A program made the translations under genes and the position numbers. The notes below the pieces were generated by a model. That model did not search any database, was not told the DNA's origin, and worked only from the letters and a program-made list of their open reading frames with translations. From Candidatus Latescibacterota bacterium (GTDB lineage Bacteria; Latescibacterota; UBA2968; GCA-2709665): a DNA stretch of 64,000 bases. Where the stretch lies: positions 1,824,001 through 1,888,000 of the forward strand of contig OZ244937.1 in assembly GCA_965222075.1 (NCBI GenBank). The letters are read 5' to 3'. Below, piece by piece: positions 1-64,000 of the stretch. Numbering within the stretch: the stretch's first letter is position 1; every line of letters begins with the position of its first letter.

Positions 1-3000
1 CAAACAGCGCCCGCAGATAGTCGTTCACCTCCGTCACCGTACCCACCGTGGACCGGGGATTCTTGCTGGCCGCCTTCTGCTCGATCGCAATCGCCGGTGA
101 AAGCCCCACCACCCGGTCCACCTTTGGTTTGGGCATCCGCCCCAGGAACTGCCTGGCGTAGGCCGACAGCGACTCCACGTAGCGCCGCTGTCCCTCCGCG
201 TAGACCGTATCCAATGCCAGCGACGACTTCCCCGACCCCGACACCCCCGAAATCACCGTCAGCCTCTCCCTGGGAATCACCGCATCCACATCCTTCAGAT
301 TGTTCTCCCGCGCCCCCAGCACCTCGATCTTCCGAACCCGCCCGTTTCGCCGTCGCCCCGTCCGGCACCCCGCTCCTGCTCCCGTCCCGGTTGCAGGTTC
401 AACGTTGAACGTTGAACGGTCTTCCAACACCGTCCGCAGCGCCCTCCCCGTATGCGACGTCTCCACTCCCGCCACCGCTTCCGGCGTCCCTTCTGCGACC
501 ACCTCTCCCCCCGCTTCTCCGCCCTCCGGCCCCAGGTCGATCACCCAGTCCGCCGTCTTGACCACCTCTAAGTTGTGTTCGATCACCACCACCGTATTCC
601 CCAGGTCTACCAGCCGGTGAAGCACGTTCAGCAGGTTTTGAATATCGGCAAAATGCAGCCCTGTGGTCGGCTCGTCCAGGATGTAGAGCGTCCGCCCGGT
701 GCTCCTGCGGCAGAGCTCCTTCGCCAGCTTCACCCGCTGCGCCTCTCCTCCCGATAAGGTCGGCGCGGGCTGTCCCAGATGGACGTAGCCCATCCCCACG
801 TCCACCAGCACCTTGAGCACCCGGTGGATCCGGGGCACGTTCTTGAAAAACGCGCATGCCTCCTCCACTTCCATCTCCAGCACATCCGCAATCGAGGCTC
901 CCCTGTACGTCACGTCCAGGGTCTCCCGGTTGAACCGCCGCCCTTCGCAGACCGGGCAGGCCACCCACACATCCGCCAGGAAATCCATCTCCACCAGGTT
1001 GGCCCCGTTCCCCTGGCAGGCCTCGCATCGCCCCCCCTTCACGTTAAAACTGAACCGCCCCGGTTTGTAGCCCCGCACCTTCGACTCCGGCAGCTCGGCA
1101 AAAAGCGCCCGGATCGGGTCGCACGCCCCCGTGTACGTCGCCGGATTGCTCCGGGGCGTCCGCCCGATCGGCTGCTGATCGATCTCGATCACCTTGTCCA
1201 GGTGCGCCATCCCCTCGATCCGCCGGTAGGCCCCCGGTTCCGTCTCCGCCCGGTTCAGCTCCCGGGCCAGCACCCGGTAGAGAATATGGTCAACCAGGGA
1301 ACTCTTTCCCGACCCCGACACGCCCGTCACACAGACCAGCGCCCGCAGCGGGACCTTCACGTCTACGTTCTTCAAATTGTTCTGCCTCGCGCCCCGCACC
1401 CTCAGCCACTTCCCGTTCACCCTCCGCCGCTGCGGGATCGGGATCGCCTGCTTCCCCGACAGATAGGCCCCGGTAATCGACCCTCGAGCGCGGGCCACCC
1501 GCCGCCAGTCCCCCGAGGCCACCACCTTCCCCCCCAGGTGCCCCGGCCCCGGGCCGAAATCCACCACCCGGTCCGCCCGGCGCATGGTCTCCTCGTCGTG
1601 CTCCACCACAATCACCGTATTCCCGGCGTCCCTGAGGCTGCACAGCGCGTCCAACAGCCTCCGGTTGTCCCGGTGGTGCAGCCCGATCGACGGCTCGTCC
1701 AGGACGTAGGTCACCCCCACCAGCCCGCTCCCAATCTGTCCCGCCAGCCGGATGCGTTGCGCTTCGCCTCCCGACAGCGTCGGCGCCGTTCGGTCCAGGC
1801 TCAGATAGTCCAGACCCACATCCAGCAAAAACGTCAACCGTCCCGTAACCTCCTTCAGCCCGTCCTCCGCAACCGTCTCCTGCGTCGGTGTCAGCGTCAG
1901 CCCCGCAAAAAAGGCATACGCGTCTTCCACCGACATAGCCATCACCTCCGGCAGCGACCGCCCCTCGATCTTCACCGCCAGGGCCTCCGGCCGCAGCCTC
2001 GCGCCCCTGCAATCCGGACAGGAGCCCGTGTGCATAAAAGCCCCCACCTTTCGCTTCCAGAACGCCGTATTGGCCTCGGCGTAGCGCCGCTCTAAGGGCG
2101 GCAGGATGCCCTCAAACGTATCCCGGTGCCGGTAGACCTCCCCGTTTGACCGCCGCCACTCAAACCGGATCTTCCCGAAGACCCCGTAGAGCAGTTCCTG
2201 CCGCCCCTCCTCCGGGATCTCCTTCCAGGGCGTATGCACGCTCGCCCCGTGCCGCTTGAGCACCCCCTCGTAGTAGTGAATCTTCCACCGGTTGCGCGGC
2301 ACGCCAATCGGAGCGATCGCCCCCTCCATCACCGACAGGCGATCCTCCGGCACCACCAGCGCAGTATCCATCGCAATCCGGGTGCCCAGCCCCCGGCAGG
2401 TGGGACACATCCCCTGGGGACTGTTAAACGAAAAAAGCTGGGGCGTGGGCTCGACCGCGCTCAGCCCGCAGTGGGGACAGGCAAAGGTAGAACTCAGCAG
2501 GAGGTCCTCTGCCTCCTCCACGCTCACGATAAGCGTCCCCTTCCCCAGCGCCAGCGCCCCATCCACTGCCTCTCCAAACCGCGCCTGAGCCTCGGACCGC
2601 ACCACCAGACGGTCCACCACCACGTCAATATCGTGCCGGATGTACCGCTCTAAACGCTGTGTACCTGTCTGCGTGCGTGCAGCAGCACGCACAGGCAGGT
2701 CGGTCAGATTCACAATCCGTCCGTCCACCCGCGCCCGGATGTAGCCCTCTCGCTGCAGATCCTCGAACAGGTCCAGGTACTCCCCCTTGCGCCCCCTCAC
2801 CAGCGGCGCCAGCACGTGGACGCGCGTCCCTTCCTCCAGGGCCATGATCCGATCCACGATTCCGTCTCGCGTCTGCGCCCCGATCGGAGCCCCGCAGGAC
2901 GCACAGTGAGGCGTGCCGATGCGCGCAAACAGCACCCGCAGGTAGTCGGTGATCTCCGTCATCGTTCCCACCGTGGAGCGGGGGTTGCGTCCGGCCGTCT

Positions 3001-3268
3001 TCTGCTGGATCGACACGGTTGGCGTCAGACCGGTAATCTGGTCCACATCGGGCTTCTCCATCTGCCCCAGAAACTGCCGGGCGTAGGCCGACAGCGACTC
3101 GATGTAGCGCCGTTGCCCTTCGGCGTAAATCGTATCGAACGCTAAAGAGGACTTTCCGGACCCGGACACGCCGGTAAAACAGATCAGCGCATTGCGTGGA
3201 AGCTCCAGATCCACGTCTTTCAGATTGTGGACGCGTGCTCCTTTAATCACGATGTTTCGAGTTTCCAT
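1..3268 (-). CDS. uvrA: Excinuclease ABC subunit A, tandem-fused double-length form; 3' end lies outside the window
   Basis: Manual minus-strand translation from ATG at 3268: METRNIVIKGARVHNLKDVDLELPRNALICFTGVSGSGKSSLAFDTIYAEGQRRYIESLS. The same frame gives VVVIEHNLEVVKTADWVIDLGPEGG near 590-520, then a second UvrA start (IEVLGARENNLKDVD...GVSGSGKSSLALDTVYAEGQRRYVESLS) near 330-170. Confidence 0.95.
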   Translation of the reverse strand, partial: METRNIVIKGARVHNLKDVDLELPRNALICFTGVSGSGKSSLAFDTIYAEGQRRYIESLSAYARQFLGQMEKPDVDQITGLTPTVSIQQKTAGRNPRSTVGTMTEITDYLRVLFARIGTPHCASCGAPIGAQTRDGIVDRIMALEEGTRVHVLAPLVRGRKGEYLDLFEDLQREGYIRARVDGRIVNLTDLPVRAAARTQTGTQRLERYIRHDIDVVVDRLVVRSEAQARFGEAVDGALALGKGTLIVSVEEAEDLLLSSTFACPHCGLSAVEPTPQLFSFNSPQGMCPTCRGLGTRIAMDTALVVPEDRLSVMEGAIAPIGVPRNRWKIHYYEGVLKRHGASVHTPWKEIPEEGRQELLYGVFGKIRFEWRRSNGEVYRHRDTFEGILPPLERRYAEANTAFWKRKVGAFMHTGSCPDCRGARLRPEALAVKIEGRSLPEVMAMSVEDAYAFFAGLTLTPTQETVAEDGLKEVTGRLTFLLDVGLDYLSLDRTAPTLSGGEAQRIRLAGQIGSGLVGVTYVLDEPSIGLHHRDNRRLLDALCSLRDAGNTVIVVEHDEETMRRADRVVDFGPGPGHLGGKVVASGDWRRVARARGSITGAYLSGKQAIPIPQRRRVNGKWLRVRGARQNNLKNVDVKVPLRALVCVTGVSGSGKSSLVDHILYRVLARELNRAETEPGAYRRIEGMAHLDKVIEIDQQPIGRTPRSNPATYTGACDPIRALFAELPESKVRGYKPGRFSFNVKGGRCEACQGNGANLVEMDFLADVWVACPVCEGRRFNRETLDVTYRGASIADVLEMEVEEACAFFKNVPRIHRVLKVLVDVGMGYVHLGQPAPTLSGGEAQRVKLAKELCRRSTGRTLYILDEPTTGLHFADIQNLLNVLHRLVDLGNTVVVIEHNLEVVKTADWVIDLGPEGGEAGGEVVAEGTPEAVAGVETSHTGRALRTVLEDRSTFNVEPATGTGAGAGCRTGRRRNGRVRKIEVLGARENNLKDVDAVIPRERLTVISGVSGSGKSSLALDTVYAEGQRRYVESLSAYARQFLGRMPKPKVDRVVGLSPAIAIEQKAASKNPRSTVGTVTEVNDYLRALF
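2664..2699 (-). repeat. 36 bp palindromic mini-element inserted in frame in uvrA (adds LPVRAAARTQTG)
   Basis: Minus strand reads cctgcctgtgcgtgctgctgcacgcacgcagacagg; removing it restores VNLTD-TQRLERYIRHDIDVVVDRL. Confidence 0.9.
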
Positions 3269-3471
3269 AAGATTTGGAGGTTCTCCGGACGGAGGTCGTA
3301 TTGGGAGGTTGGCTGACGGCGTTTGGCCGGACAGCCAGACGATATGGGGGAGGACCTGCTATGGGGGAGGACTTTCTCGGATATCGGGTACCATCAAAAG
3401 ATACCGGAACAGGAGAATATACTACTCATTTGTTCACATATCAAGCAAAAAACAAAACGCGCTGCCTTCAG

Positions 3472-3499
3472 GCAGGGGCAATTCGCGAACTGCCCCTGC
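3472..3499. repeat. REP-like hairpin GCAGGGGCAATTCGCGAACTGCCCCTGC
   Basis: Near-perfect inverted repeat resembling GTAGGGGC-type REPs, just downstream of the AAA/DUF4143 gene. Confidence 0.7.
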
Positions 3500-3534
3500 T
3501 CCGACCTGCTCGACGGTGGATTCGGTGAGGGTGG

Positions 3535-4857
3535 TCACGTTACCTCCATCGGTGTTTCCCAAAGCAAGCGAAGCGGTACGGCGTAGAGTCCGTCGCCAAA
3601 GCGGGTACAGGTCTCTCCGTCGTACAGCACTACGCCTCCGGCGAACCGGCTGCCCGTTGCGGCTCTCAACTTGCACAAGCCGCGGAAGTCCGCCCTGGTC
3701 ACAGTGGCACCCGCCTTCACCTCCACTCCCGCAACCGCCAGCGCTCCGCACTCAACGACAATGTCCACCTCCACCTTGTCCTTGTCGCGGTAGTGGAAAA
3801 ACGCCAGGGGGGACTCGTGCCAGCTCGCCTGCCGCCGCAACTCCTGGAACACGAAGGTCTCGAGAAGCTGACCTATCAGTGTTCGGTCGGCCGCCAGTCC
3901 TGCCGCATCTATCCCCAGAAGCGCACAAGCAAGGCCGGTATCGCCGATGTGCAGCTTTGGCGTCTTGATGAGGCGGCTCAGCCGATTGTGGTGCCATGGG
4001 GGAAGCCTCTCCAGCAAAAACACCTGTTCGAGTAGCTTGACATAGTGAAAGATCGTCGGTCGGCTGAGCTGGAAGGGCGAAGCCAGATCAGAGACATTCA
4101 GCAGCCTGGCCGTCTGTGCCGCCGCCAATCCGAGTAGGCGAGGCAGTGCCTCAAGACTGCCGATCCGCGCCAGATCGCGCACATCGCGCTGCACCTGGGC
4201 ATCGAGATAGTCGCGATACCAGTTGGCCCGCCGCCGGCCGGCAGGCCGGGCAAGTGCTGCCGGATACCCACCGGCAACGATGCGCTCGCCAAGCTGACTA
4301 CCGAGCCGCTCGACCCGTTGCATCTTGAATCCACCCCCGAATAGAGCGTCGAGGAATCCGGAGAATCGAGCCGTGGTTATTCCAAGCTCGCACTGCGCGA
4401 GCGGATGCAGCCTGACCGTCTCCATACGGCCCGCCAGGGAGTCCGACAAGTTGGGGACCAGCAGCACATTGGTTGAGCCTGTCAGCACGAAACGCCCCGG
4501 CACGCGGCTGCGATCCACTTCCATCTTCAGCGCGCTGAAGAGCGTGGGGACGCGCTGCACTTCGTCCAGAATGACGCGCTCAGGCAGATCGGCAACAAAA
4601 CCCATGGGGTCGGCCTGGGCACCAGCGCGTACCACATCATCGTCGAAGCTGATGTATGTGTAGTCGCGGTGTTGTTGGGAAAATCCCCCAATAAGGCGGT
4701 CATCGCCCCATTTCAAATATTGCGGCACGAGCACCATCTGCGCGAGCGTAGTCTTGCCGCATTGGCGTGGACCGTGAATCAGGACAATCGGTGAGTCCTC
4801 TAACGCCTCCGTAAGAGGCCGCTCGGCAAAGCGCGGGTAAAGCTGGGTCTCTGGCAT
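3535..4857 (-). CDS. AAA_14 ATPase with DUF4143-type C-terminal domain
   Basis: Walker A GPRQCGKTT, Walker B ILDEVQ, LTGS, C-terminal FFHYRDKDKVEVDIVVE...EVK. Confidence 0.9.
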   Translation of the reverse strand: MPETQLYPRFAERPLTEALEDSPIVLIHGPRQCGKTTLAQMVLVPQYLKWGDDRLIGGFSQQHRDYTYISFDDDVVRAGAQADPMGFVADLPERVILDEVQRVPTLFSALKMEVDRSRVPGRFVLTGSTNVLLVPNLSDSLAGRMETVRLHPLAQCELGITTARFSGFLDALFGGGFKMQRVERLGSQLGERIVAGGYPAALARPAGRRRANWYRDYLDAQVQRDVRDLARIGSLEALPRLLGLAAAQTARLLNVSDLASPFQLSRPTIFHYVKLLEQVFLLERLPPWHHNRLSRLIKTPKLHIGDTGLACALLGIDAAGLAADRTLIGQLLETFVFQELRRQASWHESPLAFFHYRDKDKVEVDIVVECGALAVAGVEVKAGATVTRADFRGLCKLRAATGSRFAGGVVLYDGETCTRFGDGLYAVPLRLLWETPMEVT

Positions 4858-4878
4858 CGGCTAATTGTAAGTATTGTG

Positions 4879-4989
4879 TCGTCTGATTGCAAGTTTATAA
4901 TGCGGCCAATTGCAACTTTATCGCCGAGATGAAAGCCCGCCCAACGTAGGGGCAACCCTTGTGGTTGCCCTGTTGGGCGTGGATTGGGC
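4879..4989 (-). repeat. 111 bp segment (REP plus promoter region) identical in inverted orientation to 29370-29480
   Basis: Base-by-base reverse-complement match; contains GTAGGGGCAACCCTTGTGGTTGCCC. Confidence 0.9.
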
Positions 4990-5288
4990 ACCTCCGGGGG
5001 ACGCGCCTGCCTGCTGCCAACATACGCGGTCATTCAGGGGAAAGCAAGAGGAAAAAGAGAGCGTCGGCGTCTCGCTGAAACCCTGCTTAAAACAGTTGAC
5101 CGAAGCGGCGAATGTAAGTATGTTTGGTGAATCTGCCGCTCATACGGGGGCGTCACGGTCGGAGAGTCAAAAGGAACGGACTGGAAGGCCATAGCCCCCG
5201 GGGTGGCGGAACGCCTGAAGGGTGAACCGAATTCCCGCCGGTCTGACCTGGCCGGAATAAGACTCAAATCAAGGAGAGACACCCCCCT

Positions 5289-6086
5289 ATGGAACTCGGC
5301 TGCAGCACCATCCTCTATGGCGGGCACGACCTGAAGCTCGCCCTCCGGAAAATCCGGGCGGCCGGCTACAGGGCCGTCGAGTTGTGCGCCATCCCCGGCA
5401 TGGCGCCCCACCTCAACATCGGGGGTGGCGATGCCTGTTATCGGGAAATCAAAGCGATGACGGACGACTACGGCCTTGAAATCGAATCCATCGGCGCCAG
5501 CGGCAACCTGGGCGACCGGGACCGCTTCCTCCGGGTTCTCGACGCTGCCTCTGCCCTGGGCGCCCCGGCCGTCACCACGGGCCCGGGCGGAAAGCCCGAC
5601 GATGAAGCCTCCTTCAAATCCGTGGTTGAAACCATCAACAACCTGGCAGAAGAGGCCGCCCAACGGAACGTCAAACTCAGCATCAAACCCCACGTCAACA
5701 ACGCCGTCTACAACACCGAAACCGCCCATCGCTTCATGCAGGAGGTCAACCGCACCCGGGTGGGCCTCAACTACGACCCCACCCACATCTGGCGCACTCC
5801 GCAGCAGGAAGTCCCCGAAGAGACCGTGGGCAAACTCCTGGACGACATCCTCACCGCCCGTATCCGGGACGTGAAGGGCCGCCAGTTGGCCATCGGTCCG
5901 GTGGAGGGCCAGATCGCCGGCAATGGAGACCTCAACCTCCCGGCCCTTGCCGAACAGTTCAAAAAGGTCCCCAACCTCCGGTATGTCGTTTTGGAGATCG
6001 TAGGCACCAAAGACATGGCGGTGGAAGAGATCGATCCCATCGTTCAAAAATCATTCGATTACCTCAATCCCCTCTTCGCCGAATAA
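5289..6086 (+). CDS. Sugar phosphate isomerase/epimerase (xylose-isomerase-like TIM barrel)
   Basis: GYRAVEL, VGLNYDPTH and GNGDLNLP motifs; AGGAG RBS. Confidence 0.8.
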   Translation: MELGCSTILYGGHDLKLALRKIRAAGYRAVELCAIPGMAPHLNIGGGDACYREIKAMTDDYGLEIESIGASGNLGDRDRFLRVLDAASALGAPAVTTGPGGKPDDEASFKSVVETINNLAEEAAQRNVKLSIKPHVNNAVYNTETAHRFMQEVNRTRVGLNYDPTHIWRTPQQEVPEETVGKLLDDILTARIRDVKGRQLAIGPVEGQIAGNGDLNLPALAEQFKKVPNLRYVVLEIVGTKDMAVEEIDPIVQKSFDYLNPLFAE

Positions 6087-6104
6087 AAAATCGGAGCTTA
6101 CATA

Positions 6105-7159
6105 ATGGCCCACTTCAACGTCGGCATCATCGGCTGTGGGCGTCCCCGCCAGGACGAAGGCGCGACCGGTTTTGGCATGGCCCACCACCATGCCGCCGGT
6201 TATGAAGCCTGTGCCGACACCGAAATCGTCGCCGTCGCCGACATCAAGCGCGAAAACGGGGAAGCCTTTGCCGAAGCGCACAACGTCCCCGGCGTCTATG
6301 GTGACTACCGCGACATGCTGGAAAAAGAGGACCTGGACATCGTCAGCGTCTGTCTCTGGATCGCCCTTCACGCCCCGGCCGTCAACGACGTCGCCCGGTC
6401 GGGCGTCAGAGCCATCCACTGCGAAAAGCCCATGGCCCCCACCTTCGGCGAGGCCCGGTCCATGGTCGAAACCTGCAGCGCACACAGCGTGCAACTCACC
6501 TTCAACCACCAGCGGCGTTTCGGCCCCTCCTTCCGCAAGGCCAGAGAGGTCGCCCACAGCGGCGCCATCGGGCAGATCCGGCGGCTGGAGGGCTACTGCG
6601 GAGACATGCTGGACTGGGGCACCCACTGGCTGGATATGATGTTCTTCTACAACAACGAGCAACCCGCCGAATGGGTCATCGGCCAGATCGACAGCCGGGA
6701 AGAAATGGCCATCTTCGGCACTCCGGTCGAAAGCCAGGCCATCTGTTCCATCATGTGGAAAAACAGCGTCCGGGGCCTGCTTGAAACCGGCGCCCCGGGA
6801 AGCGGCGTGGGCAACCGCATCCTCGGCACGGATGGCATCGTCGAAGTCGGCGTCCGGGACGGCCCTGCCCTTCGTTACACAGGCCGCGACACGTCCGGCT
6901 GGGCCGTGCCCGACCTGGAAGAGGGCACACACGGCGACGACCCCATCACCCTTGGCATCCTCGACCTGGTCGACGCCCTCAAATCGGGCCGCGAACCCGA
7001 ACTCGCCGCCCGCAAGGCACTACAGGCCACCGAAATCATCTTCGCCACCTACGAATCCAGCCGGCGGCGGGCGCGCATTGACCTGCCCCTCACTATCCAC
7101 GACTCACCCTTTCTGGACATGCTGGAAAAGGGGAAGATCGGGCCGAAAAGGAGAACCTC

Positions 7160-7163
<4 letters not shown>
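6105..7163 (+). CDS. Gfo/Idh/MocA family oxidoreductase
   Basis: VGIIGCG, CEKPMA, NHQRRF, LDWGTHWLD. Confidence 0.9.
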
Positions 7164-8181
<1,018 letters not shown>

Positions 8182-8183
8182 TT

Positions 8184-8206
8184 CCCTCTCCCGCCTGCGG
8201 GAGAGG
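8184..8206. repeat. Intergenic hairpin CCCTCTCCCGCCTGCGGGAGAGG (REP-like)
   Basis: Inverted repeat directly after the stop codon, with no U-tract. Confidence 0.55.
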
Positions 8207-8253
8207 AGTGCCCGGCGCAGCCGTGAGGGCCAGGACCGATAGGAGAATACCCC

Positions 8254-9354
8254 ATGCCGAAACTTTTCGGACACACCTACAGCAAAAAGCAGCTCCTGGA
8301 ACGCGTGGGCGACATGACCCAGCTTGCGGGCGCCCGGCGGGCCGAACTGGTAGAAGGCAACGAACGGGGCGCGGACCTGATCGAAGTCTTCAACGCCTCC
8401 GGGCTCTGCTTCTCGGTTCTGCCCGGCCGTGCCTTAGACATCGCCTCTGCCCATTACAAGGGCATGTCCCTGTGCTTCCGCAGCAGCACCGGCGATGTGG
8501 GTCCGGCCTTCTACGAACCGGAGGGCTACGCCTGGACCCGCGGGTTCTTCGGCGGCCTGGTCGTCAGCTGCGGCCTGATCTTCACCGGCCATCCCGAAGT
8601 GGACCCCGAAGAAGAAAACGAGGAACTCGGCCTCCACGGCCGTCTGTCCTACATCCCGGCCAAAAGCGTCGTGGCCGAATCGGGCTGGGAAGACAAGGAT
8701 TACGTGGTAAAGATAAGCGGCAAAATCCGCGAAACCGTGGTCTTTGGCACCAACCTGGAACTCACCCGGGAAATCTCCACCGTGCTGGGCGAAAAATCCC
8801 TGCGCATCTACGACCGGATCGAAAACCTCAGCCTGGACCCCTCTCCGCTGATGTTCGTCTACCACACCAACCCCGGCTTCCCCGTCCTGGACGCCGACGC
8901 ACGCGTGGTGCTCAACAGCAGCAAGACCACCGAATGGCTCGAAGACCGGGAAGTCGGCCCCGAAACCTACACCACCGCCCCACCCCCCCGGAAAAACGCC
9001 CACGACGACGTCTACATCCACCGCCCCATCCCCGATGAGCACGGCACCGTTCACGTGGGCCTGATCAACGACCGCCTGGGACTCGGCCTCTACTGGAAAT
9101 TCCCCTTCAAGGAAATGCCCGTCATCACCCACTGGCAGCACTTCCACCGGGGCACCTACGTCACCGGCATCGAGCCCGGCAACGTCAGCATGCTCGGCCG
9201 CGCCTGGAACCGCCAGCACGGCTACCTGAAACACATCCGGCCCGGTGAAGTCCGGGAATTCCACCTGGAAATCGGTGTGCTCGAAGGCGAGCGGGAAATC
9301 CGCGCCTTCGAACGCCGGGTCCGTCAGGGCGTCAAAAAAAGAACAAAAAAATGA
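8254..9354 (+). CDS. Aldose 1-epimerase-like protein (DUF4432 family)
   Basis: VLPGRALDI, FFGGLVVSCG, LGLHGRLSYIPA, YVTGIEPG. Confidence 0.8.
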   Translation: MPKLFGHTYSKKQLLERVGDMTQLAGARRAELVEGNERGADLIEVFNASGLCFSVLPGRALDIASAHYKGMSLCFRSSTGDVGPAFYEPEGYAWTRGFFGGLVVSCGLIFTGHPEVDPEEENEELGLHGRLSYIPAKSVVAESGWEDKDYVVKISGKIRETVVFGTNLELTREISTVLGEKSLRIYDRIENLSLDPSPLMFVYHTNPGFPVLDADARVVLNSSKTTEWLEDREVGPETYTTAPPPRKNAHDDVYIHRPIPDEHGTVHVGLINDRLGLGLYWKFPFKEMPVITHWQHFHRGTYVTGIEPGNVSMLGRAWNRQHGYLKHIRPGEVREFHLEIGVLEGEREIRAFERRVRQGVKKRTKK

Positions 9355-9359
9355 CTCCC

Positions 9360-10253
9360 TTAAGGACCTTCGGCACTGTACCGGGCGTATAACCCGTCCA
9401 GGTCCACCGCCTGCGCATCTCCCCGGTGCACGACCAGGCGGTAGCGCAGGGTAAGCGGGGTCTGCAGCGCAACGGACTGGGGGCCGGGGTAAACCGGGTT
9501 TTGCATACTCCCTTTTCGCCTCAAAATCCAGGGCTGGGGAAACCCCGGCAGGGAGGGGTGGCAGAGGATGGCCAGGCCGCTCACCCGGTCCTGCTCGCCA
9601 AAAGAACCCGAGAAATCCAGCCAGGGCCCTGCCTCTACGGGCTGCCTTGCCGGCGCTACCGCGCCCTCACAGCCGGTAATCCGGACATCCTCCGGCAGCC
9701 GGATCCGGGGCGAAAAGCCCCCGTAGCCTTTATCGTCTTCGGACCCGCCAATGCGAACCCCGTCCTCCAGAGGAATCAGGCAGATCTCGAAATCTATTTC
9801 ACGGACATCCCCCGACGCCCGATAGACCCGGATCACCACCTCCTCCTTCACAAACGGCTTTTGCACGCCTCCGGCATCGGTCCAGTGCGGGGACATCCAC
9901 ACAACCTGGACCTCCAGGGCGGAGGATTGGGAATCGGCAGCGATGACCTTTGCGTCCTGCACATCCCAGGTGAACGCTTTCAGAATCCAGGCATCGCCCA
10001 TCCTCCTGTCCCCCACCCACACCTGGTGCCAGGCCCAGAAAATCCCGCATTGGTGCCGGTGGTCAGCAGGCGATTCCTCCGTCAGGATCTCTCCATCCGG
10101 ACCGTAGAGGGGATGGATATAATGCGACCGCGAATGCGTTTCGTCAAAGGTTTTAAGCTCACGCCGATAGAACAACACGTCTTCTCCGCCTTCCATAACG
10201 GCGAAGCCCCCCTCGGCGGGAACGATGTCTACAGCCGGGGAATAGGATTTCAT
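9360..10253 (-). CDS. PmoA-annotated/DUF6807-type carbohydrate-associated protein
   Basis: YIHPLYGPDGEILTEESPADHRHQCGIFWAW and KGYGGF motifs. Confidence 0.65.
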   Translation of the reverse strand: MKSYSPAVDIVPAEGGFAVMEGGEDVLFYRRELKTFDETHSRSHYIHPLYGPDGEILTEESPADHRHQCGIFWAWHQVWVGDRRMGDAWILKAFTWDVQDAKVIAADSQSSALEVQVVWMSPHWTDAGGVQKPFVKEEVVIRVYRASGDVREIDFEICLIPLEDGVRIGGSEDDKGYGGFSPRIRLPEDVRITGCEGAVAPARQPVEAGPWLDFSGSFGEQDRVSGLAILCHPSLPGFPQPWILRRKGSMQNPVYPGPQSVALQTPLTLRYRLVVHRGDAQAVDLDGLYARYSAEGP

Positions 10254-10363
10254 CTCTCACCTCCTGGATAAATGAAGTTTCCGATATAAGTGACAAGATA
10301 AACCTTAGGTGCGCCCACATCAAGCCTTCTGACACCGGCCTCTGAGAGGACTGCCCCATCGCC

Positions 10364-10747
10364 ATGGCCGCCTCCGAAGACCTCCTCTTCGTCTACGGCA
10401 CCCTGCGCCGGGCCGGGCGCAATCCGATCGTCCGCATGCCGGACCACAGGGCCGACTTCATCGGTGTCGGGACCTTCAGAGGCAAACTCTACGACCTCGG
10501 CTCTTACCCAGGGGCTGTGCCCTCGACCGATGCGGCCGACCGCGTCACCGGCGAAGTCTACGCCCTGCACGATCCCGATAGGGCCTTCCCCATCCTGGAC
10601 AGCTATGAAACCAGCGAATACAGCCGGGAAAAACACCTGATCAGGCTGGAAAACGGGGATACCGTCCAGGCCTGGATCTACATCTACATCGCTCCCACGG
10701 ACACCTTCAGGCGCATCGAATCGGGGGACTATCCGGACGCGGAATAG
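10364..10747 (+). CDS. Gamma-glutamylcyclotransferase (AIG2-like) family protein
   Basis: LFVYGTLR, LYDLGSYPG, VTGEVY, LDSYE, AWIYIY. Confidence 0.9.
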   Translation: MAASEDLLFVYGTLRRAGRNPIVRMPDHRADFIGVGTFRGKLYDLGSYPGAVPSTDAADRVTGEVYALHDPDRAFPILDSYETSEYSREKHLIRLENGDTVQAWIYIYIAPTDTFRRIESGDYPDAE

Positions 10748-10773
10748 TCCGCACTATCTCACACCAAACGAAA

Positions 10774-10802
10774 CAGCCCCGCAAGCGTTTCCTGCGGGGC
10801 TG
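10774..10802. terminator. Hairpin terminator after the GGCT gene
   Basis: CAGCCCCGCA...TGCGGGGCTG stem. Confidence 0.6.
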
Positions 10803-11022
10803 AACTTGACAAAAAAACCACCTTGACTTTGGTTCGGTGCAGCCTTATATTTCTTATGTGTTCCGAAATTAAATACCCAAATGGCCAAAACAGGAGATAG
10901 TTTACTTATAAGCTCTTGAAAATGATAAACATGAAATTGCCAACCCAGGCCTCCCGGGAGAGACCAAAGTGCCCTGGAGGCTAAAAATACCTTTCAAAGG
11001 CCAGATCCGGTTGCCGGCTATC

Positions 11023-11062
11023 GCCCGTTGTCGAGATTATCTCGATAACGGGCTTTTTGTTT
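11023..11062 (+). terminator. Intrinsic terminator in the leader of the ABC operon (attenuator candidate)
   Basis: GCCCGTTGTCGAGA-TTA-TCTCGATAACGGGC followed by TTTTTGTTT, about 46 nt before the ATG at 11109. Confidence 0.75.
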
Positions 11063-11108
11063 GTCTCCAGCGCCTGCCCTGCTCACCCTCCACAAAGGAG
11101 ACCGGTAA

Positions 11109-12092
11109 ATGTCCCACATCCTCGTCGAGAACCTCGTAAAAACCTTCCGCATCGCCCAGCGGAAGCCCGGCATGTGGGGCGCGCTCAGGGGCGTGGTCCA
11201 CCGCCGCTACCGCACCGTCAGCGCGCTGGATGGGATCTCCTTCTCCATCCAACCGGGCGAACTCGTCGGCTACATCGGCCCCAACGGCGCGGGCAAGTCC
11301 ACCACCGTGAAGGTCCTCTCCGGCATCCTCGTGCCCGATTCGGGCCGCTGTGAAATCCTGGGCCGCGTCCCCTGGAAGGAGCGCATCGCCCACGTCCGGG
11401 ACATCGGCGTCGTCTTCGGACAGCGCACCCAGCTCTGGTGGGACCTGCCCGTCATCGAATCCTTCGACCTGCTCCGGGACATCTACCGCGTCCCCCGGCA
11501 GGACTACGTCCCCACCCGCGACGAACTCATCGCCCTGCTCGACCTGCACCCGCTCTTAGACACCCCGGTGCGCCAGCTCTCCCTGGGCCAGCGCATGCGC
11601 TGCGACTTAGCCGCGGCCCTGCTCCATTCTCCGCCCCTGCTCTTCCTGGACGAGCCCACCATCGGCCTGGACGCCGTCTCCAAGCTCGCGGTCCGGGACT
11701 TCGTCAAACGCCTCAACCGGGAGCGGGGCGTTACCGTCATCCTCACTACCCACGACATGGACGACATCGAAGCCCTCTGCACCCGCGTCATGGTCATCGG
11801 CCAGGGCCGCATCCTCTCCGACGGCACCTTAGAGGACCTGAGAGCCCGCGTCACCCGGGAGCGGCGCCTCACCGTGGACCTGGTCGATGAAACCGAAACC
11901 GTCACCGATCCGGACGCCGCCGTGGTCAGCCGGGACGGGCACCGCGTTCACCTCAGCTTCGACCCCGAACGTGTGTCTGCCGCAACCCTCATTGGTCGCA
12001 TCACCGCCCGGCACCCCGTCCGGGACCTCTTTGTGGAAAACCCGCCCATCGAAGAAATCATCGCCCGGATGTACGGACAGGAGCAGCTATGA
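11109..12092 (+). CDS. ABC-2 type exporter ATP-binding subunit
   Basis: GPNGAGKST, LSLGQRMR, FLDEPTIGLD, TTHDM. Confidence 0.95.
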   Translation: MSHILVENLVKTFRIAQRKPGMWGALRGVVHRRYRTVSALDGISFSIQPGELVGYIGPNGAGKSTTVKVLSGILVPDSGRCEILGRVPWKERIAHVRDIGVVFGQRTQLWWDLPVIESFDLLRDIYRVPRQDYVPTRDELIALLDLHPLLDTPVRQLSLGQRMRCDLAAALLHSPPLLFLDEPTIGLDAVSKLAVRDFVKRLNRERGVTVILTTHDMDDIEALCTRVMVIGQGRILSDGTLEDLRARVTRERRLTVDLVDETETVTDPDAAVVSRDGHRVHLSFDPERVSAATLIGRITARHPVRDLFVENPPIEEIIARMYGQEQL

Positions 12093-12880
12093 AAGCCTAC
12101 GCAGCCGTGATCAGCGCCCGATTCCGGATGCTGCTGCAATACCGGGTGGCGGCCCTGGCAGGACTGGGCACCCAGGTATTCTGGGGCCTGATCCGCATGA
12201 TGATCTTCACCGCCTTCTACCACTCCACCACGGCCCCCCAGCCGATGGGCCTTGCGGACGTCATCACCTACATCTGGCTGGGCCAGGCGCTGCTGGGCAT
12301 GCTGCCCTGGATCATCGACCGGGAAATGCGCGCGATGATCCAGTCGGGCCTGGTGGCCTACGAACTCGTCCGGCCCCTGGACCTGTACACCTTCTGGTTC
12401 TGCCGGGACCTCGCCAGGCGAACCGCCCCTACCCTGCTGCGGGCGGTCCCGATGTTCCTCATCGCCTGGCTTTTCTTCGGCCTTCAACTCCCGGCCTCCT
12501 GGGCGTCTGCCGGCGCGTGGGCCGTCGCAACCCTCGGCGCTCTGGTCCTTGGCACCGCGATTGCAACTCTGCTCAACATCTCCATGCTCTGGACGGTCTC
12601 GGGCCAGGGCATCTCCACGCTGATGGTCGCCGCCGTCTCGATCTTCTCCGGCATGTATGTCCCTCTGCCCTTTTTTCCCGCCTGGGCGCAAACCGTCCTG
12701 GACATCCTGCCCTTCCGCGGCCTCATGGATGTGCCCTTCCGTCTCTACATCGGCCACATCCCACCCTCGGAAGTCCTCCCCCTTTTCGCCCACCAGCTGG
12801 TCTGGACCCTCGGCTTGATCGCCCTGGGCCGCCTTCTGCTCGCCCGGGGAACCCGCCGGCTCGTCATCCAGGGAGGATAA
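12089..12880 (+). CDS. ABC-2 family permease (DUF990 type)
   Basis: Multiple hydrophobic segments, IQSGLVAYELVRP, C-terminal IQGG; coupled to the ATPase gene. Confidence 0.85.
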   Translation: MKAYAAVISARFRMLLQYRVAALAGLGTQVFWGLIRMMIFTAFYHSTTAPQPMGLADVITYIWLGQALLGMLPWIIDREMRAMIQSGLVAYELVRPLDLYTFWFCRDLARRTAPTLLRAVPMFLIAWLFFGLQLPASWASAGAWAVATLGALVLGTAIATLLNISMLWTVSGQGISTLMVAAVSIFSGMYVPLPFFPAWAQTVLDILPFRGLMDVPFRLYIGHIPPSEVLPLFAHQLVWTLGLIALGRLLLARGTRRLVIQGG

Positions 12881-12884
12881 CACG

Positions 12885-13688
12885 ATGCGCAACGCCCTGC
12901 GTCTCTACTTTCGCTACATCGGTATCTCCCTCCGGGGCCAGATGCAGTACCGGGCCTCGTTCGTCATGCTAAATGCGGGATATTTTTTGATGACCGGCCT
13001 GGATTTTGTCGCCCTCTGGGTGCTGTTCAACCACTTCGGCAACATCCGGGGCTGGACCCTGCCCGAAGTCGCCCTGCTCTACGGCATGGTCAACATCGCC
13101 TTCGCCGTTGCCAACGCCATTGCCCGGGGCTTTGACAGCTTCGGGACCATGGTCAGAGCCGGTGACTTCGACCGCCTCCTGCTGCGCCCCCGCAGTACCG
13201 TCCTGCAGCTGGTGGGCCAGGAATTCCAGCTCCTGCGAATCGGCCGGCTGCTCCAGGCCCTCACCGTGCTCCTCTGGGCGCAGTACGCGCTGGAGGTCGC
13301 CTGGTCTGCCGCCACAGTCGCCCTCGCAACGTTCGCCATTCTGGGCGGCGTCTGCCTCTTTGTCGGCCTCCTCGTCCTCCAGGCCACCCTCGCCTTCTGG
13401 ACCACCGAAGGCCTGGAAATCGCCAACGCCCTCACCAACGGCGGCACCGAAACCGCCCAGTTCCCCCTGGTGATTTACCCAGGGTGGTTCCGCCGCTTCT
13501 TCACCTACGTCGTCCCCCTGGCCGGCGTCACCTACTTCCCTGCCCTGGCCATCCTGGACCGTCCCGACCCCCTCGGCTCCCCCACCTGGTTGCAGTGGCT
13601 CTCCCCCACCGCGGGCGCGGCCTTCCTCCTGATCTCCCTCCAGGTCTGGAAGGTCGGCGTCCGCCACTACCGTTCCACCGGAAGCTAA
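12885..13688 (+). CDS. ABC-2 family permease (DUF990 type)
   Basis: VRAGDFDRLLLRP and C-terminal GVRHYRSTGS. Confidence 0.85.
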   Translation: MRNALRLYFRYIGISLRGQMQYRASFVMLNAGYFLMTGLDFVALWVLFNHFGNIRGWTLPEVALLYGMVNIAFAVANAIARGFDSFGTMVRAGDFDRLLLRPRSTVLQLVGQEFQLLRIGRLLQALTVLLWAQYALEVAWSAATVALATFAILGGVCLFVGLLVLQATLAFWTTEGLEIANALTNGGTETAQFPLVIYPGWFRRFFTYVVPLAGVTYFPALAILDRPDPLGSPTWLQWLSPTAGAAFLLISLQVWKVGVRHYRSTGS

Positions 13689-13797
13689 GCGCTGGCTCCG
13701 GGCCTTCACCCTTGCATTCCCGGACCGAATCCGATATCTTGTCGGCGTGTAACCACCGTCGGTCTGGCAGAAACCGCGTGCCGGGGAGGAGAGACCA

Positions 13798-15366
<1,569 letters not shown>

Positions 15367-15380
15367 TGGTGACGGTCCAC

Positions 15381-15460
15381 TCGAACTTGATCGAAGCGCT
15401 GTCGCTTCTCGTGGCAGCACCTGCTCGGGATTTTCAAGCACCGATTCGAGAAGATGGAGG
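15381..15460 (+). pseudogene. Orphan ~80 bp fragment of the AAA ATPase gene that starts at 16461
   Basis: tcgaacttgatcgaagcgctgtcgcttctcgtggcagcacctgctcgggattttcaagcaccgattcgagaag matches 16584-16656 with few mismatches. Confidence 0.8.
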
Positions 15461-15580
15461 TGAAAGAAAGACGGTTCGCGAACTATTTTTGATCAACTGA
15501 AGTCTTGACACCGGCCAATTAAGTAATTACTATAATTACAATCCTTCTGCTCAGGGGAAATTCCAACAAAGGGTAACGCA

Positions 15581-15823
15581 ATGGCAACCAGAGATGTCAA
15601 ACTGATCGCCATCGGCAACTCCAGGGGCATCCGTCTCCCAAAGGTCCTGCTACAGAAATACGGCTGGGGTGACACCCTTGTCCTGGAAGAAACGGAAGAA
15701 GGCGTCTTTCTGTATAGCAAAGAAAGGAATAAGCTATCCTGGAAAGAGACCTACCGCGCCATGGCCGCCGACAGTGAAAACTGGAGCGATCTCGACGCGA
15801 CGGTCGCCGATGGTCTGGATTGA
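15581..15823 (+). CDS. AbrB/MazE-type antitoxin
   Basis: KLIAIGNSRGIRLPK; TTGACA/TATAAT promoter with GTAATTAC palindrome at about 15506-15540. Confidence 0.9.
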   Translation: MATRDVKLIAIGNSRGIRLPKVLLQKYGWGDTLVLEETEEGVFLYSKERNKLSWKETYRAMAADSENWSDLDATVADGLD

Positions 15824-16155
15824 TGTCGGCCTTTCCCAGGCGATACGCGATCTACTCTGCCGACCTCAATCCCACCGTGGGTGGAGAGATCCGCAAAGTG
15901 CGCCCGGTTGTGGTGGTCAGTCAGAATGAGATGAATCAGTTTCTGGATACGGTTGTCGTCTGTCCCCTCACCTCCACGTTGCATCCTCAGTGGCGGACCC
16001 GGATGCAGATCCAATGCGCGGGTAAGGAGGCTGAAATTGCCGTGGACCAGATCCGCCCCATCAGCAAGCAGCGACTGAGGCGCCGGATCGACCGACTGTC
16101 CGCCGAGGAAGCGGCCCAGCTCCGACGCCTTATCACGGAGATGTACGGGGAATAG
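15823..16155 (+). CDS. PemK/MazF family toxin
   Basis: ADLNPTVGGEIRKVRPVVVVS, VCPLTS, DQIRPISKQRL. Confidence 0.92.
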   Translation: MSAFPRRYAIYSADLNPTVGGEIRKVRPVVVVSQNEMNQFLDTVVVCPLTSTLHPQWRTRMQIQCAGKEAEIAVDQIRPISKQRLRRRIDRLSAEEAAQLRRLITEMYGE

Positions 16156-16174
16156 CGATTACCACCGCGCTTTC

Positions 16175-16366
16175 GTGCAGTTGCGGCGGATGCTCGCCGT
16201 CTTGCGTGACGACTGGACCGGATGGTGCCGGTTTTTCCTGGAAGCGGTGCGGGTGCAGACCCAGGACAACCTGTTCGTGGGATGCCGTCGTTCGACTCCG
16301 GAGGAAGCATGCAAGGTCAACGCGGCAATTGAAGCAAACCTGGGGAGAATTAGAGATTGGCATTGA
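16175..16366 (+). pseudogene. Composite scar: Fic-like fragment followed by a degenerate hsdM 3' end
   Basis: RDDWTGWCRFFLEAVRVQ resembles a Fic-family C-terminal segment; EACKVNAAIEANLGRI resembles Hsd[17 protein letters not shown]. Confidence 0.6.
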
Positions 16367-16460
16367 GGCTCAAATGATTTGGTCGATACAGTGACAATCC
16401 GGATTACGGTAGAGATACTATTTTCTATTGGCACTGAAAGGAACCTGGGGAGAGCACACT

Positions 16461-17657
16461 ATGGAAGGCAAGAGGTTTATTCGAACGATCCGGCTGGATA
16501 ACATACTATCCTACGGTTCCTGGGACGCGGAGTTCCATCTGGAGCCGTTGAACGTTCTCATTGGCCCTAACGCTTCCGGAAAGTCGAACTTGATCGAAGT
16601 GCTGTCGCTTCTCGCAGCAGCACCTACTCGGGATCTTCAAGCACCGATTCGAGAAGGTGGGGGCGTTCGCGATTGGCTATGGAAGGGTGCCACCCGACTC
16701 GCCACGGCAACCGTGGACGTGACCGTCGAGTACCACGGGGAACAGCCGCTCAGGTATCGACTGTCGTTCACAGAGAGCAGGGCGCGTTTCGAACTCAGGG
16801 ACGAGGCCGTCGAGAACGAGAAGCCAACGCCAGGCAACGAAGACCCGTATATTTACTACCGATACCAGGAAGGCCGTCCGGTGCTCAACGTCTTCACGCA
16901 GGAGGAGTCCCGATTTCATCGGCGCCTCACGCGTGAAGACGTGCATCCCGAGCAGTCGATTTTGTCTCAACGCCGCGACCCCGACTCCTATCCGGAATTG
17001 ACCTATTTGGCTGGCAGATTCGAGCGTATGCGCTTCTACCGCGAGTGGAACCTCGGGCGCTCCACGCCGCCCCGCCTTCCGCAGCAGGCCGACCTCCCAC
17101 AGGACAGCCTACTGGAGGACGCCTCGAATCTCGGCTTAGTGCTAAGCATTTTGTTAAATCAACCGCCTGTCAAGCGCCAAATTCTGGATCACTTGACGAT
17201 CTTCCATCCGTCGGTCGAGGATATTCTCGCCACAATAAACAGCAGTACGGTGCAGTTATTCTTACACGAAGAAGGCTTGCATCATCCCGTGCCTGCCACC
17301 CGGCTTTCTGACGGGACTCTGCGTTATCTCTGCCTGCTTGCCGTGCTCTGCCATCCCAATCCGCCGCCAGTCATCTGCATTGAGGAGCCGGAACTCGGCC
17401 TGCATCCGGATGTGATCCCGGAGGTGGCGACGCTTCTGATCAAGGCGTCGTCGCGTAGCCAACTTTTCGTCACGACACACTCCGACATTCTCATAGATGC
17501 GCTCACGGATACCCCGGAGGCCGTGATTGTCTGCGAGAATCGCAACGGAGCGACGCAACTCCGTCGGCTGGACGCCGAGGAACTCGAGCCCTGGCTCGAG
17601 AAATACCGGCTTGGGGAGCTTTGGATACGGGGAGATATAGGAGGGAATCGCTGGTGA
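16461..17657 (+). CDS. AAA_15/AAA_21 (ABC-type) ATPase
   Basis: LIGPNASGKSN, LSDGTLR, IEEPELGLHP, VTTHS. Confidence 0.9.
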   Translation: MEGKRFIRTIRLDNILSYGSWDAEFHLEPLNVLIGPNASGKSNLIEVLSLLAAAPTRDLQAPIREGGGVRDWLWKGATRLATATVDVTVEYHGEQPLRYRLSFTESRARFELRDEAVENEKPTPGNEDPYIYYRYQEGRPVLNVFTQEESRFHRRLTREDVHPEQSILSQRRDPDSYPELTYLAGRFERMRFYREWNLGRSTPPRLPQQADLPQDSLLEDASNLGLVLSILLNQPPVKRQILDHLTIFHPSVEDILATINSSTVQLFLHEEGLHHPVPATRLSDGTLRYLCLLAVLCHPNPPPVICIEEPELGLHPDVIPEVATLLIKASSRSQLFVTTHSDILIDALTDTPEAVIVCENRNGATQLRRLDAEELEPWLEKYRLGELWIRGDIGGNRW

Positions 17658-18334
17658 GCATCAAGCTCTACGTGGAAGGAGGAGGCAGTAGTAAGGCCCT
17701 CAAAAGGGCGTGCCGCAAAGGCTTTCGCATTTTCATCGAGAAAGCCGGGTTGCAAGGAAGGATGCCCAAGATTGTGGCCTCCGGCAGTCGCAAAAACGCC
17801 TATGAGGACTTCGAGAAAAAACATGACCATGCCGCCCATGAAGATGTAAGCGCTCTGCTCTTGGTGGACGCTGAGGGGCCGGTAGGGGAAGCGGAGCCGT
17901 GGCAGCATCTCAAAGACCGTGATGGCTGGAATCGCCCTGACGGCGCAACCGACGACCAATGCCACCTCATGGTTGAGGTTATGGAAACTTGGTTTCTGGC
18001 TGATCGTAGGGCGCTCAGGGTATTTTATGGGCAGGGCTACAGGGAAAACGCGCTCCCTCCGAATCCGCAGGTCGAACAGATTCCCAAACAGGATGTCCTC
18101 AACGGACTTGACAGGGCCGCCAACGGTACGACAAAAGGGAGCTATGACAAGGGATCGCACAGTTACGAGATCCTGGCGAAAATAGACCCGGAGAAAGTCA
18201 AGAACGTGTCGCCCTATGCAAATCGCTTGATCGAGACACTTTTCAAGTTTGGGGGAAGTGAGGCTCCAGAGGATAAAGATTCCGTGAGCGGGAAACCAGT
18301 GGATAGATCGGGCCGGAGGGATCGTCTGGGGTAA
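17654..18334 (+). CDS. DUF4276-type partner protein (RloB/TOPRIM-like)
   Basis: IKLYVEGGG, LLVDAEGP, METWFLAD, YDKGSHS; GTGA overlap with the ATPase. Confidence 0.75.
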   Translation: MSIKLYVEGGGSSKALKRACRKGFRIFIEKAGLQGRMPKIVASGSRKNAYEDFEKKHDHAAHEDVSALLLVDAEGPVGEAEPWQHLKDRDGWNRPDGATDDQCHLMVEVMETWFLADRRALRVFYGQGYRENALPPNPQVEQIPKQDVLNGLDRAANGTTKGSYDKGSHSYEILAKIDPEKVKNVSPYANRLIETLFKFGGSEAPEDKDSVSGKPVDRSGRRDRLG

Positions 18335-18474
18335 GGATGCCAAACTGTGTGCGGAGGCTCTATATATACAAGTTACCGGCAAGTCCATTGAACAAATGAT
18401 GCCGGGTGCACGGGCTCTGTTGGAAGGTGCCCGAACTCTGCCGATTCTACGCAACCTGGATTTGGAGACCAGCG

Positions 18475-20238
18475 ATGAGTTACAGCGACGAAGATATCGT
18501 GCGCCAACTCCAATTGGGTGAAGACAGCCACTGGGAATTCAAAGAGATCGCGTTTGCCGGAAGCGTTCCCAAGAGTCCCCGCCGGGATGACCTGGCGGAT
18601 GAGATCGCGGCGTTCGCCAATGCGAACGGCGGCGTGCTGCTCTGCAGCGTCACCGACGAAGGCAAGGTGCGGGGCATGTCGCGTGAACAGATCGTCGCGT
18701 TGGATTCTTTTCTGGTCGAAGTGAGCTCCGACTCCATCAGACCGGCCGTTCGTATCCGCACGTATCACAAGCAACTCCCTGACGACAAGCGGTTGCTGCT
18801 GGTCGATGTCCCGGAGGGCGATTCACAGCATGACAGCCCCGGTGGAAGCTATGTTCGTGTAGGCGGTTCAAAGCGAAGGATGACGAGTGACGAGCGGCTG
18901 CGCCTGGCGCAACGACGGGGACAGGCACGTTTCCGATCATTCGACGAGCAAACCGTTCCGGATACCGGATTCAAAACTCTGGATGAATCGCTTTGGAAAC
19001 CCCTGTTGAGTGCCGAGGGCGCAGCGGATCCTGAGGCAGCGCTCGTGAAGTTGGCGCTCCTGGCGTCCGACGAGGCCGGGGTCTCGCGTGCCACGGTGGC
19101 TGGCGTGTTGTTGTGCACCCGAAATCCCGAGCAGTGGCTCTCCAACGCCTGCATTACGGCGACCCGTTACAGGGGAAAGGATCGTGCCTCCGGCCAGATC
19201 GATGCGCAGGAAATTACCGGCCCGCTGAACCGGCAAATCGCCGATGCGGTGGCCTTCGGCGTAAGGAACATGCACGTTGCGGCGCGCAAGGAGCCGGGGC
19301 GCGTGGATCTGCCTCAGTACAGCGACAAGGCGCTGTTCGAGGCCCTGGTCAACGCCGTAGCGCATCGCGACTATTCAATGCGCGGTAGCAAAATTCGCCT
19401 TTCGATGTTCGAAGACCGCCTGGAGATTCAGTCGCCGGGCTCGCTACCGAACAACCTGACGGTGGAGAGTATGGCAACGCGGCAAGCGACTCGAAACGAA
19501 GCATTGACCTCCGTGCTGGGACGAATGCCGGTAGGGGGAGTCCGGGGCTCTGAGGACAGACAGTACTTCATGGAGCGCCGCGGAGATGGTGTTCTGATCA
19601 TCCGGCGCGAAACCCGGGAACTCTGCGGGAAACTGCCTGAGTATCGACTGATCGATGACTCGGAAGTCTGCCTCACTCTCCCCGCGGCAACGCAGGAACA
19701 GAGCCCTGCCCGCGCCGTCATCACCGTGCGCTCCGTCGGCCAACCCTTGCCTGGTGCCGACCTGTTGACTCTTTTTCCGAACAAGACCTGGAAGCGTGCG
19801 ACCACAGACGAAAACGGCGAGGCGGCCATTGATCTGCACACCACGCATCTCCCCATGACAGTCTTTGCGGCCGCTCCCGGGTACGCCGCGCATCTGGAAC
19901 GAGAATGGGTGCCGAGCCAGGGCGCGCTCGCAATAGAACTTGAACCCCTGCCGGAGGGCGGTGCGGTCATTTTTCCGGAGGCGACCGGCTACCTTCCGGG
20001 TTTGACGGGACGGTTGAATCCCATCCTGGATACCCACGCCAGAACCTACCTCTACGCCTCCAACATCGCCATTAACCAGGGCGAGCAGCAGCCGGTCCAC
20101 TTCATTCTCGGAGAAGAATTGCGATTAACCGATAACAAAGGAATCGAACTGCTGGTGCGCATTGTCGATATTGTGGGCCGGTCGGCGCTTGTGGAATACC
20201 GCCCATATCCGGAGGAGAAGACACATGCTGGTCAGTGA
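18475..20238 (+). CDS. Schlafen/AlbA_2 domain plus HATPase_c_4 protein with an extra C-terminal beta-rich domain
   Basis: GEDSHWEFKE, IAAFANANGG, EALVNAVAHRDYS, DRLEIQSPGSL, MERRGDG. Confidence 0.85.
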   Translation: MSYSDEDIVRQLQLGEDSHWEFKEIAFAGSVPKSPRRDDLADEIAAFANANGGVLLCSVTDEGKVRGMSREQIVALDSFLVEVSSDSIRPAVRIRTYHKQLPDDKRLLLVDVPEGDSQHDSPGGSYVRVGGSKRRMTSDERLRLAQRRGQARFRSFDEQTVPDTGFKTLDESLWKPLLSAEGAADPEAALVKLALLASDEAGVSRATVAGVLLCTRNPEQWLSNACITATRYRGKDRASGQIDAQEITGPLNRQIADAVAFGVRNMHVAARKEPGRVDLPQYSDKALFEALVNAVAHRDYSMRGSKIRLSMFEDRLEIQSPGSLPNNLTVESMATRQATRNEALTSVLGRMPVGGVRGSEDRQYFMERRGDGVLIIRRETRELCGKLPEYRLIDDSEVCLTLPAATQEQSPARAVITVRSVGQPLPGADLLTLFPNKTWKRATTDENGEAAIDLHTTHLPMTVFAAAPGYAAHLEREWVPSQGALAIELEPLPEGGAVIFPEATGYLPGLTGRLNPILDTHARTYLYASNIAINQGEQQPVHFILGEELRLTDNKGIELLVRIVDIVGRSALVEYRPYPEEKTHAGQ

Positions 20239-20341
20239 GTTGATCGAGCTGCTTCGAGCACTGGCTTGAGAAATATCGGCTCACCGGCGAAGTTAGACGC
20301 CGGTTCAAGGAGGGTAAACACATGCAACAGGAGAGCATCCG

Positions 20342-20650
20342 ATGACACCTATTGTCGAGGAGCGGGTCGGCGAGCTGCGGCAACTCTGCGTCCGTTACCG
20401 TGTTCTGCGGCTTGATCTGTTCGGCTCGGCTGCCACCGACAACTCCCATGGGGACGAAAGCGACCTGGACTTCCTGGTTGAATTCCAAACGCTGCCCTCG
20501 GGAGAATATGCCGACGCCTACTTCGGGCTGCTGGAGGCTCTGGAGCTGCTCTTTGGACACCCTGTGGACCTCATCGTTGACTCGGCCATCAAGAACCCCT
20601 TCTTCCGGCAACGCGTTGACGAGACCAGGACACTGCTCTATGCGGCTTGA
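20342..20650 (+). CDS. Minimal nucleotidyltransferase (MNT) antitoxin
   Basis: LFGSAA...SDLDFLVEF, VDLI, IKNPFF. Confidence 0.9.
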   Translation: MTPIVEERVGELRQLCVRYRVLRLDLFGSAATDNSHGDESDLDFLVEFQTLPSGEYADAYFGLLEALELLFGHPVDLIVDSAIKNPFFRQRVDETRTLLYAA

Positions 20651-20981
20651 AGCTCGGAAATATCTGTATGACATCCAAAGAGCTGCGGGCTTACTGGATG
20701 AATTTGTTACCGGCAAGACCTTTGCTGATTATCAGCGCGACGCCATGCTGCGAGCCGCAGTAGAGCGTGAGTTCGAGATCATTGGCGAGGCCATGACGAA
20801 ACTGGCTAAAGTCGAAGAAGCGGTGGCTGCCCGGATCAGCGGGTTTCAACGCATCATCGCCTTCCGCAACGTCCTTATTCACGAATACGCTGACGTGGAT
20901 GACCGACTGGTGTGGGATGTGGTCGAGACCAATCTTCCGACCCTCGTCCGCGAGATCAACGCCCTGTTGGAGGATGGATGA
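20640..20981 (+). CDS. HEPN/DUF86 RNase toxin
   Basis: [12 protein letters not shown] and the RxxxxH motif RNVLIHEY. Confidence 0.9.
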
Positions 20982-20998
20982 GTGGAGTTTGTGGGCTG

Positions 20999-21307
20999 GA
21001 GGACATCTTTCGCGTCGCAGACACCTACCACGCCTGGCGCGGCGGCGATGGCGAGTACGACGACATCCCCGGCTTCTGCAAGTCGGCGACACTGGAAGAG
21101 ATACGCAAGCACGGCCATGTCCTCACCCCCGGCCGCTACGTCGGCGCAGAAGCGCAGGAGGATGATGGGGAGCCGTTCGAAGACAAGATGGTGCGGCTCA
21201 CCGCCCAATGGCGGGAGCAGCAGGCCGAAGCGTGGAAACTGGACGCGGCTATCGCGGCCAACCTGGCGCAGCTGGGGTTCGGAGAGAGCACGGAGGGAGA
21301 ACAATGA
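20999..21307 (+). pseudogene. Duplicated hsdM 3' end (about 100 codons)
   Basis: [14 protein letters not shown]...[42 protein letters not shown] closely matches 15067-15360. Confidence 0.95.
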
Positions 21308-21588
21308 TTCGACCGACTGAAGTCGAGGCCCGCGATGGATACCGGATATGGCTCCGGTACTCGGACGGGGTAGCGGGAGAGGCCGACCTGTCTCATCTGG
21401 CAGGGCATGGCCCGTTCGCAGCCTGGAACAACCGCAGATGCTTCGAGGCGGTGCATATCGGCCCATCTGGAGGGGTCGTCTGGGGAGATGACATCGAGCT
21501 TTGCCCGGACGCCCTCTATATGCAAATTACCGGCAAGGCCGTCGAGGAAGTGATGCCGGGCGTACGGACCTTGACTGAAAATGCCTGA
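21304..21588 (+). CDS. DUF2442 domain protein
   Basis: [10 protein letters not shown]...[18 protein letters not shown]. Confidence 0.85.
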
Positions 21589-21841
21589 GATTTGCAGATT
21601 CTACGGAATCGTCATACGCATGTATTTTGACGACCACTGGCCGGCTCACTTCCACGCGCTGTACGGCGAGGATGAAGCGGTAATAGGAATTGACAGCCTG
21701 GCTGTATTGCACGGGCGTCTGTCACCACGCGCCCAGGGCCTTGTGGTCGAGTGGGCCTCCCTCCGACAAGTGGAACTCCGGCAAGCATGGGACCGAGCCA
21801 AACGCCTGGAGCAGCCTGGCAGCATCGCACCCTTAGACTGA
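21581..21841 (+). CDS. DUF4160 domain protein
   Basis: [29 protein letters not shown]. Confidence 0.9.
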   Translation: MPEICRFYGIVIRMYFDDHWPAHFHALYGEDEAVIGIDSLAVLHGRLSPRAQGLVVEWASLRQVELRQAWDRAKRLEQPGSIAPLD

Positions 21842-21870
21842 CGCCGGGGTGATGAGCATGATGAGCAGTA

Positions 21871-22143
21871 GTGCAATTCACAGACGGAGGAAAGCTTGTG
21901 ACCGTCGGACAGTTGGTACAGGTACTGCAGAGCTATCCGCAGGACATACGTGTCGTCGTGAACGGCTACGAAGAGGGCTACGACGACCTGTCGCCGGAGC
22001 AGATATCCTCGGTCAAGATAGCTTTGAACACAGGAAAACATCCCTGGGAGGGACGGCACGGAGATCCTCGCCATCCGGCGGAAGGGACTCCGGACGACAC
22101 CAGGGTCGTCAAGTCCCTGGTTCTCTGTCGAGTGTCCAATTGA
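21871..22143 (+). CDS. Hypothetical protein
   Basis: 90 aa ORF (TVGQLVQVLQSYPQDIRVVVNGYEEGYDD); start may be the GTG at 21898 after GGAGG. Confidence 0.6.
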   Translation: MQFTDGGKLVTVGQLVQVLQSYPQDIRVVVNGYEEGYDDLSPEQISSVKIALNTGKHPWEGRHGDPRHPAEGTPDDTRVVKSLVLCRVSN

Positions 22144-22165
22144 TGATGCAATCCAAAGGTCGAGC

Positions 22166-22582
22166 ATGATTGATTACGACAAGTTTCAGATGTCGCTCAA
22201 ACGCCTGGAAGAGCAGCACGAGAATTACCAGCAACTCGACGCCTCGCTACCGGAATTGACCCAGGAAGCCATCGCCGAGTCGGTCATCCAGCGTTTCGAG
22301 ACCTGCTATGACTGCCTGTGGAAGGTATTGAAACGATACCTGACTGAAGAACTGGGCATCCCTGACACGCCCAACAGTCCCAAGCCCATCTTCAGACTGG
22401 CCCACGAGAACCATCTGTTCGACTCGTCGCTGGAGCAATGGCTCGGCTATGCGGATCGGCGCATCGATACCACCCACGACTACAGCGGTGAGAAGGCGAA
22501 AGCCTGTCTGGACATCATGGGCGCGTTCATCGACGACGCCATAGGCCTCTACCAGACTATGAGCGGGGAAACATGGGAATAA
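22166..22582 (+). CDS. Nucleotidyltransferase substrate-binding protein (HI0074-type HEPN)
   Basis: SVIQRFETCYDCLWKVLKRYL, SPKPIFR, RIDTTHDY. Confidence 0.88.
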   Translation: MIDYDKFQMSLKRLEEQHENYQQLDASLPELTQEAIAESVIQRFETCYDCLWKVLKRYLTEELGIPDTPNSPKPIFRLAHENHLFDSSLEQWLGYADRRIDTTHDYSGEKAKACLDIMGAFIDDAIGLYQTMSGETWE

Positions 22583-24381
22583 ACCAGGACATTGACATCA
22601 CCGCAGAGCAGCGCAAAACCGTTCTGGCGTTGCTCCAAAGGCATCTGCCGAACACCACCGCCTGGGTCTATGGCTCCCGCGCCCAATGGACCTCGCGGCC
22701 GCAATCCGATCTCGACATGGTGGTATTCGCAACGCCGGAGCAAAACAGCCGGGTTTCCGATCTCAGGGAATCATTCGAGGAAAGCAACCTGCCGTTTCGA
22801 GTGGATTTGTTTATCTGGGATGAAGTGCCCGAGCAGTTCCGAAATCAGATTGAAGCCGAGCATGCGGTGTTGGCGGAGAGAGAAGAACAATCGCGGCTAA
22901 CTTTAAACCTAGCTACCGCAGACGAGGCCGCTCCCTTGCGAGAAATTCTCGCCTACACACGCGATGGTGAGTGGGGAGCGGGAGATATAAACGCCAACCT
23001 CATTCCTATGCGAGTTATCCGAGGCACGGATTTTGAAGCTGTAAGTCGCGGGAGTTTGGCGAATGTTCCAACTCGATACATTCGTCCTGACGTGTCTGCA
23101 AGAAAGACTCTGAAGCCTTGGGACATACTTATCGAGACGGCAGGGGGATCTAAAAATCGTCCGACAGGTCGCACATTGTTGGTTCACCCACGAATTTTGG
23201 AACGCTCGGAGATCCCTGTCACTTGTGCGAGCTTTGCCCGTTTCCTCCGTATCCATTGTGATCGGGCGAACCCAGCATACATTTATTGGTTTCTTCAACA
23301 CCTATATTCCATCGGTGAAATGGAAAAGCATCAAGTTCAACATACAGGTGTTGCTCGATTTCAATTTACAGATTTTGCCGCGAATATCGAAGTTCCGCTT
23401 CCTCCCCTCCCCGAACAACGTGCCATCGCCCACATCCTGGGCACGCTGGACGACAAGATCGAGCTGAACCGGCGCATGAACGAGACGCTGGAGGAGATGG
23501 CCCGGGCGCTGTTCAAGTCGTGGTTCGTCGATTTCCTGCCTGTGCGTGCGAAACAACGTGCACGCACGCCTGCCTGCGTCCGCAGGACAGGCAGGCAGAC
23601 AGGTGATCCCGTCCGCGCCAAAGCGGCCCTCATTACTCCCCCTCCGGGGGGGAGTGATTGGACCGTCGAACGGGCCCGCGCCTACCTGCCTGCCGCGCGG
23701 GGCTTGGCGCAGGCAGGTCTGGCCGGCATGGACGCCAGCATCGCCGACCTCTTTCCCGACCGGCTCGTGGACTCGGAGCTGGGGCCGATACCTGAGGGGT
23801 GGGAGGTTGGCGTTCTGGATGATGCTATAGAACTCCTCAGCGGCGGAACCCCTCGCACATCGGTAGCCAGCTACTGGGGTGGAGACATTCCCTGGTATAC
23901 CGCGAAAGACGCTCCCTCCCTGAGCGACGTTTTTGTTTTGGACACTGAAAGGACCATTACACAAGCAGGAGTTGAGAACAGTGCTACCAATATCCTTCCC
24001 TTCGGAACAACCATCATCACTGCCAGAGGTACGGTAGGCAGGCTGGCCTGTCTTGGAGTGCCGATGGCCATGAATCAGACCTGTTACGGTATCCGAGGTG
24101 CCCGAGGCTACCCGAACTTCTTCACATACTGGAACGTCAGGAGGACGGTAGATGAGCTGCAGAGCCGAACCCATGGCACTATCTTCGACACGATAACACG
24201 CCAGACTTTCAAACTTGTCGAGACAGCATTGCCGCCTGCGGAACTGGCGGAGGCGTTTGAGTTGACAGTAACCCCTGTGATGGGACGCATTCTCTGCAAC
24301 CTGCTGGAGTCTCGCACCCTCGCCACCCTGCGGGATGCGCTGCTGCCGAAGTTGGTGTCTGGCGAAGTACGGATTAGATGA
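22573..24381 (+). CDS. hsdS: Type I R-M specificity subunit with an N-terminal MNT nucleotidyltransferase fusion
   Basis: N-terminal VYGSRAQWTSRPQSDLD...FRVDL; HsdS repeats LPPLPEQRAIAHILGTLDDKIELNRRMNETLEEMARALFKSWF, ELGPIPEGW, LRDALLPKLVSGE. Confidence 0.93.
   Translation: MGINQDIDITAEQRKTVLALLQRHLPNTTAWVYGSRAQWTSRPQSDLDMVVFATPEQNSRVSDLRESFEESNLPFRVDLFIWDEVPEQFRNQIEAEHAVLAEREEQSRLTLNLATADEAAPLREILAYTRDGEWGAGDINANLIPMRVIRGTDFEAVSRGSLANVPTRYIRPDVSARKTLKPWDILIETAGGSKNRPTGRTLLVHPRILERSEIPVTCASFARFLRIHCDRANPAYIYWFLQHLYSIGEMEKHQVQHTGVARFQFTDFAANIEVPLPPLPEQRAIAHILGTLDDKIELNRRMNETLEEMARALFKSWFVDFLPVRAKQRARTPACVRRTGRQTGDPVRAKAALITPPPGGSDWTVERARAYLPAARGLAQAGLAGMDASIADLFPDRLVDSELGPIPEGWEVGVLDDAIELLSGGTPRTSVASYWGGDIPWYTAKDAPSLSDVFVLDTERTITQAGVENSATNILPFGTTIITARGTVGRLACLGVPMAMNQTCYGIRGARGYPNFFTYWNVRRTVDELQSRTHGTIFDTITRQTFKLVETALPPAELAEAFELTVTPVMGRILCNLLESRTLATLRDALLPKLVSGEVRIR
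23535..23603 (+). repeat. Nested palindromic mini-elements in hsdS (42 bp outer, 27 bp inner at 23569-23595)
   Basis: Removal restores the conserved WFVDFDPVRAK; both lengths are multiples of 3. Confidence 0.9.
23685..23717 (+). repeat. 33 bp palindromic mini-element in frame in hsdS
   Basis: cctgcctgccgcgcggggcttggcgcaggcagg; removal gives RARAYLAGMD. Confidence 0.85.
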
Positions 24382-24583
24382 TCCAAGGAATTCATGGAAA
24401 AGGTCCGCCAATTGAACGTGGCCGGAAACTCTTACTTGAAGTGTTATGGCACTCTATTGAGCCGAGCTATTGTCTGATCGAACGTGTCGTATCAATCGGT
24501 CTTTACGGAATTTAGGACGATCCGGCGAAACCATTAGGACACGCCGCTCAATTTCATCCTCAACGCTCGAATATACCTACGAC

Positions 24584-26857
24584 ATGAAACGAAGACGCAA
24601 ACCGAAACGAAAACGCAAGACGAAAAACAGGAGGCCAACTGAGGACGGTTTTGGAATCTGGCAATACTCACATTCTCCTGTCGAGCGAAATGAGATGAAG
24701 GCGAATGTTCTTTCAAGGGCTCGCGAATGCGACGAGAAGTTTCCTGAACTTGTGAATTCACTGGTTGGCCATTTTCGGGACCGAAGGCCGCCACAGATTA
24801 TTACGATTCTCGCGAACTATGGATTACAGCACATGGTCACCGACGCAGGCGTTTCGGAACAGAGCTTGGTCGGTATACAACAGCATCATGTCGAGTTGCT
24901 GCAGGCGTTAGCACTTACATTGTCTCAGGATGAATGGGGCCGTAACCCAGTAACACCTGATATCGTTCAAGCCGTTATCGACGAAATAGTCGAATTAGCG
25001 GATGTATTCCAAATTATGCGTTTGTCCACATTGGAACACGAACGCGATGAACAACAACATGCCGTTCTGACTCTTCAGGAGCGCCTAAGAGCGTATACAC
25101 AATGTGTTCGAAATTGGGGCTATCGCTCTGCCATGGTTGAGGTTTCGACCGAGCTATACAGTCCTCTCGACTCGAGATTGCACGCGTACTACGGGTTCAG
25201 CGCAACGGATTTGATTGAGGTAGTTAATGCAATTATACGTGTCTTGGAGGAACGCGCCACGAAGCGGTGGAAAACCATGGGCGGGATATTCCGTTCCCGC
25301 AATGTTCGTCAACTCGTCCACAGATACTTCGCCCAATTTCCCGGCGTTGAAGACGACCCAGAAGAGTTTCTTTGTGCATTACCGGAAGGTGTTAGCCGTA
25401 ACGAAGTCAGGTCTTGTTTAATGGCACTTGCCAATACGAAACTTTTTCAATTGTTCCTTTTCGATTGCGACTGTATCGCGGAAGTTTCAGGCCGATCAAT
25501 CGATGTTGTCAGGCGAGTTCTCGAACATATCTCAATGCGCCCCGGTGATCTCGCTCAGGATAAAGTTCACGAATTTTTCCTCGACAACCCAATTTGGATG
25601 ATGCCTGGAATAATCATCGAAGGGAAGTGCTTGTTCCCAATGCCGCAGGTTGTATTCAGCCACATTCACGGCCTTATGCGCGCGCTGGCTAAGGAAGCAG
25701 GTCTTGACGAGAAGCTCCATAAGCGGCGCGCGACGTTTCTCGAGAACAAAGTTAAGCAGACGATTCAGCGCGTTCTTCCCACCGCCACTTTGACCCTTAA
25801 TGCAAAATGGAATTATAATGGGACCAGATTCGAAACGGACTTGCTCGGCCAGATTGATCACGTCGTATTAATAATAGAAGCGAAATCGGGAGCACTCACC
25901 GTTCAAGGTCTTCGAGGAGTTCCAGAACGTGTCAAGCGTCATGTCCACGACCTTGTTGTGGGGCCAGCGGAGCAGTCTTCACGGCTAGAGCAGTTAATCT
26001 GGCAGGCGAAAGCAGGTGAAACCGCCGCGGTAGCAACCATTTCATCATTGGGCTTAGAGCCGAACAACGTGGACACCGTCGTGAGAATCTCCGTCACACT
26101 TGACGATTTCTCTATGATGTCGATTGCTGAACGAGAGCTAAAAGCAGCGGGATGGGTTCCGCCTGCGCTCCCCCTAGCTCCGACACTGAACGTTACAGAT
26201 CTAGCGTGCGTCGCCGAAATTCTCAACGATCCAGCATACTTTCTGCACTATTTCGCCGAACGTGAACGCAGCCAAAAGGTAATCGAACTAATCGGCGATG
26301 AGATGGACTTGCTCGGCCTGTATTTGGAGACTGGTTTCAATTTCGCCGAAAAGGAACTCGCAGCTAACCCGCTCATTACCACTGGATTGTCGCAACCTGT
26401 GGATCATTATTACAACAGCGCTGATGCGGGCGTAGTTGTCCAAAAACCACGGCCGAAGATTCATCGTGCATTAGAAAAAATCGTCCTCCATATCCAGAAT
26501 AAATCCATTGAGGGTTGGACGACTATTGCGCTCGATCTTCTGCGCATTGGCAATCTTGATGAGCAAAGGATGCTTTTTCGAAAGATCGAGAAACTACGTA
26601 AACGAGTACCCAAGACGTACCGTGACCCTAAACACATTTGTTCGGTAGTTGTAGTTCCTCCTGCACACCGCGAGGCGTTTGCAATATTCTACGTATACCC
26701 AGATGCGATAGCCGACAGGCGTTACGAAGTGGTCGAGGAGTTGGCCGGCGGACAATTCGCTGTTGAGGGTCGTTCTCGTTGCATCGTTGTAGGCAAAAAG
26801 ATCGAAGCCTGGAACCAACCATACCAGTTTGTGGCCACTTATAGCAAACCTGTATAA
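24584..26857 (+). CDS. Large hypothetical protein with a NERD/PD-(D/E)XK-like nuclease motif (start uncertain)
   Basis: Long low-GC ORF; FLE...ETDLLGQIDHVVLIIEAKS. Confidence 0.7.
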   Translation: MKRRRKPKRKRKTKNRRPTEDGFGIWQYSHSPVERNEMKANVLSRARECDEKFPELVNSLVGHFRDRRPPQIITILANYGLQHMVTDAGVSEQSLVGIQQHHVELLQALALTLSQDEWGRNPVTPDIVQAVIDEIVELADVFQIMRLSTLEHERDEQQHAVLTLQERLRAYTQCVRNWGYRSAMVEVSTELYSPLDSRLHAYYGFSATDLIEVVNAIIRVLEERATKRWKTMGGIFRSRNVRQLVHRYFAQFPGVEDDPEEFLCALPEGVSRNEVRSCLMALANTKLFQLFLFDCDCIAEVSGRSIDVVRRVLEHISMRPGDLAQDKVHEFFLDNPIWMMPGIIIEGKCLFPMPQVVFSHIHGLMRALAKEAGLDEKLHKRRATFLENKVKQTIQRVLPTATLTLNAKWNYNGTRFETDLLGQIDHVVLIIEAKSGALTVQGLRGVPERVKRHVHDLVVGPAEQSSRLEQLIWQAKAGETAAVATISSLGLEPNNVDTVVRISVTLDDFSMMSIAERELKAAGWVPPALPLAPTLNVTDLACVAEILNDPAYFLHYFAERERSQKVIELIGDEMDLLGLYLETGFNFAEKELAANPLITTGLSQPVDHYYNSADAGVVVQKPRPKIHRALEKIVLHIQNKSIEGWTTIALDLLRIGNLDEQRMLFRKIEKLRKRVPKTYRDPKHICSVVVVPPAHREAFAIFYVYPDAIADRRYEVVEELAGGQFAVEGRSRCIVVGKKIEAWNQPYQFVATYSKPV

Positions 26858-27053
26858 TGCACGAAGGGTGGTAGTTGTAAAGGAAAACATCAATCACATT
26901 CCGGAGTTAGAGGGGCATGCTATCGCGCCGCTTGGAGGAGAGACGACATCTGATGGCGATAGCACTTGGTGCAGGGTATGGGCGGATAAACTCGTGCACG
27001 AAATTGAACAACATTCCGGAAGACCTCCCCAGTTCAAACTTGGAGGACACACA

Positions 27054-28019
27054 ATGAACGTCTGGGTTGTCAGAGCGGATTTTGGAAGGTACACGGACAA
27101 TTTTATAAATGGTGGATACATCGCGATCGGATGGATATGGGAGCGTGATCTCACGGCGATCAGCAGCCGTGAAGAGTTGTATCCGATTTACCGACAGACG
27201 CATCCAGACGATAAGAGCAATATCGTCGTTGGGCAGCAGGTGGGGCAGATTGCACGATTTCTTCTTGAAATCAAAGCTGGGGACTATGTAATAACGCCGC
27301 CCACAGACACTGAATGGCTACATTATGGTAAGGTTGCAGCGGACCCGTATTATTTCTCGAACGAGAACGACGGTTGCCCATATCCTCATCGGCGGAAAAT
27401 CGAGTGGGCTCAGAGACGACTCAAGCGATCGGAATTCTCGATTCCATTTCAAAACACGATTCGCTCTTCGTTGACCGTTTTTTACGTATCACGGGGACAA
27501 GAGCTTCTCAGTACAATTGGAGTGCATCGGGTCGGATCCGAATCGAAACCTGAGACGAACGACCCCCATCAAGTAGTCCTCAACCAGATTCTCGAACTCG
27601 ACTCCGGTGAATTTGAGATCCTGGTCGGACATCTGCTGACGGCCCTCGGATTTGAAGGCTCCAGGGTCATTGGAAAGCCAGGCGACGGCGGTGTAGATGT
27701 AATCGGAGAGTTGAACGCATCGAACCTGGCGAAAATCAAGGTTTTCGTCCAGGCTAAGCGTTATGAACTGCAAGCCAAAGTAAAAGCATCGACTGTAAAG
27801 CAACTCCGCCAAGCGATACCCTTTGGTGGACAAGGGGCATTCATCACAACTGCGAACTATCAGACTAAAGCGACGGAAGTGGCAGTTGAGGACGGCTTTC
27901 CGCGTATCGGCCTGATCAATGGCCATCAACTGGTCGACCTTCTAGTTGAGCATTGGAGTTCTATTCCTGCGGAGTTCCGCGACAGTCTGGGACTCAAACC
28001 AGGGTTGGTTCGTATATGA
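27054..28019 (+). CDS. Mrr-like (type IV) restriction endonuclease
   Basis: N-terminal MNVWVVRA; C-terminal FEILVGHLLTALGF...DGGVDV...VQAKRY...LINGHQLVDL. Confidence 0.88.
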   Translation: MNVWVVRADFGRYTDNFINGGYIAIGWIWERDLTAISSREELYPIYRQTHPDDKSNIVVGQQVGQIARFLLEIKAGDYVITPPTDTEWLHYGKVAADPYYFSNENDGCPYPHRRKIEWAQRRLKRSEFSIPFQNTIRSSLTVFYVSRGQELLSTIGVHRVGSESKPETNDPHQVVLNQILELDSGEFEILVGHLLTALGFEGSRVIGKPGDGGVDVIGELNASNLAKIKVFVQAKRYELQAKVKASTVKQLRQAIPFGGQGAFITTANYQTKATEVAVEDGFPRIGLINGHQLVDLLVEHWSSIPAEFRDSLGLKPGLVRI

Positions 28020-28157
28020 GGAACATCCCCGATTCTTTCGTTGGGGATCGTTTGATAAGGGATACTAATCACAACCATTTTTCAGAAACCCAAGGCCCAT
28101 CCCCTTCCACCACCTTGGTAGACACAGATCGCAAAACGCTCCTTCGCAGGAACCCCT

Positions 28158-28232
28158 ATGCTCACCATCGCTGAAGCCGATGTTGAGCAGGCCGCCCTCA
28201 CCTGGTGCCTGCCTGCGCGGAGCGCGCTGGGA
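28158..28232 (+). pseudogene. Dead hsdR start fragment (scar A) broken at half of a CCTGCCTG element
   Basis: ggaacccctATG CTC ACC ATC GCT GAA GCC GAT GTT GAG CAG GCC GCC CTC ACC TGG versus true hsdR ggaacccctATG ACC ACC ATC ACC GAA GCC GAC GTT GAA. Confidence 0.85.
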
Positions 28233-28263
28233 TGTGGAAAACAAACCATGTAGGAGCGTGCTA

Positions 28264-29142
28264 ATGAGTGAGCCATTGGGATTTTCGGTGAGAATCTTCG
28301 TCCCTTCGGGCGAGCCGGAAGGCCCGCGTGTGATTGAGAAATCGAATTGGACTGGACAGGGTCTTGTTTTTCCCCGTCCGCTCTTCGCCGAAGTTCGCAG
28401 CCGGGAGGAACTCAACCGCACCGGCGTGTATGTTCTCTGGGGACCCGGCAGATCAGAGCAACTGCCGCGCGCCTATGTGGGCGAGGGCGATGTTTTGCTG
28501 CCGCGGTTGGACAGCCACGCGAAGAAAAAGGACTTCTGGACCCATGGAATTGTCTTCACCAGCAAGGACCAGAGTCTGAACAAGGCACACGTCCAGCATC
28601 TCGAAGCGCGGCTGGTGGGACTTGCGGCCGAGGCAAAGCGCTGCGAGCTGGACAATGCGAACAACCCGCAGATGCCATCGCTATCGGATGCAGATAAGGC
28701 GGATGCGGAGCTGTATCTGGCCGACATGTTGCTATGCCTGCCGGTTGTAGGCGTAAGTTTCTTCGAAAAGCCGCGGGAGCCAGCGGGAAAGAGTCAAGAC
28801 CTGTTCCTGAACGCCAAAGGCATACAGGCACGTGGTTATGAAGGAACGGGCGATTTCGTCGTACGCACCGATTCGGAAGCGGTCAAAAACGAGGTTGCTT
28901 CGATCTCCCCCTCTATCTCCGATCTGCGGAAGGCGCTGATAAAACAGGGTGTTCTTGAAGATACGGGCACCGCGTACCGGTTCGTTCAGGACTACCCCTT
29001 CAGTTCACCCTCCAACGCAGCCAGCGTCCTATTGGGTATGAAAAGCAATGGGCGCATCGAATGGAAGGATGCCGAGGGAAGATCGTTAAAGGAAATCCAG
29101 GACGCAGCAGTGGAGGGTACCGATGAACCGGCCGTCGAGTAA
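28264..29142 (+). CDS. GIY-YIG nuclease family protein with DUF4357 domain
   Basis: GVYVLWG...YVGEGD, HVQHLEARL, FSSPSNAA...NGRIEWK. Confidence 0.88.
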   Translation: MSEPLGFSVRIFVPSGEPEGPRVIEKSNWTGQGLVFPRPLFAEVRSREELNRTGVYVLWGPGRSEQLPRAYVGEGDVLLPRLDSHAKKKDFWTHGIVFTSKDQSLNKAHVQHLEARLVGLAAEAKRCELDNANNPQMPSLSDADKADAELYLADMLLCLPVVGVSFFEKPREPAGKSQDLFLNAKGIQARGYEGTGDFVVRTDSEAVKNEVASISPSISDLRKALIKQGVLEDTGTAYRFVQDYPFSSPSNAASVLLGMKSNGRIEWKDAEGRSLKEIQDAAVEGTDEPAVE

Positions 29143-29548
29143 GCCGCTCTGGCATGACCGGATTGAACCTCGAAGCGCTCGCAATGAGCCAGGGCTACGT
29201 GCTGAAAGGTGCTTTGACGGCCACTTATGTCACGCAACGTCAATTGACGGTCAATATTAACGAAAAATGGCCAACAAAATGATTTGACGGCAATAGCCGA
29301 CTGACAACCACCACAGGTCGTCCAGGGCCGGCCGTGCCTGTTTGGCGAGGTGGTCGGCGCAGGGTGGGCGCCCAATCCACGCCCAACAGGGCAACCACAA
29401 GGGTTGCCCCTACGTTGGGCGGGCTTTCATCTCGGCGATAAAGTTGCAATTGGCCGCATTATAAACTTGCAATCAGACGATATGAGACCCCTTGATTCAG
29501 CGGTCTATTTGGTCTATATTGGACTACTACGAATCGATTGGAGGATAT

Positions 29549-29833
29549 ATGACCGCCCAACATGCCAGGCCCCACCGCGTCTGGACCGTCGCCGAGGCCA
29601 AGGCGCGCCTGTCTGAAATCCTGCGGCTTGCCGAAGAGGAGGGGCCGCAGCGTATCGGCGCGCGGAAGTCTTTCGTCGTCGTGCCCGAGCGCGTATGGCA
29701 GGCTCAATTGTCACCGCGCAAACCGCTCGGCCAGTGGTTGATCGACAACATGCCGCGCGGCGTGAATCTCGAGATCTCTGGGGATAGAACGTCCCGGCGG
29801 GAGATTCCGTTCGTTGCCGGAGAGACGGGGTGA
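29549..29833 (+). CDS. Phd/YefM-type antitoxin
   Basis: WTVAEAKARLSEIL...EGPQRI. Confidence 0.85.
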   Translation: MTAQHARPHRVWTVAEAKARLSEILRLAEEEGPQRIGARKSFVVVPERVWQAQLSPRKPLGQWLIDNMPRGVNLEISGDRTSRREIPFVAGETG

Positions 29834-30249
29834 GCGGCTTTCTCCTGGACACCAACGTGGTCTCGGAGCTGACCAGGAACGCGCCAGACTCGCAGGTCAT
29901 CGCATTCCTGGCTGAACAGCACGACTTATGGCTATCGGCGATGGTGCTGCATGAGTTGGAGTTCGGCTTGCAACTGTTGCCGCACGGACAACGGCGAGAC
30001 GTATTGCGAGCGGCGCTGTCAGGGTTCATCACGGACTACCAGGACCGTATCCTGCCTCTGGAAAGGATGGGGGCAGAGTGGGCCGCCCACTTTCGGGCGC
30101 AGGCGCATCGCTCCGGTCGCGTGCTGGACCTGGGGGATGCACTCATCGCCGGAACTGCCAAGGCCCATGATTTGTCGCTCGCAACGAGGGATGTCGCGGA
30201 TTTCAACGGTTTGGACGTTGACGTCACCAATCCCTGGGAGGCACCGTGA
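29830..30249 (+). CDS. vapC: VapC PIN-domain toxin
   Basis: FLLDTNVVSE, DALIAGTA, LATRD..DF, NPW. Confidence 0.92.
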   Translation: MSGFLLDTNVVSELTRNAPDSQVIAFLAEQHDLWLSAMVLHELEFGLQLLPHGQRRDVLRAALSGFITDYQDRILPLERMGAEWAAHFRAQAHRSGRVLDLGDALIAGTAKAHDLSLATRDVADFNGLDVDVTNPWEAP

Positions 30250-30306
30250 CCACCATCACCGAATCCGCTGTCAAGGACGCCTCTCTCGACTGGCTTGCGG
30301 AGCGCA
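30246..30306 (+). pseudogene. Dead hsdR start fragment (scar C)
   Basis: GTG start overlapping the vapC stop; encodes VTTITESAVKDASLDWLA. Confidence 0.85.
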
Positions 30307-30443
30307 GAAGGTGCCGCCGATTGGCGACATTTTATAGCTATGGTGAACCCGCTGTTTAGAAAAATGACAACAAACGCTCTTGAAAGCTTTATCCCTGCCG
30401 CCCTGCCGGTGCAAGATGCTAAGAGACTGACCGAGGCCATTGC

Positions 30444-30944
30444 ATGACCGATGCGCTGATGACAGATCCCGACCAGGAAGAAGCGCTGTCTCGCGTCTAT
30501 GCACACGCTGTGGCGGCGCGGGCCGGCTATGTCACGGCCAACTATGATCTGGACCGGGATGGCATCGATCTGCGGATTCAAGCGGGTGGGGCGATGCGTC
30601 CCGCGCTCGACTTGCAGTTGAAGGCGACGGTCAATCTGAGCGCGCCGGATGATGGGTACTTTCATTTCCCACTGAAGCGCAGGAATTACGACCTGCTGCG
30701 CATCGAAACACAGCCGCCGAGGTTGCTCGTGGTGCTCGACTTGCCCAGAGACAAGGAGCGGTGGGTGACGATCACCGAGGATGAGCTTGTGCTGAGGCGT
30801 CGGGCTTATTGGTTGAATCTAAAAGGTTTTGAGGAGACGGACAACCGATCATCCGTCACGGTCCGAATACCGAGGAGTAACCTGTTTGACGTCGAGAATC
30901 TGCATGCGCTGATGGAACAGTCAAGAGAAGGGAGAATCCAATGA
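30444..30944 (+). CDS. DUF4365-type PD-(D/E)XK protein
   Basis: DRDGIDL...LQLKAT, RRRAYWLNL. Confidence 0.85.
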   Translation: MTDALMTDPDQEEALSRVYAHAVAARAGYVTANYDLDRDGIDLRIQAGGAMRPALDLQLKATVNLSAPDDGYFHFPLKRRNYDLLRIETQPPRLLVVLDLPRDKERWVTITEDELVLRRRAYWLNLKGFEETDNRSSVTVRIPRSNLFDVENLHALMEQSREGRIQ

Positions 30945-32077
30945 GGGTCAGCATTCGGGACAAGGAGCCCTTGAGCGAGATTTCGCCTGCGGCCCTGTCG
31001 GCCTATGCTCGTGCTGAGGGCTGGAGAAGGACGGATAACTACGGCGATTCTTCAGACGTTTATGTATCGGACGGGTTGCCGGAGATCATCTTGCCGCGGA
31101 CCCAACGTTTGGGTGATTATGCCAACGTCGTATCGCAACTCATTGAAATCTTCGCCGATGTCGCCGGTACCGACGAACTTTCTCTCTACCGCGACCTGGT
31201 TACGGCCGACCGTGATGTCATTCGCGTGCGGGCCGCCGAAGGCGACGATGGCGCCGTATCAGTAAGCGATGGGATCGACCTTGTGTGCGGCGCGCGCGAT
31301 ATGATCCTGGCTACGGCCTGTTCGCTGCGTGATCCGCGACCGGTTTACCGCGCGGGCGCCAACAAGGAAGCCATGGGCTATGTAAACAACATCCGCATGG
31401 GGCAGACCGAGCAGGGCAGCTTCGTTGTTACGTTGTTAACCCCTGTTGTTTCGCCGCCGATGCAACAACCCCTCATTCCGAACTTGCCGCACAACGACGA
31501 CCCGATCGAGCGGAAGATGACAAAGCGTCTGGCCTCTGCTCTGCGAGCCACCCGCCAAGCGACCGAAAGAGTAGTCGGAGGAGACGCCGACGCTTTCTTG
31601 CAAGCCGTGGAAAACGGTGTAAGCGCCAATCTGTGCGAAGCGCTCGTGAGGTTGATCGAACCCTTTCCGACACTGGATGTCAGTCTGATCTGGGCACGCA
31701 CGCATCCGATGAATACGGCGCGGGAGGTCGTTCGCTTTGCCAAAGGCGACGCTCCGATCCTCCGTGAGGCCGCGAGGTTGTTCCGTAATCGCGAACCGCG
31801 ACCGGACGTCCGGTTTGTTGGCCTTGTGCACAGGCTGAAACGCGGCGAACGGGAGGTGGGGACAATCACTTTGCGAGCATATATTGACGAGCAAATGCAG
31901 TCAATTGTCGCCGTTTTGAGTCAGTCCGATTACGCGCGAGCCATCCAGGCTCATAAGGAGAAGGCGCCGGTTGTCGCAGAAGGCGACCTTGAGCGATATG
32001 GCCAGCGTTGGCGCTTGCTGAACCCGCGCATTGCGGGCGTCATTCCGCAACAGGATATGTCGGACGAGGGAGAATGA
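30941..32077 (+). CDS. Hypothetical protein coupled to the DUF4365 gene
   Basis: 378 aa ORF with ATGA overlaps on both sides; GQTEQGSF and GVSANLCEAL. Confidence 0.8.
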   Translation: MRVSIRDKEPLSEISPAALSAYARAEGWRRTDNYGDSSDVYVSDGLPEIILPRTQRLGDYANVVSQLIEIFADVAGTDELSLYRDLVTADRDVIRVRAAEGDDGAVSVSDGIDLVCGARDMILATACSLRDPRPVYRAGANKEAMGYVNNIRMGQTEQGSFVVTLLTPVVSPPMQQPLIPNLPHNDDPIERKMTKRLASALRATRQATERVVGGDADAFLQAVENGVSANLCEALVRLIEPFPTLDVSLIWARTHPMNTAREVVRFAKGDAPILREAARLFRNREPRPDVRFVGLVHRLKRGEREVGTITLRAYIDEQMQSIVAVLSQSDYARAIQAHKEKAPVVAEGDLERYGQRWRLLNPRIAGVIPQQDMSDEGE

Positions 32078-33822
32078 GGATGATCGATCCGGTCCACTCG
32101 CTGGCATTCTCGATCCAGGCCAATCCTGGCGTCTACGCTGTTCTTGTGGGCTCGGGCGTCTCCCGGGCAGCAAAAGTTCCCACCGGTTGGGAGATAACCC
32201 TCGACCTGATTCGCAAGTTGGCGAAACTTTGTGACGAAACGTGCGACCCCGACCCGGAACGCTGGTATCGGGAGAAATTCAAAAAAGAGGCGTCTTACTC
32301 CGACCTTCTCGACGAACTTGCCAGGACGCCGGCCGAGCGACAACAGTTACTCCGCGCGTATTTTGAACCGAACGACCAGGAGCGCGATGAGGGCGAGAAA
32401 GAGCCTACGGCGACGCACCGCGCCATCGCGGCACTGGCCGCACAAGGATTCATAAAGGTCATCCTCACCACGAATTTTGACCGCCTCGTGGAAACCGCCC
32501 TCACCGATGAGGGGGTTGTACCGACCATCCTGAGTTCCCCCGATCAGGTTAAGGGCGCACACCCATTGATTCACACCCAGTGCTGCGTCTTTAAGGTAAA
32601 TGGCGATTACCTCGACACCCGCATCAGGAATACCCCTGCTGAACTTGACGAGTATCCGCCCGAGTTCAATCAACTCCTGGATCGTATCTTCGATGAGTTC
32701 GGCCTGATCGTCTGCGGCTGGTCAGCAGAGTGGGATAGCGCGTTGTGCAAGGCGATTTACCGTGCAAAATCGCGCCGGTTCACGACATACTGGGCGGCAC
32801 GGGGCGAACCCGCAGATGAGGCGCGTCGACTGATTGACCATCGTGGAGCTCAGGTAATTTCCATCGAGGACGCCGACACATTTTTCCAGGACATCCAGCA
32901 ACACGTCGAGTCCATTGAGGAGTTTTCAAGACCTCACCCGCTTTCCACCGAAGCCGCCGTAGCCAGTCTGAAGCGCTACATTCCCGAGCCCCGATACCGA
33001 ATTCAACTGTCGGACCTCGTTGACGGGACCGTTGAGCGAATTGTCGAGGTGACATCTAGCAAGGATTTCACTCGTTACGAGAGCTCGAGTCCGACCACTG
33101 CGTCGACTACCGCGTTTGTCCATAGGTACGAGGCGGCCTGTTCGACACTGCTGGCAATGGCGCCGATAGGGGGCTTTTGGGCAGAAGATGAGCACAATCA
33201 CGTTTGGCAACGAGCGTTGCAGCGTCTTGGTTCGACAGCATCGATCGGGGGTTATGATCTTTGGCTTGGGTTAAGAAAATATCCGGCCACTCTTTTGCTC
33301 TATGCGCTGGGACTCGGTGCAGTCGAGGCTGATCGGCTTCGGTTTCTTGGAAGCGTGTTAGGGACCACGATTCACAGAGAACATCAGGAGGATTTACCCG
33401 CCGTACAGATACTTCCACCTTCTTGCTTGTTTTCGCAAGGTGGACCGGCAATGCGGATTCTGGACGGCATGGGCGAACGCAAAGCACCACTGAACAACTG
33501 GATACACGAGACATTGCGGCCCTATGCTGAACGCATCATCCCTGACGACAACCGGTACACCCTGGTCTTCGACAAACTCGAAATACTGATGGCGCTCAGC
33601 TACGCCCACAAAGACGATCGGCCACCAGAACGGTACTGGGCGCCTCCTGGTGCTTTCGGATACCGGAGTGATAACAGAACGCGCATTATGCAGGAGATCG
33701 AGGAATCGCTCTCAACCAAACAAGAAAAATCGCCGTTTGTAACGTGTGGGATTTTCGGAGAGACCGCAGAGGATTGTAAGAAAGGCGTGGCGGCTTTGGC
33801 AAAGTTGGGTTGGTGGAGATAA
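32074..33822 (+). CDS. SIR2-like (SIR2_2) domain protein
   Basis: VLVGSGVS, ILTTNFDRLVE, KVNGDY, GLIVCGWS. Confidence 0.88.
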   Translation: MRMIDPVHSLAFSIQANPGVYAVLVGSGVSRAAKVPTGWEITLDLIRKLAKLCDETCDPDPERWYREKFKKEASYSDLLDELARTPAERQQLLRAYFEPNDQERDEGEKEPTATHRAIAALAAQGFIKVILTTNFDRLVETALTDEGVVPTILSSPDQVKGAHPLIHTQCCVFKVNGDYLDTRIRNTPAELDEYPPEFNQLLDRIFDEFGLIVCGWSAEWDSALCKAIYRAKSRRFTTYWAARGEPADEARRLIDHRGAQVISIEDADTFFQDIQQHVESIEEFSRPHPLSTEAAVASLKRYIPEPRYRIQLSDLVDGTVERIVEVTSSKDFTRYESSSPTTASTTAFVHRYEAACSTLLAMAPIGGFWAEDEHNHVWQRALQRLGSTASIGGYDLWLGLRKYPATLLLYALGLGAVEADRLRFLGSVLGTTIHREHQEDLPAVQILPPSCLFSQGGPAMRILDGMGERKAPLNNWIHETLRPYAERIIPDDNRYTLVFDKLEILMALSYAHKDDRPPERYWAPPGAFGYRSDNRTRIMQEIEESLSTKQEKSPFVTCGIFGETAEDCKKGVAALAKLGWWR

Positions 33823-33879
33823 TGGCGCGTGTATCTTTCACCGAATCCACCGTCCAACAGGTCGGAGCCGAGCCTGAGC

Positions 33880-35250
33880 AGGCGCGTATTTCGTGACGAT
33901 GGTCGTCCAGGGCCGGCCGTGCCTATTTGGCGCGCCGGGTGTGGGAGGCGTTGCCCCACCGGTTTTCAGGTGTTGAGATGGGTCCGTTTGTGGTCATGCC
34001 AAACCATATTCACACGATCATCATCCTGCACGGAACCGTAGGGGCGTCCCTTGTGGGCGCCCAATCCACGCACAACAGGGCAATCACAAGGGTTGCCCCT
34101 ACATTGGACGATGTGATCGGACCGGAATGGGACCGGGGTCGAGAATAGTACGATGCGGTGGAATACGGTTACGACAAACCAAATCCCGTCCGCATACACC
34201 ACCTGTAGCGCCCCTGGTGGGCGCCCGACCCACACCCAACAGGGCAACCACAAGGGTTGCCCCTACAAGAACCCTCATGTCCCCTGCCGGGGGTGACGTG
34301 TGCCATTCCAGGAGAACGCCCCATTGAAACACCGCTACAACCCGGACCACCATCACCGCAGGTCCATCCGACTGCGGGGATACGACTACACACAGGCGGG
34401 CGCGTATTTCGTGACGATGGTCGTCCAGGGCCGGTTGTGCCTGTTCGGCGATGTGATCGGCGCAGAGATGCGTTTGAATGAGGCTGGGGAAATGGCGCAC
34501 CGGGTGTGGGAGGCGTTGCCCCATCGGTTTCCAGGCGTTGAGATGGGGCCTTGTGTGGTCATGCCAAACCATATTCACGCGATCATCGTCCTGCACGGAA
34601 CCGTAGGGGCGTCCCTTGTGGGCGCCGACCCACGTACAACAGGGCAATCACAAGGGTTGCCCCTACATTGGACGATGTGATCGGACCGGAATGGGACCGG
34701 GGTCGAGAATAGTACGATGCGGTGGAATACGGTTACGACAAACCAAATCCCGTCCGCATACACCACCTGTAGCGCCCCTGGTGGGCGCCCGACCCACACC
34801 CAACAGGGCAACCACAAGGGTTGCCCCTACAAGAACCCTCATGTCCCCTGCCGGGGGTGACGTGTGCCATTCCAGGAGAACGCCCCATTGAAACACCGCT
34901 ACAACCCGGACCACCATCACCGCAGGTCCATCCGACTGCGGGGATACGACTACACACAGGCGGGCGCGTATTTCGTGACGATGGTCGTCCAGGGCCGGTT
35001 GTGCCTGTTCGGCGATGTGATCGGCGCAGAGATGCGTTTGAATGAGGCTGGGGAAATGGCGCGCCGGGTGTGGGAGACGTTGCCCCATCGGTTTCCAGGC
35101 GTTGAGATGGGGCCTTGTGTGGTCATGCCAAACCATATTCACGCGATCACCGTCCTGCACGGAACCGTAGGGGCGCCCCTTGTGGGCGCCCAATCCACGC
35201 CCAACAGGGCAACCACAAGGGTTGCCCCTACATTGGGCGATGTGATCGGT
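33880..35250 (+). repeat. About 564 bp tandem repeat (roughly 2.4 units) of the RAYT 5' half plus REP doublets
   Basis: GTAGGGGCG occurs at 34038, 34603 and 35167; further doublets near 34205 and 34769; duplicated ORFs are offset by 564. Confidence 0.9.
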
Positions 35251-35472
35251 GCGTACAAATCGTTGACCACGGTGGAATATGTGGGAGGCGCCCAGGCCAG
35301 GGGGTGGACACGGTTTCGGGACCGGCTGTGGCAGCGGAACTACTACGAACACATTGTGAGGGACGACGAGTCCCTTGGGAGAATCGAAGGATATATTCTC
35401 GACAACCCGGCAAATTGGTCACTCGACGAAGAGAATCCCCTGAACGTGTCGACGGTATCGGAACCCCTATGA
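34864..35472 (+). CDS. REP-associated tyrosine (Y1/HUH) transposase, RAYT
   Basis: [46 protein letters not shown]; truncated copies at 34300-34680 and about 33880-34120. Confidence 0.92.
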
Positions 35473-38400
35473 CCACCATCACCGAAGCCGACGTTGAAGT
35501 CGCCGCCCTGGACTGGCTGGCGGGCCTCGGTTGGCAGGTCGCGCACGGGCCGGACATCGCGCCGGATACACCGAACGCCGAACGAGGCGACTACGGGCAG
35601 GTCGTGCTGGAACCGCGCCTGCGGGATTCCCTTGCCGAACTGAACCCCGCCCTGCCCCCCGACGCCCTTGACGACGCCTACCGCAGGCTGACCCGCCCCG
35701 AAGGCTCGACCCTGGAGGCACGCAACCGCGCCTTCCACCGGATGCTCGTCGACGGTGGGACAGTGGGATACCGGGGCGACGATGGCGCCGTCCGCTGGGA
35801 ACAGGCAAAGGTCATCGACTTCGACAACCCTGGCAACAACGACTGGCTGGCCGTCAACCAGTTCACCGTCACGGAGAATAAGAACACGCGCAGGCCCGAC
35901 GTGGTGCTGTTCGTCAACGGCCTGCCCCTGTGCGTGATCGAGTTGAAGAACCCGGCGGACGAGGACGCCACCATCTGGACGGCATGGCACCAGCTCCAGA
36001 CCTACAAGGCTGAACTGCCCACCCTCTTCTCCATGAACGAGGCGCTCATGGTCTCGGACGGGACCGAAGCCCGCATAGGCACGCTGACCTCCGGCAGGGA
36101 GTGGTTCAAGCCCTGGCGCACTATTGCGGGGGAGACGCTGGCCGACCGGCTCTTGACCGAGCTTCAGGTAATGCTGGAAGGTGTCTTTGAGCGAAGCCGT
36201 TTCCTCGGGCTCGTCCGCGACTTCATCGTTTTCGATGACGACGGCAGCGGCGCGCTGGAGAAAAAGATGGCGGGCTATCACCAGTTCCACGCGGTCAGGG
36301 TCGCGGTTGACGAAACGCTGCGCGCGGCGGAGTTACAACGATCAGCCGACAGGACCGTTGACACTGGCGGAAGGTACGAGACGGGCCGCAAGCCCGGGGG
36401 TGAGGCCGGCGACCGCCGTATCGGCGTGGTGTGGCACACTCAGGGGTCCGGCAAGAGCCTGACCATGGCCTTCTACGCCGGACGGATCGTTCTCGACCCG
36501 GCCATGGAGAACCCCACCATCGTCGTCCTCACCGACCGCAACGACCTGGACGACCAGCTTTTCGGCACCTTCTCCCGCTGCCAGGATCTGCTGCGCCAGC
36601 CGCCAGCCCAGGCGGAGAGCCGGACCGACCTGAGAAACAAACTCTCGGTGAATGCCGGTGGCGTGGTGTTCACAACGATCCAAAAGTTCTTCCCCGAGGA
36701 GAAGGGCGATACCCACCCAACGCTCTCCCTGCGCCGCAACATCGTGGTCATCGCCGACGAGGCCCACCGCAGCCAGTACGACTTCATCGACGGATTCGCA
36801 CGCCACATGCGAGACGCGTTGCCCAACGCCTCTTTCGTCGGCTTTACCGGTACGCCCATAGAACTTCAGGACGCCAACACGCGGGCCGTGTTCGGGGACT
36901 ACATCAGCATCTACGACATCCAGCGTTCCGTCGAGGACGGGGCCACGGTGCCGATCTACTACGAGAGTCGGCTGGCCAGGCTGACGCTCGATGAGGCCGA
37001 GAGGCCGCTCATTGACCCGGAGTTCGAAGAGGCGACCGAAGGCGAGGAAGTCGAGCGCAAGGAGAAGCTCAAGACCCGCTGGGCACAGCTCGAAGCCATC
37101 GTCGGCGCCGAGAAGCGGCTGAAGCTCGTCGCCGAGGACATCGTCGCCCATTTTGAGCAAAGGCTCGAATCCCTTGATGGCAAGGCGATGGTCGTCTGCA
37201 TGAGCCGACGCATCTGCATCGACCTCTACCACGAACTGGTGAGGCTACGCCCTGATTGGCATCACGAGGATGACGACAAGGGGTACCTCAAAGTCGTGAT
37301 GACCGGTTCGGCCTCCGACCCCGTGGATTGGCAGCCGCACATCCGCAACAAGCCGCGACGGGAGGCGCTGGCCAAGCGGTTCCGCGACCCCGACGATCCC
37401 CTGAGGGTCGTGCTGGTGCGCGACATGTGGCTCACCGGCTTCGACGCGCCCAGCCTGCACACCATGTACGTGGACAAACCGATGCGCGGCCATGGGCTGA
37501 TGCAGGCCATCGCCCGGGTCAACCGCGTGTTCAGGGATAAGCCGGGCGGCCTCGTCGTCGATTACCTGGGACTCGCCCACGAACTCAAGCGCGCATTGGC
37601 GACCTACACCGAAAGCGGCGGCACCGGGCAAACCGCACTCGACCAAAAAGAAGCGGTGGCGGTCATGCTGGAGAAATACGAAATCTGTTGCGGCCTGTTC
37701 CACGGCTTCGACCGGTCCAGGTGGATCACCGGCACACCGGCGGAACGCCTGAGCCTGCTACCGGCCGCGCAGGAACACATCCTGGCGCAAGAGAACGGCA
37801 AGGACCGCTGCGTGCAGGCGGTGCGCGAGCTTTCCCAGGCCTTCGCCCTGGCCGTCCCCCACGAGGACGCGCTGCGCATCCGGGACGACATCGGGTTCTT
37901 TCAAGCGGTTCGAGGGCAGCTGATGAAGCGGGCCGGCGGCGAGGTACGTCCGGAGGAAGAGTTGGACCACGCCGTGCGCCAGATCATCTCCCGCGCAGTG
38001 GCCTCCGAGGGCGTCATCGACATCTTCGCCGCCGCGGGTCTGGAAAAGCCGGACATCTCGGTGTTGTCGGACGAGTTCCTGGCCGAGGTGCGGGGGATGC
38101 CCCAGCGCAACCTCGCAGTCGAGCTGTTACAGAAGCTACTCAAGGGCGAACTCGCCACCCGCCGCCGGAAGAACGTCGTCCAGGCCCGTTCTTTCGCCCA
38201 GATGCTGGAACAGACCCTCCGCCGCTATCAGAACCGCGCCGTCGAAGCCGCGCAGGTGATCGAGGAGCTGATCCAGCTTGCAAAAGACATGCGGGAGGCC
38301 AACGCCCGCGGCGAGACGCTCGGACTCTCGGCGGACGAACTGGCCTTCTACGACGCGTTGGAGACCAACGACAGCGCCGTCCAGGTCCTGGGCGACGAGA

Positions 38401-38609
38401 CCCTGCGCACCATAGCCCGCAAGCTGGTCGAAACCGTCCGCAACAACGTCACCATCGACTGGACCCTGCGCGAGAACATCCGTGCGCAGCTGCGGGTGCT
38501 GGTCAAGCGCACGCTGCGCAAGTATGGCTACCCACCCGACAAGCAGGAAAAGGCAACACAAACCGTCCTGGAGCAAGCCGAGGTCCTATCCGCCGGATGG
38601 GCTGTGTGA
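35469..38609 (+). CDS. hsdR: Type I restriction endonuclease subunit R
   Basis: [60 protein letters not shown]; ATG overlaps the RAYT stop. Confidence 0.97.
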
Positions 38610-38666
38610 GCCGACACGGGAAAATCTCCACGATTTCCTGCACACTCATTAATAGGTAGAAAAGAT

Positions 38667-41345
38667 ATGTCAACACGCACGTTCTTCCTCTCGATTCTTG
38701 TGGTCCTGGGGGTCCTCCAGATGCAGCCGGCTCCGGACGCCGACTTCGACGGCAACGGGACCGTGGACTTCGCCGACTTTATCGCCTTTGCCCGGGCCTT
38801 CGGATCCACGCAGGCCAGGTACGATCTGAACAAGAACGGCATCGTGGACTTTACCGACTTTGTCGTATTCGCCCAAGCGTTCGGGCAGTCGGGCGGCTCC
38901 GGGGTTGCATCGGACCCAAATCTGCCGCGCCTGCGCAAGTACAACGTTCCACACCCCGTCTATCCCGTAGACCATCCAATCTGGACCCTGGTGCGCGGCA
39001 AGGTCCAGGCCGACGACTGGATGGACAAATCCAACGGTGAGTTGCGGTCCCACATCGATGAGCAGGGCGCCCGCCGGGGGGACAACGCCCTGATGCTGGA
39101 GGTGCTCCAGCGACTGGCGCACAAATATGCCTGGACCGGCGAAGCCAAATACGCCTACAAGGCCGCGGTCATCTTAGACCGCTACGCCGAAGTCATCGGC
39201 GTCTGGCCCTTTTTCGACCAGTCTGGCAAGAAGACCTACCCCCACGACGTCATGCTGCCCCAGTACGGCATTGAAATGCCTCCCCACTACGGCGCCTTCT
39301 GGAGCACCTGGCACCCCTACGACCTCCAGGCCTCCCACCCGCTGGCCCTGGCCTACGACCAGATCGTGAACAGTGGCCAGATGGAAAAACTGGCCGAAGA
39401 AACGGGTCAGGACGTCCGCCTGAAGATCGAGCGCGACCTCCTTTACGCCAACCTGGAGATCGCCGACCGGTACCCCCTGATGTACATCAACACCGACGCC
39501 AACCTGCTCTTCGGCATGCTCATCTGGGGCCAGGCCCTGGGCGATCCCGAACTCGTCCACCGCGCCATCCGCTTTGGCGACGGCCTGCGCAAAGTCTCGT
39601 ATTTCCCCAGCATGTTCTGGCACGAAGGCTCGCCCAGCTATCACATGATGATCACCGGCCGGTGGGCCATCTACTATCCAAAAGGCTGCCTTGATTCCTA
39701 CTCGGACCCGGCCGGATACAGGGACCCGGTAGACGGCGCCCGCTTCGACAAGGCCGACTTCCTCGCCCGTTACCAGCCCCTGTTGGACGGGGCCGCCCGC
39801 CAGATGCAGAAGTGGGTGCTGCCCAACGGCCACTACGCCGCCGTCCACGACACGCACTGGAAGGACAACACCATCGAGCGCTGGGACTGCTACGGCATCC
39901 TGGACGAGTACCTGCCCTCCGAATCCACCGCAGTCCTTCACACCTGGGTCGGCCACGCCACCCTCGGTCGAGGACAGGGCCCGAACCAGGTCCAGGCCCA
40001 CCTGCACTTCTCCGGTGCGATGGGTCACGAACACAAAGACAACCTCAATTTCTTCCTCTGGGCCAAAAACAAGGAACTCCTGTCCGAAACCGACTACTAC
40101 GGCATCGACAACCGCGCCTGGGCCGCCAGCACGGCCGGGCACAACACCGTCGTGGTCAACGAACAGGACCAGTTTCGGCGGGGCAACGCCCCGCAGCGGC
40201 AGTTTTCCGACATCGACCGGGTGCCCGGCGTGGAGGACTTCTGGTTCGCCCGCACCCACCTCAAACACGGCACCACCCTCACCGATGGACAACTCCGCCT
40301 CTTCTCCGCCGACGCACCCGGCATCCAGGTCGTGGAAGCCGATGGCCACCGCGCCTACCCCTCGGACCTGGTCAAACTCTACCGACGCACCCTCGCGATG
40401 GTCCAAACCGGTGGTGAAGATATCTATATTGTGGACATCTTTCGCGTCCGGGGAGGGGGCACCCACGACTGGATGCTCCATGGCCCGCTCCAGGACGACT
40501 ACACCGTCACCACCTCCCTGAACCTCAACCCTCACGGGGGTACGCGCCACGAATGGCTGGACGACCTCCGCTCTGCCCGGACCGACGGGCCCTGGTGGGC
40601 GGAGTTCAGAACCCCTACCGGCGAGGCGGTGCGCACCACCGTGATGCCCGCAGCAGGCACCGAGGTCACCCTCGCACAGGGACCGGCCATGCGCCGGATG
40701 GGCACGCAGACCTTCCTGGACGTGAGGCGTGTCGGCTCCTCAACATCGGTCTTCGTAGCGGTCCACGAACCGCATACGGGCAGCCCCCGCATCCGCTCGG
40801 TCAAACTCGTCCCCGCCGGGCGCGCCTCGGAAATGGCCGTCGCGCTGCAGGTCGAACTCCCGGACCGCACCGACACAATCCTCTCCACACTTGATGAAAA
40901 CGGCGCAATCGTCGCCGCCGAAATCGACTTTCAGGGCCGCTTCGGCTACCTGTCCGTCCCAAACAACCGGGCACGTACCCTGTACATGGCCGACGCCGGC
41001 CACCTCAAAACCGGCGGGGCGACCCTGGAAGGTCCGGCGGCCTACACTGGCGCCGTCACACAAACCCTCAGCACCGCGCGGGGCGATGCCCTCAACGCCT
41101 TCGTCGTGGACGCCCCGATCCCCGATCCGAACCTGACCGGCAAACTCTTCCTCACCACCGACGGCGACGGCAGCACGCGCGGATTCCTGATCAAAGCCGT
41201 CCACGGCAACCGGATCGAGGTCGACCGGCTGCCCGGAATGACCGTCCAGGACGGCTACGTCAAGCTCCAGTACTTCCCCAACTGGGGAATCCCCGGCGGG
41301 CTGGACTTCCGAATTGTCAACTCGGTGCACACATCGACGCGCTGA
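38667..41345 (+). CDS. Secreted heparinase II/III-like protein with an N-terminal dockerin/EF-hand module
   Basis: Signal peptide, DFDGNGTVDFADF...DLNKNGIVDFTDF, WHEGSPSYH, GHEHKD, TAGHNTVVVN. Confidence 0.8.
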   Translation: MSTRTFFLSILVVLGVLQMQPAPDADFDGNGTVDFADFIAFARAFGSTQARYDLNKNGIVDFTDFVVFAQAFGQSGGSGVASDPNLPRLRKYNVPHPVYPVDHPIWTLVRGKVQADDWMDKSNGELRSHIDEQGARRGDNALMLEVLQRLAHKYAWTGEAKYAYKAAVILDRYAEVIGVWPFFDQSGKKTYPHDVMLPQYGIEMPPHYGAFWSTWHPYDLQASHPLALAYDQIVNSGQMEKLAEETGQDVRLKIERDLLYANLEIADRYPLMYINTDANLLFGMLIWGQALGDPELVHRAIRFGDGLRKVSYFPSMFWHEGSPSYHMMITGRWAIYYPKGCLDSYSDPAGYRDPVDGARFDKADFLARYQPLLDGAARQMQKWVLPNGHYAAVHDTHWKDNTIERWDCYGILDEYLPSESTAVLHTWVGHATLGRGQGPNQVQAHLHFSGAMGHEHKDNLNFFLWAKNKELLSETDYYGIDNRAWAASTAGHNTVVVNEQDQFRRGNAPQRQFSDIDRVPGVEDFWFARTHLKHGTTLTDGQLRLFSADAPGIQVVEADGHRAYPSDLVKLYRRTLAMVQTGGEDIYIVDIFRVRGGGTHDWMLHGPLQDDYTVTTSLNLNPHGGTRHEWLDDLRSARTDGPWWAEFRTPTGEAVRTTVMPAAGTEVTLAQGPAMRRMGTQTFLDVRRVGSSTSVFVAVHEPHTGSPRIRSVKLVPAGRASEMAVALQVELPDRTDTILSTLDENGAIVAAEIDFQGRFGYLSVPNNRARTLYMADAGHLKTGGATLEGPAAYTGAVTQTLSTARGDALNAFVVDAPIPDPNLTGKLFLTTDGDGSTRGFLIKAVHGNRIEVDRLPGMTVQDGYVKLQYFPNWGIPGGLDFRIVNSVHTSTR

Positions 41346-41348
41346 AAA
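41208..41348 (+). repeat. About 140 bp direct repeat, left copy (right copy 49699-49839)
   Basis: 3' end of the heparinase-like gene repeated at offset 8491 with about 5 mismatches. Confidence 0.95.
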
Positions 41349-41492
41349 GAACAGACTCACCGCAGAGACACAGAGGAACGCGGAGACAGATTAAAAAACC
41401 TGGTTCATGTAAGATTTTGGCGGAAGGAAGTCAGAAGAGGAAATATCGGGATGATAGTGAAGACACGGCGGCGCAGCCGAAAGAGAGAATCC

Positions 41493-42806
41493 ATGGAAGA
41501 CAGTGTTGTGCGTAAGGGCTTCACATACGTGCACATCCTGCTCTATATTCGTACCCTGTTAATTGCGGGAGCATTCGCCGTTTGTAGCGCCAGCGAGCCG
41601 GTTGAAGCAGGGGTATGGGACTACCTCAAGCAGTACTACCAGTCCATGCGGTTGGGTGAATTGGACGAGGTCGGCATTCGTGAAACGCCGGTGGAATACG
41701 CCGGCGAAGTCGGACTCGAGTTGATAGGCAGGGTCGAGCTACCTCTTGACGAGGATACACCGGGCATTGGGAATATAGCGTGGACGGGGATTACGGCGGA
41801 TAGTTCCCTGGCACTCATTGATTTAATCTCGTATGAGGTGTACGAGTTCAGCTTGCGTGACGGTCATTACGCACGCTCCATCGGGAGAAAAGGCCGAGGT
41901 CCCGGCGAGTATCAGATGGCTTGGAATATGGCCGTGGATCCGAAGGGCTATTTCTATGTTCAAGATATAGGGATCCAAGTCCTGCGCTATGACCAGCAGG
42001 GTAATTATCTCGATAGAACGCGATCGATTGGTAGTAAGAAGGTTGCGTGTGATCGCGATGGGGCCGTATTTTTTTTGGGAGTGAACGCTAATAATATAAT
42101 TCAGCTACAGAAGAGAGTCCCCAATATGAACTGGAAGGTGCAATATACGATCTCTCTTTCTACAAAAAAACAAGAGATTCTAGCCTATCGGATGAGTTCT
42201 TATGCTCAATTACGCTACAATCCCATGTCGCACCGTTTCTATTACCTGGGACCCAACGATGATAAGGTCAAAGAGATTGACGCGGAGCGCGGCGAGATCG
42301 TCCGACAATTTGGCCTTTTCGTGCCTCAACCTGTGGTTGAGGGATATCGTGTTGACCCTGAGTCCAGAGCGTTGGAAGTGATCCATTCCGGTCGTTGGCA
42401 GACCCCCGAATACGTCCCGCTGCCAGAAAGCTACCATGACAAAGGTGTGGGTTCCCGTGAGGATATGCGAGCGTTGCGCATAAGCAAGGTGACTGCTATG
42501 ATATTACTCGATAATCGGTACCTTATAGTCTTTTACATACACCCATCTCTACAAATGTCCCGGATCATTTACGACCTGAAGGCAGGTGAGAGTGTAAAGG
42601 CCTATTCGTTTAATGAAGAAGCTTCGAAGGCGTTCGTTTGTCTTGTAGAATATTCAGCTCCTGATAACTTTGCCCCAGCCACGATGAGTGGTACGCAGAT
42701 GGCTGCGTGGCAAGATCGGCTGTATATCTATCAGCCGCCCCTATTTGAGAAAGCAGAGCAATCGAACGGCGTGATAAAGATCTATACGCTTTCATTTCCT
42801 CAGTGA
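41493..42806 (+). CDS. 6-bladed beta-propeller (NHL-like) exported protein
   Basis: Hydrophobic N-terminus; SIGRKGRGPGEYQ...AVDPKG. Confidence 0.75.
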   Translation: MEDSVVRKGFTYVHILLYIRTLLIAGAFAVCSASEPVEAGVWDYLKQYYQSMRLGELDEVGIRETPVEYAGEVGLELIGRVELPLDEDTPGIGNIAWTGITADSSLALIDLISYEVYEFSLRDGHYARSIGRKGRGPGEYQMAWNMAVDPKGYFYVQDIGIQVLRYDQQGNYLDRTRSIGSKKVACDRDGAVFFLGVNANNIIQLQKRVPNMNWKVQYTISLSTKKQEILAYRMSSYAQLRYNPMSHRFYYLGPNDDKVKEIDAERGEIVRQFGLFVPQPVVEGYRVDPESRALEVIHSGRWQTPEYVPLPESYHDKGVGSREDMRALRISKVTAMILLDNRYLIVFYIHPSLQMSRIIYDLKAGESVKAYSFNEEASKAFVCLVEYSAPDNFAPATMSGTQMAAWQDRLYIYQPPLFEKAEQSNGVIKIYTLSFPQ

Positions 42807-42817
42807 ACGATATTATA

Positions 42818-43768
42818 TTAGACCTGCACGGCCAGTTGGTCTAGTAACTGACGGATATTCCGCTCATTCCCCGCAATAAATACGGGAGCCAATGCTCCGC
42901 GGCCATGCAGGGCCTGGATCAGGAAATCAATTTGGAGCATCTTTTCTTCAGGTTTCTTGCAGTTGGGCCATTTTTTAAGGAACAGATGTGCAGGGAATGG
43001 GTGGCCTGTTCTCAGTTTGAGACTCGAAACTTCCTTCTTCCACATCTGCCACTTAAAGATGTGGCCGCATCCATGGCAGAGCAGTTTCTCATCGCGCCGT
43101 TTCAGTGACTTACGAAAGTTTCTCCATCGGCGCCGGTAATCACAATGCGGACAGTGAAGGTAGCCTCCCGAATGCACGGCCGTCTTCCCGCATTTGGGGC
43201 AGAGGAACTCACGGTTTGCAGAGGAGGCTTTGCGTTCACCGTCATTATTCGCATCCCAGCGATTGCTTTGGAAATTCGGTCTTCGGATAAGAGATCCGCA
43301 CTCTGGGCAGGGAAGACGAAGCCGACGAGTAACTGATTGCCGATATTGGCGGGTCGCCCAAGATTTTCCGCACTGGCATTCCAGCCGATTTGTTTCAGCG
43401 TTCAATTTCAACATGGAATAGCAGTCGAAGCAGTGAGGGGTTTCCCGAAGGGCATCCCGGCAGTCGCTCCACAAGAGACGTTTCAGGCAACAAGAGCAGT
43501 GGAACCAGCCCGACCGATAAGTCTTTTCGGAAGAAAGACTGACGCTTTCCGCTGGTGACAATATGTTTCTGCGTTTCACGTTCGTCCCGCATTGAGGACA
43601 AGGGACTTCGCCATATTCAATGGCACGAGCTACAGCTACGACATCCCTGCACCGAGCATACAAGCCCCAGCCTACTTCGAGTAGAAGTTCATCATCATAT
43701 ACGCCGATGCGAGAAAGCCTGTAAAGACGGCCAATTTCCACTGGCTTTATGCGAGGTGCCCATTTCAT
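42818..43768 (-). CDS. Multi zinc-ribbon hypothetical protein
   Basis: CPQC, CSCC, CFDC, CQC, CPEC, CPKC, CPHC, CHGC; ATG lies inside the IS1595 target duplication. Confidence 0.75.
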   Translation of the reverse strand: MKWAPRIKPVEIGRLYRLSRIGVYDDELLLEVGWGLYARCRDVVAVARAIEYGEVPCPQCGTNVKRRNILSPAESVSLSSEKTYRSGWFHCSCCLKRLLWSDCRDALRETPHCFDCYSMLKLNAETNRLECQCGKSWATRQYRQSVTRRLRLPCPECGSLIRRPNFQSNRWDANNDGERKASSANREFLCPKCGKTAVHSGGYLHCPHCDYRRRWRNFRKSLKRRDEKLLCHGCGHIFKWQMWKKEVSSLKLRTGHPFPAHLFLKKWPNCKKPEEKMLQIDFLIQALHGRGALAPVFIAGNERNIRQLLDQLAVQV

Positions 43769-43802
43769 TAGGGACTTATATACTTGGCTAAGCACTCCTT
43801 TA

Positions 43803-43970
43803 TTATCCCCTTCTCCGCTCTCTCAGCATCTCGTTCGTCTCCGGCTTACCGTCCATCAATGCCCTCGCTAAAGCAGACGCCCGCTCATCCAACTCCTCCA
43901 AACTCAAACCACTATCCAACTCCACATCCTCAACAACCCCCTCCTTCTTTACGTCCTTCGTAGCACCCAT
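43803..43970 (-). CDS. Small hypothetical protein (55 aa), third gene of the RelE mini-operon
   Basis: AAGGAGG RBS; starts MGATKDVKKEG. Confidence 0.65.
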   Translation of the reverse strand: MGATKDVKKEGVVEDVELDSGLSLEELDERASALARALMDGKPETNEMLRERRRG

Positions 43971-43980
43971 GACAACCTCC

Positions 43981-44328
43981 TTATCTCCTCCTATAAACCC
44001 TTTGACGCTTCTCCATATGAACCACATGAACCTCCCCACCAACCCTCTTATAGAAAATCCTGTAATTACCCCTCCTGACCCTAAATACAGGATCATTAGC
44101 AGGACGACCCTTTACCTTAACCGACCCCTTCCTGTTATTAGGATCTCTGAGAGATTCGATCTTTTCAATAGCCAAACGCCTGACATTAGGTTGCAAGCCT
44201 TCCTCAATAAACTTAGCAACAGCATCCCGAATAACTATCTCTTGCCCTCCCAACACCTCCGGCTTCGGTTGCTCCGAAACCTTCTCTTCCCTATCCTTCC
44301 TCCCACCCCTCCGCCGAGCCTCATTCAC
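43981..44328 (-). CDS. RelE/ParE family toxin
   Basis: KVKG....VFRVRRGNYRIFY...VHVVHMEKRQRVY. Confidence 0.8.
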   Translation of the reverse strand: MNEARRRGGRKDREEKVSEQPKPEVLGGQEIVIRDAVAKFIEEGLQPNVRRLAIEKIESLRDPNNRKGSVKVKGRPANDPVFRVRRGNYRIFYKRVGGEVHVVHMEKRQRVYRRR

Positions 44329-44543
44329 CGCTCACCTCCACCCCTCTTCATCCTATCAAAAAACCGACGGGTCTCCCCAACGGATAACATCCTACTCTTT
44401 CCAGTACGAAGGTCTTCATCAATCTGCAATGACAAAGACAGATCCCGCGCCTCCTCACCCCTATCCTCCTGAATCACGTCTTCAGGACGCCCACCCCGTA
44501 AAACAAAATTAATCAACCGCATTGCACCACTCTTAGCACCCAT
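44325..44543 (-). CDS. Putative antitoxin (72 aa)
   Basis: AAGGAGG RBS; SLQIDEDLRTGKSRMLS; overlaps the toxin start; paralog at 56059. Confidence 0.65.
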   Translation of the reverse strand: MGAKSGAMRLINFVLRGGRPEDVIQEDRGEEARDLSLSLQIDEDLRTGKSRMLSVGETRRFFDRMKRGGGER

Positions 44544-44599
44544 AACACCCTCCTTTTCTCTTTTGCATCTTTCACCACATAAACAAACCGACAAAGAAA

Positions 44600-44629
44600 T
44601 TTATACAAAACTTATTGACTTTTGTCAAT
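44600..44629 (-). promoter_or_regulatory. Sigma70 promoter with the palindrome ATTGACAAAAGTCAAT over the -35 box
   Basis: TTGACA-17 bp-TATAAA on the minus strand. Confidence 0.8.
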
Positions 44630-44846
44630 CTCTATCACTATATTACCCACGTCTTCATACTGGCAGACCCGCAATGTCGGGTAGCCTACCAAATACAATA
44701 GCCGACTTATCAAGGTAAGGGTAGCTCCCGAACCTGGCAAATACGTAGGGCCTTCCCGCATACCTCTGCGAGTATGGAGACAACTACCCGGCACCCTATG
44801 CAGGGGTGCCGAAAGTTGTTCACTCTCCACGACGGAGGTAACAGGG

Positions 44847-45315
44847 ATGAGACTAATAGCATTGGTTTGCCGCATGCTCGGTAGCCCTCACAGGCTGTGG
44901 AGCGCTCTTTGTCGGTACGACGCAGACCATTAGCATCAACTCATCACCGACTAACAGCGAGGTGAAAATTGATGAAGGAATCTTCACAACTCCAACATCG
45001 GTAGAACTCGCTCGAAATAAGAGCTATACAGTAACCATATCCAAAGAAGGATACGAAACAAAGTCGGTCAAACTCAACAGACAAGTTAGCGGGAAGATAG
45101 TCATACTGGACATCTTAGCAGGTATTGTTCCCATAGTGATAGATATGGCAATGGGAACATGGTACGAACTGAAACCAAGCACCATAAATGTCAACCTGTC
45201 CAGCAAGCAATCAGGCAAGCAGGACATACCCGTGAACCTCAGTGCAATAGACCGAGGGCAACTGAAGATTAACTCATCGGAACCCGTAACGGTCAAGGTA
45301 GAAGCCCTCGAATAA
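44847..45315 (+). pseudogene. PEGA-like lipoprotein with a 1 bp frameshift in the signal peptide
   Basis: GGAGG-ATG MRLIALV, one extra T, then AACSVALTGC lipobox and TTP...YTVTISKEGYE. Confidence 0.7.
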
Positions 45316-45410
45316 ATAACCCTGGTGGGTAAAGTGGTATGGGCGATCCCGATAATCGCCCATACCAAATCACATGCCAGAATGCTGAAACATCCGAAAG
45401 GAGAACGAAA

Positions 45411-45608
45411 ATGAGCAAGGCAAAACGTGAAAATTCAAAGGTAGCTGAAATCCTGTCAAAGCAACCCGGAAAAGAAGCAGAAATTAACATCCTCGCTGAT
45501 AAAATGGATCTAACCGAATACGAAGCACGGGGATGTATTGACCAGTCCCGATATAAAGGATATAAGATTGAAAACTCTGACAGACGTATGTTCAAATTAG
45601 AAGATTAA
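45411..45608 (+). CDS. Small hypothetical protein, possibly HTH
   Basis: AGGAG RBS, 65 aa; the stop codon coincides with the IS630 left end. Confidence 0.55.
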   Translation: MSKAKRENSKVAEILSKQPGKEAEINILADKMDLTEYEARGCIDQSRYKGYKIENSDRRMFKLED

Positions 45609-45669
45609 GTAGTCGCGCATGAATTTTTTGGTATAATGGGGCTTCGGAAGTCGTATATTAGAGAACCGA

Positions 45670-45694
45670 CCTGCCTGTGCCGAAGGCAGACAGG
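45670..45694 (+). repeat. 25 bp palindromic mini-element (non-coding)
   Basis: cctgcctgtgccgaaggcagacagg. Confidence 0.85.
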
Positions 45695-46460
45695 TATGAA
45701 AGGGTTCAACACGACGTCAATGGAGGTTCTCTATGAAAGTTGCGACGAAGTTTGTATCCGCCTTAAGTCCAGATCAGATCCAACACCTTGAAGATTTAGC
45801 GGAACGTGATTCGGTCAGGCGAGTTCGAATGCGAGCCCATAGCATTTTACTCAGTTCAAGGGGTTCGAGCATGGATGAGATTGCCAGGATATACCAAGTG
45901 CATCGCGATACGGTTTCTTCCTGGATTGACAATTTTGAGCACCTTGGAGTGGATGGATTGAGAGATAAGCCTCGAAGTGGGGGTCCTCCCAAGTTAAATG
46001 AGCAAGAAAAAGAAGTGGCAAAAGAGCTCCTCAAGACCCATTCCAACGCGCCTTCAATGGTCTTAGCCCTCTTAAGCGAGAAAACGGGAAAAACCATCAG
46101 CCGTTCCAGCTTAAGACGGATTGCGAAAGGGGCAGGCCTGCGTTGGAAACGCGTGAGAAAATCGCTTAAAACCAAACGAGATGATGAGGCGTTTGATCAG
46201 GCGAAAAAAGAGATTGAAGGGTTAAAAAAAACATCAATCCAGAACGCTTGACCTGTATTACTTTGACGAAGCTGGATTTTCTTTGGATCCGAGTATTCCC
46301 TACGCCTGGCAGCCTGTAGGTGAAACCATAGAGGTGCCTGTCGCCAAGAGCAAACGCCTCAATGTTCTGGGATTTCTCAACACAGACAATGACCTCACTC
46401 CTTTCTGCGTGGAGGGCAGCGTTACGAGTGACATTGTGATCGGATGTTTTGATCTTTTTA

Positions 46461-46494
46461 CCTGCCTGTGCGTGCGGGCACGCACGCAGACAGG
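46461..46494 (+). repeat. 34 bp palindromic mini-element frameshifting IS630 orfB
   Basis: cctgcctgtgcgtgcgggcacgcacgcagacagg; removal restores FDLFSETITKKTVVIIDNAPIH. Confidence 0.92.
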
Positions 46495-46848
46495 GCGAGA
46501 CGATCACCAAAAAAACCGTGGTTATTATTGACAATGCGCCCATCCACACAAGTCAGGCGTTTCAGAAAAGGGTGCCCATCTGGAAAAAGAAGGGCTTGGT
46601 CCTCTATTTTTTACCCGGATACGCACCCGAACTCAACCTCATCGAAATCTTGTGGCGTTTTATCAAGTATTGGTGGTTGCCCTTTTCAGCCTACCTAAAT
46701 TTCCGTGCTTTGGTTGAGGCTGTTGAAGATATTCTGGTGAATGTGGGATCGAAATATAAAATCGCTTTCCAGTAAACCATTCAATATGCCACAAAACTCA
46801 TAGACAACTACTTAACTTCCATTTAACCCACAACAACGGAGGCCCAAA

Positions 46849-47076
46849 ATGCCCCGTTTCTTACTCGAAGCCTTCAACGTGGAATTAGACCTTGATCTTG
46901 GAGCTGTCGTTTTATCTCTTCGGGGGTCCGACGAAGTGGACGCATCAGGTACCATCCAGATAGATTTAGATCCACCTCCGCCGAACTCTTACATTTTTCA
47001 GGACTTGGAGGGTGGTAAGAACCTCGCTCGACAACTTCAAGAGGCGATTCAGACTTTAGAGTCTTTAAGTTCGTAG
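46849..47076 (+). CDS. Hypothetical protein (75 aa)
   Basis: GGAGG RBS; convergent with the IS1595 transposase. Confidence 0.55.
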   Translation: MPRFLLEAFNVELDLDLGAVVLSLRGSDEVDASGTIQIDLDPPPPNSYIFQDLEGGKNLARQLQEAIQTLESLSS

Positions 47077-48030
47077 TCATGCAGTCAACTCCTTATATTT
47101 AAGGCGCTTGCCTACCATGTGCTCCGCAACATAAGCCATCTGGTCTATCGTATCCATATTGCGAACGTTGTGCCTGCCCGAAAACTCATTAACATACCGA
47201 CCCAAATGATCAACGCTCATCTTGTGAAACGTCCCATGATAACCACGCTTGAGCATACTCCAAAATGATTCCAAGCCATTCGTATGGGCTTGGCCATCCA
47301 CATACTCGCCTACGGAGTGCTTAACAACCTCGTGTTGAACACCCTCCAAACCCTTGTAAGCCATAGCCTCATCTGTATAAACAGGCGTCCCATCCTTAGC
47401 ATGCGCATAGACAAAAGCCTTTAAGGTCGGGCCGTCTGTGGACTCTACCACCACAGCATCAATACGGTTTGTTATCCGATCTTTAGCGCCCACAACTGCT
47501 GTCTTACCTACCGTACCACGACCCGCGTTCAACTTCTTTTTCGCATGCTTGTTTTTCTCCAGGCCACCAATATAGGTCTCATCCACCTCGATGGGTCCAT
47601 AAAACAAGGACTTTCCTTCCTCCCACGCCTCGCGTATACGATGGGCCATAAACCAAGCGGTCTTTTGTGTGACCTTCAAATCTCTATGGAGCTTCATACT
47701 GGAAACACCCTTCAAACTGGATACATGCAGGTAAATCCCTATTACCCACTTCCTCAACGGTATCTTAGAACGCTCCATTACCGTCCCCGTCCGTACACTA
47801 AAATGACGTCGGCAGTCACCACACCAAAAGGGCATGGGCTTGCCCGAAGAGACAGCATTAACCTTGTCGCAACCTCCGCAACGGGGGCAGCACAAGCCTT
47901 CGCGGTCAGCACCCCACCTGCAATCTTCAAACCACGATACTGCCGACGCCTCATCAGGAAAACGATCATCAAGCAACTCAATAAGGGAGATTCCCTTGCG
48001 ATAATGCTTACCAGGTGCCTTCTGCGGCAT
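47077..48030 (-). CDS. IS1595 family transposase
   Basis: Zn finger CPRC/CGDC, EVDETYIGG, YTDE, HTNGLESFW. Confidence 0.95.
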   Translation of the reverse strand: MPQKAPGKHYRKGISLIELLDDRFPDEASAVSWFEDCRWGADREGLCCPRCGGCDKVNAVSSGKPMPFWCGDCRRHFSVRTGTVMERSKIPLRKWVIGIYLHVSSLKGVSSMKLHRDLKVTQKTAWFMAHRIREAWEEGKSLFYGPIEVDETYIGGLEKNKHAKKKLNAGRGTVGKTAVVGAKDRITNRIDAVVVESTDGPTLKAFVYAHAKDGTPVYTDEAMAYKGLEGVQHEVVKHSVGEYVDGQAHTNGLESFWSMLKRGYHGTFHKMSVDHLGRYVNEFSGRHNVRNMDTIDQMAYVAEHMVGKRLKYKELTA

Positions 48031-48254
48031 GATAACACCCCTCGACTTTACAGGTTATGTGTTAATAATATCAACAACTTACACCTATAATATAACACAC
48101 TTACCCTGCTTAGTCAAGTATATAATTCCCTTTCATTATTATCTCCGGATACCAGCATCCATACTCTTTGGGCAACATCCGCCACTGGAGTTGCCCCGGT
48201 TCACCGCAGAGACGCGGAGGAACGCATCGTCAAGCTCGTCGGTCTCGATCTTTT

Positions 48255-48580
48255 ACCTCAGAAGCTACTTTGTCAACCACCAGCATATGATGCACTACGA
48301 CATCTACCTCAAAAAAGGCTATCCGACCTGCCTGTGTGTTGCACGCAGACAGGTCTCTACAGGCGTGGTCGAAGGCACCTGCGGCTCGCTGGTCAAAGAC
48401 CGGATGGAGAACAGCGGCATGCGCTGGTCCATCACCGGTGCTCAGGCTGTCTTGGCACAACGTGCGGTCGTGAAAAATGGCGACTGGGGTGACTTCTGGA
48501 ACTACTACATCGACTCCCAAAGAGAGCGGCTCTATCCAACTGTGTACCAGAGAGTCCATCTATACGAAAAAACCGCTTAA
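48255..48580 (+). pseudogene. ISKra4-like transposase C-terminal remnant with a 27 bp palindromic insert at 48327-48353
   Basis: MHYDIYLKKGYP[insert]STGVVEGTCGSLVKDRMENSGMRWS; removing the insert gives GYPISTGVVEG. Confidence 0.8.
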
Positions 48581-48634
48581 ACTCGCCCGTAAAATCTTAC
48601 ACACTCAAATCACTTTCTCGTTTTTTATTTTTAC

Positions 48635-49117
48635 TCACACCCTTACTTCAGTGCGTTTAGCAGCGATACGCCCAAGTGACCAGTCAGCTCGACGACGTAC
48701 CTCGGCATCATCATCAGTGCGAAGCCTTTCAAGAGTATCTTTCAAACGTGAATCTAAAACTGGAAGTAATCCAAGTGTCGTCGTCGCTTTTCGTCTCACA
48801 CGGACACTTGTATCTTCAAGCGCACGTTTGGCAACCAATCCCACAGTATCTACATCTAAAGGGACGGTCTTGCATTGATCACATACAATTGAGTGCAACG
48901 CATGACGGCGGACATCAGCAATTGGATCTTCTAAGGCCCGGGCAAGGGGCTCAGCACATCGTTCATCTGAAATATGATCCATCAAAGCAGCACAACTCTT
49001 CCGAATTCTCCAATTCTCGTGCCCCAATCCAGCGATCAATGCTTCCACGGTTTGTAAATCCGCCTTCTGCAATGTGGAATAGGCGGCATAACGCTTAGAC
49101 CAATCCTCGGAGCCCAA
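48635..49117 (-). CDS. HEAT repeat protein
   Basis: ALIAGLGHENWRIR, ALEDPIADVRR, ALEDTSVRVRR, DDDAEVRR. Confidence 0.8.
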   Translation of the reverse strand: MGSEDWSKRYAAYSTLQKADLQTVEALIAGLGHENWRIRKSCAALMDHISDERCAEPLARALEDPIADVRRHALHSIVCDQCKTVPLDVDTVGLVAKRALEDTSVRVRRKATTTLGLLPVLDSRLKDTLERLRTDDDAEVRRRADWSLGRIAAKRTEVRV

Positions 49118-49698
49118 TTGCTCAATCAGGCGTGAAATTCTTGGGATTATATCCGTCTCCTTTCAGACAATAGTTCGGACACTTTTTGCAATTTCGGCCT
49201 AATTTGGGAAACATTACTTCTCTAAGTCTTTAAAAATCAACAGGTTATCCATTTTGATTATAAATTTCATAAATTTATAGAAAACAATAAGTTACAAAAA
49301 CTGTTCACAGTATTGTTCAGACAGGTAAATGACTTGAACCGTCTTTCAAGTTCGAACGATCCGAGAATTCGCATAGAATATGGCCTTAAAATTCTGTAAA
49401 ATCAAGTCCCCCCCCTCCCCCTTTTCCATCCTTCAACCGGCCAAAAATGGATGTAATTAATTGTTATTAAACACTCTACGAGAATCATATAAAAATGTAA
49501 GTTTCTGGAGATTTCTTCGATGCAATGGCTTGCAAGCCCTGTGATGGGATAAGTTGGGGGAACCTATCTGAAGTGCCAATTATACATCTGGAGGTCCCTC
49601 CTGTTGGGGGTTGGCTGCCTCGTTTGGTGATACTTACAAGGTAGCCTTAGGACCTCCTTTCTCCTATTTAAAGTCACACATCGCGTTAGTTTTGCATG

Positions 49699-49839
49699 AA
49701 CCGGATCGAGGTCGACCGGCTGCCCGGAATGACCGTCCAGGACGGCTACGTCAAGCTCCAGTACTTCCCCAACTGGGGAATCCCCGGCGGGCTGGACTTC
49801 CGGATTGTCAATTCGGTGCACACATCGGCACCCTGAAAA
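49699..49839 (+). repeat. Direct repeat, right copy (orphan 3' end of the heparinase-like gene)
   Basis: Matches 41208-41348. Confidence 0.95.
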
Positions 49840-49856
49840 ATCGAAAAGGAGTTCCC

Positions 49857-50771
49857 ATGTCAAGCTCTCCCCTCAACATCCTCCTCGTCGGCGGCAGCGG
49901 GTTCCTCAGCGGCACCCTGGCGCGCAGGGCTGTCGCGCAGGGCCATCATGTCTGGGCCGTCACGCGGGGCCAGAGGGACCTTCTCGACGGGGTCACCGGC
50001 ATCACGGCCGACCGCCACGACCGGGACGCCTTCCAGCAGGCCATCGCCGGCGCAGGGATGGAATGGGACCTGACCGTGGACTGCATCGGGTACGACCCGG
50101 TCGATGCAAAACAGGATATCGCCGTCTTCCGGGACCTGACGCCCCATTTCGTCTTCGTCTCCACCGACTTCGTCTTCGACCCGGCCCACCGCACCTTTCC
50201 CCAGCCCGAAGAGAGCGACCACTACCTCACCAATAATACCTACGGGGCAAAAAAACGCCGCTGCGAATTGGAAATTCTCAACGGCGACACCGGCGGCATG
50301 GCCTGGACGATCCTGCGCCCCTGCCACATCTACGGACCCGGCTCTCTGCTCGGCTGCCTCCCCCTTCACAGCCGGGACCAAGACTTGATTGCTAAGCTGA
50401 AGGCCGGAGAACCGCTTCGGCTCGTCGGAGGCGGCCACTTTCTTCAGCAGCCCATCCTCGCCCGGGACCTGTCCGACCTCGTCCTCAGCTTCCACGGCAA
50501 CGAACAGACCTGCGGCGAAATCTTCTGCGCCGCCGGCCCGGACATCATCGAATCGGTGGAATACTACCGGATCATCGCCCGCATCCTGGATGCCCCGGAG
50601 CCGACCATCGAGGAAATCCCGGTAAGCCGGCACCTGACCGAACAGCCCCAATCCGTCTCCTTCGTCTGTCACCGCATCTACAGCCTGGACAAATTAGAAT
50701 CCACCGGCGCCAGCGTCCCATCAACCCCCGTTGAACAGGGCCTCCGCGAACACGTCGAAAGCCTGCTTTAA
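49857..50771 (+). CDS. NAD-dependent epimerase/dehydratase family protein
   Basis: LVGGSGFLSG, YGAKK, ILRPCHIYGPG. Confidence 0.88.
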   Translation: MSSSPLNILLVGGSGFLSGTLARRAVAQGHHVWAVTRGQRDLLDGVTGITADRHDRDAFQQAIAGAGMEWDLTVDCIGYDPVDAKQDIAVFRDLTPHFVFVSTDFVFDPAHRTFPQPEESDHYLTNNTYGAKKRRCELEILNGDTGGMAWTILRPCHIYGPGSLLGCLPLHSRDQDLIAKLKAGEPLRLVGGGHFLQQPILARDLSDLVLSFHGNEQTCGEIFCAAGPDIIESVEYYRIIARILDAPEPTIEEIPVSRHLTEQPQSVSFVCHRIYSLDKLESTGASVPSTPVEQGLREHVESLL

Positions 50772-50823
50772 AAATACGGGCGACCCGCCGATCGCCCGTA
50801 CCAATTCTTCTTCGGAGATCTCC

Positions 50824-51621
50824 ATGCTAAGAATCCCCATAACCATGTGCCACGGCATCAACCCCAGGGGCGGCCCCCCCCTCACCGAAGACCATTTCGA
50901 CGTCCTGGTTCGAATCGCACACGAAATGGGATTTACATCCATCACCTACAACGACCTGGCCGCCTGGCGGGACAATGCGGGAACGCTTCCCGAGCGACCG
51001 ATCATGTTCGACTTCGACCATCCCGTGAAATCGATGCGCTACGAAATCCACAGTGTGCTCGACCGGTACGGCTACCGGGGCAACCTGTTCATTAACACCG
51101 GGCCAATGGAGCCTGGCAACAAAGCATTCGGCGCCGAGACAATGACCTGGGATGAGACCCGCGAACTGGTGGACCTGGGCTGGCACGTCGGCGCGCACAC
51201 CGTGACGCATCCGAACCTGTCCACCCTGTTCACCGAAGACCCGACCGGAGAGAAGCTGTCCTGGGAGCTTGAAACGTGCGATCATACGCTCACCGAACAC
51301 CTCGGCATCCGACCCCTGGACTTTGCCTTTACCGGCACGAGCTGGAGCAGCTTGGCCGAAAAACTGGTCATGCAGCGCTACCGGTTCGGCCGGCTGTGGA
51401 TCGTCGGCTCCGAATACGAGGCCGACGGCAAACAGGTCCGTTACGCCGACCTGGTGGGTGTAGATGGAGAAGACGAAGCGGATGGCGGTCCCCCGACGGC
51501 GGCGCGCTATATCACGCGAGATACGCCCCCTTACCGTTTGCCCTCCATGGAGATTCAGTGTTCGCTGATCTATACGCCCGAAGCGTTCAGGGCGTATCTG
51601 GAGGGCGCGTTAGGGCAATGA
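50824..51621 (+). CDS. Polysaccharide deacetylase family protein
   Basis: LPERPIMFDFDH, MTWDE, VGAHTVTHPNL. Confidence 0.8.
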   Translation: MLRIPITMCHGINPRGGPPLTEDHFDVLVRIAHEMGFTSITYNDLAAWRDNAGTLPERPIMFDFDHPVKSMRYEIHSVLDRYGYRGNLFINTGPMEPGNKAFGAETMTWDETRELVDLGWHVGAHTVTHPNLSTLFTEDPTGEKLSWELETCDHTLTEHLGIRPLDFAFTGTSWSSLAEKLVMQRYRFGRLWIVGSEYEADGKQVRYADLVGVDGEDEADGGPPTAARYITRDTPPYRLPSMEIQCSLIYTPEAFRAYLEGALGQ

Positions 51622-51775
51622 AACAAAACCAGGACGTTAAAGCAACAAATACTGCCAAAAATACGATCTCTTTTTTCTTGTCCCTTCCACCTGTTAGCCA
51701 AGTATGTAATTCCCAATTTTTACAGCCGCCTTTTTTGTAAGGTCTCCCTATTCTGAAAGGAGCACCCACCTGACC

Positions 51776-53059
51776 ATGGCCAACACAACCCTCTTTGACA
51801 CCTCTTACGAAAGTCGCAAACGTCCTTTGTTGAAGCAAGTACTGAATCGGCTTCGCCCCATGTACACCAACGAGGAACTCGACGTCCTCCGCATCGATTC
51901 CATCAGCCGGGGTGTCCTCTCCCAGCCTTCCGGACGGGGATTTGTCAACCGGGACATCCTGGAAACCGTCCTGGGCAACCTCCTCGAATGCGTGGCTCCC
52001 GGCTCGCACAATGTACTGCAGATCCCCCGGAGTTCAGACCTGGCCGAAGACATCGAAGAGATCGCGGACCAGCTCTATGCCATGATCATCCAGTCCCTCC
52101 TGGCGGCCGAAGGCGATGGCGCCGACATCGAAACCTACGCCCTGGAGACCACTTTTGCCCTCATTTCCGAACTCCCCCGGCTCAAAGAACGGGCCCTGTG
52201 GAACCGCTTCGCCTCGCTGAAAGACCCCGCAGTCTGGGACGCCTACATCACCGCCAGAGACAAATCTTGCGCCGACAAACTCGTCGACATCGACTTTACC
52301 CCCGCCATCGACGCGGCCATCAACGGGCGGGATTTCGCCCCTTACCGGGAGGTCCTCAAGGAGCATCGGTTCGACTTCGCCTTCGGTTATTTGATGCAGC
52401 TGGTCATCAGCACCTACCCCGGCTGGCGCGTGCTTTTCTACCACGACATCGCCCACGCGCTCACCCAGTCTGGCCCCGTACTCGGCATCCCCGGCATTCA
52501 ACGCATCCCCGTGCCGCTCCTGCCCAGGGCCATCTCCGAACTCGGCGGCCGCTACTATCAGGCCGACCTCCACCCCGAAACCGACATCGGTGACGCCAAC
52601 TTCTTAGACCACCCCCACCGGGGCCTCACCACCGGCCAGACCGGCGTCATCGGTTCGGGCTGCTACATCTATCCCTGCACCATGGGCGGTCTCAGCGGCA
52701 AGGTCCGGCAGCGCCATCCCATCATCGGAGACCGCGTCCAGATCGGCACCGATGCCACCCTTCTGGGGCCGGTGCAGATTGGAGAGCACGCCACTGTGGG
52801 GCCCAACACCCAGATCTACGGCTATGTGCAGACCGGCCCGGAGTGCCGCATCGCCTCTTCGGTCGTCATCGGCACTGTATTGAGCGGCGCCAGAAGGCCC
52901 GGCAACATCCACCTGGGACGGAGCGTGCGCGTGGGCGACGGCACCGTGATCGAAAACAGCACCGAACTCGACCTGGCCATCCCCGACAAGGCAGAGATCC
53001 CCGCACGCAGCCACGTCATCAACGATGGATTTGGGAATCCGAGATTCGTGACAGAATAA
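51776..53059 (+). CDS. Serine O-acetyltransferase-like hexapeptide-repeat protein with a long N-terminal region
   Basis: ADLHPETDIG..FLDH..G, RHPIIGDRVQIG..ATLLGPVQIG. Confidence 0.7.
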   Translation: MANTTLFDTSYESRKRPLLKQVLNRLRPMYTNEELDVLRIDSISRGVLSQPSGRGFVNRDILETVLGNLLECVAPGSHNVLQIPRSSDLAEDIEEIADQLYAMIIQSLLAAEGDGADIETYALETTFALISELPRLKERALWNRFASLKDPAVWDAYITARDKSCADKLVDIDFTPAIDAAINGRDFAPYREVLKEHRFDFAFGYLMQLVISTYPGWRVLFYHDIAHALTQSGPVLGIPGIQRIPVPLLPRAISELGGRYYQADLHPETDIGDANFLDHPHRGLTTGQTGVIGSGCYIYPCTMGGLSGKVRQRHPIIGDRVQIGTDATLLGPVQIGEHATVGPNTQIYGYVQTGPECRIASSVVIGTVLSGARRPGNIHLGRSVRVGDGTVIENSTELDLAIPDKAEIPARSHVINDGFGNPRFVTE

Positions 53060-53062
53060 ATA

Positions 53063-53097
53063 AAAGGGGGCAGACCTTTGCAGGTCCTGCCCCCTTA
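53063..53097. terminator. Bidirectional hairpin between convergent genes
   Basis: AAGGGGGCAG-ACC...GGT-CCTGCCCCCTT. Confidence 0.7.
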
Positions 53098-54174
53098 AAC
53101 CTGCTCGAACGGCAGCTCTGCAGACGGCTCGCCCGATGCGCAGAACGAAATCACGCGGTCGTAAATGGACGGCCCATTCAGCTCCCGGTAATACGCAAAC
53201 AGATATTCATTCATATACCCCGCCCACTTCCCCCCCCGCGCCTCGGCCCACGCACAGACTGCCGCATCGCTCCCCACAACCCCGTACCACTCCCGCGCGA
53301 GCTTCAGCACCCAGGTGTCCACCGGCACGGCATCGAGCCGCTCTAAGGAAAAAAGGGCGATGCACTTGCCCACCTTCAGTCCCACCCCGGTGCCCGCCAG
53401 CGCCCGAAGCCCATCCGCAACCTCCCGCCACGTCTCCAGACCGACCCGGGCCGATGCCCCTTCCAGGGTGTCCGCCACATACCGCGCCGCCGTGGCCACC
53501 CGCTCGGACCGCCAGCCGAACCGGTGGCGCCTGAAATAGCGCCCGTTCAGGTCGGCCAGCGCATCCGGAGCCGGAAACGTCCAGTATCTTTCCCCCATAA
53601 ATTCAATTTCCCGCCCCAGAATCCGTGCCAGGAAATTGATCCGCCGCTTTGTCAGCGTCATATGCGCCTGCACCGACAGCACGTATGAGATCACACACTC
53701 AAACGGTTCCTGCCGCACAAACCGGAATCCCCGCAGGAGGTCTCTTGCCCTCTGCAAATACCGGTCTCCCCTCGGCGCCCGCACCCCGGGCGCTTCGTCA
53801 ACCCGCAGATACCACCGGAGAAATTCCGGCGCCGCCACCTCGCCCACACAGGTCGCCACCCGACCCGCCGAAGCCCGGTAAAAGACCCGGTCCCCCTCCT
53901 GCCGCAGGTGAAACGCCGTCCCGTAGGCGATCCCCTTCCACCAGCCGTCCACATCCCGCCCCCACCGGAAGACCTGTCCGGAAGCCAGGATATGGCCCAG
54001 GTGGAAATCAACCGCCGCAACCGTGCCCTCCACCGGGTCTGCTGCACGCACCTCAGGTACCGGCCCTGGCGAGGCTGTCCGCTCCTGTTCGCAGCGACTC
54101 AAGGCGTAGCAGACCCGGCATACCTCCAGGCGGGCGTCAAACCGTCCGAGACATCGTGGGAAATTGTTCGTCAC
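53095..54174 (-). CDS. 8-oxoguanine DNA glycosylase/AP lyase (Ogg/HhH-GPD) family
   Basis: SGQVFRW, RQEPFECVISY, GVGLKVGKCIALFSL, VPVDTWV. Confidence 0.85.
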   Translation of the reverse strand: MTNNFPRCLGRFDARLEVCRVCYALSRCEQERTASPGPVPEVRAADPVEGTVAAVDFHLGHILASGQVFRWGRDVDGWWKGIAYGTAFHLRQEGDRVFYRASAGRVATCVGEVAAPEFLRWYLRVDEAPGVRAPRGDRYLQRARDLLRGFRFVRQEPFECVISYVLSVQAHMTLTKRRINFLARILGREIEFMGERYWTFPAPDALADLNGRYFRRHRFGWRSERVATAARYVADTLEGASARVGLETWREVADGLRALAGTGVGLKVGKCIALFSLERLDAVPVDTWVLKLAREWYGVVGSDAAVCAWAEARGGKWAGYMNEYLFAYYRELNGPSIYDRVISFCASGEPSAELPFEQV

Positions 54175-54366
54175 TCACACGCGCTGAATAAATCGGCTGG
54201 GTTGCATGGACTTTCTTGAAATACAGACTCGGCTTGCTCAAACAGCCTGTATGCTTCCTGCCAGGCTGCGCGATAACGCTTTTTTGTAATATATCTTTAT
54301 TTATTGCCATAAACAAGCGGCATCACGAGGGTGTCCCCATTACGAAAATCTCGCAGAATGCCCCGG

Positions 54367-54395
54367 CCTGCCGAGCAGAACTCGGCGCAGGCAGG
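54367..54395. repeat. 29 bp variant palindromic mini-element (intergenic)
   Basis: cctgccgagcagaactcggcgcaggcagg. Confidence 0.7.
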
Positions 54396-54527
54396 CCACC
54401 CGCTCTGCGGGTGGTCGTTGATTCGGAGAATTGGTATCTTTATATTGTAAAGATCACTTCTAACTCCTTTGCTGTTTGAGAGAGAGCCATTGTTGGCTTC
54501 CAGGGATAGTCTACAGAGGTAAAGTCC

Positions 54528-55845
54528 ATGAGACAGAGAAGGATTTACACATTTGTGGTTGTGGCCTTATGTCTCGGGGGAAGTATTGAAGCGAGTGTCG
54601 AAAGAGAAAGCGCTGATTCGCTCTACCAGGCAGCCGTGGAGCAGATTGGACGTGTTCCTGTGAAGGAAGGTATCAGAGCGTTTCGTCGTGTTCTGAAGGC
54701 AGATCCGAAGTATGCGCCGGCGCACCATGAGATCGCCAGGCTATATATGGTTCTCAATACACCGATCTATCGCAGTCAGGCACGCTTTGCACTGGACAGA
54801 GCCATTCGTCTGGATCCGCAGAGTGTGACGTATCAACAGACCCTGGGCGATCTATTGTGGGCTCAGGAATACTGGGACAATGCTGCAGAACAGTATAAGA
54901 AAGTGTTGAAAGTGCATCCTGAACAGGCAGAAGCGGCATATAAGGTTGGTTGGCATGCTCTTATGAACTTTATGAAGTATAAGGATATGGAGCATTTGGA
55001 CGTGATACACGCAGTCAAAAGTGTAGGTGGCACAAGCCATCACATGTTCCACTGGAAGCAGTCTGCTAAGGAAAACTACGACAAAGCCATTGCGTATCTG
55101 AATCAGAGCATAGAGGCTGCCCCCAGGTTTCGAGATGCGTACTACCGGTTGGGGCTTGTCTACCTTGAAAGCGATCAACCGGATGGCTTGATCCATACGT
55201 CAGTCCGGTTGTTGGACCAGGTACCGGGCGATAAAGATGCGCTTCTCTTCTGTGGGCTTGGATATCAGTCTACGGGCGATGAAGAGGTGGCTTATGAATA
55301 CTATATCAGAGCAGTTAGCCTGATGGGTCTCGAAGAACGAGCCGTGATGGAGTCGGTGGATCTGATTGGGCGCAGTCGGTGGATCTGATTGCTACAAAAG
55401 AGGAGCGCAAACAGATCGCTCTGGCCAGTGTGCAGGATACCTCTCAGACGTGGGAGGACAGCGCAGTGCGAGCGCGGTTCTGGCGCAGGCAGGACCCGCT
55501 CTTTCTCACAGGATTCAACGAGCGACGGATGGAGCATTACGGCCGAGTAGCCTATGCCAATCTTCGCTTCAGTCGACCGTCGAGGGAGATTGAGGGATGG
55601 CAGACGGATATGGGTAAGGCATACATCAAGTTCGGACGCTATCTGGATCGAAAGACGCAGAGAGCAGATATTGATATACCGATGGATGATAAATCGATAA
55701 GCTCTGAGGTAACGACAGACAGGATTTCTGACGGCCTGGCAACCAGCAGGAGCAGAGTCAGTCGAGCAATGGACGCGTGGAATACATCTCAACAGAAAGA
55801 GACCTGGTTCTATGAAGGATTCAAAGTTGCGTTCCGGGTCCCAAT
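54528..55845 (+). pseudogene. TPR plus GWxTD domain protein, frameshifted at 55351-55391 and apparently truncated by the TA module
   Basis: Signal peptide, TPR repeats, FWRRQDPLFLTGFNERRMEHYGRVAYANLRF..EGWQTDMG. Confidence 0.8.
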
Positions 55846-55850
55846 CGGGG

Positions 55851-55882
55851 TTGACAAAAGTCAAGCAGAAGTTTTATATAAT
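55851..55882 (+). promoter_or_regulatory. Promoter with TTGACAAAAGTCAA palindrome
   Basis: Same 14-mer as 44615-44628, followed by TTATATAAT and GGAGG. Confidence 0.75.
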
Positions 55883-55896
55883 ATGGAGGTTATATT

Positions 55897-56274
55897 ATGG
55901 GCAGGGCGATGGATTTGATAGATCGGGTGGTATCGGGAGAGGATGCTAAGGTGGTTGTGGGGGGTTTACGTGAGAGTCGGGGAAAGGATACGGAAGAGGG
56001 TAAGGGGGATCTACGGGAGCGTGCGGAGCATTTTGTTAGTGAAGAAAAGGAGGATGTTATGGGTGTTGTTAGTGGTGCGCTGAGGTTGATTGGGCGCGTT
56101 ATGGGGGGTGCGCGTCCTAAAGAAGTGATTCAGGAAAATACGGATGAGGACCCGTTTCTGGCTCAATCGTTGCAGATTGATGAGGATATTCGCACTGGCA
56201 AGAACCGGATGCTGTCGGCCGAGGAATCCCAGAGGGCGATTGATAGATTGAAAAAGAAGTGGGGTATGTCTTGA
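55897..56274 (+). CDS. Putative antitoxin (internal start at 56059 is homologous to 44325-44543)
   Basis: SLQIDEDIRTGKNRMLS; second AAGGAGG RBS before 56059. Confidence 0.65.
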   Translation: MGRAMDLIDRVVSGEDAKVVVGGLRESRGKDTEEGKGDLRERAEHFVSEEKEDVMGVVSGALRLIGRVMGGARPKEVIQENTDEDPFLAQSLQIDEDIRTGKNRMLSAEESQRAIDRLKKKWGMS

Positions 56275-56588
56275 GTAAGCGTCGGAGGGGCAAGGGGGGA
56301 AAGGATGAGCCGAGGGTTCAGGAAGAGCCCAGGATTATTCTTTTTGGTCTGGCCCTTAAGATGCTGGAGACTCTGCAACCCAATATAGGTCGTTTGGTTA
56401 TGCAGAGGATCGAGGTTCTTAAAGATCCTCTGCATAGGCGGGGTTCGATCAAGATACAGGGGCGTCCTGCCAACGATCCGATGTTTAGAATTGAGTCTGG
56501 AAATTATAGGATTTTCTACAAGAGAGTTGGCTCCGACATTCACGTAGTTGATATACGTCATCGTCAAGGGGCTTATAAGAAGGGATAA
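56271..56588 (+). CDS. RelE/ParE family toxin, paralog of 43981-44328
   Basis: KIQGRPANDPMFRIESGNYRIFYKRVG..IHVVDIRHRQGAY. Confidence 0.8.
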   Translation: MSKRRRGKGGKDEPRVQEEPRIILFGLALKMLETLQPNIGRLVMQRIEVLKDPLHRRGSIKIQGRPANDPMFRIESGNYRIFYKRVGSDIHVVDIRHRQGAYKKG

Positions 56589-56862
56589 GGAGGGTGTGAT
56601 GGGCGCTACGAAGGGCGGTAATCAGGAGCGGAGGGCTTGCGAAAGTTGCCAGCGTTGCGGCGATGGGAATTGATACCTATGCCTGGTCACCTGTTGGGAT
56701 TACTTTCTCCCGGTCCAATACCGCTACGACTGAGAAGACCGTGATTCTGAGCAGTTCTAAAGGGAAAGATAAATTTTCTCGACAAATAACCATCTGCCGC
56801 GCCACCTCGCAGCCCCGGCCCCAAACCGGGTGAGCACGTGCAACAGCCCTTGACTGAAGCAA

Positions 56863-59304
56863 TTGAATGGTGTATCATACCAGGCAGGTGATTGCTTTTC
56901 CCATCGTTTAGAAAATCCCCAAACCCTGGGAAAACCCGTGGGAATTGAGCCATCTCAGACATCCGCATCCTCCCTCCACGAAGAGGTCCCCGGGGAGATC
57001 CTTGCCGAGCTGAACGGCCTGATTGATCCGGGTGAAAAAATCCGCCTCTCGGTCTCTACCGATATCCATCTCGACGGTGTTTACGGCTCTGCCTGGCTCC
57101 TGGCCACCGACCTCCACCTGATCATGGTCAGCCCGGACGGGAAGGCCTCCCCCCAGACCGTCCGGATTCTTCTCTCGGAGATCACCGAAGTAGAGATCCG
57201 TTCCCTGTTCGGCGGCGGCGTCCTCAAAGTCCGCACCGCCCGCGAAGGCACCACGGTCGCCTTCTTCTCAAAATCCCTCATCCCGAAATTTTCGAAGGTC
57301 CCCCATGAAATCGAGACCCTCGTCAAACAGGCCAGACCTGTAGACGAGGCGGAAGAGATCGTTAAGAAAAACCTGGACGGGACGAACGTCAAGAAAAGGC
57401 GGTGCGAGACGTGCGGCCAGGTGATTCCCCACTGGATGGGCGTCTGTCCGGCCTGCCTCGACAGGGGCAAACTGCTCTTCAGGCTCCTGAAATATTCCCT
57501 CCCCTACTGGAAACTTGCCGCGTGCAGCCTCCTGCTTCTGCTCACCGCCACCACCATCGGCCTGATGCCTCCGCTCCTTATGAGCGAACTCATCGACGAG
57601 GTGCTCGCCCCGGCAGCGGGCAGGGCCGCCCCCGTCGTCCCGCACCCCCGTACGGAGATCCGGTCCCAGCCCCCGCGTGAACGCGCGGCCCCGGTCCGTC
57701 CGGCAGGAAGCGAGAGCCGGGAAACGCTCGCCATCCTGGTCTTCCTCCTCCTGCTCGTCAACATCTCGCGGAACGGTCTCAGTGCTTTTCGATCCTACCT
57801 GATGGCCCTTCTGGGCCAGAGAATTACGTTCAACCTCCGGCACGAGGTCTACCAGCACCTCCACCACCTCTCCCTCAGCTTTTACAACGAACGGGAGACG
57901 GGACGCATTATGGCCAGCGTCACCCAGGACGTCAACCGGCTTCAGGACTTCATCAGCGATGGGCTCCAGGAAGTCATCCGGAACATCGCGACCCTGATCA
58001 TCATCTGCATCATTCTCTTCTCTCGAAACGCCGGTCTGGCCGCCCTCGTCCTTCTCCCCACGCCCCTCCTGGTGTTCGCCACGATCCACTTCGGCGAGCG
58101 GCTCCACCACGTCTACCACGGCCTCTGGCGGCGGTGGGCGGGGCTCAGCGCTCTTTTGGCCGATGTCATTCCGGGCGTCCGGGTGGTCAAGGCCTTCGCC
58201 CAGGAGAAGCGGGAGGTCAGCCGGTTCGAAGGGACAAGCTGGGACCTGTTGAGCGGAGAAATCCGGGTTGCCCGCATCCGAAGCGTCTTTACCCCGATTA
58301 TGACCTTCCTGACCTCCCTGGGCACCCTCATCATCTGGTGGGTGGGCGGCAACAAGGTCCTGGGCGGGAGCCTCACGCTGGGCGACTTCGTCGCCTTTAC
58401 CGCCTATATGTGGCAGTTCTACGGCCCTGTGGAAAGCCTCTGCCGCCTCAACCACCGCTTCCAGCGCGCCGCCACCTCCGCCGAACGCGTCTTTGAGGTC
58501 CTGGACACCCAGACCGATGTGATCGACAAACCCAATGCCATCCCCATGCCTCGAATCCAGGGACGGGTGGCGTTCTCCAACGTCACCTTCGCATACGAGC
58601 CCGGAAAGCCGGTCCTCAAAGACCTGAACTTCACCGCGCAACCCGGAGAGATGATCGGCCTGGCCGGACACAGCGGCGCAGGCAAGTCCACCCTGATCAA
58701 CCTCATCTGCCGGTTCTACGACTTGCAGGAAGGGTCGATCCTCATCGACGGACACAACATCCGCGACGTCGGCCTCAAGTCCCTTCGAGAACAGATCGGG
58801 GTCGTCCTCCAGGACCCCTTTCTCTTCAACGGCACCGTGGCCGAGAACATCGCCTACGGCAAACCCGAAGCCTCCATGGACGAAATCGTCGCCGCGGCGG
58901 CGGCCGCCAACGCCCACGACTTTATCCTCAACTTCCCGGAAGGCTACGACACCCCCGTTGGCGAGCGGGGCGTCCGCGTCTCCGGTGGTGAACGCCAGCG
59001 CCTCTCCATTGCCCGGGCCATCCTCCGCAATCCCCGCATCCTTATCCTGGACGAAGCCACCGCCAGCGTAGACACCCAGACCGAAGCCCAGATCCAGGAG
59101 GCCCTGGAACGCCTCATCAAAGGCCGCACAACCTTCGCCATCGCGCACCGTCTCTCCACCCTGAAGAACGCAGACCGCCTCCTCATTCTGGACAAAGGCG
59201 AACTCGCCGAAATCGGAACGCACCACGAGCTCATCGCCCGGGACGGCATCTACGCCAAACTCTGCCGGATGCAGATGGAAATGTCAAAAATCAGGGCCTG
59301 GTGA
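56863..59304 (+). CDS. ABC exporter, fused permease/ATPase with an N-terminal extension and Zn ribbon (start uncertain)
   Basis: CETC..CPAC, transmembrane domain, GHSGAGKST, VSGGERQR, ILDEAT. Confidence 0.92.
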   Translation: MNGVSYQAGDCFSHRLENPQTLGKPVGIEPSQTSASSLHEEVPGEILAELNGLIDPGEKIRLSVSTDIHLDGVYGSAWLLATDLHLIMVSPDGKASPQTVRILLSEITEVEIRSLFGGGVLKVRTAREGTTVAFFSKSLIPKFSKVPHEIETLVKQARPVDEAEEIVKKNLDGTNVKKRRCETCGQVIPHWMGVCPACLDRGKLLFRLLKYSLPYWKLAACSLLLLLTATTIGLMPPLLMSELIDEVLAPAAGRAAPVVPHPRTEIRSQPPRERAAPVRPAGSESRETLAILVFLLLLVNISRNGLSAFRSYLMALLGQRITFNLRHEVYQHLHHLSLSFYNERETGRIMASVTQDVNRLQDFISDGLQEVIRNIATLIIICIILFSRNAGLAALVLLPTPLLVFATIHFGERLHHVYHGLWRRWAGLSALLADVIPGVRVVKAFAQEKREVSRFEGTSWDLLSGEIRVARIRSVFTPIMTFLTSLGTLIIWWVGGNKVLGGSLTLGDFVAFTAYMWQFYGPVESLCRLNHRFQRAATSAERVFEVLDTQTDVIDKPNAIPMPRIQGRVAFSNVTFAYEPGKPVLKDLNFTAQPGEMIGLAGHSGAGKSTLINLICRFYDLQEGSILIDGHNIRDVGLKSLREQIGVVLQDPFLFNGTVAENIAYGKPEASMDEIVAAAAAANAHDFILNFPEGYDTPVGERGVRVSGGERQRLSIARAILRNPRILILDEATASVDTQTEAQIQEALERLIKGRTTFAIAHRLSTLKNADRLLILDKGELAEIGTHHELIARDGIYAKLCRMQMEMSKIRAW

Positions 59305-59305
59305 A

Positions 59306-59812
59306 ATGGAACAACCCTACACCCTGAAGCAGGAGCTCAACCTCCTTGACCCCAAACGCCTCCGTCTCTACCTCGACGAGTTCGAGGAACTGACGGTGGA
59401 ATTGGACGGCGTTCCCCGGCCCGTAACTGCCCTGCGGGCCTTTCCACTGACCGCCGCCGACCAGTTCGTCATCCTCAGGCACAGCGATGGCTCTGAGCTG
59501 GGCGCCATCCGAAACACCTCCGATCTGAACCCGGATAGCCGCAGGGTGCTGGCTGCGGAACTGGAAAGGAACTATTTTACCCCCAGAATCGTCCAAGTCA
59601 ACGCCATCGAAGTGAACTACCACGTCCCCAAATGGGACGTACAGACCGACCGGGGGCCCAGGATCTTCGAGATCCGGAGCACCCGCCGGGACATCCTCAC
59701 CCTGAGCGGCGGCCGCATCCTCATCCGGGACGCCGACGGCAACCGCTACGAAATCCCCGACTACCACCGGCTCGACCCCGTCAGTCAGGGCCTGATTGAG
59801 ACCCAGATCTGA
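59306..59812 (+). CDS. DUF1854 domain protein
   Basis: RAFPLT, ELERNYFTPRI, WDVQTDRG, DADGNRYEIPD. Confidence 0.85.
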   Translation: MEQPYTLKQELNLLDPKRLRLYLDEFEELTVELDGVPRPVTALRAFPLTAADQFVILRHSDGSELGAIRNTSDLNPDSRRVLAAELERNYFTPRIVQVNAIEVNYHVPKWDVQTDRGPRIFEIRSTRRDILTLSGGRILIRDADGNRYEIPDYHRLDPVSQGLIETQI

Positions 59813-59902
59813 CCTTGACAATCCGCAGACCGGCTCTTATACTCATATTAGGCCCTGAGCAAGCAGCTGCTTTCTTTCACCCCCCGCCTTGAGGACCTGT
59901 CC

Positions 59903-62900
59903 ATGAAGCTCTCCGAATATGCCATCCGCAAGCCGATCACCACGGTCATGGTCGCCATCAGCGTGATGGTGCTGGGGGGCATCTCCCTCTTCCGCCTCCC
60001 GCTGGAATACCTGCCCGATTTCTCCTGGCCCGCCATGTACATTAACGTCAACTACCCCTCTTCCTCGCCGGTGGAAATCGAACGGGAGATCACCCGGCCC
60101 ATCGAAGAGGTCATGGGCACCCTCTCCCACATCAAAGCGCTCAGCTCCAACTCCTACGACAGCCGCTCTTCGGTCCGCATCGAGTTCGACTTCGGCACTG
60201 ACATGGACCTGATGGCCGTGCAGGTCCGGGACCGCTTGGATCAGGTGCGCAGAGACCTTCCCGACGACGTAGAACGGATCCAGATCCGTCGCTGGAACAC
60301 CGAAGACCTGCCCATCCTTACCTATAACCTGATGTGGATGAGCGGTGATGAGTCGGAACTCGCCGACATCTACAAACAGACCGTTCTCCCCCGGCTGCAG
60401 CGGCTGGAGGGGGTGGGCAGCGTGGACATGAGGGGCATCGACGAGAAGGCCCTCCTTGTTGAAGTAGATCAGAACCTCCTCAACGCCCACCACCTGGACA
60501 TCCGGGCGCTGAGCTGGGCCATCCGCAACAACAACGTCAACACCTCCGCCGGGTACGTCCAGGACGCGGACAAACGCTTTGCCGTGCGCTCCGTCGGGGA
60601 GTTTGAGGAGGTGGACCAAATCCGGCGCCTGCCCATCCGCAATGGCATTGAAATCGGACACGTGGCGGACGTCAGCTACGACTACCCCGAAAAGAAATGG
60701 TTCGAGCGCCTGGACGGCCGGAATGCAGTCACCGTCGAAATCAGGAAATCCTCCACCGCCAACCTGGTCGCCACGGCCGATCTCGTCAAAGCCGAAATGG
60801 CAGGCATTCTGACCGATGTGGGCAGTGACAGAGTCCGGGCGCAGATTGTTCGGGACCGCTCGCTCGACGTCACGAAGGGCATCTCCAGCCTCTCCCAGTC
60901 GGCCATCCTGGGTGGCATCCTGGCCATTTCGATCATCTTTATCTTTCTCCGAAACTTCCGAAGCACCCTCATCATCGGCTCGGCCATTCCCATTTCCGTC
61001 CTCTGTGTCTTCATGACCATGTACCTTATGCGACAATTCTTCGGCGCCACCATCACCCTCAATCTGATGTCCATGATGGGGCTGATGGTCGCCATCGGCA
61101 TGCTCGTCGATCCAGCGGTGGTGGCCTTGGAAAATATCTTCCGAAAGCGCTTCGATGAAAAGCAGGACGCCTGGACGGCCGCCCTGGAGGGCAGCCGCGA
61201 GATCGGCATGCCCGTCCTGGCCGCCGCCCTGACCACCATCTGTGTCTTCGTACCCATTGTCTTTGTAACCGACTCCCGCTCTTCGCTCTTTATGAGGGAC
61301 TTCGCCCTGACCATTGTGATCTCGGTTGTTGCTTCCCTCTGCGTGGCCCTCTCCCTTATCCCCCTGGCCGGGTCCCGCGCCTTCCGGAAGGACGCATCTC
61401 GCCTCGACCTGTGGATCAAAATCGGCCTATCGTCAATCCTGCTGGGGCTCATCGCCCATCAGGTCTACACCACAGGCCTGCAGGAGGTCGTCCGCTGGAG
61501 CTGGGCGAGCCTGACCGGCTTCCTGGGCGGGCTGTCCGCTGTGCCCCCACTCGCCTGGGGCCTGCTCGGCGCGCTCCTGACCATCATCGCCGTCCTCTAT
61601 GGCTATTGCCGCGCTCGAAAGATCGAGCTCAAGGCCCTCTACGCGCGGGTGGTCAACACCACCCTCCGCTACCGCTGGACCACCGTGGCCGTATCGTGCG
61701 CCCTCCTCGCGGTCGGCTACCACTTCTACACCAAAATCGAAAAACAACCCTACCGATGGCAGCCCACGCGGCGGGTGAGTTTCCTCGTAGAACTCCCCAG
61801 GAACTACGACACCCAAGACGCCCTCGTCCTCTTTCAACAGATCGAAAACATCCTGCTGCCCCACAAGAAAGAACTCGACATCGAAGCGATCAGCACGCGG
61901 TTCAGCAATCGGCGCAGCAACAGCATCAGCATCTACCTGGTCCCCGCCGACGAAGGCAAACTGACCACCGACGAGGTCCAGAAGAAGGTCCAGGCCCTTA
62001 TCCCCCAGGACATCCCCGGCGTCCGGATCAAGGCTGGGCGATCCTGGCGCAGTTCCAATACGGGCGTCGGCGTTGAAATCAAGGGCCGCAACCCCAAAGT
62101 GCTCGCCATGCTGGCCGAGGACATCAAGCTCCGCATGCAGGACATGCAGGGAGTACACGAAGTGGAAACCAGCTTAGAGAGCGGGCTGGAGGAGATCCGG
62201 GTCACCGTCAACCGGCAGCGGGCCCAGCGCTATGGCCTCTCTCCCCGCCAGATCGCCACCACCATTTCCACTGCTCTGGGCACCCGGGGGAACAGCAAGT
62301 TTAAAACCGATGACAGGGAAATCGACATCAACGTGCAGCTCAAAGAAGAGGACCGGGCCACCCTGGAACAGCTCAAAAACGCCGTCTTCGAAAGCGACAA
62401 CGGAGACCTGGTCTCCTTTGCCAGCCTGGCCGACTTTCGGGTCAAAAAAGGCCCCAACACCCTGGAGCGGCAAGACCGGATGTCCACCGTCACCGTCTTT
62501 GCAAACACCGAGCAGTGGGCCCGCTTCCGCGTGGGCAGGGAGATGATGGACCGAATGCAGGAAATTCCCCTGCCCAACGGATACACCTGGCAGATGGACC
62601 GAAGGTTTCGCTGGATGTCCCAGGAACAGGGCGAGACCAACTTCACCATGCTCTTTGCAGCCGTACTCATCTACCTGATTATGGCCTCCCTCTTCGAATC
62701 CTACGTCCATCCCTTCACGATCATGTTCTCCATCTGCTTCGCCTTTATTGGCGTGTCCATCGGTCTTTATACCTTCAACCTCGCCCTGGACAGCAATGCC
62801 ACCTACGGCATGTTGATCCTCTTCGGCATCGTGGTCAACAACGGCATCGTACTCATCGACCACATCAACCGCTACCGCAAACAGGGCCTCTTCCGGCGGG

Positions 62901-63172
62901 AGGCGATCGTCCGGGGTGGGCAGGACCGCCTCCGTCCCATCCTGATGACGGCCACCACCACCATCCTTGGCCTCACCCCCCTGGTCATCCCGATGATCTA
63001 TGGCACCGCCGAGGGCAACGCCCGGCGCTGGGGTCCCATCGGGCTGGTGGTCATCTCCGGCCTGATGGTCTCCACCCTGCTCACCCTGGTTATCCTGCCC
63101 ACGATCTACTCCCTTATGGACGACCTGGCGCGCTACACCAAGCGGGTGGTGGCTTCGGCAAGGTCGGCGTGA
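59903..63172 (+). CDS. RND efflux transporter permease (AcrB/AcrD/AcrF family)
   Basis: AIGMLVDPAVVALENIFR, GIVVNNGIVLID, RLRPILMT. Confidence 0.95.
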   Translation: MKLSEYAIRKPITTVMVAISVMVLGGISLFRLPLEYLPDFSWPAMYINVNYPSSSPVEIEREITRPIEEVMGTLSHIKALSSNSYDSRSSVRIEFDFGTDMDLMAVQVRDRLDQVRRDLPDDVERIQIRRWNTEDLPILTYNLMWMSGDESELADIYKQTVLPRLQRLEGVGSVDMRGIDEKALLVEVDQNLLNAHHLDIRALSWAIRNNNVNTSAGYVQDADKRFAVRSVGEFEEVDQIRRLPIRNGIEIGHVADVSYDYPEKKWFERLDGRNAVTVEIRKSSTANLVATADLVKAEMAGILTDVGSDRVRAQIVRDRSLDVTKGISSLSQSAILGGILAISIIFIFLRNFRSTLIIGSAIPISVLCVFMTMYLMRQFFGATITLNLMSMMGLMVAIGMLVDPAVVALENIFRKRFDEKQDAWTAALEGSREIGMPVLAAALTTICVFVPIVFVTDSRSSLFMRDFALTIVISVVASLCVALSLIPLAGSRAFRKDASRLDLWIKIGLSSILLGLIAHQVYTTGLQEVVRWSWASLTGFLGGLSAVPPLAWGLLGALLTIIAVLYGYCRARKIELKALYARVVNTTLRYRWTTVAVSCALLAVGYHFYTKIEKQPYRWQPTRRVSFLVELPRNYDTQDALVLFQQIENILLPHKKELDIEAISTRFSNRRSNSISIYLVPADEGKLTTDEVQKKVQALIPQDIPGVRIKAGRSWRSSNTGVGVEIKGRNPKVLAMLAEDIKLRMQDMQGVHEVETSLESGLEEIRVTVNRQRAQRYGLSPRQIATTISTALGTRGNSKFKTDDREIDINVQLKEEDRATLEQLKNAVFESDNGDLVSFASLADFRVKKGPNTLERQDRMSTVTVFANTEQWARFRVGREMMDRMQEIPLPNGYTWQMDRRFRWMSQEQGETNFTMLFAAVLIYLIMASLFESYVHPFTIMFSICFAFIGVSIGLYTFNLALDSNATYGMLILFGIVVNNGIVLIDHINRYRKQGLFRREAIVRGGQDRLRPILMTATTTILGLTPLVIPMIYGTAEGNARRWGPIGLVVISGLMVSTLLTLVILPTIYSLMDDLARYTKRVVASARSA

Positions 63173-63843
63173 AAGCGGTCGCCGTTGTCCTCCTCAGCGG
63201 CGGACTCGACAGTTGTGTTACCGCCGCCGTTGCCGCCCAATCCCACGACCTGGCCCTGCTCCACCTCACGTACGGGCAGCGCACCCAAACCCGGGAACGC
63301 CAGGCCTTCTCCGACATTGCCGATTTCTACGGCGTCCCTCCAAAGAGGCGCACCATCCTCCAGACCGATGCGCTGTCCCGAATCGGCGGGTCTGCGCTTA
63401 CCGATCCGGACGTTCCCGTTCCCGACGCCGACCTCCAGCGTCCCCACGTCCCGATCACTTATGTCCCCTTCCGAAACGCCCACCTCCTCTGCCTGGGCGT
63501 CTCCTGGGCCGAAACCCTCCGCGCCCGGTCCGTCTACATCGGCGTCGTGGAAGAGGACGGCTCCGGGTATCCCGACTGCACGGAGGCCTTCTGCTCTGCC
63601 TTTGCCCGGGCCGTAACGGCCGGCATCCGCCCGGACGCGAATATCCGGATCCACACGCCGGTGATCCACCACGCCAAAACGCAAATCGTACGCCTGGGCG
63701 CGGATCTGGGCGCGCCCCTGCACCTCACCTGGTCCTGCTACAGCCGGGAGGACATCGCCTGCGGCCGGTGCGACAGCTGCGCCCTCCGTCTCCGCGCCTT
63801 TCAAAACGCCGGCATATTCGATCCCGTTCCTTACCAGTCTTAG
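63169..63843 (+). CDS. queC: 7-cyano-7-deazaguanine synthase
   Basis: LLSGGLDS, YGQRT, TYVPFRN, GYPDC, TWSCY...CGRCDSC. Confidence 0.95.
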   Translation: MKAVAVVLLSGGLDSCVTAAVAAQSHDLALLHLTYGQRTQTRERQAFSDIADFYGVPPKRRTILQTDALSRIGGSALTDPDVPVPDADLQRPHVPITYVPFRNAHLLCLGVSWAETLRARSVYIGVVEEDGSGYPDCTEAFCSAFARAVTAGIRPDANIRIHTPVIHHAKTQIVRLGADLGAPLHLTWSCYSREDIACGRCDSCALRLRAFQNAGIFDPVPYQS

Positions 63844-64000
63844 TCTCCCCGACCGACAAGAAGAAGCCCCCGAAGGTCAGAAGCAGACCCCCGAGGGACA
63901 AGAGGACGGTGCAGCCAGAGTGGCGTCAACGACGAACGGACTTTTTCTTTAACTTCTTATAAACACAATAGTTATATCAATATCTACGCCATCATTATTA

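Follow-up and report, generated by a model that had tools for sequence, protein, structure and literature searches.

Palindromic elements in the window

The window, a 64,000-nucleotide stretch of a Candidatus Latescibacterota genome (G000), contains a family of very short palindromes, several of which lie within genes. A 36-bp element (2664..2699, plus strand; T-form CCTGTCTG..CAGGCAGG on that strand) is found in uvrA (2..3268, minus strand), which was recognized by Pfam UvrA_inter and UvrA_DNA-bind matches and belongs to an open frame of about 1950 amino acids (1952) extending beyond the window. The element falls inside the UvrA_inter match, and its minus-strand reading is LPVRAAARTQTG. The plus-strand gene hsdS (22573..24381), encoding a type I restriction specificity subunit according to Pfam Methylase_S and an alignment of relatives, carries two minus-strand insertions. 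One is a composite (23535..23603) in which a 27-mer (23569-23595) is nested at G^C of an outer 42-mer, A-form on the plus strand, and which is translated as a 23-residue insert, LPVRAKQRARTPACVRRTGRQTG; the other is a 33-bp element with symmetric ends (23685..23717) that reads LPAARGLAQAG. Proteins such as UvrA and HsdS gain short peptides from the hairpins.

Further along, a left-half copy (CCTGCCTGCGCGGAGCGCGCTGG...; 28208..28230, no strand assigned) without a right end sits within a DUF4357 ORF (28180-29142). The remaining copies are all on the minus strand. A non-coding 25-bp copy (45670..45694; A-form on the plus strand, flanks ..CCGA^ / ^TATG) is followed by a decayed IS630-type transposase with Pfam HTH domains (45733-46251) and a partial DDE_3 domain (46449-46775), at the start of which lies a 34-bp copy whose length is not a multiple of three (46461..46494). 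A 27-bp copy of a type that recurs across phyla (48327..48353) has flanks ..CCGA^ / ^TCTC, and an intergenic 29-bp copy (54367..54395) is the 33-mer type CCTGCCTGCCGAGCAGAACTCGGCGCAGGCAGG minus one CCTG unit, the complete form of which is present elsewhere in the genome.

The original prediction, made from the window alone, had listed eight copies, and their positions and lengths (36, 42 plus 27, 33, 25, 34, 27 and 29 bp) were borne out. Six were recovered with the strict pattern CCTGYCTG-N(8-38)-CAGRCAGG (at 2664, 23569, 23685, 45670, 46461 and 48327) and the remainder by direct reading; none of 100 shuffled windows contained a match. Pfam agreed with the proposed identities of uvrA, hsdS and the IS630-type pieces, but neither of two ORFs tested around 48327, described as an ISKra4-like remnant, had a Pfam match. 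Extended to the whole 5.36-Mb genome, the strict pattern gave 288 matches, 249 of them innermost, against a chance expectation of about zero; a separate pattern count gave 261, with none for the reversed-pattern control.

That the hairpins might be assembly or library artefacts, which the original prediction had raised as a possible refutation, can be dismissed with near certainty. Assemblies can incorporate palindromic adapters and the carriers are mostly MAGs; however, many different element types and nested forms exist, in-gene copies show selection for frame, filled and empty states both occur among congeners, and carrier assemblies come from many groups and methods. Moreover, contigs of four studies share the same junctions, entering the element at L165:1178-1210 from either side.

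Hairpin architecture and exact insertion

Folding of the 45 commonest types showed that the unit is a single GC-rich hairpin of about 18-36 bp, with conserved ends and varying inner stem-loops as anticipated. The foot spans 7-8 bp, CCTGYCT(G)/(C)AGRCAGG, of which the core CCTGYCT/AGRCAGG is invariant. A 2-3 nucleotide bulge (GC or GCA) occurs on one side; the inner stem varies and spans 4-7 bp, the loop has 3-5 nucleotides, and there is a G.T mismatch that would give a G.U pair in RNA from one orientation. Elements enter other copies at fixed internal sites, the same sites across phyla, and the composites are nested insertions rather than inverted doublets. When copies within 3 kb were grouped, 129 of 167 groups held a single copy.

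Comparison with relatives upheld the claim that these are ultra-short mobile elements inserted without target duplication, precise removal of which restores family-typical sequence. The congener G001 has a clean empty uvrA site, TGTA^TCGG, showing that the insert is exactly 36 bp, and 40/40 relatives are 36 nt shorter at this position (435 versus 471 nt). The first hsdS insert is missing from 11/11 aligned relatives, which read WFVDF|DPVRAK, and the 33-mer is missing from 10/11; the exception, G003, has the identical 33-mer at the same site within a mostly identical stretch of ~150 nt (about 130/142 identical positions, counted from the printed alignment). Empty sites were also found in contigs from other runs: in X3 and in X8, the 36-mer and the 27-mer are both missing from one contig (the 36-mer recorded as 'skips 36, ends CC..GG, both 0'), which otherwise differs at merely 3+2 and 3+3 places, respectively. 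A contig of X1 likewise lacks the 36-mer, and another contig of that run has an extra 25-nt family-like insertion with a final A where the family has G.

Target duplication was absent from all three sites for which DNA-level resolution was obtained; insertion is exact, without microhomology, between a purine and a pyrimidine. Of 394 junctions, 89% have a purine at -1 and just 2% an A at -2, and the commonest half-site is CCGA (38/394). The target is weakly palindromic (best ...CCGA^TCGG...), and one side of the element shows the stronger preference, since among oriented elements TCGG occupies 27/175 right flanks versus CCGA on 9/175 left flanks. At 119 sites across phyla, C is found at +1 in 82% and a purine at -1 in 80%. 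Every element end (CAGG^) has C at -4, as do 50% of flank half-sites versus a background of 30%.

Reading frames and distribution

Because genes were called with a crude ORF and codon-usage caller operating on stop-to-stop ORFs, coding and non-coding counts are approximate: ORFs cover 83% of the genome yet hold just 74/197 copies, leaving 123/197 outside. The prediction that copies in intact genes have lengths divisible by three held genome-wide (71/74 copies in ORFs versus 90/123 outside; Fisher p = 3.8e-5). In-gene copies are distributed unevenly among codon phases (42, 19 and 18; p = 9e-4), the favoured frame being LP..Q(A/T)G, i.e. Leu-Pro...Gln-Ala/Thr-Gly. Furthermore, 176/197 copies are open in all six frames, versus 52 random genomic pieces and 79 (maximum 99) shuffled elements. 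Selection, not targeting, accounts for the coding pattern: in-gene copies persist only when their length is a multiple of three, mostly in the Leu-Pro...Gln-Ala/Thr-Gly frame, and successful element sequences are those without a stop codon in any frame. Six-frame openness and the length bias clearly illustrate selection working on the sequence of the selfish element itself.

Two expectations about strand were not borne out. The rule that asymmetric copies lie in the sense orientation of their host gene fails genome-wide (31 same versus 35 opposite; T/A forms 14 versus 11), and the all-sense pattern of the window arises because one reading frame, LP..Q(A/T)G, is favoured. Orientation relative to replication is equally unbiased (about 33 versus 34 and 51 versus 57, from a tally of bins).

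Among complete genomes the copy number spans 0 (G006, G022, G026 and G034) to 253-261; fragmented assemblies, whose contigs break at elements, give counts that are too low. G024 has its own element types, one of which recurs identically at no fewer than 10 of the listed places. At least 118 stretches, from MAGs with about 20 phylum labels that may be wrong for single short contigs, contain the exact 27-mer, against our own estimate of about 0.001 expected by chance; 17 stretches of viral contigs also hold it, and the host loci range from 31 to 72% GC. Four carriers from other labelled phyla have 47-97 copies apiece. In other phyla only 8/86 copies lie in long ORFs and 78/86 outside, a mostly intergenic location that is REP-like behaviour. 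No recurring gene family was found beside the elements in 135 loci. Hitch-hiking alone hardly explains the near-identity of elements across phyla.

Affinities and mode of movement

The nearest known counterparts are REP/REPIN sequences and their RAYT (TnpA-REP) enzymes, features of which are described in parts of PMC3733652, PMC6006769 and PMC3116915. Both groups consist of GC-rich imperfect hairpins, 20-40 bp long and often built of a basal stem and a second stem separated by a 1-3 nt bulge, present in tens to hundreds of patchily distributed copies without target duplication, mostly intergenic and with some copies in genes, including repair genes. The family accordingly has the traits of a REP: a short GC-rich imperfect hairpin at high copy number (249) and mostly extragenic. 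REPs, however, have a GTAG/CGTC tag, whereas the unit here has none and, as the uvrA empty site shows, is bounded by the hairpin foot, the commonest flanking tetranucleotide being CCGA, not GTAG. The inverted doublets of REPINs and BIMEs are not matched, and no Y1 gene of this genome is flanked by the repeat as in a REPtron. The recurrence of the same element sequences under about 20 phylum labels and the high share in ORFs (74/197) also set the family apart from REPs.

The original prediction had drawn an analogy with Rickettsia palindromic elements (RPEs), which are mentioned in parts of PMC3733652 and PMC3184786. The likeness holds for the palindromic copies that keep the frame of a functional gene and are translated as an extra peptide; it does not hold for size (18-36 bp), for occurrence across phyla or for location, which elsewhere is mainly intergenic (8/86 in long ORFs). 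RPEs measure about 100-150 bp and are not known outside Rickettsia. The cyanobacterial small dispersed repeats (SDR) of Elhai and colleagues (2008, Genome Res 18:1484) are reportedly mobile repeats of ~21-27 nt that nest and can lie within conserved sequences; these traits are shared here, while the sequences and host group differ. According to parts of PMC11893778, NTS/SRM are 20-50 nt hairpin repeats in distant bacteria associated with Ssn GIY-YIG single-strand nucleases. The family likewise recurs in distant bacteria, but the small single-domain GIY-YIG gene flanked by repeats that marks NTS/SRM is missing from G000, the sole PF01541 match being a 629-aa ORF.

Insertion without duplication, hairpin recognition and cleavage 3' of short tetranucleotides are features of the IS200/IS605 mechanism outlined in parts of PMC6006769, and they have parallels here in the duplication-free insertion and in the proposed hairpin recognition and cleavage. 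IS200/IS605 elements nevertheless differ in carrying genes, in having two different subterminal hairpins with guide sequences and in showing a replication-strand bias. PATEs, which derive from them, are defined by two distinct subterminal hairpins, a fixed left-flank tetra- or pentanucleotide and replication strand bias. This assignment was rejected, since the elements have a single hairpin, merely a preferred R^Y CCGA/TCGG target and no replication bias. A class characterized by target duplication plus a parent insertion sequence sharing its terminal repeats was also rejected: the three resolved sites showed no duplication, and no parent was found in the genome.

We consider it very probable that the family is non-autonomous, REP-like selfish DNA whose entire mobile unit is one hairpin of about 18-36 bp, apparently an undescribed type of REP-like nano-element. 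Since a search for the enzyme found none, movement in trans is proposed by analogy. A structure-specific enzyme acting in trans would recognize the hairpin foot and cut 3' of a C-N-G-R tetranucleotide, a motif that would correspond both to the element's own end (CAGG^) and to the flank (CCGA^), freeing the hairpin and then resealing the donor. Transferred DNA, for instance insertion sequences, restriction-modification genes and phages, may carry the element from lineage to lineage.

The mover favoured by the original prediction was an HUH Y1 transposase, either RAYT or an IS200/IS605-type TnpA, which would excise the hairpin as single-stranded DNA and insert it 3' of a tetranucleotide as IS608 does. 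Tests of Y1/RAYT genes yielded no specific support, and we regard this as doubtful, though the strongest of the alternatives considered here. It fits the absence of target duplication, the hairpin with its bulge and G.T mismatch, the strand-dependent target signal and the location of both cleavage points 3' of similar tetranucleotides (CCGA^ and CAGG^). The genome encodes an intact Y1 protein (C1:3242104-3242868; NHVH and Y..NP motifs), and this query matches (E<=1e-5) 12/13 relatives with at least 15 copies versus 5/28 with fewer, these relatives being kin and not independent. Y1 homologues were also found in 5/5 tested carriers bearing other phylum labels. One Y1 gene of G021 is followed after 10 nt by an element, and one of G003 has elements on either side; for type-B Y1 genes in relatives, 2/6 have an element nearby. 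However, elements flank 0/10 Y1 loci in other phyla, and PF01797 matches do not track copy number (G019, 146 copies and no match; G004, 3 copies and 32 matches; G038, 1 copy and 75 matches). The Y1-protein profile also matches genomes with 0 or 1 copy (G006, G010 and G022) and barely matches G024, whose 114-140 copies include a recent burst. The RAYT of G000 lies between its own repeats of ~110 nt with GTAG-tagged hairpins (4 genome copies) and has no CCTG element within 3 kb; none was found near the RAYT orthologues of G009, G012, G017 and G019, and the IS200-type TnpA, which has hairpins of its own, likewise lacks a neighbouring CCTG element. Finally, IS608-type insertion into the single-stranded lagging-strand template would produce a replication-orientation bias, which is absent.

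Other explanations appear less probable still. Host-serving hairpins, retained for function with spread being secondary, seem improbable; they could be transcript ends, RNA stabilizers or binding sites of a nucleoid or repair protein, roles of the kind that parts of PMC3733652 mention as proposed for REPs. The mostly intergenic copies (123/197 here, 78/86 in other phyla) and the potential G.U pairing in RNA would suit such roles, whereas copy positions differ among relatives, close relatives have zero copies, and copies lie within genes, decayed transposases and one another. Rfam found no family matches in the window. Somewhat less likely again is that a near-universal bacterial housekeeping enzyme, for example type IA topoisomerase, makes the cuts, so that the hairpin spreads in any host. 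Type IA topoisomerase prefers C four bases ahead of its cleavage site, in keeping with the C at -4 of element ends and flanks; the same element is found across 31-72% GC and about 20 phylum labels, and a dedicated gene was searched for and not found. Against this, close relatives all have such enzymes, yet copy number is extremely patchy, and no topoisomerase reaction is known to excise and reinsert a hairpin. We think it very unlikely that the elements derive from a larger insertion sequence, with terminal inverted repeats CCTGCCTG... and mobilized by its DDE transposase, as miniature remnants or footprints of its excision. The element is essentially two inverted ends, and decayed transposase genes often have copies within or around them; but target duplication is lacking at the three DNA-level sites, no transposase family recurs beside the elements, and no larger parent with these ends was found in the genome, all 9 end pairs 0.3-6 kb apart enclosing only further small elements.

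Returning to the REP-like hairpin unit, we tentatively advance a broader reading, to which we give somewhat less than an even chance. A single hairpin of 18-36 nt may be a complete 'nano-transposon' across bacteria, in which an unrecognized enzyme, either a dedicated one that itself moves horizontally or one conserved among hosts, would cut exactly at the foot and insert the hairpin blunt at R^Y sites, while a sequence shaped to be invisible to translation (length divisible by three, six frames open) would allow it to colonize genes and spacers in at least 20 phyla. If this is true, the lower size bound of mobile DNA would be ~20-30 bp, one hairpin with no flanking tag; one sequence family would circulate among uncultured bacteria that are only very distantly related, and among their viruses; and the foot sequence with its R^Y target would provide a defined substrate for an enzyme hunt. 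In practical terms, the hairpins break short-read assemblies, with contig ends falling within them, and may lead gene callers and alignments astray in studies that rely on MAGs.

A mobile family of short hairpins

The CCTG-foot family, short palindromic hairpins with the ends CCTGYCTG and CAGRCAGG, is real, mobile and REP-like. Within the window the strict pattern CCTGYCTG-N(8-38)-CAGRCAGG gave six matches versus none in 100 shuffles, and the others of the eight copies in the original prediction were confirmed by direct reading, which gave a composite copy at 23535-23603 (a 42-mer with a 27-mer nested inside), a 29-mer at 54367-54395 that corresponds to the 33-mer type minus one CCTG, and a half copy at 28208. 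The genome-wide search proposed there bore the family out as well. Across the source genome (G000; a single contig, C1, of 5,360,005 bp and 59.3% G+C, in which the window occupies C1:1824001-1888000) the strict pattern matched 288 times, with 249 innermost copies, and a second genome search counted 261 copies and 0 for the reversed control pattern. The commonest lengths among the 249 were 33 (93 copies), 27 (50), 30 (19), 25 (17) and 36 nt (13), and 199 were multiples of three; the smallest members of the family are 18-20 nt long.

One common plan emerged when the 45 commonest types were folded with DNA parameters. A 7-bp foot (CCTGYCT/AGGCAGG) is followed by a strictly one-sided bulge of 2-3 nt (GC or GCA), then by a 4-7 bp inner stem that keeps its pairing while its sequence varies by type, and by a loop of 3-5 nt. 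About half of the copies carry a single T or A in the foot (57 T-form and 55 A-form, with 133 symmetric), so that one strand has a G.T pair and the other a C.A mismatch.

Distribution of the family is uneven. Counts across 41 genomes of the order ranged from 0 to 261; complete genomes G006, G022, G026 and G034 had none, while high counts were found in G000 (261), G021 (253), G009 (235), G019 (146), G003 (141), G024 (114), G002 (92), G020 (88) and G018 (66). G024, which carries 114-140 copies against none in its congeners G022, G025, G026 and G034, has its own dominant types; one of these has 10 or more identical copies among the listed places, which indicates a recent burst. A scan of 168 genomes of the phylum confined high counts to these lineages, with few true copies elsewhere (e.g. 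six in G047).

Beyond the phylum, we searched all species genomes with an exact 27-mer, CCTGTCTGCGTGC-NN-CGCACAGGCAGG (25 fixed bases), and found at least 118 stretches against a chance expectation that we estimate at about 0.001. Judged by record titles, and with the caveat that single short contigs may be mislabelled, the carriers belong to about 20 phylum-level groups: Thermodesulfobacteriota/Desulfobacterales, Nitrospirota, Nitrospinota, Verrucomicrobiota/Opitutales, Kiritimatiellae, Lentisphaeria, Planctomycetota (including Brocadiaceae and Scalindua), Latescibacterota, Poribacteria, Methylomirabilota, Acidobacteriota, Binatia, Tectomicrobia, Elusimicrobia, Spirochaeta, Deferribacteres, Stahlbacteria, Neomarinimicrobiota, Anaerolineae, Bacillota, several classes of Pseudomonadota and one Methanosarcinales MAG. 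Because some carrier contigs are 0.2-6 Mb long, this breadth is not explicable by mis-binning. Host loci span 31 to 72% G+C, and four carriers of other labelled phyla hold 47-97 copies each. The 27-mer also occurred in 17 stretches of viral contigs (IMG/VR); blastn of only the 33-mer and 36-mer against PLSDB plasmids, with the low-complexity filter on, gave no match. A minimal unit, exact duplication-free insertion and near-identity across phyla make the family notable.

Exact insertion and target preference

The original prediction held that the elements insert without target duplication, leaving clean empty sites in orthologues, and both uvrA and hsdS agree with it. In G001, of the same genus, the uvrA site reads ...GCTGTGTA^TCGGTCAG... 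where the 36-mer sits in G000; the placement is unambiguous, with zero duplicated bases, and the segment measures 435 nt in all 40 relatives searched versus 471 nt in G000. For hsdS, all 11 aligned relatives lack the 23-aa insert and read WFVDF|DPVRAK, and 10 of the 11 lack the 11-aa insert. The eleventh, G003, belongs to another genus and carries an identical 33-mer at the corresponding position, within some 150 nt that largely match G000 (roughly 130 of 142 positions in a hand count of the alignment) and are bordered on both sides by diverged sequence. We take this to mean that the conserved centre of hsdS moved as one block.

Logan contigs from four sequencing runs (four studies) were aligned to L165, the densest 19-kb element region of G000. 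The element at L165:1178-1210 was entered from both sides by contigs of all four runs, and thus the hairpins are not an artefact of one assembly. One contig each in runs X3 and X8 lacked the 36-mer (scored as 'skips 36, ends CC..GG, both 0') and the 27-mer ('left out 27'), these contigs otherwise differing at just 3+2 and 3+3 positions. Run X1 had one contig without the 36-mer and another with an extra 25-nt insertion that resembles a CCTG-foot element, its placement being ambiguous over 6 nt and its last base, in our reading, A versus the family's G. Given the very high depth of that bin, these contigs probably represent further copies of a repeated gene, as opposed to alleles of one locus. 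Synteny between G000 and its congener is too badly broken across the 19 kb for further empty sites to be scored. At L165:300-1517 (G000:C1:2816800-2818017), 1218 nt containing one CCTG-foot element are missing from an otherwise collinear G001 contig.

Target preference was derived from 197 copies with flanks free of other family ends (394 junctions). Position -1 was a purine in 89% of junctions, A occupied position -2 in just 2%, and C occupied -4 in 50% versus 30% in the background. The commonest half-site was CCGA^ (38/394), and the full preferred site is therefore the palindrome CCGA^TCGG. When elements were oriented by their bulge the signal was uneven, with TCGG following 27 of 175 and CCGA preceding only 9. 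At 119 sites of the 27-mer in other phyla, +1 was C in 82% and -1 a purine in 80%. Nested copies sit at fixed internal places in loci of different phyla, after CCTGTCTGCG^ in T-form types and before ^TCGGCAGGCAGG in one 30-mer type. Cleavage falls 3′ of CAGG^ at the end of the element and, in the flank, 3′ of one of the similar tetranucleotides CCGA^, CAGA^ or CAGG^. No orientation bias with respect to replichores, as defined by GC skew, was seen in our own bin tally (about 33 versus 34 and 51 versus 57).

Copies within genes

Coding copies reflect selection. With our own rough gene caller (stop-to-stop ORFs scored by codon usage), only 74 of 197 clean copies lay within ORFs, although ORFs make up 83% of the genome (binomial p 1.6e-46). 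As the original prediction expected, lengths divisible by three were enriched in coding sequence: 71/74 copies within ORFs versus 90/123 outside (Fisher p 3.8e-5), and 46/48 in ORFs scoring at least 50. Reading phase was also biased (p 9e-4), with 42 of 79 such copies in ORFs read as Leu-Pro...Gln-Ala/Thr-Gly and 19 and 18 in the other phases, both of which introduce cysteine. All six frames were free of stops in 176 of 197 copies, compared with 52 for random genomic pieces of the same lengths and 79 (maximum 99) for shuffled elements in 200 shuffles. The further proposal that elements always lie in the sense orientation of the host gene does not hold genome-wide, where 31 were in the same and 35 in the opposite orientation; the sense pattern in the window thus stems from a small sample and the favoured frame, where A-form (LPVR..TQTG) and T-form copies stand at 10 to 3. 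Lengths divisible by three are not universal, G024 and G170 being rich in 19-, 20- and 31-mers, and in other phyla most copies of the 27-mer lie between genes (8/86 copies in an ORF of at least 600 nt, for loci of at most 55% G+C).

A second CCTG-foot element, read LPAEQNSAQAG, lies in the uvrA ORF just outside the window (G000:1823859). This uvrA frame (window 2-3268 plus upstream sequence, G000:C1:1823513-1828420) spans about 1950 aa, twice what is usual, in nearly all 41 genomes searched within the order, with shorter frames in three fragmented assemblies; a fused tandem UvrA is suggested. A 326-aa ORF at G000:C1:318230-319210 (L160:2230-3210), which looks like a putative transposase, stays open despite four in-frame elements, all in the LP..Q(A/T)G frame.

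Known systems, candidate movers and neighbouring features

Among known repeats, cyanobacterial SDRs, reported by Elhai in 2008, are by their reported size nearest to the CCTG-foot element. With Rickettsia palindromic elements, the analogy first drawn, the family shares in-frame behaviour within genes and no other feature. REPs (PMC3733652, PMC6006769) are imperfect hairpins whose defining marks are their RAYT and a GTAG or CGTC tag; they resemble CCTG-foot elements in size, hairpin-bulge-hairpin plan, copy number, patchy distribution and occasional copies within genes. Membership of the REPs was rejected on both the GTAG/CGTC tag and the RAYT. The Ssn/NTS system (PMC11893778) provides a precedent for cross-phylum hairpin repeats with a small dedicated nuclease, whereas G000 has no small GIY-YIG gene. 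Rfam gave no match in the window. Ten element strings of 12-15 nt were not printed in any related paper of the collection searched, and a literature search by concept found REP, REPIN, Ssn and HuH described and no CCTG-foot family, though the supplementary REP lists of PMC3733652 and PMC6006769 might include one. The type is apparently previously undescribed.

The mechanism of movement is only partly constrained. An HUH-type reaction is the best analogy, and the HUH/Y1 enzyme originally proposed as mover gained no specific support. Matches to the PF01797 (Y1_Tnp) profile in 41 relatives do not track copy number, and an IS200-type TnpA of G000 (C1:2071937-2072296) carries end hairpins of its own, with no CCTG-foot element nearby. 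G000 also has an intact RAYT-like gene (C1:3242104-3242868) with NHVH and Y..NP motifs. As a query, its protein matched 12 of 13 relatives with at least 15 copies versus 5 of 28 with fewer; a seven-sequence profile of RAYT-like proteins also matched G006, G010 and G022 (0 or 1 copies), and barely G024. No CCTG element lies near this gene or its orthologues in G009, G012, G017 and G019. Type-B Y1 genes of relatives adjoin a CCTG element in two of six cases, and Y1 loci of carriers from other phyla in 0 of 10. The RAYT-like locus is a small classical REPtron of another repeat, distinct from the CCTG family: the gene lies between roughly 110-nt repeats with GTAG-tagged hairpins (CACAAACTGACAGTTTGTG-CTAC), of which G000 has only four copies (G000:C1:3241500-3243000, outside the window).

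Searches independent of known transposase classes pointed to no specific candidate either. All-against-all clustering of 3613 ORFs from 135 element-bearing loci gave no specific family recurring beside elements, only common families judged by visible sequence motifs (ABC ATPases, response regulators, sulfatase-like, FabF-like). Genes inside 21 element clusters or intervals of G000 (20 clusters with at least three copies) included no specific mover candidate, and a search of G000 for long-range inverted ends, a sign of a parent element, found no larger element with the same ends.

The window also holds a defence-type gene cluster (18406-38609) with Schlafen/AlbA_2 with HATPase_c_4, a nucleotidyltransferase pair, hsdS, an Mrr_cat nuclease, DUF4357, SIR2_2 and hsdR. 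Its type I restriction R subunit (35115-38609; HSDR_N, SWI2_SNF2, T1RH-like_C) has about 100 N-terminal residues weakly similar to a Y1 transposase domain (tblastn E 4e-4), and PF01797 matches in relatives fall within ORFs of 1203-1441 aa resembling the same fusion. The hsdS ORF, as read, has an N-terminal Polbeta nucleotidyltransferase domain. Between its two CCTG inserts lies a hairpin of a second family (ATTACTCCCCC..GGGGGAGT plus a tail of about 40 nt; window 23632-23660 and L165:3872-3945), read ITPPPGGSD; G000 has 11 loose copies of this family, near-identical copies are numerous in G001, G009 and G021, and its depth was very high in each of the four runs. G000 also contains a CRISPR-like repeat, GTTTCAATCCTTGTTCTGGTGGAAGTATTGCCCTGG, in about 90 copies across the genome.
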